Origin: Chara braunii
Lineage: Eukaryota > Plantae > Charophyceae
DNA length: 64,000 nt
Assembly: GCA_003427395.1 (NCBI GenBank)
Contig: BFEA01000025.1
Location: forward strand, 4,467,668 to 4,531,667
Reading direction: 5' to 3'
The notes beneath the pieces are model-generated. The model saw only the letters and a program-made list of their open reading frames with translations, was not told the origin of the DNA and made no database searches. Positions within the stretch are counted from its first letter, which is position 1; each line of letters starts with the position of its first letter. Positions 1 to 64,000 of this stretch are shown here, one piece after another. A program made the position numbers and the translations under genes.

Positions 1-2596
1 ACGCATATCCTTTGCCGCGCATTGATGATGTGCTTGATGTTCCAGGTGGGTGCAAGGTTTTTAGCAAGATCAACCTCAAGTCGGACTGCCACCAGATTGT
101 AGTTGATTCTGCAGACCAACACAAAACTTCATTCAAGACTTGCGATGGTTTGTACGAATCTACCGCTATGCTTTTCGGTCTCACCCGCCACCTTTCAAAG
201 TCTTGTGGACAAGGGGTTTCGTAATCAGATCAATTAATTTATTGTTGTTTATTTGGATGAATCATTATAATCTTCAACAAGTCGATGGAGGAGCACATGA
301 GACACCTTGAGGAAGTGTTGCAGATTGGGCGCAACTCCATCTCAACTTAAAGAAATCTGAATTTGGGAGGGACAGTGTTATCTACCTTGGGCATCGGTCG
401 TCTGCCACAGGCATAGATCTCGAGGCAACCAAAGTTGAGGCCATCTGCAAGTGGCCTCAAGGCCCTCAACTCTGCAAATGTCTGTGAATTGCGTTTTTTT
501 CTTAGTCTCGCGTTATACTACCGCAAGTTTGTACCCATATTTTATAGTATCACCCGTCCACTGTCGACCACTTTCGAAACCTTGAAAGAGGCTTTGGTGA
601 GTCATCCAGTGCTCTGCACTGCAGATCCCAAACTCACGTTCATAGTCACTACGGATGCGAGCCAATATGGGATTGGCGCAGTGCTGCACCAAGATGATGG
701 TGATGGCTTGTATCCGCGTGAGTACTACAACAAACGCATGCCAGTCAAAAGGTAGCTACGTCCACCTACATGAGAGAGCTCTACGCCTTGAGAGAGGCAA
801 TAGAACATTGGAAACACTACCTCTTGGGTCACCATTTCAAAGTGTTCTCGGACCATGAGACTTTGAAAAGGATCAAGACGCAGAATAATCCATCTACAAC
901 ATTGACCCGCTAATTGCATGAGATTGATGTGTATGATTTTAAACTCAAGCATAAGAAAGGTTATTACAATTGCATTGCGGATGCCTTGTCTTGCCACCCT
1001 GAGCACATGACTTGCCTTGTGAGCTCCTACGACCTCCGAAAGAAACTGATGGAGGAACTAGTTGAGCAGACTGCGAAGAATCCGGACCTCAGTCCCATCC
1101 TTGAGCAGATCAAAGTTAACCCTAGTAGTCAGCCTGATTTCCACAAGTGTGAAGGTTTGTTGTTCCTGCGTTATGGGAAGAACAACCGTTTCTCCGGACT
1201 TCTTGGAATTGGCTCATGGTTGGAATGGACACTTCGGTTTTAAAAAGACATCCGGAAACCTATTGGAAAAGTTTGTGTGACCTGGATGAAAGGAATGACC
1301 TGAACGTGTGTGGCTGAGTGTCAAGTCTATCAACAAATCAAATCATCTCGGCAGAAGCCCTATAAGATGCTGCACCCTCTTCCTATCCCTGACTGTCCAA
1401 GTAAGTTTGTTTCTATTGACTTCACCGACATGGGGAAGAAGAGTAAGAACGGATATTCACGAGTGATGGTGATCGTTGACCGCTTCTTAAAATTTTTGAA
1501 TATTGCCATCTCACGCTCCAGCTGACCTTGTGATTGAGGAATTCAATAAGATATACATTACACTATGGGCCCGAAGACTCTTGTGAGTGATCGGGACACC
1601 AGGTTCATAAGTGCAGATTGGAGAGACTTCACCTCCCAGATCTACGACATCGAACTCAAGATGACATCTGGTCGACATCCCGAAGCCAATGGTTTGGATG
1701 AGGACATCAACAAGACTGCGATCCAACTTCTTCGAGCTTTAATAGTCCCCGATCAGAACTCTTGGGATGAGGAATTCCAGATTGTGCAGGGGTTGTACAA
1801 CAACTCCATACACTCCTCCACCGGAATGACGCCAAGCCGGTTGCATCCTGGGTGGAAGATTCACGATCCTCTATCCTACCTGTTTCCTAATGCATCGCCT
1901 GGCCTAACACCTGGCCAGCCTGGCTACGACGCTAAGCTCGATCACTTGCTCAAGGTTGCTATTGCAGCTATGGAGAATGGACACAGTACCATGATCAAAC
2001 ATGCCAACAAGAAGCCTCGGCCTGAATCTTTCACAGTGGGAAGCTATGCCCGGGTCAAAGTGTATGAGTTTTTTGAAGAAGAAGAAGGGGTGTTGTGGAA
2101 GCTTCTTCCTTAGTACTACTGTCCTTGGCAGGTGCTGAAATAGGTGGGGGATGATTCATTTGCCCCTTCCTATGTGATTGACGTGCCTCCTCATATGCGC
2201 ACACATCCAGTCTTTGACGCATCGAAAATGTTTTTGTATCCGTCTCCTGAAACTTTTCCTTATCGAGAACCGATGATCCTTCGGGCAATCAATGGCCGGC
2301 ACGAGATTGATATAATTGTTGAACACAATGGAAAGGGGAAGAACAGGCAATATAAGGTCCACTTTCTGTATCACCCGTCAGATGACTTTTACTGGATTTC
2401 TAAGAAGAATTTGTTGCAGAGTGCACAACAAGTTGTCAATGCCTATGAGCGACTAATTATCTTCGAGCGGCAACCACAGTGCTCCGATCAGAAACTGAAA
2501 CAGAAGCCAAAGTTTCCTGCTACTCTCACTCCCACTGAACACACCCGATCACTCTTTGCCATCTATGCCTACGGTGCATTGTGCAGGGACTCTTGA
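1..2596 (+). pseudogene. pol: Degenerate Ty3/Gypsy (chromovirus-type) pol: RT, RNase H, integrase, C-terminal chromodomain
   Basis: Fragmented ORFs: LPRIDDVLD..FSKINLKSDCHQI (RT), TTDASQYGIGAVL (RNase H), SDRDTRF..HPEANG (IN), HEIDIIVEHNGKGKNRQYKVHF..YWISKKNL (chromodomain); many stops and frameshifts. Confidence 0.95.
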
Positions 2597-2628
2597 GTGA
2601 GTTGCTCGCTCGAAGGGACCTCGCTCTT

Positions 2629-2641
2629 GAGGGGGGGTAAC
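2629..2641 (+). promoter_or_regulatory. Polypurine tract preceding 3' LTR
   Basis: GAGGGGGGG-TAAC directly followed by TGTAATG at 2642, just after the pol end. Confidence 0.8.
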
Positions 2642-5150
2642 TGTAATGACCCGCCAAAACACGGACTGAGAACACAGCTCATTTATAAGTTTCGCCGCTG
2701 AAATGAATGCCTTGCCGAGATTCCCGCGTTCTGCTGAGTTTTCTAAGTCTGTGTGTGTGTGTGTGTGTGTGCTTGCCTTCGTGTGCCTGCCTGAGCGCTT
2801 GTCGGTCTGAGTGTATGTGTGGCCCGCCAGGGCACTCGTTTGTTTGAAAGGCCCAATGAGGGCCTGTACTTACCTGTGGCCGTGACTTGGAGGGTTGCAG
2901 CGGGGAAAACACTCAAGTAGCGGGGAGTAGGCCCATGACACTTAGAGCAGCGGGGAAAAACACTCAAGTAGCAGGTAGGCTGGTACCACTCAAGTCGCGG
3001 TAGATGTGTCGGGAACTGGAGGCCGAGCAGAAGAAGACAAAAAGATAACGCTCGGCGGGGCGACAATCACCACACAGAGTGTTGGGCCAATTGGGAGCTA
3101 CTGCCGTCCACGGGATAACAATCAGTTCGTTAAAAGGCAATAACAAAGAGTACGGAGGAAAGTGGGTATCGATAATGACAAAACCTGCGCCTACGAATCC
3201 TGAACATCTTGTCTCGGGTGGAAAATAATAGTGTCCGCTGATCTTGGCGACGGCTTCCCGTACATCCCACTCACATACACGTGTCCTTTCCTCGTTATAC
3301 GGGAAGTCGACACTCAGCCGGATCGAGACAATCGGTCCAAATGGTATAAGCAAAGTTTGAGCACGTAAGTCCACCCAATCAATTATTCAAGCACAAAAGT
3401 AAGCAATCGCAATGCTACGTGTTTTATTGCCTTTCATCCATCCGGCGAACCGATCCAAAAAAAATGTGAGTTCGATCCAATCAAGACGACAATCATCATT
3501 CGTTGAGTGAGTGATGAGCATGCATTCACATAATCTTAGCGGAATCTTAGCTTAGTTAGCCCGATCAATGCATATGTATAACAAATCTCACATACACGAA
3601 TCCCCAGTTGTCAAGAGGGACATTAAAAAAAAAAAAAAAAAATGGTAAGATCATCTGGTTTACTGGTCCCTCAAATTCAACAATGCTCGTTCGCACGAGA
3701 TTCGATTGAATTCAACACGGACGAGGGAGACCAGGGAAGCATCAGATAATTTTGGCATCCATCAGGTAGATGGGAGCAAAGGAACACCAGAGAGAGAGAG
3801 AGAGAGAGAGNNNNNNNNNNNNNNNNNNNNNNNNNNNNNNNNNNNNNNNNNNNNNNNNNNNNNNNNNNNNNNNNNNNNNNNNNNNNNNNNNNNAGAGAGA
3901 GAGAGACGAAAGCGTAGCTTGATCGAAAACGGGGGACTAAGAAGGGGGAGAGAGAGAAAACTTTGATTATACAAACAAGCTTGAGGGGGGGGGAGGGGGG
4001 GGGGGGAAGGAAACCGGCTATTCACCGTGGACTTAGCTTTTAAGAACCAAAAGAAGAATAATATGAAAATCAAGGCACACCATCCTTCTACTTTCTGATA
4101 ATGACCCTTCGCCATGCAACCACTCGTACACACACACCCTTCTTACTCAGGTACTGACGATCCCGACCGCCACGTAGTATCCTCCATACCATATCTATTT
4201 CACCCCGCCAACTCAGCTTTGGCAACAACCTGCCCAGATCTCGCAGTTTGTCGCAGCCACCCGGCGTACAACCTCACGTACACTGCAATCAGCTCGTCAG
4301 GACTTTCCGACTCGCTACCTACACATCGTTTAGCCAAGACTTCCCTGAAGCTGGCAGATGGGTTGAGAGAGAAGTTTTCGGACGCGCTTGGGGGTTTTAG
4401 AGTTGCAAGGAGGGGAATAGAAGATGGGGAAGAGTGAGGTGGAGATAGGAGAGGGTGAAAAGAGAGCTTGGGTTAATCACCCGGGGAAAGCCATATCGAT
4501 CCCCGTGAATTCCTTCGCAGTTAATCAGATCACAATGTGTGGGGAGTGTCCTTCCTACACAATGTCACCTGATGGCTCGAATACCCTGGGGGGGGATCGG
4601 TAAGGAGTTTCTGTATGGGGATGAAGGCAGGAAGGAGGAGAGTGTGAAGAATAGCGAGGAGCGGGACCAAGATTCAGACGAGGAGTGGGGGAGAAGCGCG
4701 AAGGGAGAGGAGATGAAAAACAATTACGGGTGAAGGAGGGAATGCGCGAAGAGGAGAAGGGTGAAGATGGCATGGGTCGTAGCGGGGAGCGGGGGAAACT
4801 TGTATGCACGGCGCTGGTGCAAAAAAGAAAAAGGCACCGAAACAGTTACATTTCGTTCATCCTAGTTTTAAAACTAATTCAAGATTGAAAAATTCAAAAG
4901 CATTATTAGCGTGCGAAAATCCTATGTCTATCTAGCTTCCTATAAAAAAGTTCACAGATCTTTCAGGGGCGAGTGTGGGGAAATCCACTTGCAAGAAAGG
5001 ACATGTCAGCAGGAGGAGCGCCTATAATTTCTGGAGTTCCCAACTGCTGAACAAAATTTCTAGCGCGCTTGCTAAGGCGCGCGTAATTCCTCTGTAGATG
5101 CATGGATTGCCGAAACGAAATTGCAAAGAAGTCCAAAAGAAACATCATGT
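2642..5150 (+). repeat. LTR-like segment, truncated by a LINE; homologous in reverse orientation to the LTR at 13740-16517
   Basis: Starts with TG after the PPT; shares blocks with the reverse complement of the other LTR (aaggcaccgaaacagttaca ~4831; ctaaggcgcgcgta ~5072; gcgagtcggaaagtcctg ~4300; ORF at 3040-3310). Right boundary approximate. Confidence 0.7.
2964..3374 (-). CDS. LTR-encoded ORF of unknown function (EERxRVxEWDVRE..IIDTHFPPYS family)
   Basis: About 80 aa align with ORFs 15745-16293 and 34644-35381, with mostly synonymous DNA differences; true start unclear. Confidence 0.6.
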   Translation of the reverse strand: MDLRAQTLLIPFGPIVSIRLSVDFPYNEERTRVCEWDVREAVAKISGHYYFPPETRCSGFVGAGFVIIDTHFPPYSLLLPFNELIVIPWTAVAPNWPNTLCGDCRPAERYLFVFFCSASSSRHIYRDLSGTSLPAT

Positions 5151-8100
5151 TAGACGTGAGAGGGTCTGGTTGACCTGCGATTCCGTGCACTGAGGTGATA
5201 GCAAAAAAAGAGGGGTACCCCAAAAGCCCAAAAGAGATCCGAAAAGTAGGAACAACAAAAACTCAGGACTGGGATCGTTCAAAAGTTGGGTCGAGTTTAG
5301 ACATATCCCCATTGAAGTCCAGGCAGCGTTTATTCACGATTTTGGACAACAACTCAAAATTGCAAACTTTATTGACCCATTGCCCTCCTATGTGGCAAAA
5401 CGGAATGATTACTTGATGCTTGCTTTAGACCTACCCAAAGAACAACTGTTCTTAATAGATGAAATCATCCCCTTCAAAATGGGGGGCCGCGTGTGTCAGA
5501 TTCACACTGCCCATAAGTTTCGTCCTCGGTGCTTTAAATGCAAAGCGTATGGTCACCTCCATTCTGATTTTGCATGCTCCTACCACCCCCAACATGCGAT
5601 TCCTCCAGAATTGCGGCTCAAACGAGACCCTCACAAACCCAATAAATGGCTCCCCGCTGTTGCTGGATTTTATGGGTGGGTTTGCTGGGAAGATCTGAAC
5701 CAAGCGGGCCAGCCAATGGGAAGGAAGGAGTGGTTCCCACAAGACCCCCCGCCTACCGGCTGATTGGCTGCCCCCTCAACCTCTCTCTCCCCAACCACAA
5801 GCAGGCAGCACATCAAGACATGGACAGGCCGTGGGACAGAAGCCTCAGGGTGTTGCGGAAGACGGGGCTGCTCCATTTGGGACACTGGTGGGGTCACAGT
5901 ATAGGGCGAGGATGGGTGGGGGGAAACAAAAGCATAAGGGTCCACCTTCCTCCCATCCTGGCAATATGGATAGGTCCCCGGAACCAAAACCTGCGGATTA
6001 CCTACCAAAGAATGGAAATGGAGGAGGACAAGAATGGAAAGAAGTTAAGAAGAGGGGAACAGTGAAACAGAAGCCCCCTCCCTCTCCCTCCTCAAGTAAT
6101 CAGACTGGCTCTTCAAGTACTTCTGCAAAAATTGGTCATTCCAAAACTTCTGCTGATGGGACGGAGAAAATGGTTCAATTACCCAGAAACTCAGAGATTG
6201 CACCTATGGATATTGACCCTTTCAGAGATGCTTTGGGTCTAGAACCAATGGAAATTGAAGAAATTGAATCATTTGTCCCCCCACCGTCATTTGAGGCTAT
6301 CGTGAGCGCCAATACTGAGGATACATCGGTATCCGCAAGTGCGAAACCTGTTATCCTCCAAATAGCGGATTGGCTGCTTTTCAATATGAAAAGCCAATAC
6401 ACTCACATACCCCAGTCTAACTGGCCCCTCTTTCTTCACGAGCTGGTTCCAATGCTTGAGAGCAGCAAGAGTTTGGAAACTTTTCTATTCCAGGGTCCCC
6501 CACAGGGTGTTACTTGGGAAGAGATTAGTGTTAAACTGCTTTTCATAGTTTCCACCAGATTTAACGTTAGGCATCAGGAGGCGGGTCTGCCTACTTTACA
6601 AAACAACTTTCAACCCCTGCTGATTCAAACAGATGATAAGGAGGGCGACAATAGGCAACTAGAAGATTGCCCAGTCAAACCAGCAGGACATGACTTAGTC
6701 CCCCTCACCAACAACAGTGACATCACGGAAAGTGACATCACGCAAAGTCTGACCACTGACAGTTGTTTCAAGATGCTGATGGTGATTCCCATAACGTCAT
6801 AATACTCAAACCGGGTGGCTCATAAAACTCAGACCACACAATCAGCCAACATACCACACCTCCCGAGGATGAGGAGAATCCTGGCTCAGTCAATGTACCC
6901 ACACAGTAGGTAACCAAACGAAAAGAAGAGGGTCAAACCTTTAGATTGATTTTATATGAGCTTACTGGGGAGCAAAATTTTTGCAACTTCCACAAATATT
7001 GCAGTCCCCTTCATCCTGTAAACACAGTCAGATCTTGATTGAGTGGGACCCGGAGTCATTGGACACACAGAGACATCATAAGTCTCTTGAGTCCGATGAG
7101 TCTCTAGTGCCTCCAAACTCGCGCGGGCCCGACATAGATCTTAAGTCCCTTGAGGCAATTGCCTCGGAAGATTCCCAGGTAGTTGAACTGTCACAGACAA
7201 CCCCTGCAATTCACTTGTTTGTTCAAACAGTAAACTTCTCCGATGTCCTGTCTAATGGAGAAAGTAGGCAGGATTATGAGGCTATAGCAAGCTCCCAAAA
7301 CCTGCCCTCTTCCCAAACACCTTCCCCTCACACCGGTTCTGAACTCACAAGCAAAAGACAAAGACTGAAACATCGCTTAGCCAAGGGTCAGGGAGCTATG
7401 AAAGTTAGAACAATACTTTTACTAGTGAGACTACAAGGAGGGACTTGGGAGGTGGGTTTATCTGAACCCCCGGGAGCAGTCTATGGTGAAGTAACAGTCT
7501 TGGGAATTGTGTCGGCCTTTCTCTCTCCTTCCTCTTTAAAGTATGAAGTAATGAAGTTTGTCAAGACAAACTTGCTTCCTGGGGGAAAGGCTTTCTTACC
7601 TGTAACTGAAGGGGCACATAGGCTGGTTGAATATGATGTATATCTAAAATACAAAGTCAGTAAGAATACGGACCTCAGGTGGTTTAGTCAGGATTCCCTG
7701 TGCAAACTCCAAATTCTCAAGGTCAAAGCAAACGAATTCTGGTTAGAAACAGATGTTGGTACTTTGCTGGTCAGACTGTTGGGCCTTAAGACCTTGGTGG
7801 TAGGAGGCTTACTGGACTCAGGCCAGTGGTTAGACCTCTGACCCCCCTTCCTCACGACATAATGTATCATCCGGATTTGGTAACTGATTGTGTTTTTATG
7901 AAATGGAAAACTTCGGAGTAATTGATGTCGTTTATAACAAAGATAAAACATGGGAAATTACTCAGGAGAAATGCAGACCTGGACCTCATATCTCTAAATG
8001 CCAATGGCCTTGCATCAGTTAAGTACCCAAAGAAACAGACAATTTATGATCAGTTTAAAGGAGTTGGGGGAAGAGAATAGCTTGATGTGATTTGCATTCA

Positions 8101-11100
8101 AGAGACTCACCTCATGGACTTAGACCAACATAATTATTGTCATAAGCAAATATGGCCCTATACGTCCTTCAGAGCTCATGCCCCTTGCCCAGGGAGTGTT
8201 GGTGTAGCCATTTGGATCCCTCCAGGGCGCAAGGTGGAACCGGTATACTGGGAGATTGACAACTGGAGGTAGTCAGCATCCTGTGTGTATACGGACCCAA
8301 TAATGTCCGTGAACGCCAACGTTTTTTTGAATCCCTCACCCCCCTCCTCCCCGTAGGGATCCCGGTCATTATAGTCGATGACTTTCATGCTGCTCTATCA
8401 GTCCTTTGATCGATGGAATATTCTTACTCCCTGCCCGACTTATGTAGAATCAGACGAGATCTTGATGGCTAACTTTTCTCAATCATTAAATCTTTTTTAC
8501 TCCTTTACGAGAATAATCCGTCCCAGTATACTTATACATGCTTTAGGAAAAACCAAGTCAGAATGGCTACTAAGTCTCGTATAGACCTGATTTTTCTTTC
8601 TAAGGAACTGGAAGGAGCTCTTCAGGTAGTCGAAATTTTCCCTCGTAGCCCCCTCCTGGGCCTAAACCATGCGATGTGTGTGGCGATTCTTTCTTTTGGA
8701 AAGAAACCAGATCAAGGAAGGGGTTTTTATAAACTTAATACAACTCATCTTAAGATTGAAATGTTCAGAGTTTTCATCAAGGATGTGTGGTCCTTCTGGA
8801 GAAACCAGAAGGCCACCATAAGTAACGACATCCAATGGTTCAACAACGGACGTAAATGCAATGAGTATTCAAAATTATTAGCAGTTGAACGTCACTCTAC
8901 TGAAACACAGCCTTACCAACGTATCCAACAATTGCAACTCTTAGAAGTTGAGGAAAGTGAGCTGGAGGAGATCGCAACAACAACTCGGGAAATACAAGAT
9001 TTAGAATCCCGATTACTCTCTCACATGGAATATAGATGGCAAGGTATGAGGATTCGAGGTAGAATTAGAAAATATCATATAGAGGGAGCCATGGATGCAA
9101 GATTATTTTCCATGGCAAAAACCCGTACTGGCAGAACTATCATAGAGGCATTGGCCCATCCTCAAAACATAAACGGCCCGCTCGCCTCGTCTACGACTGG
9201 ATGCTCTAAAATTGCAAGAGATTTTTCAAGGATCTTTTTCTATCAGAAAATATGGATAATTCATTGGATCAACGTAGCCTGGAAATCGATGATTTTCTAA
9301 CCCCTTTGACTAAAGCACTATCTTTAAAGCAGAGAGAACAACTAGAGTTAAATTTGACAAAAGATGAAGTATGGACAACACTCATGCTAATGGAGGAAGA
9401 AAAGACTCCTGATATTGATGGATTACCTAAAGAACTTTGAAAGTCCTTGTGGGATTTCATTTCCCAATATCTTATGGATTTCTACCAAGCAGTATGGGAT
9501 TCTGGCGAGATGGGGGAGATAGTAGGGCAAGGTGTTTTAACATTATTATATAAGAAAGGTGATAAATATAATATCAGGAACTATCGACCCATTACACTGC
9601 TAATAGTGGTTTATAAATTGATTTCAAAGGTTCTTACCAACCACCTGAATAAGCATATCGCGGATATAATTTATCCCTCTCAAACTGAGTTTATTCAACG
9701 AAGGAACATCCAAGACAATATTTTGCTCATAAATGAGCTCATCAAGCTTTCTCGTCGGTCCAAGCACAATGCAGCCTTCATTTTTATTGATTTTGAGAAA
9801 ACCTATGATCATGTTGACTGATTTTTCCTAGATAAATGCCTAGAGAAATTCAATTTTGGCCCACATTTCGGGAGATGGATCCAAATTTTGCACAGGAATG
9901 CCACAACGAGGGTAATGGCTAATGAAAATGTGGCAACCTCGATTACACTTCAGAGGTCAGTGAGACAAGGTGACCCAATCGCTCCTCTCCTCTTTGTGAT
10001 CATTATGGAAGCCGTAGCAGCTAACTTAAGATATCACAAAGACATTAGACGTATTCAGGTTTCCTCTATCCCAGAGGAAGTTGTCCCATTATGCTCTCTC
10101 TTTGCAGACGCTCTCTCTTTGATGGTTGATGCATCACATAAGAATTTGGAGGCTATTAAAATATTAATGGATACATTCTGCAAACTCTCTAATGTGGAAG
10201 TTAATTGGGTTAATAAAACATATGGATGGTGGATTCATTATCAAGGTGGGAGAACCCCCCGAATATCCTCGCATTAAGTGGAATCATCCTAATGAACTAA
10301 TTAGAGTTCTGGGAGTGTCTCTTTCAGCCACAGGCAAACCTACAACCAACAATAAAGGGATCCTACAACAAGCCAAGTTGAGACTAGACTTGTGGAAGGA
10401 CAAACACACATCCTTATTTGCCAGAACCCCGATAATTAATAACGTTATATTGGCTTCCATCTGGTATAAATCTGCAATTTGGGCCTTGGAAAGAGTTACG
10501 CTCAAGTTATTTCAACGGCAGTTAGCAACTTTCTTGTGGCGAGAAAATCATGAACGGAAAAATGTTATCAGCAGAGTTGCTTGGCTCTCTATAATCCAAC
10601 CTAAATTCAAAGGGGGCCTTGGGATCGTTGACCCCCAAACTCAAGTCGTAGCCCTCTCTTTACAATGGATTAAACGTCTCATCTTTAACCCCATCACTCC
10701 TTGGAGCCTCCTCGCCAATGAGAAGATCAGAAGGTTAGCCCCTCCCGCTCCTGTTGAGGCAGACCCTCTTATATGGCTTGAGAATCTTTCTTGGACTCTG
10801 CCTAGAGGGTCCCCAAAGGAACCACATCATTTGGAACTCTCAGATAGACAAGCAGCAAGGAGAGACCTCTGCAGGGACCCCTCTTGGGTTACATTAATGA
10901 GGAACTGGAGGAGGCTGCCCCTTCTAAATAAAGTACCCCCGACGAGATGGGAGGAGGTTTGTCAACAACCCTTATTTAATAATACGTTTACCAAAGATGC
11001 TCAAGGATGTGTCCTTCATTGCATGGATGCCCCTTGGAAGGGGTGGATTAGAAGAGGAGTTATACGTGTTAAAGACTTATGGAACTACGAGATTAGAGAT

Positions 11101-12556
11101 TGGTGTTCTCCCTCAGACCTTAAGGATCACTTGAGGTATTGTCACCATCCAAGTGTGACCCTCGGTAAAGTAATTGATATAATCTCTTTGGATTTGATCA
11201 AAATCTTAAGAAAAATGCTCTAAATTTCGTGAGGGTGACTGGGTGGCAATCCGAAACCAAAAAGGGATAGTTGGGAACGTAATCGAAATTCATAATCCAG
11301 GGGAAATTCTCATATCCATCTTAGATATTCAAGATGATGGAGTTCTCTATCCCAGAGCATAGGATGATATAAGATGGTGTACGACTGACCACCTCTTTCG
11401 GATTAGAGTGTTAAAAGTTAAAGAGAAGTGAATTTCCTTTAGGCCAAAAACGCCAATCTCTCACCTCCCCTTTGATCCACAAAACTGAACTTGGTCCTTC
11501 CCAGGAAAACAGGGGCATTCCCATCCTAGGGCCTTATACACTCTCTCAGTTAAGGCCTCTTACAGAATGTTCCGCCCCAAAAAGACCGCATTGAGGATCA
11601 ATGGCGTAAGAATCTCAACATAAGTAAGGATGAATTGGGAGGGATTAAGTGATTCCAAACATGTAAAGCTAAGCCAGCTAAGGTAACCTCCTTACAATGG
11701 CAAATAGTTCACAGATGTGTGCTTACGAATGACTAGATTATTGACAAAACTTCGTTAGAGCAAAGAGGTATAGCTCATCCATGGTGTAAGTTCTGTAAAT
11801 CAGCCTTCCCTTCCAAACTCATTACTAAAACAATTGAGCATATTTTCCTCCAATGCCCAGGGTCGGTCTGGCTTCCGGGTCAAGGGGATGAATTCACAAC
11901 TAACCTATTCTTAATTGGTAGGAGGGCGATCATTTGGGCAATCTGGACAAGGTGTACCTATGAAATTGAAGGTGCGCGGCTGGATGACCCAGACTTTTAC
12001 TGATACTATTAAACAGCAGATTCAAACGGAATTGTCCATTAAATGGGAATATTTAAGAGAGAAAATCCAACATCTATCCTTACAAAATAAGATATGGCAC
12101 CACATCAAACAGTTCAACAGAAAGTTGGCTTGGGGGAGACCAGGGGGGGAGTTGGGGCAAGTAATGTGGGAAGGTGCACATGAGAACTCACAAGAGCCCT
12201 TCCAAAGGAATTACCGGTTGGTCTTCAGCGACTGGAGTACTGTTGATCCTGCTATTCCCTTAAGGCCTCTTTCTGAATTCCCTGATTTCTTCCTCCCTCC
12301 GGGTAAATGTCTTGTGCCCTCTGCATGGTATGAATAGGACAGAGGCAAGGAGTAGGAGTATGGGGTTCTTTCCTCTCAACCTTTTATGGTTAAGATTTTG
12401 GTTATGTGCTTGGTATTCAAGACTTTCTGGCGCCCAGATTGGGTGAAGAGGCACAAAGAGGCACAAAGCTAGTTCAGTAGTAACACCCTTGGGGGAAGCT
12501 GTCTGATTCGCGGTAGATTTGGGTCACTTGGATCACTTATTTCATTGTAAAAAAAA
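5150..12556 (+). mobile_element. Decayed L1/Tx1-like LINE (ORF1 Zn knuckle; ORF2 APE endonuclease-RT-zf)
   Basis: CFKCKAYGHLHSDFAC knuckle; ICIQETH and SRIDLIF (EN); LLYKKGD..NYRPITLL, DFEKTYD, VRQGDP, LFADA (RT); GGLGI; A-tail at 12549-12556; many stops. 5' boundary approximate. Confidence 0.93.
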
Positions 12557-12629
12557 CATCATCATCATTAGTATGATCACAGTTTACATAGAATCAGTAG
12601 AAGTTCATCATCATCATTATTATCATGAT

Positions 12630-12769
12630 ATGAGGGACGTTGAGCCCGGTTCTCAGCAAGTTCGGTTCGGTCACTCAGGGTAGATTGTGAGGACCCCGGC
12701 CTCAATCTTCTTATTTGTAATATCCGCCTTGGGCACTGGGCCAAAAAAAAAAAAAAAAAAAAAAAAAAA
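12630..12769 (+). mobile_element. Short poly(A)-tailed retroposed fragment
   Basis: Long A run at ~12743-12769; no TSD identified. Confidence 0.4.
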
Positions 12770-13570
12770 GGCTTCAAAAGATCGTTTGGGTGCAAGCTGG
12801 TACATCACACCCAGCCTGCACACCCATTTTGGTGACTGACCTGGAGGCCCAAGTCCATTTTTCCATGCCAGGCACACACTTGGTTCCACGTGTGCTCTCC
12901 TTTATTTAGCACTTATTAGTTTTGTTGGGTACCCCGTTCTCCATAATGAATCGTCATTGTTGTAACCTTCCGGGAAGATAGCTTCTTCATAGCACGTAGC
13001 TATTAATAGGAATTGCACCTGGTCTTCCTCAGAAATTGAAACTTCTGCTCGTCCCGGTGGTGAGCCATCTTCTTCTTTTTTTTTCCTTTTTTTTTTAAAG
13101 GATTTTTCAAAAAGTCCAGGGTGTTGTAGAGGTCGGTTTTCTGCACCCACGACAGGTGCCTATCTACAGTCAACAACTAATTTATGGGACGCAGACCATC
13201 CTATCTTGGAGGATCCCCCTCAGACAGCCCATACTGCAGGTTCCCCAATGATTTCCTCCACCAGAGTCTGTCTACTAACACCCCTCCTACCGGGATCCCT
13301 TCCCACCTAAGGTCCTTGACCCCCCAAAGCACAGCCTAAGGTAACCAACACACATGAGCAGTCTAACCACAAACCCCTATCTGCATCGCCGTTAGACCGC
13401 TAACAGTATCAGGTAAACCCCTCATAGGCCAGGACGCCACATACAACACCATGGACAACCCTTGGGTGGTGCGCAGGCAGTGTCTGTAATAGCTTAGCAT
13501 GTGTCAGCCCAAGGGGTGTGTGTCCAGCCGTGCGTCATTCTAATGCGCTGCTCGTGTCCATGCGTGAAGC

Positions 13571-13643
13571 TGCGGATTTGAACCCGCAATGTCATAACAC
13601 AATGCGCATTTCCAGTCGGTTCTCTAACCATTGAGCTAGTTCC
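13571..13643 (-). mobile_element. tRNA-derived SINE head
   Basis: Minus strand: A box TAGCTCAATGGTTAGAG and B box GGTTCAAATCC. Confidence 0.65.
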
Positions 13644-13714
13644 GGACATCGCCTCCATTACAGGACGGTGGACGCCATGTTGAGCACTTTGTTGACGGTC
13701 ACTCTTCGCTACAA

Positions 13715-13739
13715 GGAATGACTACAAACGTGCAATGCC
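13715..13739 (+). repeat. 25-bp flanking direct repeat (left copy, putative TSD)
   Basis: GGAATGACTACAAACGTGCAATGCC, identical to 35427-35451. Confidence 0.9.
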
Positions 13740-16517
13740 TGTGACGAACTACTTCCCGAACCTGTGCTATCTTTCGTACCCCTTTGATTTGAATTTCTCT
13801 TGTATCATACCGACCTTGCAAGCACCCCGTTTTGTTTTCCTGATTTCGAACGTCGCGTTTTGGGCCCCCATCTTCCGGAAGCTTGTGTGATTCGTCGGTT
13901 CTGGTTTTTCTTTTTGCAATTCGGGAAATGCATAGGAATTTACGCGCGCCTTAGCGAGCGCACTGGGAATCGGGCCCGGCAGTTGAAAATTCGGGATAAG
14001 CGGAACTTCGACGTGTGTGTGTGAATGTTCCCGGTTGCGTTGGGGAAAACTCTCAGAATTTTGTGAGAATACGAATAGGCGTAGGACTTTCTTTTCCCAC
14101 ATCGTCCCTTTCGCGCCCGGATATGGTGATTTCAATTTTGAATTTAGGACATAGGCAAGCTGTAACTGTTTCGGTGCCTTTTTCTTTTTCTTTTTGTTGA
14201 CGGCGCCACGCATACGAAGCTTTCTTCNNNNNNNNNNNNNNNNNNNNNNNNNNNNNNNNNNNNNNNNNNNNNNNNNNNNNNNNNNNNNNNNNNNNNNNNN
14301 NNNNNNNNNNNNNNNNNNNNNNNNNNNNNNNNNNNNNNNNNNNNNNNNNNNNNNNNNNNNNNNNNNNNNNNNNNNNNNNNNNNNNNNNNNNNNNNNNNNN
14401 NNNNNNNNNNNNNNNNNNNNNNNNNNNNNNNNNNNNNNNNNNNNNNNNNNNNNNNNNNNNNNNNNNNNNNNNNNNNNNNNNNNNNNNNNNNNNNNNNNNN
14501 NNNNNNNNNNNNNNNNNNNNNNNNNNNNNNNNNNNATAGGATCTGCCTATTGCGTGACGAATCTGATTGGCGAAGCTCAGAGTCCCGAAGAATCAACATG
14601 GCTTCCGTAGCGCGCTCCTCGCCAACTCTTCTCCTCTTGCTTTTTTTCTTACACCTCGATTTTCCCCCTGCCTTCTCTCTCCCTTGTCCCCCTTCTCGCC
14701 ACTATAAATTCCGCAAACGCGCCCGCAAATCTCTCTTACGTTCTCGACTGCCAAGCCAGCTTCCGGGAAGCAGTGGCCAGGCAAAGTGTTTTGTGCGAGT
14801 CGGAAAGTCCTGTCGGGCTGACGATAGGCTAGCCGGTTGCGCGCTTGATCACCACGACGGACTGTGGGATCCGGGCGAACCGCGTCGAGTTTACGTCGGC
14901 GGGGTGACGATCGCAGTGGTGGGAGTTGGTACGCGACGGCAAGGATTGTCGGTGCGGGTATGAGGATCGATGATTGGAGTTGAGTGGGTGATTGGTCCGG
15001 GGCCATATTGGAATTCACGGCGAATGCGCCTTTGTTGATTGTGGATCTTTATCTCTGGCGTGAGTGTACGGTGGCAATGCCGAACTTCCTCTTCTCGGAT
15101 CTTGTCATCTCCTATCTCTACTGCCCTCCCTCGTCTCTCTCTCTCTTCTATCTTTGAATGACGGTGTGTCTTGAAGCTTGTCCCTCTCATGAATGGGGGT
15201 GAAATTGTGTGCTCTCCCGTGTGAAGGAACTTCTTCCGGAACTCTTCCATTAGTTTCCTGGGTAATCCCCAGATGTCGAGGAGTTGGTCCTCTTGTCTTG
15301 TGAACGGTGGATGTGAGTGTACAACTCCCTCGGTTGATTTCTGGCCTGTGCACCCCTGCCATTTTCGCACCTTCCACAATGAATGCATGTGTGGAGATGC
15401 TTGCCTTTTTGGTGTTGATTAGACGCAACACTCGGCGGGATTTGTTCGAGAATGCAAGAGTGTTTAGATCTGTAGTTCTGAATGTACTGCGCATGCCATC
15501 TGCCTTATGCTGCAACACATCTGCCTTATGCTGCAAGACATCTGCCACCGATCCACGGGGCAACCCCGAGGAACAGGGCGCCTGGGATCAATGTCGTGGT
15601 AGCTTACTAAACCTGAGTCATGGGTCGGTCCCTCAGTTACATGCATGATCAGCTGATGAGTGCTTTCTCTCTCTCTCGTGTCGGAAAAAATTGATTGGTG
15701 GTTGTGCGAGTGTTTTTTTTTATGACGTCTCGGGATTTTTGTAATTGATTGACATGTGGACAGACCAACGCCCTTCGATCGAGCGTCATTCTCCCGTATC
15801 TCCCGCGTCAACGCGACCTTTTCCTAACGACGAGGAAAGGATACGTGTATGGGAGTGGGACGTACGAGAAGTTGTCGCACGGATCGGCGGACGCTATTAC
15901 TTCCCTCCGGAAAATCGTTGTTTAGGGTTCGTAGAGGCTGGGTTTGTCATTATCGATACACACTTTCCACCTTATTCGATATTGTTGCCATTTAACGAGT
16001 TGATCGTCATCCCGTGGGCGGCAGTAGAACCCCACTGGNCTNGCACTCTATGCACCGAGTGCCANCGCTTTGAGCGCTACGAATCCAAGGGTTTCCACTA
16101 CCGCGTACGGAGTGAAGACGAACACAGAGAAAGAGCCACACGACTAAGACCCTCCACGTCGGACTCAGAACTAACTGGTGAGCGACGTCGGGACTTAATA
16201 CGAAGACGAGACACGCGAAGCGTGCCGAAGCCTTTTCGCTCTAAACGAAGAACCGTAGCACGGTGGGAAGTCAGGCAATACTTTTTGGATTGAATTTATA
16301 TTTCTCCCTCCTTTCGCGCCGAACCCTTGCGCGCATTTTGCGACGTGCGAAAAACGGTCGACTTACTCCATCGGACCAACACGGGGGATTTCAGTTTTGT
16401 CTGTGTCCCCTCACTCAATTTCCAAAAATCCTTGGCACACCCCATCTTGCTGTTTTTCTGGGCCTCTTTTTCCGCACCTCTAGCACTCCGAACGAAAGAC
16501 AGCACAGGGCGTGAGGT
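13740..16517 (+). repeat. Left LTR (repeat A1)
   Basis: Near-identical to 32676-35415; begins TGTGACGAAC, ends GTGAGGT; TATA-like CTATAAAT at ~14702. Confidence 0.93.
15745..16293 (+). CDS. LTR-encoded ORF, unknown function
   Basis: 182-codon frame (first ATG 15754), conserved at protein level with 2964-3374. Confidence 0.6.
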   Translation: MIDMWTDQRPSIERHSPVSPASTRPFPNDEERIRVWEWDVREVVARIGGRYYFPPENRCLGFVEAGFVIIDTHFPPYSILLPFNELIVIPWAAVEPHWXXTLCTECXRFERYESKGFHYRVRSEDEHRERATRLRPSTSDSELTGERRRDLIRRRDTRSVPKPFRSKRRTVARWEVRQYFLD

Positions 16518-16530
16518 TGGTATCGGAGCC
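16518..16530 (+). promoter_or_regulatory. Primer-binding site for initiator tRNA-Met
   Basis: TGGTATCGGAGCC vs the plant consensus TGGTATCAGAGCC (one G:U pair), exactly abutting the end of the LTR repeat. Confidence 0.8.
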
Positions 16531-16611
16531 GACACGTGTCGGTTCTGATGATAGTAAGTCGAGCTGGCGAGAGGTAGAAGAAGTCCCCCACCTGCTCGCC
16601 GAGATCGTCCA

Positions 16612-16917
16612 GTGACCAGATCTATATCTGGTGCGGCTATACCAGCTATGCCAATGGTAGACGGTAACAGGGTGATGGTAAGCATTTCTGCCCCCTTCCC
16701 CTTCTTTCCTAACCATACCCACCCCGAAGCTTGGGCGGAAGCTGTCGAAGCTCAAGGATACAGCGCGGGTGATCTTCCCCGCGTTCTTACCTTGCTGCTT
16801 CGTAATACGGTGCATGACTGGTTGCCGCCTGATTTCGTGGATCGATTTCAGACCACGTTGGATAAATCTGGGCGAGATGAGAAATCCGCTCGAGATTTGT
16901 TCAACTTCTTTGATTGA
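16612..16917 (+). CDS. Short gag-like ORF (ATG 16648)
   Basis: HPEAWAEAVEAQGY..PRVLTLLLRNTVHDWL resembles the retrotransposon capsid N-terminal pattern; lies just after the PBS. Confidence 0.4.
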   Translation: MTRSISGAAIPAMPMVDGNRVMVSISAPFPFFPNHTHPEAWAEAVEAQGYSAGDLPRVLTLLLRNTVHDWLPPDFVDRFQTTLDKSGRDEKSARDLFNFFD

Positions 16918-17001
16918 TTGAAAGCAGATTGTGGGGTTGCATATGGGGGAAGGGTGGGAGAAAGACAGTATGGCATGAAGTTTGCCCGGGTCAACCAAAG
17001 G

Positions 17002-17760
17002 CTGGGCCAGTTCCATAAGTTTGGGAAGGCCCAGTGCTATGTTTATTTTGTATTGCCTGGAGAACCAGACAAATCCATAAGTTTGGGTGGTCTGGTTGCT
17101 CTGACTTGTGAGGGCTGAATGTGATTGCTTCTTCAGGCGCCAGTCAAATCCATAAGTTTGGGTGGTCTGGCGACCTTGTTTATTTGGGGTTTTTGACAGT
17201 TTCTTTGGTTTCTGAACGAGGAGGTGAGCATGTCCCATAAGTTTGGGTGGTTTTACCTCTTCCTGCTTTGGTCTAAGAGAAATAACCCAGACTGAGGACC
17301 AAGACATGTTTCATAAGTTTGGGTGGTCTTGGTCCAACGCCTCGCACATGCTAGAACCAGAAGGGTATAACTTTGATATACTTTACTACTACACTATCTA
17401 TGAACAGGCTAGTCAGGCAGGGTTCCATAAGTTTGGGTGGTCTGACTATAGCTTATCACTAACTGAAGAGAGTACTTAATTAAGAATAAACTTGTGGTAC
17501 AAAGGGGCAGGCTGAGTCTTGAGCTGAAGATGATCGGCTCAGCTATATGCTACCTCAAAGGACTAAGGGTAGACGAATTATATAAATCTTGGATACTTAA
17601 ACTGTTTAGGGCGACTAGGATGGCCTAGTCATAAGCCCAAAGAAGAGAAAAGTTGTTGTGCTCTGTGTTTGTGTATACTTCTTGGCTGGGCTAGACATGT
17701 TCCATAAGTTTGGATGGTCTAGCCTTATGCCCTAGGTAAGTTGGGTATAAGGGACAAATC
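17002..17760 (+). repeat. Array of 7-8 RNA hairpins with constant CCA-UAAGUU-UGG apex and variable stems
   Basis: Core at 17013, 17075, 17150, 17235, 17311, 17425, 17702, each flanked by its own inverted repeat. Confidence 0.85.
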
Positions 17761-18014
17761 ATTGAAAGGCTACGAACTATTGTTTGCTAAAGTAACTTGG
17801 GGATGGTGAGAGAGTGCATGTCTGTGGTTTGGCCTGCATGTGACTGAGTGATGCCACTTCTTAGTCTGAGTTTGGATTTTGATAGGTAGTTGTTGTAGTT
17901 TCTCGCCACGTGCTAGAGCCATAGGAGTTAGAGTCATTTCCTGCATTTTTTGGGCTCGTTTTTTTTTTACTTAGACATTTCTGCAGTTATCGGATCCTTT
18001 ATTTATACTTGGTC

Positions 18015-18560
18015 TTGTATAAATCTTGGTAAGCCACTTTCTCTACGGGAAGCGCTGCCGAAATTTCTACAAAATCAAGAAGTTAGTCAAAACTTTGACT
18101 TTTTCAGGATCCGGTCTTGATGACTTCTTTGACTTAGTAAGAATCTGGGGAGCCTCATTTTCTAAAGGAGGTGCTGCCCAAATTCTTACTAATTCAGGAA
18201 GTTAGCCAAAATTGGGCCTTGAAGGGTCAAAGTCATTGTCAGGTCCCAAACTTGGCCTTGTATAAATCTTGGACTAGCACTTTCCCTACGGGAAGCGCTG
18301 CCGAAATTTCTACAAAGCNAAGAGGTTGGTTGAGATTTCNTCGTGACAGGACTTAGACTTTATGTCTAAGTTCAAGTCTGACTTAGTATAGATCTGGGGG
18401 GCTTTCCTCTCTGAAGGAAATGCTACCCAAATTTTTGCTAGGTCAGGGAGTTTGACAAATTTTGACTTTTTGGGATCCAAAGTTTGACTTTTTAGACTAG
18501 TATATTTTCTGCGATGTCACTTTTCCTACGGGAGGCGCTGCCAAAATTTTCCTAAGTTAG
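18015..18560 (+). repeat. ~120-bp degenerate tandem repeat x5 (hairpin + CTGCCGAAATTT motif)
   Basis: Motif at 18055, 18174, 18298, 18423, 18538; two alternating variants. Confidence 0.8.
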
Positions 18561-18975
18561 AGGAGTTAGCCTATATTTGGACAAGTGACGACCTATGTAG
18601 GGGAGGCTACGGCGAGATCCACCTTACGCTGAGTGATATCTAGAGGTGGACCTAAACTTGGTTAGATATGATGGCTCCAGTAAGGTCAGGAGGTGAAGGT
18701 TACTCTCCCTGAGCGCGTAGACTTAGCTTGAGATTGGCCTGGCTTGTATCACAGGTCTCTTTTATCAAGTCGCTTCAGGACGTGGGATGGACTCAGCTTG
18801 ATCCTATTAGGATCACCTTCTGTTATCACAGATAACAGGTCGGTTGCCGACTCGTCGGTTACGACTCAACCTCAACCCACTCTCCTTACTCAACCTAAAG
18901 AGGCTTCAACCCTGGTGATCTTTTCTGTTTTGTTAAGGTTTCACCCGGACTTTTATTGAATGACCATTTAACAAA

Positions 18976-19111
18976 GGTACTGAGTATTTACTTAAGGTTG
19001 GTTGGCTGGAGGTTGGGGCTTGCATGGCTGAGGCAAAGGGTATNGTACTGAGTATTTACTTAAGGTTGGTTGGCTGGAGGTTGGGGCTTGCATGGCTGAG
19101 GCAAAGGGTAT
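18976..19111. repeat. 68-bp tandem duplication
   Basis: ggtactgagtatttacttaagg...gcaaagggtat x2. Confidence 0.9.
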
Positions 19112-20205
19112 GAGCATGGAGATTGGTTGGAGTTGACTCTGTGTAGTGTATGGACTTCTGCTTGACTCTTTGATGTGATTGCAGGTATGTTCTGTGACTG
19201 GGATTATTGGATTGGACTGCCCTGCGATCTTATATATGTGCATGAGGAGACCCACTGTGATTGTGAGATGTGATCGTCACACGTTTATTCCCATGTGTGC
19301 TTATATGTGCATAATGCGTACCTATGTGGGATACTTGCGTGGCCTGAAGAACCCGCATATTGAGGGCTTAATTGGGAATAGGGAGCTAGCAGAAGAGGAA
19401 TGACCCCTCTATTTATATATACGCTTCTGAGGAAATTGTGGTCGGACGTTAGCCCTGAGCCTAGAATACGAAGGTCCTCGCCCAGGACGACCCAGGTCCC
19501 AGGACTAGCTCTGAAAAGGTCCACTTCCGATAAAAGTCGAAGGTACTTTCCTTGTTGGGATTTGTTTTGGTGGAACGATAAAGTTCCAGGCGGAAGGGTC
19601 AGCGTGTCGTTGGGGATACGCCAGACAACTGACCACCGCTTCAAATCCCTTCCTGCCCTAGGGACCGTCTTACCCCGCACCCTTTGGGATACCTCAGGGT
19701 GCAGAAGGCGGTAAAGCCCTCAGGCCGGTTTTGCGCCCGCTAAAGGGTTACCCCCCCCCCGTAGCGCGCACTTCAGCCGACGCCTGAGCATCGGAAGCAA
19801 CCGCATGACTCAGAATAGGCCATTTGGGTATGGGCACCACATAATGCGCCGTCATCGCAGTTACTCACGTAGAGCTGCATAGTGAATTGGTATGCGTGGA
19901 TCCTACGTTCGAGCGATCTTATACTAAACCTCGCGTACGGCAGTTACCGACTTCCACTGCGCAAAGTCATGGGTTGGATACTAAGGGGCTAGGAGTGTGT
20001 CGCGTTGTACGTCCTTTGCGTCGTTCAGTACTTGTGTGCATGTGTGCGTGTGCTTTACTTTTATGTACCTTATAGTGGTGTGCGCGTGGCGTGTGGGATA
20101 CGTCCTAGTCGACCGGCGACGAGCCGCGCTTGGNACNTCAGCCCCCCCAGATGTCGGTTCGCGTGCGGGTCCGATAGAGGCGTAGTACCGCGCGTACCCC
20201 TTATG

Positions 20206-23200
20206 CTACAGCGAACGAGAAACGCCCTCGGCTGGTCCACCTCTGCGATTGCAACTGATCAGCTTTCGTACTGTGGACTGGTAGCTCGGCGGGGATACGC
20301 CCACCGAAGGGAGGTGACAGCTCCCGTAAGATGGAGGTAGTCGTGCCTCGCGTAGGCCCTGTCCTGTCATAGGGGCTCGCGAGAGGTATGGCTGGCGCAC
20401 CCGGCCGGAGCGGCTTATGGAGGCTCCGTGTGTGTACCACAACGAGATGTGTACTCTGACTCCTGCGTGACGCGACCGGGAGGGTCCCGCGCTACCTCTG
20501 AGTGGTGTCGAGCCAATGCGCTCGACATCGGGACGACCCTTTTCGTTAATTCGGTATACCTTTTGGCCTTGGACTTGAGGGCGGCACACGTGTCTCTGCC
20601 CCCTGCTTCGGCAATTTCCGAGTTACCCCGGTAGTCGATACAGGGGAGGTTATTAGTGCGAAGCTGAAAGGGGGTGAACCCCGTGGACTCATGAGGGGTG
20701 GCCCGATGGATTCCGACGATCTGGTACACGATCTCGGGCCACGGACGCGTGTCATGTGCCGCTAAATTCTTGCGAAGGGCGGTTTTAATCATATGGTTGG
20801 CATTTTCGGCCAATCCGTTCAACTGAGACACATGGGGTGCCGTATGTCGGAGCGTGATGCCCCTTCGCTCGAGCAGTTCCTCTACTTCGCCTTTGAATTC
20901 AAACCCATTGTCAGTCAGAATCTCTTCCGTATCTAGATGGGTATAGAGGAACCGATCAATGTACGTGGCTATTTCTGCGGCCTTGCGGGTCTTGCAGGGG
21001 TAGACTTAGATGTACTTGGAAAAATGATCTCTTAATACTAAAAGGATGAATATTCACAGCGGTTTGGGCCTGGTGGCACGTTAATATCTGTTGTGTCCAT
21101 ACTGACTCGCTGGAAGGGGTGTTCTACTTCCGTAGGTACTATCGTGTTCGATCCCCGTATTGGGGCGCGATCCGCAGCACAGACCAGACAGTTGGCGACA
21201 ACGTATTTAACATCATCTCGTATATTGGACCAGAACCATCGGTTCTGGTCTATAGTTGCCTCCGTGACACGTATCGCGAAATGAGCGGCCTGCTCTTCGT
21301 GAGCAGATCGGGTCCAATCATATCTCTGAAATGGATGAGGGACTGTCAGCCACGAACCCGATCCGGCTTCTCCAAATGACTGTTGATCCATCGATAGTCC
21401 CGAGATCTCTCGGTAGCCCTACGTCTGTCGTGTTTGGTGAGGTGTCCCAATGATAATCCCACTAATTTAGCTAATAAAATTTTATCCGTCCAAACCTCCG
21501 CTCGTCAGTATTTCTCGTCATATTCAGGTCCGTCCGTTCGGGCGGCCTCGAATCGAACCTTTGTGGCCCTGTGGGGAGTTTGGTCGTTCTACACAGAGGA
21601 CACCTCCATTCCTTGCTACTTGTCCGATAGCGAACGCAGGCCCCGTGCGCACGATTGACATACGTGGCATATTCTACCCAATCGACAAACTCGGTTTCGA
21701 AAGGATGACAGTCAACCCCATAAGCCCGTGCAATATATGTTCAAAAATAGCAGAATTTGTCGGGGAGGGTGGCAAAGAAAGTGGAGGAGGTGAGAGGGGC
21801 AGAATTAGTAGGAGAATAGGGGTCGCAGAGACGGGTGGGCTAGTCATGATGGCAGAAAGGGAGAGATGAGACTGAATTGTCGAGGGGGGGCAGAACAAAG
21901 AGTGGGCCCCGTGTCACTTACTCCTTCGACAGGATCTCCACCTGGCCGTATAGAGGTCCGTTCTCCTTCTTCGGTTCGTTCCACGGAATCACCTCCTCAT
22001 TCCTTGGAACCTTCTCAGGTCGGTGCAGTCGTGTCAATCCGTCCGCGTTCCCGTGCCTTTCGTGTTTCCGATGACGAATGTCAAAGTCCATGCTCTGCAG
22101 CACCGTTGCCCATCACCCGATCATGCCCGAGTAATCCTTAGATTTCTTCAGGGCTAGCAGAGGCTCATGATCAGTTACCAATGTGAACTTTCGCCCGTAC
22201 AAGTAAGCTCGGAAGTGACTGATTTCCCAAAGAGCCGCGTAGCATTCTCCTGTTGGAGCGGCGTAGTTACGCTTGCAGGTGGGCACCGATTTGGACGCAT
22301 ACTCTACTACGCACTCAAGTCCGCTTGGTCCCACCTGGGCCAGGATCGCCGAAATTGCCTCTGGCTGCCAGTCAGTAATGAGGACAAAAGGTTTTTCGGG
22401 ATCCGGCCTTATAAGGACTGGGGCCGAAATGAGGGCGGCCTTGAGTTCCGAAAACGCTCGATCACACTCCGGCGTCAGATCAACGGCTGGTCCTTTCGCA
22501 GCAGATTTGTGAGGGGTCCCGCAATCGCCGCGAAGCCCTTGATGAACCTTCGGTAGTACGAGGCCAGGCCCAAAAAGGCGCGAACTTGCGTGATAATCGT
22601 AGGCACCGGCGCATCTCTTACAGTTGCCACCTTCTGCGGCTCCGACCTGAGTCCTTGGTCTGTCACCACGTGTCCCAAGAAGGAAATGGTGGTAAGGAAA
22701 AACTGGCACTTCTCGAACGCCACCTTGAAACACGCATCTCGTAACGCATGCAGTGCCCATTCGATGTGTTGCACGTGCCCTTCGTAGGAACTCGAGTACA
22801 CCAGAATGTCATCCATGTATACGATCACGCAGTAGTTCATGATACTCTGCGCCAAACGAGTCTTCCGCACGAAATTCTGGAAGGCCATGTTCATGGCTCG
22901 CTGGAAAGTTGCGGGAGCATTGCAGATGCCCATCGGACATCGAATCCACTGCCACGTAGCTTCGAAGAGTACGAACGCCGTCTTCGGGCGATCTTCTTCT
23001 CGAACGAGAAGATGATGGAACCCATGGCGAACGTCAAACTTGCTGAAAAATCGATCACTCCCAATCGCATCCAACAACTTGTCAATCCGGGCGAGAGGGT
23101 ATACATCCTTGATCGTGATATCATTCAACTTTCGATAATCGATGCAAATGCGAATACCTCCGGCCTTTTTAGGCACAATCACTACGGGGAAAGACCATGG

Positions 23201-25191
23201 TCCTACAACGGGGTCGATCCATCCATTAGCTTCAAATTCTTTGATCTGCTGAAAAGCGGCCGCTCTTTGAGCTAGTGAGTACCTATAAGGAACGCAGCTA
23301 ATGGGTGGATGGTCCCCCGTGAGAATGACATGTTCAATCACGTTAGTTAGGCCGATATCATTATCGCGCACACTCAATACCTCTACGTAGCCATTCAAAA
23401 CATTAATTAGCGATTTTGGAGTTCAGTAGGGACGTGGTTTGGGAGGGAGATTGTCGGTCGTCCAAGGATCTGAAGAGATATGTCGACCCAATCAACCGGC
23501 CTTTCCCGTCGCTCATGGACACTGGAAAAAACGGAGCTACTGGTGCGAACAGAGAAGACAATCGCAATCATCTGTGATTCAGCAGGGCTGATCGTTTCGG
23601 TTTCCTTGGCTTCAGCATCAGTCTCTGAACCGGCCGATGTTTTTTCCACAGTTAGTCTTGTTAGATCCGCCATCTCCTGCATCAGATCGGGTACATCGCC
23701 TACCGGTGCTCCGGCCTCTTGTTTAATCAAAGCGATGGTCGCTCCCACTGTTAGCAAAGATCTAGGTGGGAAAACAGAAACATCCACATATTATTATATT
23801 TGTTGGTAGCGTGCTCGTAAGGAAAGCGCTCCCTCGTACAAGGTGCAAGGGGGTTCCAAATCATCTGCTAGGTTAGATACTTGCAGGATGGGTTCTCCGA
23901 GGAGGGTTGAAGGACTGATCCGGGTTTCCAGCGGCGCGAGCGTGCCGTCTTCGGAACCCACGTGGAAGCTTCGGGCGGTTCTGGGGCACACTCAAAATTC
24001 TTCGGGAATTTTGTGCTCGAAAAGTTCGACCAGGTGCTTTCATTCATCCTCACTAGGCATTTCTTCTTCGTACACCTGTTCCCCGACTCCGCTACTAATG
24101 TCCGAGGAAGAAGGTTCCTCAGGATCGAGGCCTTGAATCATCCCTACTTGGGCACAGTGAGGAGTTCGTTTTACCGTCTGGGTGGAAATCCGCAAAGGAA
24201 CAGTCTGAGGCTTTCCCCCAGTTTGCGTGAGTACCAGCTGTTTGGAGTCGAAATGCAGACGAGCACCTACCGCCATCGCCCAAGGTAATCCTAACAACAC
24301 AGAATAGGAGCGCACATTTATTACTAGTGCATTAACAAGGATATGTACTCGTCCGACCTTCACAACCACATTCTCAAGAATACCTACGATGTTCATTGCT
24401 TCCTCGTCGGCAGAGACATAATTGTCTTTGCCAGATTGAGGGAGAATGGATCCGAGTCGTCCTGTCTTTCTTACTGTGTCTAAGGATCTGGCCACTGCAG
24501 AAGACCCAGTATCGATAAGGGCATTAAACGGTTTGCCCCAAATTTCACAATCACACTCAGCGCTTTTCCACAACACCGGTCGAGCTCGCACGAAGTGATC
24601 CCTCTCTACCAACGAAATCGCAGCTACTCGTGCTGCTTCGGGTTCACCCGTTTCAGGTTCAGGTGGTGTAACCTCCTCGCCTCCTTCCTTCTTCTTCAAC
24701 ATTCATTGTACTCACTGGTACGTGAAGCATTTTTTATTTTTCTGGCAATGTTGCAGGAGCTTATCGTTTGCAGCTTCGGAGATGGTGAGCAAATGCCCTA
24801 CCGAGATCGGAACACGGATATCCAGCTGCTTAAGCGTTCGTAATACATCAATTTCTCCCGTCTGAAACTGCAGACCGGGATTGGATTTGCGATCGACCCA
24901 TTCAAAATCATCATGGGCCAATCGGATCGCTCCGACCATGCCGGCGAGATGAAGATACTCGAGTGGATCGACCACGTCGGCAACGTCAGAGGAGGAAGAA
25001 GCTCCCGAGGTGGAAGAGGCTGCTGTTGAGGGGGAGGGTTGCTCATATGCAACAAGTTCCCCACCTTGGGCCGTGTCCATCAGTGCGGCCACTCGTCCTT
25101 GGTTCAGAGCTACTGCATTCTTTTGCTTTGTCTTATTATGTCCTGAATAGAAAGCAAGCTTTATAGGGATAGGCAGACATACATCAATCAA
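20206..25191 (-). pseudogene. pol: Degenerate Ty3/Gypsy protease-RT-RNase H-integrase; most of gag absent
   Basis: LIDTGS (PR 24040-24702), RICIDYRKLN..YMDD (RT 22475-23398), ITDW..TDHEPL (RH), H..H/C..C zinc finger and NGLAE..TGFTPF (IN); stops and frameshifts. Confidence 0.95.
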
Positions 25192-28100
25192 CTATAGGGG
25201 GATATGCAAACATGGGTGTAGTGGGAGTATATAGACAGAAAGAAGTTACCTGATGGTTCCCTGCCTCCAGATACTCGCCTAGGTTCCGGCAGAGCTCCCG
25301 CAATCGGTGGGAGGACTCCCCACAGAGTCTTGTTGCGGTCCTACGGGTTGCAATCCCGCCTGCCGCCTTCCCCTCGTAACCAATTGACTAGACTTGGAGT
25401 AAGAAAGGCAGATAGAGAAGGTTTAGAGACTCTTAGAGGGGTGCACTCAGACTCGCGTGAACCCAACCCCCTGACGATCCCCTAATTCGCAGCACTAGGC
25501 CCCTATTTGTCCGGTCCGATCACCTCTCCAAGTCTTGATACCTCCCCTCAGTCCAATCGCGGCCGCCTAGCAGCCTCTAACAGACCATGATAGCCAGCGG
25601 CAGTGTGCAGCAGCATACAGCGGTCAATGGCAAACAGCAGCAGCTAACCGCAACAGCAGATTGTACACAGCCCCTAGATGCAGCAGCTTGCAGCGGCGGC
25701 TAGCAGCGGCTCGCCCATAGTCAACAGTTAGCAGCAATCTGCAGCCACATGCCGTAACTAGCCACCGCAGCCCGCACGCAGCAGCAGTACCCCGTCACGA
25801 GGGAGAACAGTAGCGGTGCACAGCAGTAGTGCACAGCGAGGGACTGCGCCCTGCCACACGGGGTGTACAACAGTTCGGTATCGCAGACGTTCACCAGGGA
25901 CACGGCAACGTACAGCAGCAAGGCATGGCAAGGCGCTCAATAAGGTACATCACAGGTGGCGACCCCCTTCCAAGAGCCAACTTCGTCGGTCACAGCATCT
26001 GACCACCGGTGGTCAAGGGGGACCTGACAACCNCTCCCCAAATCGTAGCAACANCNGTCTGTGCCCGCCAGCATATGCCCTTAGCGCTGAGGACTGGCNT
26101 CCGTGTCGTAGAACAGCCCGAATCACTGTAACAGGCTGCTTCTCATCTCAGTCGTACTAGCAACTCCCAGTCCCTCACTCCAATACCAGGCNACTACCAT
26201 GCTGCAGCCCAGCAACAACAACTCACAGATTTGTAGCAGCAGCGNTAGCCAGCAGCCTCCCTTGCAGCCTGGTCACTTTCCTNATACTACACCTTCGCTG
26301 CCCAATATGAGGCTGCAGCCCTGCCGTCCAAACAGTCATCGTACTCAGAACAGNGCAGCGGCCTGCTCNAGCCCANCGTCCGCTGCTACAGAGAATACAG
26401 TCACAACGAGTAGCCTGGCACGCAATAGAGCTGCAAAAAGGCGTCACCNCANCCAGGGTGTACAGTGAACCGCCGCAGTGGCCCAGGCTCAGTGAGACAG
26501 TGCAACAGCTCTCGAGGGAAAACAGCATCCGGATGCCTGGGAGACACAGTTTCTTCACGGGCCCATAGCGAAAATACTGTAGTGACTGTGCTCAGTCATT
26601 AACCGCTGTACACAACGAGGTCCAGCCACACCTGCCAATGGTGAAACCCATCCAGGGCTGTACAGACCCACTACAGTATACCAGCAACCGACTCCCTCAC
26701 GCCGCTGTCAATGGCCAGACACGTACTACAACCGTTTAAACTAGGGGCTTACACAATCTACAGGTAAGCTGTCTGAATACCTTTTTCTACCACCTCTATT
26801 GACCCGCAGTATTAGTTGTAGGACAAGCCCAATAGCAAACAAAAAGTGTTTCAACAGCAAGCAGTAAGTGCAACAGCGACCGGATTATATACATATATTA
26901 GCTGTGTAGACTCCGATTAAGCTCCCTACCGAATCTGTAGGCTACATCAGATTCGCCTCACGGGTACGGCCAGGTGCACTCTCCTGGAACCCACAATTTT
27001 AAGATCAGGCTGAGGACGGCCAGCACCAGACTCCTGACCTCCCAAAGTAACCGCTCAACTACCGCAGGGTGTTGGCTCAGTGGTAGCAATACAACTCGGG
27101 TCCGGACCCGCAGTCCCCAGCACCAGCCTGTCGGCAAGAACAACCCCTCCTAGTGGTCTCCTGGCCAACAGAAGGCGCAACAGCAACTGAAAATATAGTA
27201 GCAATGCAGCAGCGCACGGGAGTGGCCTTGAAATACAGGGTGACACCAGCCCTCCCTTACCACAGCAACAGCAACCTGCCGGTCACCACCGTCTGAGAAC
27301 TCAGCAACAGCACCCAAGCTACATCAGTGCCATACCCCAAACCACCGGCACTAGCTCCTTTATTGTAAAAACTAGCAACGAACACTTTCCAGGCACAACA
27401 GCCAAAGAAGTTGTTCCAACTCCCACACCCGNTCACCAATCCCAGTAGCTTAAGCCCATAGCAACTGCCTGGCGTAGTAGCCTATAGTAACGGCAGCGCC
27501 AGACCGAGAGTGCACTGCAGTAAGTGCAGCAAACAGCGATCGCTGTCCAACAGCCAGCAGTGTGGGATGGAAATAGCCAATCGTCGTTGGAACTGTGGGC
27601 TCAACGATGTGCACAGTGACCTACAACGGGATTCGTCAACCACTCGTGTACAGCAAACATGTATGGCAACCACAGCCACGCCCCGTGCTCAGCAAAGTGT
27701 ACCAGAAGCGCAATAAGGCTGACACCTTGATTTAGCAGCAAAAACACAGTAGATGCTGCCTGTGGCTTGCTGTCTTGTCCGTTTCCTATTCATGTACCTT
27801 GTAGTAGCCCGCAGTCACCTGAATGCACCTGGCCATCAACCTAGCCAGGTTCAGCCGGAATCAGTGAAGACGACCACCCTGATGGAGCAGAGCACCCCTA
27901 CGTCGAACAGCCATTGATTATAGGCAGCGCGGGGGCTATTCACGACGTCCTCCCGCTACAACACCTTGATAGCCAGCCGACCATAGCCATGATGGCGAAG
28001 GCTGTGACGACTTTATCAATAAGCATGATGCCAATGTTGGTGAGGGAGACCAGTGGCCACCTCTGCAGCGGTGACCCACACAGCGACAACGATGCCAGTA

Positions 28101-29286
28101 CTTGCTACAACAGTCAGGGCCATAAGCCGTTGGAAAAACGAGTATGAATCTCCCGCTAGAATGCGAAAAGGTACACACTCCTCATATCTTATTTTCTCCC
28201 ACGCAGCCCTCCATCATCGTGACGCCCCATCTGTTACTCACGGCCCCGAACGGACGTCGCCATCACACCCGCAAAGCCCCAAAACCCCTGTTTAGAATCC
28301 TCCCTCGCTCGATTTCGTCAAGGAACGAGCGAGATATGTACTTTTCCATTCCCCTTCTTCTTCACCTCTTCCACCTCCGCGCAGCTACTTTCCCTCCTAC
28401 CTCCCCACACAGCACTCTATCGCACAAACTAACTGCACAATCTGACTCGCCCTACCAAAAAAGCCTCAATCTAGTACTTGACTTCGCTCGGTTCCGGTAA
28501 GAGTTGAGTGAGATCTCTAATTTTTCACTCCTCCCTTAGCCCGTTCTCCATACCTCCTCGCACGTCTTTTCCTTCGTATCTTCTATCCCCTCACTTCTTC
28601 CTCCCTTCTGACTTCACCGCTGAGTTCGCCCGGGCCAAGACGTAGGAAATGAGCCTTCATTTGCTCATTTCCATCAAGGAACGACGATTCACAACCATAC
28701 TCATCCTCTTCCCGTCGCTGCTTCCACCATCNCCCGCCCTGAACGCATGGAGACGCTGAAANGGACCGGATTCATTTCTCTTCTTTCCTTTCTTACTAAC
28801 CTCCTTATTTCTGTTCCCCGCCTACCTCATCTTGTTCTTAGCTACTAACCCCTTTCCATGCCCCTTCTTTCACTCGTCTTGCTCGTGCTCCCTTCGTCAT
28901 TGCCTGCGTCGAATGTCTCCTCTCTCTCCGAACGCACCTGGNGGGGNTTCACGTCCAGGTTCGGTCGGTTGTCGCTGGCCTCTAATACTCTGCCGCTGCG
29001 CCCAGTCTCCAGCCTGCTTCTCCCTTATAGTGCATGCACCCGGTACAACTCCGGGTCCGGATTCATAATCACCTCCATATCGCCCTGCTATTCTGCCTCG
29101 CTTCTCTCTCCTTCCCGCAACTAGGCACAGCGCCTCGTAGCCATAGCCCGATCGTGCCTAGTGCAGTTCAACAATCAGGCTCATCCTCTCCCCTTCTCTC
29201 CCCAACAGCGCAGGGCCCGATGGTCTGCCCGGTCGGGAGAGGTGCGTAGCGATCGGCAGCTCACCGTGCCGCACCAAGCCCGGGTG

Positions 29287-29378
29287 TTGGCTTACTCCCC
29301 GACTTTATACGTGTTATCCTAGCACAGGGGCCATGCTAAACTTCTCTGTATCGTCCCAATGTTACCGGATGTCCCGAC
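29287..29378 (-). ncRNA. Diverged U6 snRNA-like sequence inside the LTR element
   Basis: Minus strand GGGACATCCGGTAACATTGGGACGATACAGAGAAGTTTAGCATGGCCCCTGTGCTAGGATAACACGTATAAA; ACAGAGA box and AGC triad intact; no oligo-T terminator. Confidence 0.85.
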
Positions 29379-30754
29379 TGGTGCAGTGTCTGTATTCCCT
29401 CAGTTCAGTGGTGTATCCACTAAATGAGGCTGTTGGCCCTCACGGCCGGCCCCATACGAAAAAAAAACGAAAGAGTAATAATAATAATTAAATAACAAAG
29501 AAAAAAATAAAAATAGGAACCTAAAAAAATCAAAAACAAAAAAACGGTTGAGGGGGAGGAGGACTGCTCTCACTTGGCACTTGGTCCCCGGTCCTGCCTA
29601 CCGGGCCCACTGTCGAACTCCCCAACAAAACTGAGGGGGATAGTCCTGCAGGACCCTCAACCCCTCAGCTCTTCAACACTCCAATGCTCCTGCATTGCCG
29701 CCCATTGGCCTCGATCCCCGTATTTTCGTTGTAACAGTCCAACATTGTAACCTACAGGGCTAAGCCCAAGCCTAGTATTGGTAAGCGCGTTACTCCATAT
29801 GAACAGGTGCGGCGCAGCCCCCAGGCCTCATTCCTGCCTTCCATTAGGCACGCTACCGCTAGGCTCCTACGCCGGCTTGCCCCCCTTGCGCCGTGGCCGC
29901 CCCGCACCCTACTTCGCACGTTAGACTACCAACGGTCTACCAAGGGCACCTCTTATTCCTAGTAGCCAGAGTCAGGCCGACCAACTATGCCGGTTGCATA
30001 ATCCAAAGTAGAAAAATCACACGCGCGCCTTAATCCCGCGCGCCCACACCAGCTCCACTCTAACCAAGCAACTTACCCATGTTACCAAACAGACGGAGCC
30101 GCGTCTCGCACGGTACACTTTAGACCTCTACCCGTACTTCCGGTCACTTGCAAAGGCAAGGGCGGATACCCTTGTCAGGGTATTCGCGCCGACACCGAAG
30201 CTAGCCCGAAAAAGACAGAGGATGACCGATCTGGCTCACGGTAGGCAGGTCCGTAGCTATGAGGCTCGAAATGGAAATGATGGGCCCCAACATCAATATA
30301 AATTAGGGGACCTAGTGCAGCCACGTGGCCACATCTCGGAAATTCGGCAAGTTCGTCATCCACGGCTTAGTACGGATCTTCGGCGTCTGGCGCAGTTCTT
30401 CTGCGACGTGGGTGTGTGTGCAGCTGCCGCGTTTCGATTCGAAGGGAGTCGGCAGGCAGTAGTATTGGCGAAGGTGGTAGCGGTTCATCGGCGAGCGGTT
30501 CCCGGAACGAGCCACGTCACCACGATCGCGACTTTCAGCGGCGACATTAGTACGATCAGCCCACTGTGGCATACCGCGATCTTGACCTCGCTGCGAGCGT
30601 GGACGGAGCAGGTGTCCAACGTATGGCAGCACGGTCTTGCCCGACCAAGGCACAATCTCATCCCGACCTTTGCACCTGATCTTGACGGGGTCCGTCTCTC
30701 TCCGCGCGAGCCAGCGGTCGCGATCCCCACCCCCGTTGCTTTCCCACGCCCCCG

Positions 30755-31741
30755 ATGAACCCCGCCGCCCTCCTCGCCCCTCTCTCCATCTTCGGCCTAC
30801 CCTCTCTTTTCCCTACCTTCTGGCAGTCCGATCTTCATCCTCATCTCTCCCTCTCGATTGAACCCCTTTCCGACCCGCTTCTTAATCCCGGGCATTGGCG
30901 ACTCTGGCGTGAGACCTTTGTTGAGTTGTCCATGTGCTTGGCTCAAGTACGGGTGACGTGGACGCAGACCAGCGAGCATCCGGCGTGGCTCGAAAATCTG
31001 GAACTGCTGATCATACAAGCTTGGAGGACTAACGTGGAGGGTGATCTCCTCGGCTTTCTCTTCGGATCGGTGCGGTCGGGACATCGTCAACTAATTGCTC
31101 AAGAACTCATCGTGCCGATCGTGCAACTGGCGGACGATCTCTCTCCTCACATCGTTTCGCAAAGCGACGACAGCCCCGCTCCGCACATACTCACGCGAAC
31201 GTTGGATCCGTATCTTCAGTGGAGTGCATGCTTGGAAGAGCCTGGGGACGAAGCCTCTCTACCATCGCGGCAGGAGTATCTGAAGCCATACGGCATTATC
31301 AATCACGCTTTCTATCCGAAGGCGGAGGAGGTAGTGATAGAAGAAGAGGGAAGTGACAACGACGGGGAAACATCGGAAGAGGGAAGCTATAGCGAGTATA
31401 GCGAGGGCGAGCAGAGCGAAGAAGAAGAAGAAGAAGAGGAAGAGGAAACAGGGTCTGAGTGGGAAGCCTTGCCGGAGGAAGCGACGCGTACTGGCACGGA
31501 GGCAGAAGATCCTGAGGCAGCACGCAAGCGAGAAGAAATTGCCACCGGGAAACGCCAGCTAGAGTTCGCCAGCGGAGCACGCCTGCACATCGGTGACGAT
31601 CCGACCAGGGATCCGGAGCCGCCGAAGCCCGAAGATGGCGACCCAGCAGCCACCACCCCAAGCACCTCACGGCGGAGATGGAGCCGATCCTCCTCCCCCT
31701 CCGGCCCCACCAGTTCGTCCACGTACCGATGCGGGGGATAG
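30755..31741 (+). CDS. 328-aa accessory ORF with acidic tract, unknown function
   Basis: Uninterrupted ATG-initiated ORF with a globular-looking N half (LIIQAWRTNVEGDLLGFLFG) and poly-E region, ~0.9 kb before the right LTR. Confidence 0.6.
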   Translation: MNPAALLAPLSIFGLPSLFPTFWQSDLHPHLSLSIEPLSDPLLNPGHWRLWRETFVELSMCLAQVRVTWTQTSEHPAWLENLELLIIQAWRTNVEGDLLGFLFGSVRSGHRQLIAQELIVPIVQLADDLSPHIVSQSDDSPAPHILTRTLDPYLQWSACLEEPGDEASLPSRQEYLKPYGIINHAFYPKAEEVVIEEEGSDNDGETSEEGSYSEYSEGEQSEEEEEEEEEETGSEWEALPEEATRTGTEAEDPEAARKREEIATGKRQLEFASGARLHIGDDPTRDPEPPKPEDGDPAATTPSTSRRRWSRSSSPSGPTSSSTYRCGG

Positions 31742-32662
31742 GCCTTCGTCCCCGGACATTATCCCGCCGCCCCCTTGATTACCTCACCCTCGAGCAGATC
31801 CACACCCCCGTCACCTTCCCCCGCCACCCCTTCCATCCCCATCTCTTCCGTGATCTCTACTCTACGCGCCTAATCGCTACCGTATACCCTCACCGCTCCC
31901 TTCAGCCCGCTGCCCCCACGTTCTGTCTACACATCCTGTTGTTCAGCGCTGCGTGGGAGCAGTGCAATGTAGTAGAAGTCTACTGTGTGGCCACGGGAAC
32001 GATCCCCGTTTGTCGCCACTACGATTTCTTTCACGCCTAGCTCTTTCGCACCCTCTCCTCCCTCTACCGCGACTACCTCGCCTCTCTCCCTCATAGCAGC
32101 GATCGCTTCGCTCGTTTTCACCGGATCATTCGCTATGGGGAACTTCCAGTGACAGTAGAAGAATTGAATCGCTACCTACCTCCACTTCCTCCCCGACGTC
32201 CCTGTGGATTTCCCTCCATGTACCGTCTCTACTGGCCCATTCCAATAAGGCGGTAAAACCCAATCGCATGACTATTCCCTCCTCCCCCCCCACCCCCCCT
32301 CTCTTCCTCCCTTCTCCCAATTAACAAGGGAAAAACGGCACGAATCAGCAAGCTTCGCGAAGATCACGCCATCGACGATGACGTCAACCTACGCTCTGAT
32401 TCGACGGACTGCGACGAGCCGGGGTGCAGAGCACACGGAGAACCAGCGGACGATGATGGCGTCACCTGGACGACCTCCGACGATTCCAACTGNACGAGCC
32501 AGTAGACTCACGAAGAGATTGCAATTGAAGTTGGCGTCAACATGAACTCTGGCTCGATTATCTGCTGATACACTTGGTTCCTCATGCATCACTCTTCCCC
32601 CCCTCCTCCTTCCTTCTCCGCCGTGACATACAATCAGGAGAACGCATAATTTTGGAACCCCC

Positions 32663-32682
32663 TGCGCGTCACATATGTGACG
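32663..32682. other. Internal end-to-end junction palindrome (B1-TA-A2)
   Basis: TGCGCGTCACA-TA-TGTGACG; 16-bp perfect palindrome CGTCACATATGTGACG. Confidence 0.9.
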
Positions 32683-35426
32683 AACTACTTCCCGAACCTG
32701 TGCTATCTTTCGTACCCCTTTGATTTGAATTTCTTTTGTATCATACCGACCTTGCAAGCACCCTGTTTTGTTTTCCTGATTTCGAATGCCGCGTTTTTGG
32801 GCCCCCATCTTCCGGAAGCTTGTGTGATTCTTCGGTTCTGCTTTTTCTTTTTGCAATTCGGGAAATGCATAGGAATTTACGCGCGCCTTAGCGAGCGCAT
32901 TGGGAATTGGGCCCGGCAGTTGGAAATTCCAGGATAAGCGGAACTTCGACGTGTCCTTTTTGTGTGTGAATGTTCCCGGTTGCGTTGGGGAAAACTCTCG
33001 GAATTTTGTGAGAATACGAATAGGCGTAGGACTTTCTTTTCCCACATCGTCCCTTTCGCGCGCGGATATGGTGATTTCAATTTTGAATTTAGGACATAGG
33101 CAAGCTGTAACTGTTTCGGTGCCTTTTTCTTTTTCTTTTTGTTGACGGCGCCACGCATACGAAGCTTTCTTCTCCCCCCCCCCCCNCCCTGTTTCCCGCA
33201 TCGTTCTCTCCCGCGCCCTTTTCCCCTTTTCATCCTCCCTTCTCGCAACTGTTTTCTCTCTCTCTCTCTCCCGCTCTGATCGGTTGCGCGCCCATTTCCC
33301 TTTCTTGATCATCTGAATCTTGGACCCGTCTTGCGCTACTTCTCGCGCCCTTTTTCCTTTCGCCTTCCGAACGTGAATCGGAAGCCCNGTCGATCCTTCG
33401 ATCACTCTCGCCCACCAATCAGACGAGTGGTACGATAGGATCTGCCTATTGCGTGACGAATCTGATTGGCGAAGCTCAGAGTCCCGAAGAATCAACATGG
33501 CTTCCGTAGCGCGCTCCTCGCCAACTCTTCTCCTCTTGCTTTTTTTCTTACACCTCGATTTTCCCCCTGCCTTCTCTCTCCCTTGTCCCCCTTCTCGCCA
33601 CTATAAATTTCGCAAACGCGCCCGCAAATCTCTCTTACGTTCTCGACTNCCAAGCCAGCTTNCGGGAAGCAGTGGCCAGGNANAGTGTTTTGTGCGAGTC
33701 GGANAGTCCTGTCGGGCTGACGATAGGCTNNCCGGTTGCGCGCTTGATCACCACGANGGACTGTGGGATCCGGGCGAACCGCGTCGAGTTTACGTCGGCG
33801 GGGTGACGATCGCAGTGGTGGGAGTTNNNACGCGNCGGCANGGATNGTNGGTGCGGGTATGAGGATCGATGATTGGAGTTGAGTGGGTGATTGGNCCGGG
33901 GCCATATTGGAATTCACGGCGAATGCGCCTTTGTTGATTGNGGATCTTTATCTCTGGCGTGAGTGTACGGNGGCAANGCCGAACTTCCTCTTCTCGGATC
34001 TTGTCATCTCCTATCTCTACTGCCCTCCCTCGTCTCTCTCTCTCTTCTATCTTTGAATGACGGTGTGTCTTGAAGCTTGTCCCTCTCATGAATGGGGGTG
34101 AAATTGTGTGCTCTCCCGTGTGAAGGAACTTCTTCCGGAACTCTTCCATTAGTTTCCTGGGTAATCCCCAGATGTCGAGGAGTTGGTCCTCTTGTCTTGT
34201 GAACGGTGGATGTGAGTGTACAACTCCCTCGGTTGATTTCTGGCCTGTGCACCCCTGCCATTTTCGCACCTTCCACAATGAATGCATGTGTGGAGATGCT
34301 TGCCTTTTTGGTGTTGATTAGACGCAACACTCGGCGGGATTTGTTCGAGAATGCAAGAGTGTTTAGATCTGTAGTTCTGAATGTACTGCGCATGCCATCT
34401 GCCTTATGCTGCAACACATCTGCCTTATGCTGCAAGACATCTGCCACCGATCCACGGGGCAACCCCGAGGAACAGGGCGCCTGGGATCAATGTCGTGGTA
34501 GCTTACTAAACCTGAGTCATGGGTCGGTCCCTCAGTTACATGCATGATCAGCTGATGAGTGCTTTCTCTCTCTCTCGTGTCGGAAAAAATTGATTGGTGG
34601 TTGTGCGAGTGTTTTTTTTTATGACGTCTCGGGATTTTTGTAATTGATTGACATGTGGACAGACCAACGCCCTTCGATCGAGCGTCATTCTCCCGTATCT
34701 CCCGCGTCAACGCGACCTTTTCCTAACGACGAGGAAAGGATACGTGTATGGGAGTGGGACGTACGAGAAGTTGTCGCACGGATCGGCGGACGCTATTACT
34801 TCCCTCCGGAAAATCGTTGTTTAGGGTTCGTAGAGGCTGGGTTTGTCATTATCGATACACACTTTCCACCTTATTCGATATTGTTGCCATTTAACGAGTT
34901 GATCGTCATCCCGTGGGCGGCAGTAGAACCCCACTGGNCTNGCACTCTATGCACCGAGTGCCANCGCTTTGAGCGCTACGAATCCAAGGGTTTCCACTAC
35001 CGCGTACGGAGTGAAGACGAACACAGAGAAAGAGCCACACGACTAAGACCCTCCACGTCGGACTCANAACTAACTGGNGAGCGACGTCGGGACTTAATAC
35101 GAAGACGAGACACGCGAAGCGTGCCGAAGCCTTTTCGCTCTAAACGAAGAACCGTAGCACGGTGGGAAGTCAGGCAATACTTTTGGATTGAATTCGTATT
35201 TCTCCCTCCTTTCGCGCTGAACCCTCGCGCGCATTTTGCGATGTGCGAAAAACGGTCGACTTACTCCATCGAACCAACACTGGGGATTTCAGTTCTGTCT
35301 GTGTCCCCACACTCAATTTCCAAAAATCCTTGGCACACCCCATCTTGCTGTTTTTCTGGGGCTCTTTTTCGGCACCTCTAGCACCCCGAACAAAAGACAG
35401 CACAGGCCGTGAGGTTGCGCGTCACA
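32676..35426 (+). repeat. Right LTR (A2) plus 11-bp terminal B2 segment
   Basis: Matches 13740-16517 through GAGGT (35415), then TGCGCGTCACA (35416-35426). Confidence 0.93.
34644..35381 (+). CDS. Second copy of the LTR-encoded ORF
   Basis: Essentially identical to 15745-16293 until a 1-nt indel near its end. Confidence 0.55.
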   Translation: MIDMWTDQRPSIERHSPVSPASTRPFPNDEERIRVWEWDVREVVARIGGRYYFPPENRCLGFVEAGFVIIDTHFPPYSILLPFNELIVIPWAAVEPHWXXTLCTECXRFERYESKGFHYRVRSEDEHRERATRLRPSTSDSXLTXERRRDLIRRRDTRSVPKPFRSKRRTVARWEVRQYFWIEFVFLPPFALNPRAHFAMCEKRSTYSIEPTLGISVLSVSPHSISKNPWHTPSCCFSGALFRHL

Positions 35427-35451
35427 GGAATGACTACAAACGTGCAATGCC
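35427..35451 (+). repeat. 25-bp flanking direct repeat (right copy)
   Basis: Identical to 13715-13739. Confidence 0.9.
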
Positions 35452-35613
35452 GCAGGCTCTGTTCAGTACATCCGTTGGGCCACTGTGTTTTTTTTTTTTT
35501 TCCGAACTGGGCCAGGAATGCTAATGGCAGTGATATGAGCATCCACCATTAGCAACCCAGCTATGGGCTCCAGTCTATTGGTGGAGAGCTGCACCTGCTG
35601 GAAAACGGGTTCC

Positions 35614-36350
35614 TTTTTTTTTCTTTTTTTTTTTTGAAACTTCGTATACAGGAAACCTACTTATAGAGGTGATAAGAGCATCCCCGATAAGTAGATCCGC
35701 GTCGAAGGGTCCAGGGTCCCTCAAATAATACAACTGATTGAACTGACATAATGATACATGAACAGAGTTACTGAGTGACTGAGGCTGAGTCTGCCTCTTT
35801 AGCTAGAACCTAGAACATCGTGACCTAACTAGCAACTCAACCTTATGTCATCCTTGCTGATCCAGAATTTGACGTCAATGCAAACTTTCCGATAATATCT
35901 TCCCAGGCCTGCCTATAATCCTACTGTCCCAAGAACTATACCCTTCCGAAGCAATAGATCCTTCAGTCTTCCCCTATACCAAGCCAATGCAGATCTACCA
36001 AGGCAAGCTCAGACTGAGGCAAGGGGTCCAGAAACATTTCAGGAGATCTCAAAGAAGACCCCGGTTCTATGTCAAACCAGAGCGGGAAGGATATGTCATA
36101 GATGATAGTTCCTCTTGAAGGAGAATCCATCCCCTGGCCAGTTCACCTCCCCCAGTTTCTCCCCTGAGAGGTCCCCCAGCCAATTCAGTTGAAATTTGTG
36201 GATTCTTTGTACATCTGAAGGCTGGCTGTGTTAATCCCGTCTTCTGAACAACAGATCTACCTACTACAACAGATATACCTACTATAGGCCGGCTTGCCTG
36301 GTCAGATGTCCGTCCCACAGGGAGGTTTGCTTGGAATACCAAGGATGCCA
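35614..36350 (-). mobile_element. Probable 5'-truncated LINE 3' end
   Basis: Poly-T at ~35614-35635; weak similarity of the minus-strand translation to the C-terminus of the first LINE. Confidence 0.35.
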
Positions 36351-37581
36351 TCCTGGCAGTGGTACCTCGGTAAGCTGGTTCGGTCGTAGAGACCGGAAGC
36401 GGGCGCTACTGCACCACTGTGACCTAACGCCCTAAAGCCTTATCTTAGAGGGCTATTGCACCAACCCCCCCCCCTTCCCCCTTCTCCCGACTCTGCCCTG
36501 TGTGGAAGTATAGACCTAAGGACTAGAATGAATGAAATAGAGTGCTTCTTGCTCGGTCCGGCCTCACTGACCAATGTGAGGTAAACAAGTATTTTGTCTG
36601 TAAAAGAAGACAAAAAGAAGAGACTCAGAAAATCTCAGAATGGCCTCAGAATCGTTGAGCACATTCAGGCAGGCGGCCTCTGAAGTTCCCTCGCGATTCA
36701 GCAGCAGGCAGGCGACCTCAGCACATCTTTCAGCAACCATGAGCAGCGCAAAAGAAATACAGTACCGATACTACCGAACGTTTTTCGAATTTCTCATGAT
36801 CAATCTGAGGGCGTAGTCACATCCTAAGTGCGAGGCCCTATGAGGCGCTGGGCTCGACAGGCAAGGCAGGTCAATTACCTGCGGTCGTCAGCCAGCCAGC
36901 CGCTGCAAATCGTCGCCGCCCGAGTAGAACGTGCAGTCATTATCGCTGTACCTCGACTGAAAGTTGGCCCAAATACGGCTGTTATGACCAAACGTTCTAC
37001 TCGGAGGAAGACGGCCCTTAGACGGGTGCTGAAGAGAGGTTAGGTTACCTCCGGTCATCAGCCAGACAGTACCTCCGCAGGTACCTCCGGTCAAGCCAGC
37101 CGCTGGCCCGGTTCTTTGTTATTTTTCTTTGTTTTTTTTCCTTTTTTCTTGAGACGCCGTGAGATATCATTTGGCGCCCGCCACCTAGAGATATGCCGTT
37201 GGTCCCCCCGAGTGGCATTGAGCAGAGACTGCTGATGTTCATAGGGGGAGGGGACCGGAGGGGAGGCACAGTGACTGGCCCATCGAAGAAGCTCGGTCCT
37301 GATGCTACCGGCTGACCCCTGGCCGGTATCGCCCACCTGCTGGTGGGTGCAGCTCCCGCACGTTCCCTCGTTGGAGGCTTGAGCACGGATGTGGCTGCTA
37401 CGGGGTTCCCCGTAATACTATAATGACAATAAAAAAGGCGTGAAAGGCCGTCCAGTCCAGATTTGACAGGTAATTGAATTGGTTGGGCTTCAAAGAATTA
37501 GCCTTTTTAAAACAAACATTATCGAAAACTGGCCGGCCCTAGATGATTCAGTCAGAATTGTAGTACTTCACTCATCTGCTT

Positions 37582-37677
37582 CCAGTGGAGTTCGAACTCA
37601 GGTCTGAAAAAAAAAAAAAAAAAAAAAACTCAGGTCTGTACTTCGACGGTTCAGGGGTGTACCAACTGAGCTAGACC
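37582..37677 (-). mobile_element. tRNA-derived SINE head interrupted by a poly(A) insertion
   Basis: Minus strand A box TAGCTCAGTTGG and B box GAGTTCGAACTCC; A run flanked by an AACTCAGGTCTG duplication. Confidence 0.7.
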
Positions 37678-37766
37678 AGTTCGTCTGCCTCCGGTTCTAC
37701 ACTCAGGTTTGTACTTCGACGGTTCAGGGGTGTACCAATCGAAATCTATCAACTATATATGTATGC

Positions 37767-37898
37767 ATATCGTCAAACAGTATATGAGTCGGTGAAACTC
37801 CGACGAAACAGTTTGTCACATATACAGCCCCTCGTTTGTTGTCCTCTTCTCCCTCTCTGCCTACGGTTCACCGTAGGCAGCTCTGTTCGACGATATAT
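37767..37898 (+). repeat. Small TA-embedded repeat with hammerhead-like core (copy 1)
   Basis: ATGAGTCGGTGAAACTCCGACGAAACAGTTTGTC; homologous to 58672-58786 (reverse); ends ATATCGTCAAACAG / CTGTTCGACGATAT are imperfectly inverted. Confidence 0.65.
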
Positions 37899-38022
37899 GA
37901 ACGCATAGAGTGAAGTGACCTGACGTGTGTGGGACTTGAACCCCGCACCTTCTTAGTGCATGCAACGCAGGCATTCCTTCCGCACGTCCGAGTTGATTTT
38001 CAATCCCAATTCCAACTGCTGG

Positions 38023-38082
38023 GTCTTTCGGGACATCCGTTAAAATTTGGCACGATACAGAGAAGAGTCGCATGGCCCCTGT
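38023..38082 (+). pseudogene. 3'-truncated U6 snRNA pseudogene
   Basis: GTCTTTCGGGACATCCGTTAAAATTTGGCACGATACAGAGAAGAGTCGCATGGCCCCTG. Confidence 0.8.
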
Positions 38083-39529
38083 CCAACTGCTATACCAACC
38101 GAACATCCACACTGGTGTCGTTGTAATCGTCGATGTACTTCAGTTTTTCGTGGTTCGTTGATGAGTGGTTGGCACTGGTTGCGTCGTTGATTTTGTTGGT
38201 GCCCTGAAAGGAAGGAGGGAGTAGGGACGAGAGTGGGGACACAGGACGGATACGAATACAATTTCCCGGCAGTCGACGACTCGACGGTAAATGGCGTCGC
38301 CTCAGAGATCCGACATATATTCAGGTACATTAACTCTCTGATGAATGGAGTGGTTGGGCAGGGTGGGTTGTACACATAGGGCCTCGCGGCACTACGCACC
38401 ACATGCGCAAAAGACAAAAAATATGACTGTGTATCTTCATGCGCAAAAGACCGAAAATTAGAGACGGTGTATCTCCCCTTCCCATGTTCTACGGGAAGAG
38501 TCATTCCCATTTTGTACGTTTGGTGAGTAGCGGAGCGAGGTCCATAGGCTGAAAATTGGTGGTTGACCATTGGTGGAAGCTTGACACGTGGGTTCAGGAT
38601 ATTAGGTGGGTCATTCAGGAGAAGTTGATATGGAGGGAGGGGAGGGAGGGAGGGAGGGAGGGGGGAGGGGGGAGGGGGTTTGCAGGGGAAGGTTTTGTTT
38701 TCCGTTTTTCCCCACGGGCCACAGCAGAACGCACGGTCATCATGTACAACCTGCTTTTCTGGTCTGATACGGTGATGATGAGGGTGCATTGTGGTCTTTG
38801 GAAGAAGGTGGTAGTCCAGCTTTTTGGGAAGGGAAGTGAGAGGAGGTTTTGCGTGCTTGAGCACGATGGGAATGTTTTGAAATTTTGAAAGTTTGAACTT
38901 TTTAAGTTTTGAAAATTTGAAAATTTGAAATTGAGCTAATGCGAGGAGGATACGTCCCAAGAGTCGACGTGAAGAAGACCAATTAATTGAGAATTTTTTT
39001 TTGTGGGTGTGTGCGCCATTTCTAGACATGTATGGTAATAATTCAATTTTACATTGTAATTGATTCAATTATAAGTGATTCAAATTGAAATGAGCATGGT
39101 ATCCAATGGCATCGTTCTCTTACTTCGCCGTTACGGTAGTGGGTGTGATATATGTTATGTTCCATTATAGCCCCGCGAGAAACCCAGTCACAGCCCCCTT
39201 TCAATCGTTCCGTTCCTGAAGGTAAACCCTCTTTTCCATGCATTNNNNNNNNNNNNNNNNNNNNNNNNNNNNNNNNNNNNNNNNNNNNNNNNNNNNNNNN
39301 NNNNNNNNNNNNNNNNNNNNNNNNNNNNNNNNNNNNNNNNNNNNNNNNNNNNNNNNNNNNNNNNNNNNNNNNNNNNNNNNNNNNNNNNNNNNNNNNNNNN
39401 NNNNNNNNNNNNNNNNNNNNNNNNNNNNNNNNNNNNNNNNNNNNNNNNNNNNNNNNNNNNNNNNNNNNNNNNNNNNNNNNNNNNNNNNNNNNNNNNNNNN
39501 NNNNNNNNNNNNNNNNNNNNNNNNNNNNN

Positions 39530-39611
<82 letters not shown>

Positions 39612-40279
39612 CTGTGTGTGTGTGTACCCGGATGCGTGTCTTCGTGTGTAGGTTTGTGGGTGGGGGGGGAGCGGCGGGCGCGGGGGGCCAATGACCTGCG
39701 CAGTGCGCTCTGCACGGATCTTGCCTCTTTACTTGCCGTACACAGGATGGTCAGGAGCAAAGAGCCTAGAATGCCAAAAAGGATCTAAACAATTCCCAAA
39801 GCAATTTACCGTCAAATCCATGTGTCCCCCAAACAATCAAGTGAAGAGTCTGATTCCATCTTCAGCCACTACTGCTTGGAAATTTGGGCAAAGTTGCGGC
39901 AAACCCGCTTCTAATCTGCCCTAGACCGTTCCGCTCTAGCCTCTAAGTCAACGCTAGCATTCCCCTCCGGCAAATCGGATCAAATGTGGTTGAACCGTAA
40001 AGCATTCTCCTCACTCCTGCGTCCTCACAGCATCCTCCTCATTCCTCACTCTATTCGAAATGGACCCCATGAGACGAACCAATGCATCCAATTCCATGTG
40101 ATGGAATTGAATCCGACTGGTCCGATGAATAATTCACACTTCTCAAACTCAATCTACCCTTCTTTCCCGCAATAGAACGCATGGGCAGTATCGCTCTATC
40201 TAGGCCGAAAGTTGCCCCGATACAATGACACAACTATAACGACCGTCCGTTGCTGTGTTGGATTATAAGCAATTCGATT

Positions 40280-41695
40280 ATGTTCAATCCGATTGGACCC
40301 GATTCAATCCGATCCGAATCGATCCGATCCGAATCGATCCGATCCGATCCAATCCTATTCAATCCGATCCGATTCGACTCGATTCAATCCGATCCTTTCC
40401 CAAATAGTTAAATCAAGCAATTGGATTTTATCCATGGATTAGATCCGATTTAAGCCGATTCGAACCTTTTACGCATTGCCAATCGGATCGATTCAATTGC
40501 ATTAATTCACAATTTGGTATGCAAGCAATTAAACTCCATTTTTCTATCCTTAGGCTATCCTTAACCGATTTTTTGCAAACAATTGGAATCGTATCCGTCG
40601 ATTAGATCCGATTTAAGCCGGTCCGATCCCTACGCAATGGGATCGATTAAATTAAATTGCATTAATTCAGAGTAATTTCACAGTTTTGGTTGCAAGCAAA
40701 AGCAATTAGACTCGATTAGATTCGCTTCAATCCAATCCTCTCCTTACGCAATTGGATCTTCTTCTTCTTCTTCTTCTTCTTCTTCTTTTTTTTTTTTTTT
40801 TTTTTAATTGGATCGTTTTATTTGAATTGCATTCGATCACAAATTGGATTGCAAGCAGGGAAATTCGAGTCGCCCGTTGGCAAAGGAATAAATAGGGGCG
40901 CCGGGCCGAAAGGGCCGAAAGACTGCCGCCGTCTTGGCCCGAAATAGAACGTGCTCTGGTCTTTAGCCCCCAGACGATACCCCGAAGCGCAGTCGGTTCA
41001 AGGTCCAAGCGCCTCGTAGGGGACGCGTGCACGCTAAACTCGTACATCATTAGAGACACGTGATCATGTATCTTTCCCTGTTCTAGCAGAGAATTCATTC
41101 TCATTTTGAGTTTAACGACATGCGAACGAGTTCAACGGCATACGAATGAAGAGTGCGGCCCTCGGCGNNNNNNNNNNNNNNNNNNNNNNNNNNNNNNNNN
41201 NNNNNNNNNNNNNNNNNNNNNNNNNNNNNNNNNNNNNNNNNNNNNNNNNNNNNNNNNCGGCCCTCGGCGCACCACTCACCAACGGCACAAAAGGCAAATT
41301 ATGGAGATCATGTATATTTCCCTGTTCTAGCAGAGAATTCATTCTCATTTTGCACATTTGGTGACTGGTGCGGCGAGGCCGTCGTGTTCAGGAAGCATTT
41401 AGGCCTGTCACTACGTCTTCAATCCGATCCGATCCGATTCGATCCGATTCGATCTGATCGGACTCGATCGGACCCGATCAGACGGGATCCGATCGGATCA
41501 TTCCTATCTGATCCGGTCCTTCTTAATTACAATTACAAGCAATTGGATCGTGGGGATCGATGAGATATGGATTCGATCCGATCCGATCCGATCCGATCCG
41601 ATCCGATCCAGTCCTACTTAATTACAATTTCAAGCAATTGGATCGTTTCCAGCGATGAGATTTGGGTTCAATCCGATCCGATCCGATCCGATTGG
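40280..41695. repeat. (GATCC/CCGAT)n pentamer-rich repeat region with internal duplications
   Basis: Runs at ~40295-40395, 41420-41515, 41575-41610, 41670-41692; ~45-bp duplicate at ~41062 and ~41306. Confidence 0.85.
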
Positions 41696-42120
41696 GTCTC
41701 TAGCCTCAGGGCTGAGGGCTGAGTCCCTGAGTCCCTGAGGCCCTGAGTTCCTGAGGCCCTGAGGCCAGAGGCCGACGGGTCCTCTATGCTGGCAAAGTCT
41801 GGAAAAGACGACATTTTTGCTGGGAAACTCTGTGGGCCTGGTAAAGCTGCTGTGAAACATATATTTCTGCAAGGGAAACATGGATTCGATGATAAATTTG
41901 CTGTCAAGCTTTCGAAAAGCAATGTTTTTGCAATTTACCCTTGATTGATGGATGTATTCATTGAATGTGATGATTGATTGAAGGGATTGATGGACAAATA
42001 GCAGGTGTAAAGTGAAGAGGAGTGATTGATTGAATGAACTCATTGATTGACTGAATGGATTGTGAGACCAGTTATTGACAAGGAAACTTGGGGGTCTTGT
42101 GTGACCAGATATTGTGAGAA

Positions 42121-42430
42121 GGAGACCTGCCAGTGGGAGTTCGATTGCTGATCATTGAATCGGGATTGGACTGTGATTGGGTCGTGATTGGGTCGTGATT
42201 GGGTCGGATTGATATCGGGGATCGCATGGCAGGAAGGGAGACCTGGGAGTTCGTTTGCTGATCATTGGGTCGGGATTGGACTGTGATTGGGTCGGGACTG
42301 GGTCGGAATGATACGGGGATCGCATCGCAGGGAGGAGGACCTGGGAGTTCGTTTGCTGATTATGGGATCGGGATTGGACTGTGATTGGGTCGGGACTGGG
42401 TGCGGAATGATATGGGGGATCGCATCGCAG
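42121..42430. repeat. ~100-bp tandem repeat x3
   Basis: gggagttcg..gctgat..cgggattggactgtgattgggtcg at 42135, 42245, 42343. Confidence 0.85.
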
Positions 42431-42974
42431 GAAAGCGTTAATTTGCCGGACAAGCCGAGGAGAGCGGCAGAGAGAAGGAATGCAGCAGAGAGGACTCCAA
42501 GGAGGACGCAGGGCGGCGAGCTGAGGAGTGGGCAGGAGGAAGAAGAGAAGTGCGCGAGGCGAAGTTAGGAGTGAGAGAGAAACTACCTTAGTCTGGAGTG
42601 AGAGAAGACTCTGTCTGAGGAGGGAAGTGGGAAAATTGAGGAGAGAGGAACGCAAGCAGACGGGCGATTGGTCACTGCCTCCCTTGTTTGCATTGATGTG
42701 GCGGAGGGAGGTGCTGAGGGAGGCATCACTGGAAGTTTTACATCCGGATTTCCAGCACTGGTAGAGCGAAGTCGGCAGATCGAAGTCATTGAACTGCTAA
42801 TCTTTTTTGGCGACGCGCATTTGGGACACTTTCGGTGGAGAGGGATTGTTGTTGTTTTGAATGAGGACGTGAAACGGAGACCGTAGACCCGCTAACGGCG
42901 TGCCTTTCATCCTCATTCACCTGGCCCCTTATCTGCTCTCTCTCTCTCTCTCTCNNNNNNNNNNNNNNNNNNNN

Positions 42975-43043
<69 letters not shown>

Positions 43044-43156
43044 CGCGCGCCTCATCGCGATGCGAGGGGGAAAGCAGGGGGGTTAGGGGGCGGGAAAGTG
43101 CGAGCCCCCTTTATGAGGGGAGTAAGAGGTGACTCGTGGTTGGTAGTACAGGGAAC

Positions 43157-44065
43157 ATGGGAACTTACAGCGCGCGGGGCGGAGAGGACCATGGAGGAGG
43201 AGGAGGAGGTGGAGGAGGGGGAGGGGGAGGGGGAAGGCGACGGCGAGGGAGTGCGAGAATAGAGGAGGTATTGGAGGATGGGAGCATTTTAACGGAATCG
43301 GACAGCGAGAGTTGTCCAAATACCTCGCACGGACTGGGGACGACAGTTCAGAGATTATTCTCGGAAAGTGCGTGTAGAGTCGGCGGGCTCTGGCCAAGGA
43401 ATTGCTTGGTGCAGTTGGGCTTGACGGCAAGCAGGAGGCGATGCGACAGCTCTTGCGAGAGATCCTTTAAGGCTCCCACGGAGTTTGGTAGCGCCAAAGG
43501 CAAGAAAAGAGGAAGAGGAGAAGGGAGGAAGGCAAACTACCTTGGGCAAGGAGTAGATGGAAGAGGAACCGCAACAGGAGGAGGAGGAGGAAGAAGAGGA
43601 GGGGCATGGAGCCGGCCTCGGTATTACCGATCGAGCAACAAGTCGCCCTGCTCTGGCTTCGACCCCGCATTCGGATTGCTCGCGAGAGATAGCGATGAGG
43701 GGCGGGAGGGGGGGGAGGGGGGCAGCGGAGGAGGAGGGCCATTCTGGGGTCGGCGTCGAGATATACATGACGGAAAATACGGTAATTGCTCGGAGGAGGG
43801 AGGGGGAGAAGGAGAGGGAGAGGGAGGAGGAGGAGGAGGGCAAATGGCGTGGTGGTCTCTCGATGGTAGGTTGATGGGTCTCGAAGGGGTGGACAGCCTG
43901 GTCATTGACAGCCCGTCAGTGGAAGCGGATGCCCGCATTGCTTGGCAGGGCTTCGCGCCCCTTCAACGAGTACTGATCGTGGCCGTATCAGCAGCGGCTG
44001 CTGCAGCTGCACAGAATGAACGGAGGAAGGAGATTCGACGACTACGCCATGCTCTCTCAGCCAGG
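43157..44065 (+). CDS. Exon 1 of a probable host gene (Gly-rich N-terminus; plant-type uncharacterised coiled-coil protein)
   Basis: ATG 43157, open frame ending WQGFAPLQRVLIVAVSAAAA..EIRRLRHALSAR, GT donor at 44066 (phase 0). Confidence 0.7.
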
Positions 44066-44140
44066 GTAGAGATATTAATCGATCAATCAATCAACCTCTC
44101 ATGGACACAAGTGCATTCATAATTTAATACTCTGAGACTC

Positions 44141-44174
<34 letters not shown>

Positions 44175-44275
44175 CCGTCACCTTCTCCTGTTCTCTCTTA
44201 AGTACTCCAAGAACAGTGCAATAATTTTCTAGCTTTTTATTTTCTATTATCTTGTTGAAATTGCAGTCATAGGTA

Positions 44276-44428
44276 GAGTCAAACGAATGAATAGAAAATA
44301 ATCAAAAAGAATTATAAAGAGTTTGGAGTCAAACGAATGAATATCAAATAATCAAAAAGAATTTGGAGTCAACGAATGAATATCAAATAATCAAAAAGAA
44401 TTTGGAGTCAAACGAATGAATATCAAAT
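44276..44428. repeat. ~40-bp minisatellite x4
   Basis: gagtcaaacgaatgaatatcaaataatcaaaaagaattt repeated. Confidence 0.9.
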
Positions 44429-44552
44429 TGGAGAAGTTTTTTTTTTTTCTTTTCCAAATCATGTTTCAGTTATTGACTGAGAAACACAAGTTTACAGACA
44501 TAATTAATTTGAAACTTGAAAGTCAATCTATTTCACATCAAATTTCATTGTT

Positions 44553-44634
44553 ACCCTCTACTATCGGAGTTGAACCGGTGACCATTGCATTACAAGCGCA
44601 ACGCTTTGCCCTCTAAACCTTGTAGCTTAAGGGG
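44553..44634 (-). pseudogene. Degenerate tRNA-Thr(UGU)-like sequence
   Basis: Anticodon arm TTGCG-CT-TGT-AA-TGCAA and T arm ACCGG-TTCAACT-CCGAT; D arm disrupted. Confidence 0.6.
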
Positions 44635-44639
44635 ATAAA

Positions 44640-44720
<81 letters not shown>

Positions 44721-45748
44721 CTCTCTCTCTTCACCTCCAATTCCTGCTTTTTCCTAGTTTCCGTTCCTGCATGCCAATGCAGAGGCCTCAGAAATTTATA
44801 TCGATGCTCAGACGCTGCAGAGCCTTGACCAGGTGTATTTTTGTTTTCTCCCCTTTTCTGGTCAATTGGACCATGGGCACACTGGCACAGTGCCAGAGTC
44901 GCAAACTACAGTCTTCCCACTAACACATCATCCTGGTCTACTCGTCACTCTACCGTCTTCCCAATAACACAGCATCCTGGTCGTGCATGTATACAAGCTA
45001 TCTTTCCGGTAGAATACAGTCATAATGAGGTCGCACTGTGTTTGAGGGAAGACAACTTCGTTGACGGTGTGCTCGATCACAATGTTTGCCCCCCCGTGTA
45101 AGGATCATAAGAATCATAAAATTCCTTTCCCCCCAAAAAAATCTCGGGAGCCGCGATTCAGAAGGCCGGCTGTTTTGTCATGTGAAAAGTGAAAATCTTA
45201 TCGCATACGCAAACCTATGTGTCGCAATGCAACAGCTGTACAGTTCCACAGCGTTAATGACACAGCTGGACAGCCTGGACAAAATTAGTGATGTGTCAAG
45301 TGACAAAGGTAGAAGGCTTTGCTTCATCGGAGAAGTGGTGGCCTGGGCATCTGTTTTTTGCCTGGCAAAGCCGAAGCTGAGGAGAAGGACCGAGTCAATG
45401 GTAGAACAATAGACACGACTCTAGAACAATAGGCGAGACTACAGATTAGTACAGAATAAAGAATAACATAAATCCAAGACTTTCTCACCCCACTAAGTTG
45501 GCACTAACCGTCTGCCTGTCAAAGGAGCACGATCAGATTCCCGACTTTGACGGAACTTTGGAAAAAAGGAGCTTTGTTGGGAGGGCCAGGGAGGCCCTTT
45601 TCATGATGGAGGATGGGAAGACGCTTTGTATAGCTGAGTCTAAGATGACCTCCCTAAAGAGTCATGTGAGGCCAACTGGGATATATGGGGAGAAGATCTA
45701 ATGGACTAGTTCAAAGCTGTAGCGGTACTCCTCTCAGAGAGCAGCCTG

Positions 45749-46007
45749 CATCATGCTGGTCCAGTTCGGGACCGCCGGGCTGTTCCTGGACCGGTAGTAA
45801 GCCCGGCATCCAGACCGTCCTCTGTACACTGCTTCATTGTTCCTCTTTCAAATTTGTCCAATTGGCAGCTCTGGGAGAGCGGCCTACAAAAGGCCCTACA
45901 TCATGCTGGTCCAGCTCCGGACTGGCGGGCTGTTCCTGGACCAGTAGTAGGCCCGACACTGATACAGTGTTCCTCTTTCCAAGTCTTTCAAATTTGTCCA
46001 ACTGGCA
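45749..46007. repeat. ~150-bp period imperfect duplication
   Basis: catcatgctggtccag..ctgttcctggacc..tttcaaatttgtccaa x2. Confidence 0.75.
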
Positions 46008-47902
46008 TTCTACCGGTCGCTTTGGACTCTTCCAGGCCTCAGCTGCTGCTCCTGTATGTGTTCATTGAGTCTGTTGACTCTGTTCAGTCGCACGTGCACA
46101 CATCCTCCCATGTTGTAGGCTCGCCACAAAGTGGGCCTCCAGGAGGAATGCAAGGGGTAGGTCACCGTAGGTGCTGTCACTTGGAGTCCTCTGCTGTGAA
46201 CGCAGGACGTGGAGACAAGTTCTTTTTCTTTTTCATTTTTTCTCTCCCCTCCCTTCAATCCCTTCTTGTGTCGCAAGTGTGCTCATCTCTGATGGTAGTG
46301 TGATTCTGTGTGATCGAAGTATCCGGGAAAGTGCTGGAGATGGTCATGGAGGGAGGAGATGCACTCCCTGGGATGAGATGCTAGCCGCAATTAAGAGTCC
46401 GTAGACAGCTCCCACATGTTATGTGGGGCGCTGCCCGGGCGCAAGGTAACATTGAACTCCCTCGGACTCTCGGAGGCTCAGACTGAATGTGGCTGAATGG
46501 TAGTACCCACATCATGTAACTGCTAAACCACCAGTCCACCACTGCCGGTGACAGCTTGAAAATGCGCAAAATTGTGTATGCTTGACTTGGCATGCAGTAA
46601 ACAGGTGGGCGGTAGGGTTGGCCAAACTTGGAAAAGAACCCATTTTTTCCTACTTGCGGCCTATTGGTAGGCCCACAGGCCCCACATGGGTTTGGTTTGC
46701 TGGATCAGGCCCAGGAAACAATGTGCCAGTTCGTTAAATTAAAAGTGGTGTCAGGGCCAGTGGCGGTTTTTTGAACAGGTCGAGAGGTCAAATCCTGGTG
46801 GAATCAGATGGATACAACAAGGCTGGGAACTTAGGAGCTACCCCCTCTTAAAATAAAAATGTAAAAGGAATGAACTCCTTCGACCAATGGACTCCGATTC
46901 CCAAAATGAGTGCACTGGATGAATACCCTGCAATGTACCCAACCTCAGAAGCTCACCACCATATATCACATGAACTCACAAGGCTCAACTCAATAAGAAA
47001 CAAATTGAGACAGCAATGAACAACAAGACAGTGTCACTGGCCAGAAGAAGAGTAATAGTGTGGCAATACTGTAAACTATAAACAACGAATGCAACGTTCA
47101 AATGCAGCTAGTGGGTTGTATCTCTCCACTCCTTCACCACCAGACTCGGCGCCAGTCTAGAGGCTAGACACAATGTCACATGGCAAGTCAACCTCTCTAC
47201 AGTGCTGGGCCTGCTGGTCTTTCTCCGGCTAGTGCAAAGAACCGGGAACTCGAACTGATTATGTCAATCTTTGGCCGCAGCATGGAGTCCTCTTCCCCCA
47301 AATCACGACCACATTGCCTTCGTGAACCGATGGTGACCTTCCCTCTCATTCCCTGACGTCACTTCCGAGTCGTACCAACGTCTACCGTATTCCCCCGAAT
47401 AGAACGCACCCTGATAATGAGTGTATACAAGCTATCTTTCCAGTCCGGTGCGGTTATGGTGAGGGTGTGTCGCATTCGGGGAAAGACTGTAGTACAAGTG
47501 CAACACTCTCTCTGTAGCAGTGTAGCACAAGCACCAACAGAGCGAAGTCCTAGAAGATGAAGGCTGGTATCCCCTTTTGGATTCTTCTTCCTCAGGTAGC
47601 TATGGCCGCCAGCCAACAGGTAAGCGTGCACAATGGTTATCTCTTCCTTCCAATCCCCACCCCTTACAGGCTGACCCTCCTCATTATGGTGCCAGACAAG
47701 TTCTAGATGGCAACGCCACCTCTGAGTCTTGGATGCAACCAGTAATCTTCTCTGCAGTAGCTATGGCTGAACACTCCACGTTAACACTCTTCAGGTAAGC
47801 TTCCTCTTTCCCCCACCCTTGAACTCAACCTCATATCTCCCCTGAGTCCCCTCTTCTCTCTCACACATCTATGGTGCATCAGCACCGTCTATTCACTATG
47901 GC

Positions 47903-47907
<5 letters not shown>

Positions 47908-47995
<88 letters not shown>

Positions 47996-47996
47996 N

Positions 47997-48087
<91 letters not shown>
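47908..48087. repeat. (CT)n microsatellite; similar tracts at ~3790, 39530, 42976, 44641, 58565, 59876 (ATCT), 61569
   Basis: Direct inspection. Confidence 0.95.
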
Positions 48088-48089
<2 letters not shown>

Positions 48090-48448
48090 GCATCCTCACA
48101 CTCTGCCTGTCTGCCTTTGTCCAGCACTGGCACTTGAGCAGCAGCGGTGTAGTCTGCAAGGAGCGCTAGGCAGAATGAATGAACGAGCTGAGGCAGGCCA
48201 CTCTTTTGTGGTGTTGACTCAGCCTGGCCTGCCTTCGGTTTGCCTCCTCGAAGGGCTGTGATTTCCCAATCTGTGTAGCCTGGAGTTGCTCGTGACCAGT
48301 GTGTGCGTAGACCCAGTGGGCCTTGAAACTTCTGGAAACTGTACTGAGCTTTTGGAGTTGTGTGAGATCTGTAGCTGTGGTTGAATCCTGGGAATGCTTC
48401 GACTCTTTGACTTCTGTGGCCGTGCAGGGCCTGACCCAGGCTGACCGC

Positions 48449-51400
48449 TTTTTTTTTTCTTTTCAAAACAGAACCTCTTGGTTCTGGCTCCTACCATTCT
48501 GGGGAGCAACAGTCCGGTTCCTTTCCCACGGCAAGTCAATAGTAGTTGCATAAGAAACACACGCACGCTCCCCCCCATTATGGCTGGGAGGGCCGAGTGG
48601 ACGGCATTGAATACTTCCCTGAGGAAGGATGTACTACCCCTCACCCCTGCCTAAGTTAGGCTGTACTATCTCAGTTTGCCAAACCATCTAATCCCAGTTC
48701 TGCTCCTCTCTGGTTTGAAACTGTCGGGTAGGTGTGTTTTACCAGAGTGTTCTGGGACGCGTATGATTCCCTTGAAAGGTTTCAAATCTAAACCCTATTT
48801 GTACAAGTCCTAAACCCTAGACCCTCAGTTATAGTGATGCCTTGATTTACCAGTTCCTAGTCCAAGAGATAAGGCCTGTGCTATTCCTCCGCTCTGAGCC
48901 CCGAACCTTTCTTCCTCTCTGTCCGCTCTTCTAAAACCCTAAACCCTACTCTCCGCCCCGACATGGAGACCAAGTCCTTTTTTACGTGAAAGTATAGTCC
49001 TGTAAGACCACTAAGCTGAATTTATGTCTGCTGAACTGTTTTGTGATTGTGCCATTTCCAACGAGGCAAGGACCGTGGTTCTGTCTCTCCCTTGCTGTTC
49101 CTCCCTCCTTTTCCATAACAATCGGGGGGGGTCACCTTGTATTGTGCCGAGTTTGCCTGTTCTGAGCCTGTCCTTGATGAATTTGTCTATGATTATTTGC
49201 TTTTTTGTGGGATCGTCGCTGATATTCTTGTTTGCTCGGCGCCAATCTGCCTGGTATTCCGTGTGTAGAAGTTGAAGAACATTCTCCCAGGCCTCCCGGG
49301 TCGATGTATTTTGGCGTGCTATTGTTTGTTTGCATCGAGTCTTCCATATGATCCACAGTGTAAAAGGACAGAGTCTTCTGAAGAGGGTTGAATGCCAGAC
49401 TTCTCTGAAACTTGGTTGTGCCAAACCCGTCAGGAGTGTCAGTAGGTTGTCCAGTAGCGATGCACCGACTAGCTCCAACCAGTACGCCGCATTTTGTTCC
49501 AAATTCTTTGTGCATTAGAACAGTTGATCAGACAGTGTAGCACGTCCTCGAGGGATCCATCATCGCAGACTGCGCAGCTATCGTCGAAATCTCTTCTACC
49601 AGTTCCCGACCTTCTCCTGCTGAGCCATGCGTTGACCGGTAAGGCCTGATAGAATATAAGCCGTTGCATGCTTCTTATACGAGTATTTCTGATGGCGAGG
49701 GGGACCTGCCAGGCAAGCTTCTCGGTGTTGCCTAGGCACCCCAGAATATATTTCTCCCGACATGGGTCAAAATGAGCTCTGTGCTCGCCGGATTACGTCT
49801 AAGTTTATAGCCGAAACTAGTTGAGTAGTCTACGCTTCTGCGCCCCCGTTGGTATTGCTCTTGTTTTCCATACCCATTCTGCCAGGTCAAACTCCAAATC
49901 TTCTAAGGTTGTTCCCAGCTGATAAATTATGTAGTCTTCGTCCTCCACCACTCTGATTTTCCTGAGGAAGGACGGTTTGGCTGTGACTCAGGCACGTACT
50001 CTTTTAGAGACCCTGCTGATGTTGTTTCCTGGCTGTTCTATCTCGTGGATGGTCCATAGTCCCCAATCCCCTGTCGGGCCTGTTGACTTTACGTATGCCA
50101 ATACTTCTGTGGGAGTGTTTTGTGAGCTCTACGTAGCCCACTCCCCGAATGTCCAGGCAGGGGGCGCTTGTAAGAGTGCCACCCAGTCCTATGGTATGGA
50201 TTGTAACATCGCCTGCCTGTTATCCTCCAAGTTGTGGCATCCTTTGAGAGTTGTTATGAGCTCTGCTGTTGTCTTCCAACGATTGCAGTGATGGTTCCAG
50301 ATCTGTTGAAGTTGCCAGACGCCCTTTTCTAGCCATGTAATCCAGCGGGTATCCTGTGTCATCAGAGTCCATGGTTTATCGGAGGGGTCTTTCAGCCATT
50401 GGTTGCAGAAGAGGGGTTGGCGCAGGACTTCCTCTCTGTTTGTTGGACTTCGAACCTTGGCCGGGAAGATCTCTCACCAGTGATGAGATACATCTAGTAC
50501 TCCAAGCGGGTCGGCGGCTGCACCTGTTGTTGCTGGTTAGTCCGTTGCACGTTGCTGCGAGTCGCCCAAGACTTCAACATTACCCAGAAGAGCCCTTGCA
50601 TGTTGGACGGGGAGGTGGCTTTAGGCAGCTGTCTGATCCTGTTCAAGGCCAGCGTAGTCCAGGGGAGTCGTTGTAGTAGTAACTTGACAATCCACTTCGT
50701 TTGAAAGGCCTTGGTTTGAGTAGCCGGATCAAGGACTGCCAAACCACCTTCACCGTTTGGTTGGATGATGCGTGACCAACCCACCTTCGGTATGAAGCGC
50801 TGTGTCGCAGGATTCCCGGTCCATAAGTAAGCGGTTGCTCGCCGTTTGAGGGCTGTGACCATGTTGCCTTCTGGTGTCTAGATTGTGGCTGCATACCACA
50901 ATATGGGAAAAATGGACGCATTAAGTACCAACACCCTTTCGAAGACTGACGTGTAGATGCTGGACCAGGTGTCCATTTTGCGTAACATCTTCGTTAGCAT
51001 CTCCGGTGCCATGGCCTGGTCTGGTCCAGAATCTGCAAGGCTTAGCTTGATTCCCAGAAAAGGCAGGGGCATTCTCGGATTTTTCCACTCGAACCCTATT
51101 GGGGAAACTTCATGGGGAGGTTGCAGACTGTCTGCCAGCCACGAACCCATGGTCTTGTGCCAGTTGACTTTCATTTCTGAGGCAAGCTGGAATGCTTGCA
51201 TAGCTCTGATAAGTCCATGAAAGGAAGCCTCGGAGCCTTGATGATGGTTGTGAGATCATCCGCAAAGAGTAGTTTAGTCGAAGGGGTCACCGCATGTGTG
51301 TGGAGAGTCGGTTCAACGACCAGTCTGTCGATGGATGGATCCTTTCGCAGAAAGGATGCAAACGCTTCCATCATAAAAAGAAACAATGGTGCCGTGAGCG

Positions 51401-54400
51401 GATCCCCTTGGCGGACCGAGTGTAACATCTTGAAGGGATTGGAGAGAAATCCATTGACTTGGACCTGACTATGGGCGTCATTATACAGTACTCTAACCCA
51501 TCTTCGGAAGTTTGGTCCCACCCCCATCTGTTCCATACAGTGCTGCTGGAAGTTCCAGTTAACTTGGTCGTACGCCTTTTCAAAATTGAAGAACAGTATG
51601 GCTGCGTTGAGTCGTCTGTCCTTGATGTAATGAGTTGATTTTGTCAAAGTCACGACATTGTCGAGAATAAATCTTCTTGGATGAAACCCGTCTGATCGAT
51701 GTGGAAACAACTGCTGGTGATCTTGTTGAGGCGATTAGCCAGAAGTGTGGCTAACACTTTATATACGATAATCAATAGCGTAATCGGCCTGTAGTTTGTG
51801 ATATCTGCAGGATCTCCTTTTTTGTACAGCAGGGTGACCACTCCTGTGCTTACGTATTTTCCTAGTCCTTCCTGTAACTCTGCTTTGCTGAGAAAGGACA
51901 TATACTCTTGCTCAAACACCGACCAAAAGGTTTGCCAAAACTTCTTGGATAGACCATCTCTGACAGGACATATACTCTTGCTCAAACACCGACCAAAAGG
52001 TTTGCCAAAACTTCTTGGATAGACCATCTCTGCCTGGTATCTTGTTCGGTTGAAGCAAATACAACCCTGCTCTCACTTATGGTTGAGTAAGTGGTTAAAT
52101 TTATCCAACTCTTCGGTCTGCTCTTTTGACAGGGTCTTGTCTAGGTGGTTCAAGAACTTGTTTCTGGCCTCCCTTACAACTGCTTGAGGTAATTGGTTCT
52201 CTTTGGAGGTGTATAGATCCTTGTAGAAGTCTGCTGCTATGGATAGCATACGCTCCGGATCTGAAGTGATTGTGTCGCCTGTGTTCAGTCGGTCGATGAG
52301 TTTGTTTTTGTTTTGAGTGGTTCTATCTGTTGTGATGAGAATGATGTGTCGTTGGTTTTTATCTTTTGAAAAAAGTATTTGGTCATTTTATCGCCCTGTT
52401 CCAACTCTTGACTCTTGCGCGTAGGCATAAGCCTGCGTCTTTCCATAACTTCCGCTCAACCAGTTTCTGTCTGGCCGCATCCGACGCTTCTTTTAGTTTT
52501 GTCGAACCTGGTTGAGCGACGAGGTTTCTCTTTGTCAGTCTGAGAACTGCTTCCAACTCCTCCTTTGATGATCTTCTGGCGGCCAGAATGCAAGACGCCT
52601 TGATCATGGCCATGGATAGACTCCCCACCACTTGTGGGAAGGAAGTAGTACAAGTGCCAAAAGCTTCACATGTCTCCACGATGTGTTGCTTCATGATCTG
52701 TGTATCCAGGAGAGAGTTATTGATCTTGAAGAAGTCAGGTCCTCTTTTTGTTGTAGCTTCAAGGGCGAGGTTCAAGAATATGTAGTTGTGGTCCAGTCCC
52801 GTAGAGTATAGCAGATCGTTGATTCTCGTTGTTAGGATTGCGCCCTGGACTCCTGGAGACTTTCAGATGTGAGAAAGAAGTCAATTCGTGATGCTGAGTA
52901 GTGTCGACGACGATTATGCTTGAAAGTCATGATTAGAAACACATGCTATGTTTCCACAAATGGATTGAAAAGTAGGTGAAAGCTTTAGAGGTGGGTTGAA
53001 GGGCTCGATATGGATCCACCAATTGTTGTTCCATCATGAGGCTATGTATAGGGGCCGCCTCCTCCCATGCCATTCCGTCTATACCAGTAGAGTCTCCTGA
53101 CATCCAGCATGGCATTCCGATCTCCTGTTAGCATCAGGTGCGCCGTGGTGGTACAAAGTGGTAATAGAGAATTGGCGAATTCTGCTATGTGCTGACGGGT
53201 ATTCGGATAGTAGATTGAGAGCATGCGGAAATGCTCCTGTTTGAAATGAAAGTTCAGTCTCGCCCATCTCCCGCCACTTTGATCCGACTGTGTTGTCTCT
53301 ATGGTTATGCCCTGCGCTGCCTCTGTGTTAGCGCGTACGAGGATGACTGTGCCTGCTGATCCTGGCATCGGAGTTGGTGCCCATAGGGAAAAATGCACCC
53401 AGCGAAGACGGCAACATATCTCCTTTTGTACTTGTTGTGTTCCAGTGATTCGGTTAAGTGCGTTTCATGTAGGCAAAGTATGTCTGGTGGGCTTCTCCCA
53501 TACCAGCCCACAGCATCCGTGATATTGCTCCATTTTTGCTGATATTGGATAACAGTGGCTAGACCATTGACATTCGATGAGATGACCCGCAGGTCCGGTG
53601 CTAGCGAGGCTGCTCCGTGAGACAGCGGGTCTGCCTGGACGTCCATGGTCGTCTAGATAACCAGTTTTTTAGTTATCTGTCTCAGTTATCTTTCTAACGC
53701 TTCATGTAGAATGCCTCTTTCTTCTCTGCCAGCGCGCTAATTTTCTTGCCCCAGGCCCCCACGTTCGCCGAGAAGAGTCAGTGCCTGATCACCAGTGTCG
53801 CTGCCAGAGCCGCCCGTTCTGGGGCCATTCCATGTCCCGCAAACCGTACGGACTTGATTCCACCACCTGCCATGGTACCCATTCCAGGTCCTCTTTCAAG
53901 GCCACTTTGTCTGACACCCTTACCATTATTGGCCTCAGGTCGACTACGCGCTGCTGGCCGTCTGCGTCCTTCCATTTCTCCATATTGCTTTGTTCTCCTC
54001 CCAAGGTAAAGAGCGGAGTGAGTGCGTCCTTGAATTGCATGGCCAGGGAACCATCACGCAGAGACTTCTCTGCGACCGTGACCAGCGCTCCTGTTGTGTG
54101 TACGGCGACTTCCCAGTCCTTATGTGCTATGTTCCAGCAGCGTGGGATGAGGACTCTTTTGTGATCCAATTTCCTGGCATCCACCCTGGCCGCTGCGTCT
54201 ACAGCGTTTGTCTGCTTTTTTGCTATCTTCTGCAACGAGGTGTGTTTGGCAGCGAAGTCTTCGTTTTTGGTTGTGAGAGTGGCGAACTGAGCTTCCATTA
54301 TGGCTTTTCTTCGGCACAGGTCTGCAGCCGTGCCTGGCTGAGTTTGTGCCTTCCACCGACGTTTGTGTCTCCCCCTCTTTCTTCTCCTCGGCTTTTTTCC

Positions 54401-57300
54401 CTCGCTTGGATTTGCTGGGATGTTCTGCTTTGTCTGTGTATGTGTTAGGCCAATGGAATTACTTGGCGTACTCGGGGTTGTCAACATGGAGAGAGTCTCC
54501 CTCAACCCTGGTTTTGAGAGTATAGTGATGGACCACAAATTCTGACATTACACTCTCCTCTTGCAGTGCCTCAAATCTGTTACTGGTCGGAGTAGCGGTC
54601 TGCCCATTGGTTGCTCCTGCCCCCACCTGGTGTACCTTCCGAGTGTAACGCTGGTGTGCCAGCTGTAACTTGAATTCCAGCTGTTGCACACGTTCGAGGT
54701 CGGTAACAGCTTGTTGTAGCCAGTCAACGTCTTCCTATGTGACTCCTTCCTGACCTTGGTCCTCATCTGTCTGGTCTTCATCTGGTTCCTACGTGTGCAC
54801 GGTGGGCACGCCATCCTCTGCTGTTTTCCTCTTCCAGCCCTCACTTACATTTGTGCCATGTTTTTCTATTTCCATTGCCTCTTTTGAGTGTGCTTCTCTT
54901 GTATCCCTAGCAGATCCCGCTATTTTCCTCTTATTTTTGTCCATCTTTCCGAGGTTATAAAAAGCCTTTTCTGCCGCTTCTTCTATGTTTGCCAGTTCCA
55001 CCATTGCTTGTAGTTTTTGTCTGTCTTCCTCTATGGCGTCCTTGTTTGTAATCGACTTGGTGAGGTGACCAATCCCCTCCTCGTCCATTCTCCTCGGCCC
55101 TGTCCCTCTCCATCTACTGGATAGATGTCAAGTTTCACCGCCGGAGTTTTAGACAGGGTCCATACCCATCTCGGTGTTTGCGGATTGTCATCGAAGATCC
55201 ATCCTCTGAACTTCGGCGGGTCCACATACCACACTCCTAGTTTATCTGCACACTCAACCAGTTGTGTTTGGTTGGGATCCTGATGTCTTTCCGCTGACTG
55301 GCTCGCCGAGCAGTTGGGGTCATTCCCAAGGTGCCCTCTCCCTTTGCAGCGGAAACATGTTGGGTTGGTTTTTGTGGATACAAAGATTGTTACCCTTTGT
55401 CCCTTTTTCCGGAAGAGCCAGACCTCCGGGAACACCGGAGGTTTTCCTGACGGAACGCTCAAACATGCTATCCTGGAGTCGTGGTTAGGGGCCAGGAACT
55501 CCGGACCCGCTTCAAGCCATGTGACCACCAGGTTATTGGGGTACTGCGTCTCCAGACGTTTGTTGATCATGTTGTGGAGGCCCTCCGAGAGGTTGTCAAA
55601 TTGAACCGAGAAGTGCTATCGCAGCACGTTCAGTCCGTGTCTGGTTGCCTCACCCTGCGGTGTTCGTGGGGGTTTCCATGCTCTGATGGTGACCACCGAC
55701 CCCTTGCAGCTGAGGGAATCAAGAGATTTAATGTACTTGGCGTAGCTCTCCTCTACGCATAACACCATGACCGTGTTCCTCCCCCTCTTATGGAGGGATA
55801 TGTCTGGTTCCATCCCTGGCACAGTTTGAAGAGCTCTAAGGCGGTCCAGCACCCACGCCCTTTTGTCGTTCAATGAGAGTTCCTTGCTTTTATGCGAAAA
55901 GTTGAAAAGCACAACTTGTTTTTCGTAAACAGCGTTGACCTCTTTCATGTCCTCCTCTGGGTATTCCCACACGTCCACTTCTGTTTGTACTCCTCCATCA
56001 CCTTTGATTTTCTCCTTCAATATTTTCACATGTGATTTGATTCTTGTTCTGTTGATGAGGAAATCAAGAGCTTGTTGACCAAGTTTAGCCGGCGGTTGAC
56101 TGATCTCCTGGTCTTCAGTGATGTCCCTTCCCGCTGTCGGCTGTGTGTGTGGCAGTTGTTGTAGTACGATCTGTTGCGCCCTCGCCACTTGCGCATATGT
56201 GGGTTCCACGTCCATCTTCGCTGGCTCCGTCAAAGTTGTTGGAGTGGACATGGTTTCCAGATGTGCACCTCGTCTCCGTTTCGAGATTCCCTGTTGACAC
56301 CCAGCTTACGACCTGCCTCACAATCCCTGTCTCGTGTTTTCGTCGTACCCCCCTCTCTAGTTTTTTTTTTTTTTTTTTACCCTGAATCTACCCTAGTTGA
56401 TCCCTGCGAAGTTGTCTTCTCTTGACAGCCTATGTTCTTCTCTTGTCGCTCCTTGTTGATGATACACGACTTCTGCGATTTTGTTGTCGGAGGATCCACG
56501 TGTCTCTGCGTGATGGCACAGCGCCGTGAAAAGAGGAAGTTGAGCGTCGTTGCACTTTTCCCGTGGGCTGAATCGACCGTGGATCTACCGTAGTATGTCC
56601 CCTCGATTTTACTCCCTCTTAACGGCCTCCTATGTTCGCGTGTCTCTCTTCGTTGACGAGGTGATGCCGCGTGATGAGATGAACAAGTACAGCCTTGTTG
56701 TGCTGCCACATAGGCCGAACCTTTCAAATGATGGTAGCGCACTCCCTCATATTGCCTTTCCTCCGGCGATGGTACTCAGCAATGCTGCGCACCGCCGGCC
56801 TGGGAGGCTCACTGTCTTCAGTAGAGCCAGTTGACGAAGTCGCGAGATGGCGGCTATGGATGCGTCGTAGCGGTCAGAGATGGTGATGGTATGCGACGAA
56901 GCCGCACGATGGCGACTATAGATACCTCATCGCAGTCGGTGATGGTGATGCCTCGCAACGAAGCCGGGCGATGGCGGCTATAGATGCGACGTCGCAGTCG
57001 GTGATGGTGGTGTCGCGCGATGAAGGCGCACGATGTCGGCTATGGATGTCTCGTCGCAGTAATTGATGGTGACGCTACGCGACGAGGCCGCGCAATGGCA
57101 GCTATGGATGGGTTGTCGCATTCCATGATAGTGATGCCATGCGATGAAGCCGCGTGATGGCGGCTATGGATGTGTCGTCGCAATCTGTGTTGGTGATGCC
57201 GGTGTAGCGCTAACCGGTTCGGCGCTACGCACTCGTGAAGGGCCTGACTGTTGACTTTCCTAGAGCCTACATTTGACTCTGCAGGCCGTCGACGTCTCAA
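48449..57300 (-). mobile_element. Near full-length decayed L1/Tx1-like LINE, antisense in intron 1
   Basis: ORF1 from 56251 with CFRCKGRGHLGNDPNC; ORF2 from 53646 SSNVNGL..CLHETH (EN), FEKAYD, VRQGDP, LFADD (RT), CAVC..EDVLHCLINC (zf); poly-T at ~48449; 70-bp duplication at 51895-52032. 5' boundary approximate. Confidence 0.93.
56833..57200. repeat. 62-bp tandem monomers x6 in the LINE 5' region
   Basis: gctatggatg-like motif at 56853, 56915, 56977, 57039, 57101, 57163. Confidence 0.9.
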
Positions 57301-58297
57301 ATTGACCCTTGAGGGCCTTCACCCTGAGGCTACCAACCTACAGACTTTTCCGGTGCCTCTTCAGAGGCTGAAAAGTGACTTTTGGTCCCTAGAACTTTGA
57401 CCTGACCAGAGGTTACACCCCGTGTCATGCCTGCGTGGATTTCATATCAGTTCCGAAGACTTTTCAGAATCTGTAAGATCAACTGTTGACCCCTGAACTT
57501 TGGGCTTGGTCAAAAGCTATGTCTCTTGCTACCCTTAGACTTTGCACCTCTGGTTCTACACCGTTCAGTCACTTTGTAGGGGTCTGCATACCAAACGTTG
57601 TTGACTGAGACAAGGACTACTGGTAGTCGGTAACACCGTATTCTGTAGGACCGAGGGCCTTTCTCACAGACTCTGGGACCTCCCAGAGTAGTACAGACCT
57701 ATTTCTCATGCCTAGCATTGACTCAGATGTCAGATGTATGTTTCTGTGCTGGATTTGAACCCAGGTCATTTCAACGCAGCCCATGTGGTTGAATGGTACA
57801 TGCATGTAACTGTTGGTGAAACAGATCATGATTTAAAATCCTGGTGGAATCAGGTAGATAAAATGAGTGCATGAATGACATCGTCATCATCGTCATACAG
57901 CAGTGAACACACTTCAAGAGAAAAGATTACTGGTTGGAGTCCAGTTCAACCGGGCAGGGACTCAGGGAGCACAGCCCATGGTCTGTAGCTCCTTGGACTT
58001 GGCAGCAGGTGGTTAGACCACCTCCAAGTTTGCCCCTTGGCTGTACACTGCACCAGTATACGAGGGGCCGTGCAACAGATAAAATGCCGAGGCTACCCAT
58101 GAATATGATCATCACCTGTGATGTCAAGGTTTAAAAGTCTCAGAAGATCTTCTTTGGAGTACATTGAATCACTGACAGGACTTTTTGCAAGAGGAAGGGC
58201 AAAAAGAGAAAAGCATCAAAAAGGCAAAAAAGTCAAAAAAAACGCTTCTGGTGAGTCAAAGTTCATCTGAAACATGGGTATATACTATATACTGCAG

Positions 58298-58408
58298 GAG
58301 CATGCCCTAGCGGCTATGAGGCGACAGTTGAAGCTGCTGGATTGTGATTTTCCGTGTGCCAGTGAAGAGCATGAAGGGCGTCACGACGTCAAGATGAAAG
58401 ACTATGAG
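58298..58408 (+). CDS. Exon 2 of the host gene
   Basis: TGCAG|GAG..GAG|GTAAT; 111 nt, phase 0; EHALAAMRRQLKLL continues the exon 1 helix. Confidence 0.6.
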
Positions 58409-58562
58409 GTAATGCTTGTTTACACTTTGGCGCTTGCGATCGCTCTGCTCTTTGTCCCTAGATCTGCTGGTCTCTGGTGTTCTTGCTTATGTCTCCTCTC
58501 TGTGTCAATGTTCATATTCGTCCCTGCATGTGCCACGTCCCCCACCTTCTGCCTTCATCCCC

Positions 58563-58665
<103 letters not shown>

Positions 58666-58671
58666 TATATA

Positions 58672-58905
58672 TATATCGTCACAAATAGAACTGCCCGGTA
58701 AACCATAGGCAGAGAGAGAGAAGAGGACAACAAACGAGGGGCTGTGACAAACTGTTTCGTGGGAGTTTCACCGACTCATCAGGAGGTATATATATATATA
58801 TATATATATCGTCAAATAGATATATATATGTATATGTATATATATATATCGTCAAATAGATCTGCCCGGTAAAAACGAGGGGCTGTGACAAACTGTTTCG
58901 TCGTA
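58672..58905 (-). repeat. Hammerhead-like repeat, partial tandem copies in (TA)n
   Basis: Minus strand CTGATGA-GTCGG-TGAAACT-CCCAC-GAAA-CAGTTTG-TC at 58782-58746; second partial copy at ~58850-58903. Confidence 0.6.
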
Positions 58906-58941
58906 TATATTGCCCAGTGGGAACTGTGGGATGGTGGGACA

Positions 58942-59432
58942 ATGGCTCAGGCTATTTTCAACATAAATGAATTTCTGTGTGCATTACCGAATCGGCGAAT
59001 CATACTTTATTCTGGATTATTGATCGACTCTCGTGTGACACCTGTCGGGACAGGGACACGGTGCGTCTTGGCTGCGGAATTCATCACCTATGTCATCAAC
59101 ATTATCAATCTATTGCACCCGCCCCCGTCTGTGCCGAAGGGTGTCCAACATATCCTCATTGTACACATCTCTATCACCCAGATATTCGTTGTCCCTTTTG
59201 TGCTCAAGGACGCTATCAGGACTGCATGATGCCGCACTGTGATGAACGTCCTGCTGTTTTTTTGACATCTGGACAGCATGTCCTTTGTCAGGACTGTTTT
59301 GATGGGATGGTCCGTGCTAGCCGTCCTGCTGAATGCTGTGCTGAAGTAGCTCTCCTTGGGTATCCTTGCGAACATCCACGTCATCCTCAGCGTGCCTGTC
59401 CTATCTGCCGGGGTGGGGGCTCCTCTTCCTGA
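58942..59432 (+). pseudogene. Intronless tandem RING-finger-like ORF (likely frameshifted near its start)
   Basis: CDTC..CGIHHLC..CPFC and CMMPHC..GQHVLCQDC..CPICR. Confidence 0.55.
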
Positions 59433-59875
59433 CTGGTCAAAATAATCAAGCGATCAGGAGCAACACTAATTGTAGGACAGATAAACGAAAGAAGAAAAAA
59501 AGTACAAATGTCTGGAGAAGGGAAAAAAGAAAAAAAGAAAAAAATATGTTGAGCTTTGTAGTGACAGTGGCAAATGGTTAATCTGTGGGATGTGTCATTT
59601 GCTTTCTTCCTTATCTTTTTTTTGACCTCTCTCTTTCTCTTGCCTCTGTGAGGTCTGGTTTCCTCCTCCCTTTCTTTACCTCTTTGCCTTTTGGCTGCGT
59701 GCAAGTAGGTCCTTGTGACACACGGGGATCGGGGCAGCCAGCGCTCAACCTGTCATCCACGTGGCTGGCCTTGTACGTAAGAGGTGATGAACAGGTGGGG
59801 CTTTCCTTCCTTCCTTCTTTTCCTTTCCTTGTTTTGCTTTTTTTCGCCTTCGTGCTCTGATTCACAGTGTGACAA

Positions 59876-59952
<77 letters not shown>

Positions 59953-60696
59953 CGGTCGTTCCGTTGGTTACTCGGTGTGGTTATGACTCCAATCTGTTGC
60001 GGGGATCAATACCCCAGTTAACGACCAGGGGTTGGCGGCCTGTGAGGATTCCTGCAAATGAAGTGAAAGTTGTGTGCGAGCTATGCATTTTGGTATGTGC
60101 ATAATGGGTAGTTGGCCGTAGTCCCCCTGAGGCTGCAGGAACCCGTTCCTGTGTATGAGATCAATGCCTGATGGAACATGAGATGAATCAGATGATGCGC
60201 ACTTCCAAGGCCCAAGAAGTGATCATTGCATAAGTCTGTTGAACTTCGTCCCCAGAATTTGCATCCTTTTGTCTGTGTGGCTATAGCCTATTGGATTTGA
60301 CCCCTCGGATGAGTGGCCATTAGTTTCTATAAATTCAACAAATCTCTGTTGGCCAAGCACCAGTTTGACTCCCAGTGGGCACCCATATTGCGCACGGAAA
60401 TTGAGCTTCTCTGTTCCTCATATTCAGAGGAAGACTAAAGTATACTCTTTTCATAAAAAAGGGGGTTAACTTAGCCCCTCACATTCTTGTGTCCATCTGT
60501 TTCAGTCAGGGTTTGAACTCATGACCTGATCTACTTTTTTCAAAATTAAGGCCACTTTGTTTCAACCCTCGCAAATAGAGCCAACGCATCGTTCAGATCT
60601 GCGGATGTGTCGAACCACATGTGACCTGGTTACAAGGAAGGATTTACTTGCCTGCTGATTTTGCCTCTCTCTCGGAGTCGGCTTCTGTGTGCACAG

Positions 60697-61110
60697 GATT
60701 CATTGTACAGCAGCGCAGATGAGGAAGTCGAGGAGTGTAGCGTCAGGCTTGAACTTGAAGAGGACGTGGAGCGTGGCGAGCAGCCTGAGGTTCAGGAGCG
60801 AAGACTTGCGTGCAATGATATTTTTCTTACTCCTAATTGTCTCCTCTACGATATCAGGGTGGATAAGCAGATGGATCCTTGTAGCTCCGAGATAGGAGGA
60901 CTGGTGATCCAGGAGATAGAGCAGGAAGTTGGCACTCATACTCCATCGTCAGACAGTGTGCTAGAGATATCGCACCATGCAGAACAGCATGATGGAGATG
61001 AAGTTGTGGTGGAAAGCAGAACGACCAACAAAGGACTGATTACATTTTCAGAACGTGATCAGAATCATCAGATGAATAACTTGCGACAAGTGAATGGTGC
61101 AGGTTTACAG
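60697..61110 (+). CDS. Exon 3 of the host gene
   Basis: CACAG|GAT..CAG|GTGGG; 414 nt, phase 0, acidic open frame. Confidence 0.55.
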
Positions 61111-61202
61111 GTGGGTTTCCAGGCGGGGAACTTCCAAAGCTGTTCCATGTATGGCCGGTAAACATATCAATCAAGCAGCAATGCTCTTCCTCTTTTAACA
61201 AG

Positions 61203-61544
61203 GATCATGAGTGCGAGAGATCCGCAGAAGACAAATGTGGAAATGCAGAAAGGAGAAGCTTGTATCCGACACAGGGCCAGGCTAAGAAAGAGACCTCTTG
61301 TGTTTGGAAATCACTAGGACACTTCAGTAAATATCATACTGCCAGCAAGTTAACAAATCATCAACTTATGGATAATCGCCATCATCACCATTGCCACCAT
61401 CATGACCATCACCATATCCACAAGAAGATGGTGAATGCAATTCAAGCCATCGACTCTCTCTTCCAGAGCCTCGAGTCCAATCGTTGCAGTTCCAACCTCG
61501 ACAAAGACAAGCAGACGAGGACCACCTCCCACCTGTGGATGTGA
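61203..61544 (+). CDS. Putative last exon of the host gene (His-rich)
   Basis: Pyrimidine tract then AAG|GAT after a 92-nt intron, in frame to TGA at 61542-61544. Confidence 0.45.
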   Translation, partial: DHECERSAEDKCGNAERRSLYPTQGQAKKETSCVWKSLGHFSKYHTASKLTNHQLMDNRHHHHCHHHDHHHIHKKMVNAIQAIDSLFQSLESNRCSSNLDKDKQTRTTSHLWM

Positions 61545-61564
61545 TCTAGAGCATGCCGGTCCCG

Positions 61565-61641
<77 letters not shown>

Positions 61642-62372
61642 ATAAACTAATGTCTTTTATCAGCTTGGCCTGTGGGCAGTGCACTGTGTGAGATAATCTT
61701 TATAGGAAGCAGTCAGCATGTGTGTGTGCTGTCTGTAGTATGCACATTGTAACCATCCTTACACGGACTCCTCTTGCCCTGTGGTGAAACAATGAAAGTG
61801 GTCAAAGTTCTCTCCTCATCCCCGCAATCAGACAATAAAACTCAGCCGAATGAAGGGGATGAGAGATTGGAGATGCCAGATGGGCTGGTGGGTCTATTCT
61901 ACCCATATTACCCATAACCCATTGGCAATGCCAAGAGAGAGGAAACTGGTGGCAACTGCGGAAGTATCTGTAAAATGGACAGAAATGAGGCAACTGCTGT
62001 CAACAGGGACTCAACAGCAAGCGTCTCAGGAGTGATGTCATGGAGGGTCTGCTAGAGGCTAAGATGTTAAGGGTCAGGGTCAGTCTGACCATTATTGACG
62101 ACAAAGTGCACTGAAGAACAACACGCAGGTTTGGTGCTGCTGCTGATGGTACTGGTGCTGTCAACTGATATGGGCGAAAAACGAAGGAAATGAAAATGCT
62201 GAAGGATTGGCATTCATGATGATGATGATTGTGTTCATCATGACAAGTCAAAGATACAAGGGGGAGGGGGGGAAGGGAACGAAGAAAAAGAAGGTTGATG
62301 ACAGCTACTGAAGGAAAGTCAATGATGGTCTTAAGACAACAGTGACAGCAAGAAACGTTGACAGCATTGAGT

Positions 62373-64000
62373 TTTTTTTTTTTTTTTTTTTTTTAAATCA
62401 AAACAGGTCCTTATGGTCCTGGCTCCATTTCCATTCTGGGGAGCGTCAGCCCGGTTCCTTTCCACCGGTAGTCAAATATTGAAATACATGGTGAACACTT
62501 TCACGCGTCCCCCCGTCTGGCCGAAGGAACCCTGAACAGCATTGATTGTTCCTTTTTTGGAGGATTGACTGTCAGCTTGCCCTACCCTGGTTTTCCTCTC
62601 AGACCTCCTTCTGAGTCTGTCAAATATGACTCAAAGAAACGAGAAACTGGGAGAGGTGTCTATCCTCCTGAGACTACAGTCTCAATTTTGTTGTCGTCAC
62701 CCCCCTCCTTTGCATCGACCTTCTGTTCCCACCATCTTGAGCAGCAGGATCCATGTTTCTTTCCTTGTCAGCTCTGAACCCTCGATTGCCTTGGAGCACC
62801 TCCTTTTCCCGATGACTGGCAGGGCCAGCATCCTGAGCATGTGTAGAACCGGCTGCCATATTTGAATATTGAGGAACGATAACCCTTCGGGACCGTCTGT
62901 CTGAGACTCTCACTCCTTTCGTGTGTTGTTCCCCATGTGGAAACCTTCCCATCCTCTCTCTGTCATTCTGTCGCATGTAGGGTGACTGCTGAAGACCTAC
63001 CCAGCACGCTAATGGAAACTGCCTTACGCCCGTATTGGAGTTGGTACTTCGTGTTCTTGGGTATTCTGCTGGACTGAGGGCTTGTCGGAACTGTGGCATT
63101 CCGTCCATCTTAAGACCAGCCCGTTCAGCCACACCACCTTTTCTCCTACCAACCAGACTTGTTTGACTTTAGACAGTATCGTTTGTTCTTGATCTGGGTG
63201 GTTCTGAACACATAGTTTGACCTTCCTCCACTGGCCGCGAATCTCCGCTTTTCTTCTCTCGTGGGTCCGTCGTGCCTTCCAAAGTTCTTCTGCATTTTTA
63301 TTTCCATATGGCCCACAATGTGACTTTGTGTAACATCCCAAACCAGCTTCCTTCTGGTTTGCCAAAGTTAGATGGTAGATTAGTCCAGAGGAGGAGTTCA
63401 AGGGGGTGCTCAGGGAGGGAAGAAGAAAAGAGAGTGTCCCATAGGGCTGCCGCCCGCGCCCAGTATTATTTAGCTTCTTTACATTTAATCAAGCAGTGTA
63501 TTAGGTCTTCCTGTTCTTGATCAGAGCAGACTACACAAATGTCAGAGCTGGTTGGATCATTCTTCCTTCTCCTAACATGCAGCCATTGGTTAACCGGTAG
63601 AGCAGTGTATGTGATGAGCCACTGCATGCTTCAGATTTTTATGGGTCTTATCGTCATATATTTTTTCCACGGGATTTTTGCTATCTGGTCTGCGACAGGT
63701 CCAATTAGTTTATTCCACCTTCCTTTGATCACTGGGTGTTACATGCTGAAAGCCTACACACGGGCCCCTCACGGGACCCGAGGTTGGAATAGGGCCCCCA
63801 GGTCGCGTCACCGCAACCTGAAGGCCCTATGGCATTTTTACTTGGGCCTGCATCAGAAAAACGCCAGCTTTAGATTATTTTTATAGTCTTTATTTTATTT
63901 ATTTNCTGCTGTTTTTCTAACGGGTGTACTGTTGTCCGTTTTGTGGCCAGGTACACGCTTCTAGGGCCAGGGCCAGATTCAGGCCCAGAGGCTGAGCTCC
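62373..64000 (-). mobile_element. 3' end of a third L1-like LINE
   Basis: Poly-T at ~62373-62395; minus-strand translation MQWLITYTALPVNQWL..CVVCSDQEQEDLIHCLIKC, homologous to 49469-49669. Confidence 0.85.

What the first reader, a model, noticed from the sequence alone, without database searches (positions are those of the whole stretch)
13715..35451. Exact 25-bp target-site duplication around an LTR-type element
Seen: GGAATGACTACAAACGTGCAATGCC abuts both the TG and the CA terminus. Established: Ty3/Gypsy DDE integrases make 4-6 bp TSDs. Inference: a much wider strand-transfer stagger or a different integration enzyme. The outer parts of the two LTRs differ by several SNPs, suggesting locus-specific assembly, but a k-mer overlap artefact is possible.
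Basis: partly seen in the sequence, partly recalled or inferred. Interest (0 to 1): 0.82.

Follow-up and report, generated by a model that had tools for sequence, protein, structure and literature searches.

The report
25-bp target duplication, Chara retrotransposon
One rearranged Ty3/gypsy-type retrotransposon in the alga Chara braunii really is flanked by an exact 25-bp repeat of host DNA, but its relatives make ordinary 4-bp repeats, so this is most likely a single mis-coordinated insertion by a normal integrase, not a new insertion enzyme.

Summary
The 25-mer occurs exactly twice in the window, at 13715-13739 and 35427-35451. It directly abuts the TG start and CA end of two ~2.75-kb LTRs that differ by about 1% in substitutions. 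The N gap at 14228-14535 lies inside the left LTR and both its sides are collinear with the right LTR.

The element is a degenerate 21.7-kb Ty3/gypsy-type retrotransposon of Chara braunii (gag-PR-RT-RNaseH-IN, with an H2C2 + rve DDE integrase).

In 12 other genomic copies the family's target-site duplication is 4 bp: exact in three copies and 3 of 4 in two more. A special enzyme or a family-wide wide stagger is not supported.

The 25-bp duplication is specific to this copy. A second copy (L001) has a 284-bp flank duplication plus an inverted LTR-end fragment, as diverged as its own LTR pair. This matches the uncoordinated or one-ended integration documented for HIV, ASLV and XMRV.

An assembly artefact is less likely. 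The assembly's unmerged overlaps always touch N; these 25-mers do not.

By-product: every copy has an unexplained A1...B1-TA-A2-B2 end architecture.

The parts
13715..13739 (.). Left copy of the 25-bp flanking duplication
   Evidence: Exact match. It abuts the LTR start at 13740.
13740..16517 (+). 5' LTR ('A1'). It starts TGTGACG, ends ...GTGAGGT, and contains the N gap 14228-14535. It lacks the terminal CGCGTCACA.
   Evidence: The canonical orientation was set by comparison with loci L001-L012.
16518..16530 (+). Primer-binding site TGGTATCGGAGCC (initiator-Met-tRNA type, judged from general knowledge). It is followed by the 14-nt palindrome CCGACACGTGTCGG.
   Evidence: Conserved in 12 of 12 5' LTR ends.
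16531..16903 (+). Start of the internal region and N-terminal gag coding part, collinear with canonical copies.
   Evidence: Gag domains were found in the equivalent L005 ORF.
16904..20527 (.). Foreign block U1. It contains tandem repeats and a 67-bp unmerged overlap around N19044, and has no counterpart in other family copies.
20528..25104 (-). PR-RT-RNaseH-IN block, inverted relative to the LTRs and broken into several frames.
   Evidence: Pfam. Inverted alignment to L009, L007 and L005.
25105..30184 (.). Foreign block U2. It contains a U6 snRNA-like sequence at 29283-29390 (-).
30185..32662 (+). 3' internal region, collinear with canonical copies.
32663..32675 (+). B1 (TGCGCGTCACA) plus TA, immediately before the 3' LTR. 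With the LTR start it forms the palindrome CGTCACA-TA-TGTGACG.
   Evidence: 12 of 12 copies.
32676..35415 (+). 3' LTR ('A2').
35416..35426 (+). B2 (TGCGCGTCACA). This terminal extension is present only on 3' LTRs and supplies the CA end.
   Evidence: 11 of 11 3' ends.
35427..35451 (.). Right copy of the 25-bp flanking duplication.

Best explanation
The 25-bp repeat is a genuine target-site duplication from one aberrant insertion of an otherwise ordinary Ty3/gypsy-type LTR retrotransposon of Chara braunii.

The family's DDE integrase normally joins the two cDNA ends 4 bp apart. In this event the two intact, correctly processed ends (TG... and ...CA) were joined to opposite target strands about 25 bp apart. 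Either there were two uncoupled integrase strand transfers, or integrase joined one end and host repair joined the other. Filling the two single-stranded gaps then duplicated 25 bp.

Shown here:
- The duplication exists and abuts intact termini.
- The family norm is 4 bp.
- The integrase is canonical.
- A second copy carries a long flank duplication of the aberrant-integration type.

Inferred: the joining mechanism. The interior rearrangement (inverted pol block, two foreign blocks) is most simply a set of later events.
For: - Exact 25-mer at both intact termini, none expected by chance.
- Family duplications of 4 bp: L005 TCCT, L008 ACCC, L007 CGCT exact; L009 GCCC/TCCC and L011 TGTG/TATG at 3 of 4.
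- No 4-bp duplication can be hidden inside the 25-mer, because it starts GGAA and ends TGCC. The event is therefore non-canonical whatever the earlier state of the target.
- The family encodes gag-PR-RT-RH-IN with H2C2 + rve domains, aligned to PFV and Ty3 integrases.
- L001 has a 284-bp direct duplication of its right flank, then an inverted piece (101 bp of flank plus 157 bp of LTR end), joined to a 5' LTR that lacks its first base. The duplicates differ by 3-5%, by substitutions only, like that copy's LTR pair at about 4.5%. So the duplication dates from the insertion and is not an assembly echo.
- Published precedent: 1 of 15 XMRV proviruses had a 273-bp duplication, attributed to uncoordinated joining (PMC2857682). 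HIV and ASLV one-ended integrations give host duplications much larger than 5 bp, inversions and extra viral DNA in either orientation (PMC5041404).
- Both junctions are N-free, and each LTR carries its own variants.
Against: - No raw reads, long reads or empty site could be examined, so the junctions rest on one draft assembly that does contain artefacts.
- Published aberrant proviruses usually have one truncated or decorated end. Here both ends are perfect.
- No second copy of this window's own LTR subfamily was available. The other copies are only 75-86% identical in the LTR, so the 4-bp norm is extrapolated across subfamilies.
- Only seven copies could be scored at both ends.
Confidence: 0.6

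Rival explanations
1. Assembly artefact: the true insertion has a 4-bp duplication, and one of the two 25-mers was created by scaffolding or gap closing of this repeat-rich short-read draft.
For: - The assembly leaves unmerged overlaps. 9 of 133 N runs are flanked by exact duplicates of 12-82 bp, for example window 18977-19043 / N / 19045-19111.
- There are many single N and gaps in and around LTRs.
- Several copies show local inversions.
- From my own memory, not tested and not known to have been used for this assembly: some gap closers default to 25-mer overlaps.
Against: - All unmerged overlaps found touch an N and are adjacent to each other. The two 25-mers are 21.7 kb apart and the nearest N is hundreds of bases away.
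- Both junction sequences must exist in reads for a k-mer or overlap assembler to write them.
- The vegetative plant is haploid (general knowledge), so no empty-site allele should be present to be mixed in.
- L001's long flank duplication is 3-5% diverged by substitutions only, so at least that one is biological.
Confidence: 0.15
2. A real duplication, but not made at integration. It would come from a later local rearrangement or repair event: for example replication template switching, a duplication linked to the same events that inverted the interior, or re-insertion of a circular copy by recombination in the 25-mer.
For: This copy is heavily rearranged inside. Inversions near LTR ends recur in the family: L007 and perhaps L004.
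Against: The repeat abuts both element termini to the base, with no loss or gain of element sequence. That is what gap repair after strand transfer gives, and an independent rearrangement would match it only by coincidence. The interior inversion leaves both LTRs and flanks in place and cannot create a direct flank repeat.
Confidence: 0.12
3. One reading: this element, or its subfamily, uses an integration enzyme or intasome geometry that intrinsically gives duplications of about 25 bp.
For: No second copy of the window's own LTR subfamily was scored. The family does have an unusual, unexplained end architecture.
Against: Five of seven scorable copies have 4-bp or near-4-bp duplications. The window's own pol block is 79-87% identical in DNA to those copies and encodes the same H2C2 and integrase-core sequences. 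The other outlier has 284 bp, not 25.
Confidence: 0.03

Closest known systems
Uncoordinated or one-ended ('aberrant') retroviral integration (XMRV clone with a 273-bp duplication, PMC2857682; HIV-1/ASLV aberrant proviruses, PMC5041404)
   Same: A retroviral-type DDE integrase with a fixed short duplication (4 bp here) occasionally gives a provirus flanked by a much longer direct repeat of host DNA. L001 also shows the published hallmarks: one normal end, the other end slightly truncated and joined to extra element DNA in inverted orientation, and a host duplication of hundreds of bp.
   Different: In the window copy both ends are intact and nothing is inserted at either junction. The host is a charophyte alga and the element is an endogenous retrotransposon. 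No drug, mutant end or mutant integrase is known to be involved.
Ty3/gypsy (Metaviridae) LTR retrotransposons
   Same: LTRs with TG...CA ends, a tRNA-type PBS, the order gag-PR-RT-RNaseH-IN, an H2C2 + rve integrase, and a 4-bp family duplication.
   Different: - The LTRs are very long (2.75 kb).
- 5' LTRs lack the last 9-11 nt, which 3' LTRs carry.
- The same 11 nt plus TA sits just before the 3' LTR, where a polypurine tract is expected.
- This particular copy has a 25-bp duplication and an inverted pol block.
Split-direct-repeat retroelements (Ngaro/PAT-like, DIRS order)
   Same: The terminal arrangement A1 ... B1-A2-B2, in which an internal junction (B1-A2) mimics the junction of the joined element ends.
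   Different: Those elements use a tyrosine recombinase and make no target duplication. This family has a DDE integrase and 4-bp duplications, and B is only 11 nt.
Integrase cleavage of the palindromic LTR-LTR junction of 2-LTR circles (PFV, PMC1180852; HIV-1 in vitro, PMC1905944)
   Same: The family carries the perfect palindrome CGTCACA-TA-TGTGACG at B1-TA-A2. This is what a joined right end plus left end would look like. Cutting after each CA would give 3'-processed ends.
   Different: This is purely a sequence-based analogy here. No circular DNA or cleavage was observed.

Membership tests
Ty3/gypsy LTR retrotransposon | Two direct long terminal repeats with TG...CA ends | tested here: met
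   13740-16519 and 32676-35426, TGTGACG...CGTCACA. Note that the CA end exists only on the 3' LTR.
Ty3/gypsy LTR retrotransposon | Domain order PR-RT-RNaseH-IN with a DDE (rve) integrase | tested here: met
   Pfam on window pieces and on family ORFs. The integrase aligns to PFV and Ty3 integrases.
Ty3/gypsy LTR retrotransposon | tRNA-complementary PBS next to the 5' LTR | tested here: inconclusive
   TGGTATCGGAGCC is conserved in 12 of 12 copies. Its match to initiator tRNA-Met is from general knowledge; no Chara tRNA was compared.
Ty3/gypsy LTR retrotransposon | Polypurine tract immediately upstream of the 3' LTR | tested here: not met
   The 13 nt before the 3' LTR are TGCGCGTCACA-TA, preceded by CCCCC.
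Ty3/gypsy LTR retrotransposon | Target-site duplication of 4-6 bp | tested here: met
   Met for the family: 4 bp in L005, L008 and L007, near-4 bp in L009 and L011. Not met for the window copy (25 bp) or for L001.
Aberrant / uncoordinated retroviral-type integration | Direct host duplication far longer than the family's norm, abutting the element | tested here: met
   25 bp against a norm of 4 bp. L001 has 284 bp.
Aberrant / uncoordinated retroviral-type integration | One normal end plus one truncated or decorated end | tested here: not met
   In the window copy both ends are intact. The feature is met in L001: the first base of the 5' LTR is missing and an inverted LTR-end fragment is attached.
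Aberrant / uncoordinated retroviral-type integration | The pre-insertion site carries the duplicated stretch once | not testable with these tools
   No empty site was available. The 25-mer is absent from about 290 kb of other Chara loci and from the metagenome collection.
Unmerged-overlap assembly artefact | Exact duplicate on the two sides of an N or gap | tested here: not met
   The 9 such cases all touch N. The 25-mers do not.
Ngaro/PAT/DIRS split-direct-repeat elements | A1...B1-A2-B2 terminal architecture | tested here: met
Ngaro/PAT/DIRS split-direct-repeat elements | Tyrosine recombinase and no target duplication | tested here: not met
   Only an rve integrase was found, and the family makes 4-bp duplications.

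The most novel reading that the evidence does not exclude
The family's heritable asymmetry cannot be produced by textbook reverse transcription. 5' LTRs never carry the terminal 11 nt, 3' LTRs always do, and the same 11 nt plus TA always sits before the 3' LTR.

The most novel reading the evidence allows is that the reverse-transcription product is B-TA-LTR at both ends. The integration-competent ends would then be made when the DDE integrase cuts the palindromic joined-ends junction (CGTCACA-TA-TGTGACG) of a circular or end-joined cDNA. This route would be error-prone and would account for the long target duplications, 25 bp here and 284 bp in L001.
Probability: 0.15. Interest if true: 0.75.

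Novelty: new member of a known kind. Interest (0 to 1): 0.3.

Why it matters
For the finding as given, a long, exact duplication around an otherwise normal LTR element is a natural fossil of uncoordinated integration. That class has mostly been seen in cell culture with drugs or mutant retroviruses. It also warns annotators that pipelines restricting duplications to 4-6 bp will misjudge such copies. It does not point to a new enzyme.

The conserved split-repeat end architecture is the part a specialist might want to pursue. If it reflects integration from a joined-ends junction, it bears on the old question of whether LTR-LTR junctions can be integrase substrates in vivo.

Tried and rejected
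- I first read the element on the minus strand, because its pol is there. Comparison with other copies showed that the LTRs and PBS define the + strand and that the pol block is inverted.
- I looked for a hidden canonical 4-bp duplication, or a pre-existing tandem repeat, inside the 25-mer. Neither is possible, because it begins GGAA and ends TGCC.
- I looked for the flanks elsewhere to rebuild an empty site. Only more distant flank repeats matched; nothing matched within about 90-125 bp of the insertion.
- An exact 25-mer scan of the metagenome collection gave 0 hits.
- I considered finding independent read-level assemblies of the junctions.
- A stretch at 13560-13650 looked tRNA-like by eye, but it was not confirmed by ARAGORN or by Rfam at E<=1.
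- Blocks U1 and U2 have no Pfam domains, no LTR-like repeats and no family homology.
- The Chara genome paper is not in the held library, so the assembly method is unknown to me.
- L004's inverted LTR-start fragment gives no 4-bp match with that copy's 3' flank, so it was not counted.
The contig is algal, not human.

Full report
**1. Observation**

The 25-mer of the finding occurs exactly twice in the window, at 13715-13739 and 35427-35451 on the + strand. There are no further matches at up to 3 mismatches, and none is expected in shuffles. The left copy runs straight into TGTGACG at 13740. The right copy follows CGTCACA ending at 35426.

These are the outer ends of two long direct repeats, 13740-16519 and 32676-35426, aligned in blocks of 94-99% identity. 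Counting substitutions only, the pair differs at 27 of about 2470 positions, mostly transitions. So the LTRs are distinct sequences, and a 25-mer without a mutation is expected.

The scan's program asked that the gap be tested first. The N run 14228-14535 lies inside the left LTR, 488 bp from the junction. The sequence before and after it aligns to the right LTR in the same order and strand. The right LTR has 262 bp where the gap is written as 308 N. The gap does not affect the claim.

**2. What the element is**

Pfam finds protease, reverse transcriptase, RNase H and the integrase zinc-binding (H2C2) domain on pieces of the minus strand between 20418 and 24702. An adjoining integrase-core-like ORF is also present. 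The pieces are broken into several frames.

The RT piece is 84-93% identical to many Chara braunii proteins. The contig is therefore from that alga. It is not human, and the element is not a virus of animals, people or crops.

I fetched 12 loci from the C. braunii assembly that carry family copies. In them the canonical layout is:
- 5' LTR
- PBS TGGTATCGGAGCC
- gag (gag domain and zinc knuckle)
- PR-RT-RNaseH
- IN (H2C2 + rve)
- about 2.5 kb of 3' region
- 3' LTR

The total is about 14 kb, all on one strand. The integrase aligns to PFV and Ty3 integrases over the zinc and catalytic-core domains. No tyrosine recombinase is present. No copy has an intact gag-pol.

**3. This copy is rearranged**

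Relative to its own LTRs and PBS, which define the + strand, the window's copy differs from the canonical layout as follows:
- The PR-to-IN block (20528-25104) is inverted.
- About 640 bp of gag is missing.
- Two blocks, 16904-20527 and 25105-30184, have no counterpart in other copies and no recognisable domains.

The breakpoints next to the integrase end share CCGA. The foreign DNA there begins TGTCG and ends CGACA. This suggests a nested insertion followed by an inversion, but I could not identify the inserted element. These changes explain the 21.7-kb length. They leave both LTRs and both flanks in place, so they cannot create the flank repeat.

**4. Duplication length in the family**

Seven copies could be scored at both ends:

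| Copy | Duplication |
|---|---|
| L005 | TCCT / TCCT, exact |
| L008 | ACCC / ACCC, exact |
| L007 | CGCT / CGCT, exact; its 5' LTR start lies on a locally inverted piece |
| L009 | GCCC / TCCC, 3 of 4 |
| L011 | TGTG / TATG, 3 of 4 |
| Window | 25 bp |
| L001 | 284 bp, complex |

The family norm is therefore 4 bp, inside the 4-6 bp range of retroviral-type integrases. At family level they do.

The 25-mer cannot contain a hidden 4-bp duplication, because it starts GGAA and ends TGCC. This one event was non-canonical.

**5. The second outlier**

In L001 the 3' LTR end and right flank are normal. To the left of the element lies a direct copy of the first 284 bp of the right flank (96.8% identical). 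Next comes an inverted copy of the first 101 bp of that flank plus the last 157 bp of the LTR. This is joined to a 5' LTR that lacks its first base.

The duplicated parts differ by substitutions only, at 3-5%. That copy's LTR pair differs by about 4.5%. So they arose about when the element inserted and are not assembler echoes.

This structure is what has been described for aberrant proviruses: one end inserted by integrase, and the other extended on nearby host or viral templates and joined by the host. The result is host duplications much larger than the normal repeat, inversions, and extra viral DNA in either orientation (PMC5041404). A 273-bp duplication in 1 of 15 XMRV proviruses was likewise ascribed to uncoordinated joining (PMC2857682).

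**6. Mechanism for the window copy**

The best reading is that the two processed ends were joined to opposite target strands about 25 bp apart, and gap repair duplicated the stretch between them. Because both termini are intact and nothing is inserted at either junction, two uncoupled integrase strand transfers fit slightly better than host-mediated joining of one end. The sequence cannot separate the two.

As a pure inference, 25 minus 4 is 21 bp, or two helical turns. That would place the second joining site on the same face of the target helix.

**7. Artefact rival**

The assembly does contain one class of artefact. Nine of 133 N runs in the window and loci are flanked by exact unmerged overlaps of 12-82 bp, for example 18977-19043 / N19044 / 19045-19111. 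One of the nine, at N47996, lies in an 8-bp microsatellite and may be genuine repeat. All nine touch an N and are adjacent to each other.

The two 25-mers are 21.7 kb apart and free of N. For an assembler to write both junctions, reads containing them should exist. A haploid plant gives no empty-site allele to be mixed in. I therefore rate an artefact at about 0.15. It cannot be excluded without reads, and the assembly method could not be checked because the genome paper is not held.

**8. Unexplained by-product**

- In 12 of 12 5' LTR ends, the LTR runs ...GTGAGGT directly into the PBS.
- In 11 of 11 3' LTR ends, it continues with TGCGCGTCACA. That extension provides the CA terminus.
- In 12 of 12 copies, the same 11 nt plus TA lies immediately before the 3' LTR, where a polypurine tract is expected.

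Together with the LTR start, this internal copy forms the perfect palindrome CGTCACA-TA-TGTGACG. The copies are 75-86% identical to the window's LTR, so the arrangement has been inherited through many cycles.

In the textbook scheme, the right end of the cDNA is set by the 5' LTR-PBS boundary, so the terminal 11 nt should be lost in one generation. One model fits. Plus-strand priming upstream of the internal 11-mer gives a cDNA with B-TA-LTR at both ends. The ends are joined. Integrase then cuts the palindromic junction after each CA, as reported for PFV and, in vitro, for HIV-1 integrase (PMC1180852, PMC1905944). This is hypothesis only. The arrangement formally resembles the split direct repeats of Ngaro/PAT elements, but those use a tyrosine recombinase and make no duplication.

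**9. Verdict**

The finding is a natural example of a known kind of integration error, in an alga. Interest is modest at 0.3. The end architecture is the more unusual lead.

**10. Limits**

- The junctions rest on one draft assembly, with no reads examined.
- Only seven copies could be scored at both ends.
- None of the other copies belongs to the window's own LTR subfamily.

Noticed in passing
window 16511-16530, 32658-32682, 35409-35426; same positions in L001-L012: Conserved end asymmetry A1...B1-TA-A2-B2. 5' LTRs lack the terminal TGCGCGTCACA and 3' LTRs carry it. The same 11 nt plus TA precedes every 3' LTR and forms a 16-nt palindrome with the LTR start. There is no polypurine tract next to the LTR.
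   Followed up: partly
window 16904-30184: The interior of this copy is rearranged. The PR-RT-RH-IN block (20528-25104) is inverted relative to the LTRs, and about 640 bp of gag is missing. Two unrelated blocks of 3.6 and 5.1 kb are present. Their outer ends read TGTCG...CGACA and are flanked by CCGA.
   Followed up: partly
window 29283-29390 (-); also window 38028-38082 and L005 1324-1373: A full-length U6 snRNA match (55 bits) sits inside the foreign block of the element. Short U6-like fragments recur elsewhere, suggesting U6-derived repeats or retrocopies.
   Followed up: no
window 18977-19111 (N at 19044) and 47996; L004 3342; L006 2755; L008 5628-5662; L011 20073-20125; L012 2753: Exact duplicates of 12-82 bp on the two sides of N runs. 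These look like unmerged contig overlaps, an assembly artefact class of this draft. The one at 47996 lies in an 8-bp microsatellite and may be genuine repeat.
   Followed up: yes
L001 4574-5114 and 19095-19378: A 284-bp direct duplication of the right flank, followed by an inverted piece (flank plus LTR end) joined to a 5' LTR lacking its first base. Its divergence equals that of the copy's LTR pair. It looks like a fossil one-ended integration.
   Followed up: partly
L007 716-4698: The first 747 bp of the 5' LTR, together with about 3.2 kb of left flank, is inverted. The 4-bp duplication CGCT is still recognisable across the inversion. L004 20630-21830 may be a similar case.
   Followed up: partly
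L008 3643-3701 and 17843-17860: The target of this copy carries a 35-bp tandem duplication that spans the insertion point. One unit is uninterrupted. The other is split by the element with a normal 4-bp duplication.
   Followed up: partly
window 16529-16542: A perfect 14-nt palindrome CCGACACGTGTCGG overlaps the end of the PBS and is largely conserved across copies, with point changes in several. It may be a dimerisation or structural signal.
   Followed up: no
window 17000-17722 and 18007-18570: Two arrays of degenerate tandem repeats inside block U1: units carrying CCATAAGTTTGGGTGGTCTGG, and units of about 120 bp.
   Followed up: no
window 13115-13276 and L004 21870-22194: The same dispersed repeat lies upstream of an LTR start in two loci, 464 bp away in the window and about 40 bp away in L004. 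The stretch at window 13439-13614, which looked tRNA-like by eye, matches L008 2637-2817 at 73% but is not recognised as a tRNA.
   Followed up: partly
window 41502-42401: Tandem repeats of about 95 bp and about 110 bp. The adjoining 2-kb bin 42001-44000 has a very strong GC skew (0.405). Not examined.
   Followed up: no

Follow-up and report, generated by a model that had tools for sequence, protein, structure and literature searches.

A split-repeat Ty3/gypsy retrotransposon of Chara braunii that may integrate from end-joined cDNA opened at an internal palindrome

An LTR retrotransposon in the genome of Chara braunii raises the question of how an element with unequal terminal repeats is copied and inserted. 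It lies within a 64-kb stretch of DNA that was analysed as a whole (the window), and comparison of the junctions of this one copy gave the order A-PBS...B-TA-A-B, where PBS is the primer-binding site. All junctions were as described in the original prediction, including a left repeat that stops at GAGGT without a CA and is adjoined by the primer site. The features that make up this layout are:

13715..13739, no strand: left copy of the target duplication, an exact match to 35427-35451
13740..16517, plus strand: repeat A1, with TGTGACG at its start and GAGGT at its end, no CA; assembly gap at 14228-14535
16518..16530, plus strand: primer-binding site, putatively for initiator tRNA-Met, 13 nt, adjoining A1 without a spacer
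16522..16549, no strand: imperfect inverted repeat that would fold over the primer-binding site (28 nt, 86% self-complementary), a predicted hairpin
32650..32682, plus strand: most deeply covered block among the 30 bins compared with the reads, made up of TTTTGGAACCCCC, B1, TA and TGTGACG
32663..32673, plus strand: B1, 11 nt
32667..32682, no strand: palindrome CGTCACA-TA-TGTGACG with 7-bp arms, a candidate integrase site
32674-32675: TA between B1 and A2
32676..35415, plus strand: repeat A2
35416..35426, plus strand: B2, 11 nt, supplying the CA end of the element
35427..35451, no strand: right copy of the target duplication, an exact match to 13715-13739

A1 is followed directly by TGGTATCGGAGCC at 16518-16530. 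The sequence of B, TGCGCGTCACA, occurs twice in the window, at 32663 and 35416, and the identity between B1 and B2 spans exactly 11 nt, while that between A1 and A2 extends for 2 nt (TG) past GAGGT and stops; the two breakpoints therefore coincide, within the shared TG. An equal pair of TG...CA LTRs is absent from this copy, A1 having no B. On the outside the element runs from TG to CA, its ends forming 7-bp inverted repeats, and inside it these two ends meet across TA. Three CA/TG-centred inverted repeats with arms of at least 7 are present in the window, so that the palindrome by itself is not rare and it is its position that counts. The left repeat without B, the right end and the duplication length all refer to this copy.

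A tRNA primer site beside the 5' repeat, as in Ty3/gypsy elements, was found in the form of the 13-nt site at 16518, which we take from the plant consensus to be putatively that of initiator tRNA-Met; no tRNA gene was found in the window. The polypurine tract is absent: purines occupy 6 of the 15 positions before B1 and 6 of the 15 before A2, and 32400-32675 contains no plus-strand purine run of at least 9, in agreement with the lack of a tract before B1 noted previously. Tf1-like self-priming on the minus strand was rejected because the longest complement in the repeat is only 8 nt, and a second LTR end at 32622-32630 was rejected because position 32630 differs in nearly all of the family depth.

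Its predicted domains, which include a DDE integrase, identify the element as a Ty3/gypsy retrotransposon; the present copy is dead, its pol being inverted and its integrase split by a nested element. The coding and related features are:

15745..16290, plus strand: open frame within repeat A, with a second copy from 34644 onward
16558..17008, plus strand: gag 5' remnant, cut off near 17008, with matches to P0130 and P0133
17009..20527, minus strand: first part of the nested element, beginning TGTCG, within the inverted segment
20528..21441, minus strand: broken integrase sequence covering the zinc finger and DDE core, within the inverted segment (PF17921, E 6e-08; PF00665, E 0.026)
21921..23422, minus strand: frameshifted reverse transcriptase and RNase H, within the inverted segment (PF00078, E 2.4e-31; PF17919, E 1.2e-25)
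24043..25113, minus strand: gag end and aspartic protease, in the inverted segment (PF13975, E 7.3e-05); family models align from 25113
25116..30194, plus strand: last part of the nested element, finishing CGACA
30195..30755, plus strand: integrase C-terminal region in the family's normal orientation; P0157 continues here from the integrase core
30686..31738, plus strand: extra frame, acidic in its tail and common among the gene models of the family

The order protease, reverse transcriptase, RNase H, integrase was recovered from Pfam matches along the inverted segment, with P0157 collinear. The integrase region shares 52-65% identity with P0157 (52% in the core), which itself contains PF00665 at E 1.2e-09, and its HHCC and D, D, E motifs are present in broken frames. 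The gag remnant has no Pfam match of its own; it matches the family model P0130 (E 2.6e-9, in the other frame) and, weakly, the gag region of P0133 (E 0.022). A 4-bp duplication, CCGA, flanks the nested element on both sides. The extra frame matched no Pfam family at E 0.01, and its predicted structure is of low confidence (mean pLDDT 46.8), with no fold match at E 0.001; Atlas scores of 0.83 and 0.78 are leads only, 0.78 being the best for the repeat-A frame. The repeat-A frame also matched no Pfam family and shares 62% amino-acid identity across 113 residues with a related repeat at 2967-3305.

In this copy pol runs along the minus strand, a point overlooked in the original prediction. Reading the whole element on that strand was rejected, since 48 of the 63 close gene models run from the reverse transcriptase into the plus-strand frames at 30-32 kb, and none of 240 homologs matches these frames on the opposite strand. 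The continuation of gene models into plus-strand frames and the RNA strand bias both bear out the plus strand as the sense strand of the family. In a tree of 47 chosen homologs, drawn with a midpoint root and free of named reference lineages or an outgroup, the reverse transcriptase belongs to a clade of 11 rows, all from Chara (100/100), which sits outside a group with Lolium and Tanacetum sequences.

Neither a tyrosine recombinase nor an HUH family was detected in 68 frames and 22 family gene models, and the precomputed domains of the 240 listed homologs include no tyrosine recombinase; this bears out the earlier remark that none is seen, and a DDE integrase is present. No methyltransferase family (Dnmt3 domain) and no chromodomain were found in the same frames and gene models. 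A neighbour at 2144-2593 does carry a chromodomain. Movement in trans by a DIRS/Ngaro tyrosine recombinase or an HUH enzyme, with B-TA-A as the circle junction, is extremely improbable. Ngaro, PAT and VIPER elements have split direct repeats of the same layout (passages of PMC6681497), DIRS and Ngaro elements are reported to be present in Chara braunii (10.1101/835561), and the integrase core is missing from all 63 close gene models; yet a DDE integrase is encoded here, none of the 68 frames and 22 gene models yielded a tyrosine recombinase or HUH family, the element's TG...CA ends are integrase ends, and its flanks show a long duplication instead of the TA core expected from recombinase crossover. 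The absence of the core from the 63 close family gene models (reverse transcriptase identity of at least 84%) means that many copies may lack it or that predictors skip it.

The internal junction was sought in read-derived contigs. The bin containing B1-TA-A was the deepest of 30 in both DNA runs, at 88,333 and 112,218 (summed contig depth, which does not equal copy number), versus 8-24 for the 16 long pieces listed among 12,680. None of these 16 pieces bridges the B-TA-A junction, so bridging depends on depth arithmetic, by which contigs beginning only at the repeat would account for 7-9% of the bin depth. Both runs come from a single study and may be the source of the assembly. Judged from the depth in these two runs, having a B-TA-A junction and no purine tract is a feature of the family that extends beyond this copy, and the family is likely to be very abundant. 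Loose ends in X1 (13 contigs before 32647 and 38 contigs before 32652) point to other subfamilies with the same block but different upstream sequence. Protein searches across the left junction between A and the PBS gave none of 2084 candidates and no match in 240 proteins; this junction and the right one, from A through B into the flank, are observed in this copy only. Scanning metagenome contigs for the junction pattern gave one match, which lies within a permease-like gene of a bacterium, shows no similarity to the window and is attributed to chance.

We consider it somewhat probable that a split-repeat Ty3/gypsy family integrates from end-joined cDNA that is opened by its DDE integrase at the internal palindrome. 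The observed basis of this model is the layout, the domains, the inversion, the nested insertion and the depth of B-TA-A, from which we infer the steps. Initiator tRNA-Met would prime minus-strand synthesis at the site adjoining A1, so that the right end of the cDNA would be GAGGT. Without a purine tract, plus-strand synthesis would begin at B1 or upstream of it, making B-TA-A the doubled unit. The right end of the cDNA would then be joined to the start of B, probably via the TG common to the primer site and B, either through end joining by the host or through a reverse-transcriptase jump. Integrase cuts behind each CA, across the TA, would produce two CA-3' ends, and the opened molecule would be inserted as A-PBS...B-TA-A-B.

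In a route with no closed circle, reverse transcriptase would use the B-TA-A block as splint or template to extend the right end of a linear cDNA by B-TA, and integrase would then trim both ends; this yields an identical integrated sequence and is modelled on a proposal for the internal complementary region of DIRS-1. DIRS-1 cannot do without its internal junction copy, although the cDNA that builds up is linear and single-stranded (passages of PMC7192593), and the B-TA-A block is the deepest of the 30 bins here; the left end would still have to be released by cleavage at the internal palindrome. The route therefore differs from end joining in topology only, and we regard it as quite unlikely. 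An ordinary two-LTR family (LTR = A+B), in which B-TA replaces the purine tract as the site of plus-strand priming and a TG-to-TG deletion removed the left B from this copy, is distinctly unlikely. A2+B2 forms a normal TG...CA LTR, the left junction is known from this copy only, and such a deletion is plausible in an old copy that has undergone an inversion, the loss of gag and a nested insertion. However, the deletion must begin exactly at the end of the B1-B2 identity, B1 must match B2 over 11 nt, 4 beyond the need of the palindrome, without copying from B2, and the same layout is published in another charophyte Gypsy element (passages of PMC5890265).

The end-joining model, already proposed in the original prediction as a circle model, accounts for every junction but leaves unexplained the exact 25-bp target duplication that flanks the element, which had been overlooked. 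Its length is inconsistent with concerted integrase action. Plant LTR elements have target duplications of 4-6 bp according to passages of PMC6317226, and that of this copy falls outside this range. An origin of the flanks in a short duplication plus an older tandem repeat was rejected, the only exact suffix-prefix overlap found being 25 bp. The duplication is fairly probably a one-off, from an aberrant insertion completed by host repair, and is unlikely to be a trait of the family. Aberrant long target duplications have precedent, and no paper on them was found in the literature searched. An end search on the related repeat at 2.9-5.3 kb gave 7 candidate duplications in 765 pairs versus 3 expected.

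The assembly was considered as a source of the layout. A1 contains a gap of 308 Ns, and A1 and A2 differ at 26 of 724 positions near their ends and at 1 of 1721 in the middle; three Ns also fall at corresponding positions. This pattern suggests that repeat middles have been collapsed in the assembly. The N gap and the near-identical middles had been overlooked. A mis-join of different family copies is nonetheless very improbable. Nearly identical middles with matching Ns beside ends that differ by 3.6%, the gap in A1 and the internal inversion would fit it; the outer flanks share the matching 25-bp duplication, the B-TA-A block is deep in read-derived contigs, and a mis-join could account for the inversion but not for the junction types. 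The sequence across A1 and the PBS is gap-free and has 14 substitutions relative to A2, so this junction is no copy of A2.

LTR circles are dead ends in the usual view, and the use of them by integrase is disputed. If end joining followed by a palindrome cut is correct, the integrated form of a family with thousands of copies could be rebuilt only in this way, a plus-strand priming route without a purine tract would exist, and the use of circles by integrase would become testable with one integrase and one 16-bp site. A stronger version, that one of the largest retrotransposon families of Chara has lost both the purine tract and equal LTRs entirely and always circularises its cDNA via a tRNA-derived TG overlap and has its built-in palindrome opened by the DDE integrase, is put forward tentatively, as somewhat short of probable. 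If true, integration at the circle junction would be the normal route of a successful charophyte (perhaps moss) LTR lineage, and long target duplications would possibly be its signature. Such elements would be mis-called or missed by LTR finders that insist on equal TG...CA repeats and a short duplication, so that their share of charophyte genomes may be under-counted.

The layout is less new than the original prediction held, having one published precedent, given without a mechanism: KnitGypsy-Dnmt3 of Klebsormidium nitens, a Gypsy element with A-coding-B-A-B repeats described as DIRS-type (de Mendoza et al. 2018, PMC5890265). Compared by published description, the two share a charophyte host, Gypsy domains and A-coding-B-A-B repeats, and the Dnmt3 domain of KnitGypsy-Dnmt3 has no counterpart found in the Chara element; the passages of PMC5890265 on that element give no mechanism, palindrome, primer site or duplication length. 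The 240 listed homologs include no Klebsormidium sequences. The literature searched contained no description of the Chara family or of its mechanism, and the Chara genome paper (Nishiyama et al. 2018) or its supplements may have one. As in plant Ty3/gypsy elements, according to passages of Neumann et al. 2019 (PMC6317226), the order is gag-protease-reverse transcriptase-RNase H-integrase, with a tRNA-Met primer site, TG...CA ends, an extra frame before the 3' repeat and a length of about 20 kb; unlike in them, the terminal repeats of the Chara element are unequal, its right end is present a second time where the purine tract would be, and the target duplication of this copy is 25 bp versus 4-6 bp. 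Chromoviruses carry a chromodomain after the integrase, whereas the Chara element lacks one in the 68 frames and 22 models.

The likeness to Ngaro and PAT split direct repeats pointed out earlier is real, the order A1...B1-A2-B2 being present in the Chara copy and shared, with an internal copy of the end-to-end junction, by Ngaro, PAT-like and VIPER elements (passages of PMC6681497 and PMC7192593). These encode a tyrosine recombinase, whereas the Chara element has a DDE integrase, a protease and a tRNA primer site, a B of only 11 nt and a TA between B1 and A2. The closest parallel for the proposed cut is in retroviruses: foamy virus integrase cuts in vitro a palindrome at the junction in which CA and TG are two bases apart (passages of PMC1180852), and 2-LTR circles, although LTR circles are usually regarded as dead ends, are described as a reserve for HIV-1 integration (PMC4372172). 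Integration from circle junctions is disputed even for these viruses, and a title cited in PMC1180852 states that foamy integrase fails to integrate a junction-bearing circle. The two-base CA/TG palindrome cut on both strands to give two processed ends is common to foamy virus, HIV-1 and the model proposed here; in the viruses the junction exists in circles only and the provirus has two equal LTRs, whereas in Chara the junction is fixed in the integrated element.

The 21.7-kb Ty3/gypsy element at 13740-35426 was originally predicted to have the layout A-PBS...B-TA-A-B (PBS, primer-binding site), and every junction was re-found at the predicted position in the window. The left copy of the long repeat A (A1, 13740-16517) begins with TGTGACG, ends with GAGGT, and is directly adjoined, with no spacer, by TGGTATCGGAGCC, which we take from the plant consensus to be the primer site for initiator tRNA-Met. 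The 11-mer B occurs at only two sites in the 64-kb window, 32663 (B1) and 35416 (B2). A TA separates B1 from the right copy of the repeat (A2, 32676-35415), and the B1-TA-A2 boundary forms the palindrome CGTCACA-TA-TGTGACG. The identity of B1 with B2 spans exactly 11 nt, and that of A1 with A2 continues for only 2 nt (TG) beyond GAGGT, so that both breakpoints coincide within one TG, which is common to B and the primer site. As predicted, no purine tract precedes B1 (6/15 purines), and none precedes A2 (6/15 purines). A palindromic motif, ACACGTGT, is located at 16531-16544, directly after the primer site, and another subfamily carries it too, upstream of its copy of the junction block (loose end before 32647 in X1, one of two DNA runs).

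An exact 25-bp duplication on both outer flanks (13715-13739 = 35427-35451), overlooked in the original prediction, indicates that the entire 21.7 kb is one insertion. Differences between A1 and A2 amount to 26/724 near the ends vs 1/1721 in the middle (Fisher p 2.6e-13), three Ns lie at corresponding places in both copies, and A1 also contains a 308-N gap; either filling from a single collapsed repeat or gene conversion probably accounts for the repeat middles. Around the junctions the sequence is free of gaps and differs between A1 and A2, which makes an artefactual origin of the junction types unlikely; an assembly mis-join as the source of the layout is very improbable. The left flank (13736-13739) and a loose end before 32676 in the RNA run X6 both end in TGCC, a hint, from two cases only, of a TGCC target preference. 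The following sequences were identified to the left of the element.

1-2641 (+) and from 2642 on: chromovirus-type pol, broken, carrying a chromodomain, together with a normal purine tract and the repeat start TGTAATG, which has its match CATTACA at 13656
2967-5125 (-): relative of repeat A, 59-78% identical, reversed, after the chromovirus purine tract; either nested there, or a related repeat serves the two families in opposing orientations
~5290-12770 (+): decayed LINE-like element with a poly-A run at its end (judged by eye)
~13565-13645 (-): sequence resembling a tRNA, with what look like A and B boxes, starting ~70-95 bp from the insertion site, called by neither ARAGORN nor Rfam

An open frame inside repeat A (15745-16290, +) has a conserved counterpart in the related repeat (2967-5125, -), with amino-acid identity approximately equal to nucleotide identity, a pattern that hints at selection on a gene carried within repeat A.

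Protease, RT, RNase H, and integrase are arranged in the Ty3/gypsy order, with stops and frameshifts, and the integrase retains the HHCC and D, D, E motifs. Among 240 homologs, the best RT matches are Chara braunii gene models, with ≤90% identity across the full query, which makes this alga the very probable origin of the window. In a midpoint-rooted tree of 47 rows (the window and 46 sequences picked from the 240 homologs, with no named reference lineages), the window falls within a Chara-only clade of 11 rows (support 100/100, long stem), separate from the group holding Lolium and Tanacetum sequences. Tyrosine recombinase, HUH, chromodomain, and methyltransferase families were found in none of the 68 window frames of ≥85 residues and none of 22 selected family gene models, in agreement with the predicted absence of a tyrosine recombinase; it is highly improbable that a recombinase acting in trans produced the layout.

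In this copy, pol lies on the minus strand, opposed to the primer site, and this orientation is a property of this copy. Plus-strand frames at 30-32 kb are also matched by 94/240 homologs, in 93 of these 94 downstream of their own RT, and by 48 of the 63 homologs with RT identity ≥84%, whereas none of the 240 matches them on the other strand. In one family gene model (P0130), the gag remnant and RT stand on a single strand together with the 31-kb frame; the match of another (P0157) passes from the integrase core (minus strand) to 30195 (plus strand). The inverted segment, which could be an assembly artefact, extends from ~17009 to 25113, and part of gag is lost. A nested element, which has TG...CA termini and is bordered by a 4-bp duplication, interrupts the integrase.

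17009-17720: beside the breakpoint of the inversion, at least six scattered copies of a ~20-bp motif of the CCATAAGTTTGGGTGG type
20528-20531 (-) and 30195-30198 (+): duplication CCGA of the nested element, compatible with the NCGN target preference reported for moss Phygy elements (PMC6317226)
29283-29390 (-): near-complete U6 snRNA-like sequence inside the nested element (Rfam RF00026, 55 bits, E 1.3e-11)

X6 reads, which at 85% likeness derive from the family and not from this copy, numbered 16 (first mate +) vs 108 (first mate -) when internal bins were summed, which fits plus-strand RNA provided that the library was made by the common stranded protocol. The integrase core is missing from all 63 close gene models, which runs counter to an integrase-based picture. 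Since the RNase H frame of this copy stops before the integrase, gene predictors may skip the latter; alternatively, many family copies may lack the integrase core. This copy is dead.

When contigs of the two DNA runs were placed on 31250-33648, the bin spanning B1-TA-A (32610-32689) exceeded the other 29 in depth in each run (88,333 and 112,218; summed depth does not equal copy number), while the long pieces listed had depths of 8-24. Depth at a point 21 bases upstream of B1 is ~5,800-6,000x the median of the long pieces, and contigs starting only at the repeat would account for 7-9% of the bin. It is therefore very likely that the internal palindrome and the lack of a purine tract characterise the family. 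The family seems to hold thousands of copies. Both runs belong to one study, possibly the source of the assembly, and none of the 16 pieces listed of 12,680 bridges the B1-TA-A junction. Loose ends in X1 (13 contigs before 32647 and 38 before 32652) suggest other subfamilies with the same block and different upstream sequences, and nine RNA reads join the repeat start of another copy to an unrelated flank. The A/PBS and A/B/flank junctions and the duplication length are known from this copy only, and protein searches across the left junction (A/PBS) gave no match. An ordinary two-LTR family in which B was lost once, in this copy, is an unlikely explanation.

Because the tRNA priming site abuts A1, B is not copyable from the left repeat by reverse transcription, yet it is present twice. 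The simplest account, to which we give slightly better than even weight, would be as follows: plus-strand synthesis would begin at or upstream of B1, reverse transcription would double the unit B-TA-A, and the GAGGT end would be joined to the start of B via the shared TG. Integrase would then cut the palindrome after each CA, across TA, leaving a normal CA at each end and reproducing the layout seen here exactly. That integration from a circle junction is the normal route of the family is possible, though somewhat less likely than not. Foamy virus integrase cuts a junction palindrome of this two-base kind in vitro (PMC1180852), the title of a reference cited in the same paper reports that the foamy enzyme failed with a circle carrying the junction, and HIV-1 2-LTR circles are able to feed integration (PMC4372172). 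A linear route in which the same block serves as a splint, with no circle, has a parallel in DIRS-1 (PMC7192593) but appears rather unlikely.

The 25-bp duplication fits poorly with the circle-junction account and with each rival. Target duplications of plant LTR elements are 4-6 bp (PMC6317226), and that of the nested element in the same window is also within this range. We interpret the 25-bp duplication as the product of an aberrant insertion of one end only, which host repair then completed. Such insertions have precedent in retroviral work; a literature search for such long aberrant duplications found none.

The predicted likeness to the split repeats of Ngaro and PAT holds, as the Chara element has the same repeat layout as Ngaro, PAT, and VIPER (PMC6681497). 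However, a tyrosine recombinase defines that order and none was found in the Chara element, which is therefore not a member. Its enzymes are those of Ty3/gypsy, yet it departs from the canonical LTR design in three respects. A literature search, with the Chara genome paper outside its reach, retrieved no description of the Chara family or its mechanism, and the accessible part of a 2026 preprint in the same field contains nothing on the layout (10.64898/2026.05.21.726589). The sole published precedent found for the layout, a brief one, is KnitGypsy-Dnmt3 of Klebsormidium nitens, which, like the Chara element, combines DIRS-type repeats with Gypsy domains, its repeat layout being given in a figure legend without a mechanism (PMC5890265). 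The arrangement of split direct repeats around an integrase-type palindrome in this Gypsy element is a real feature.
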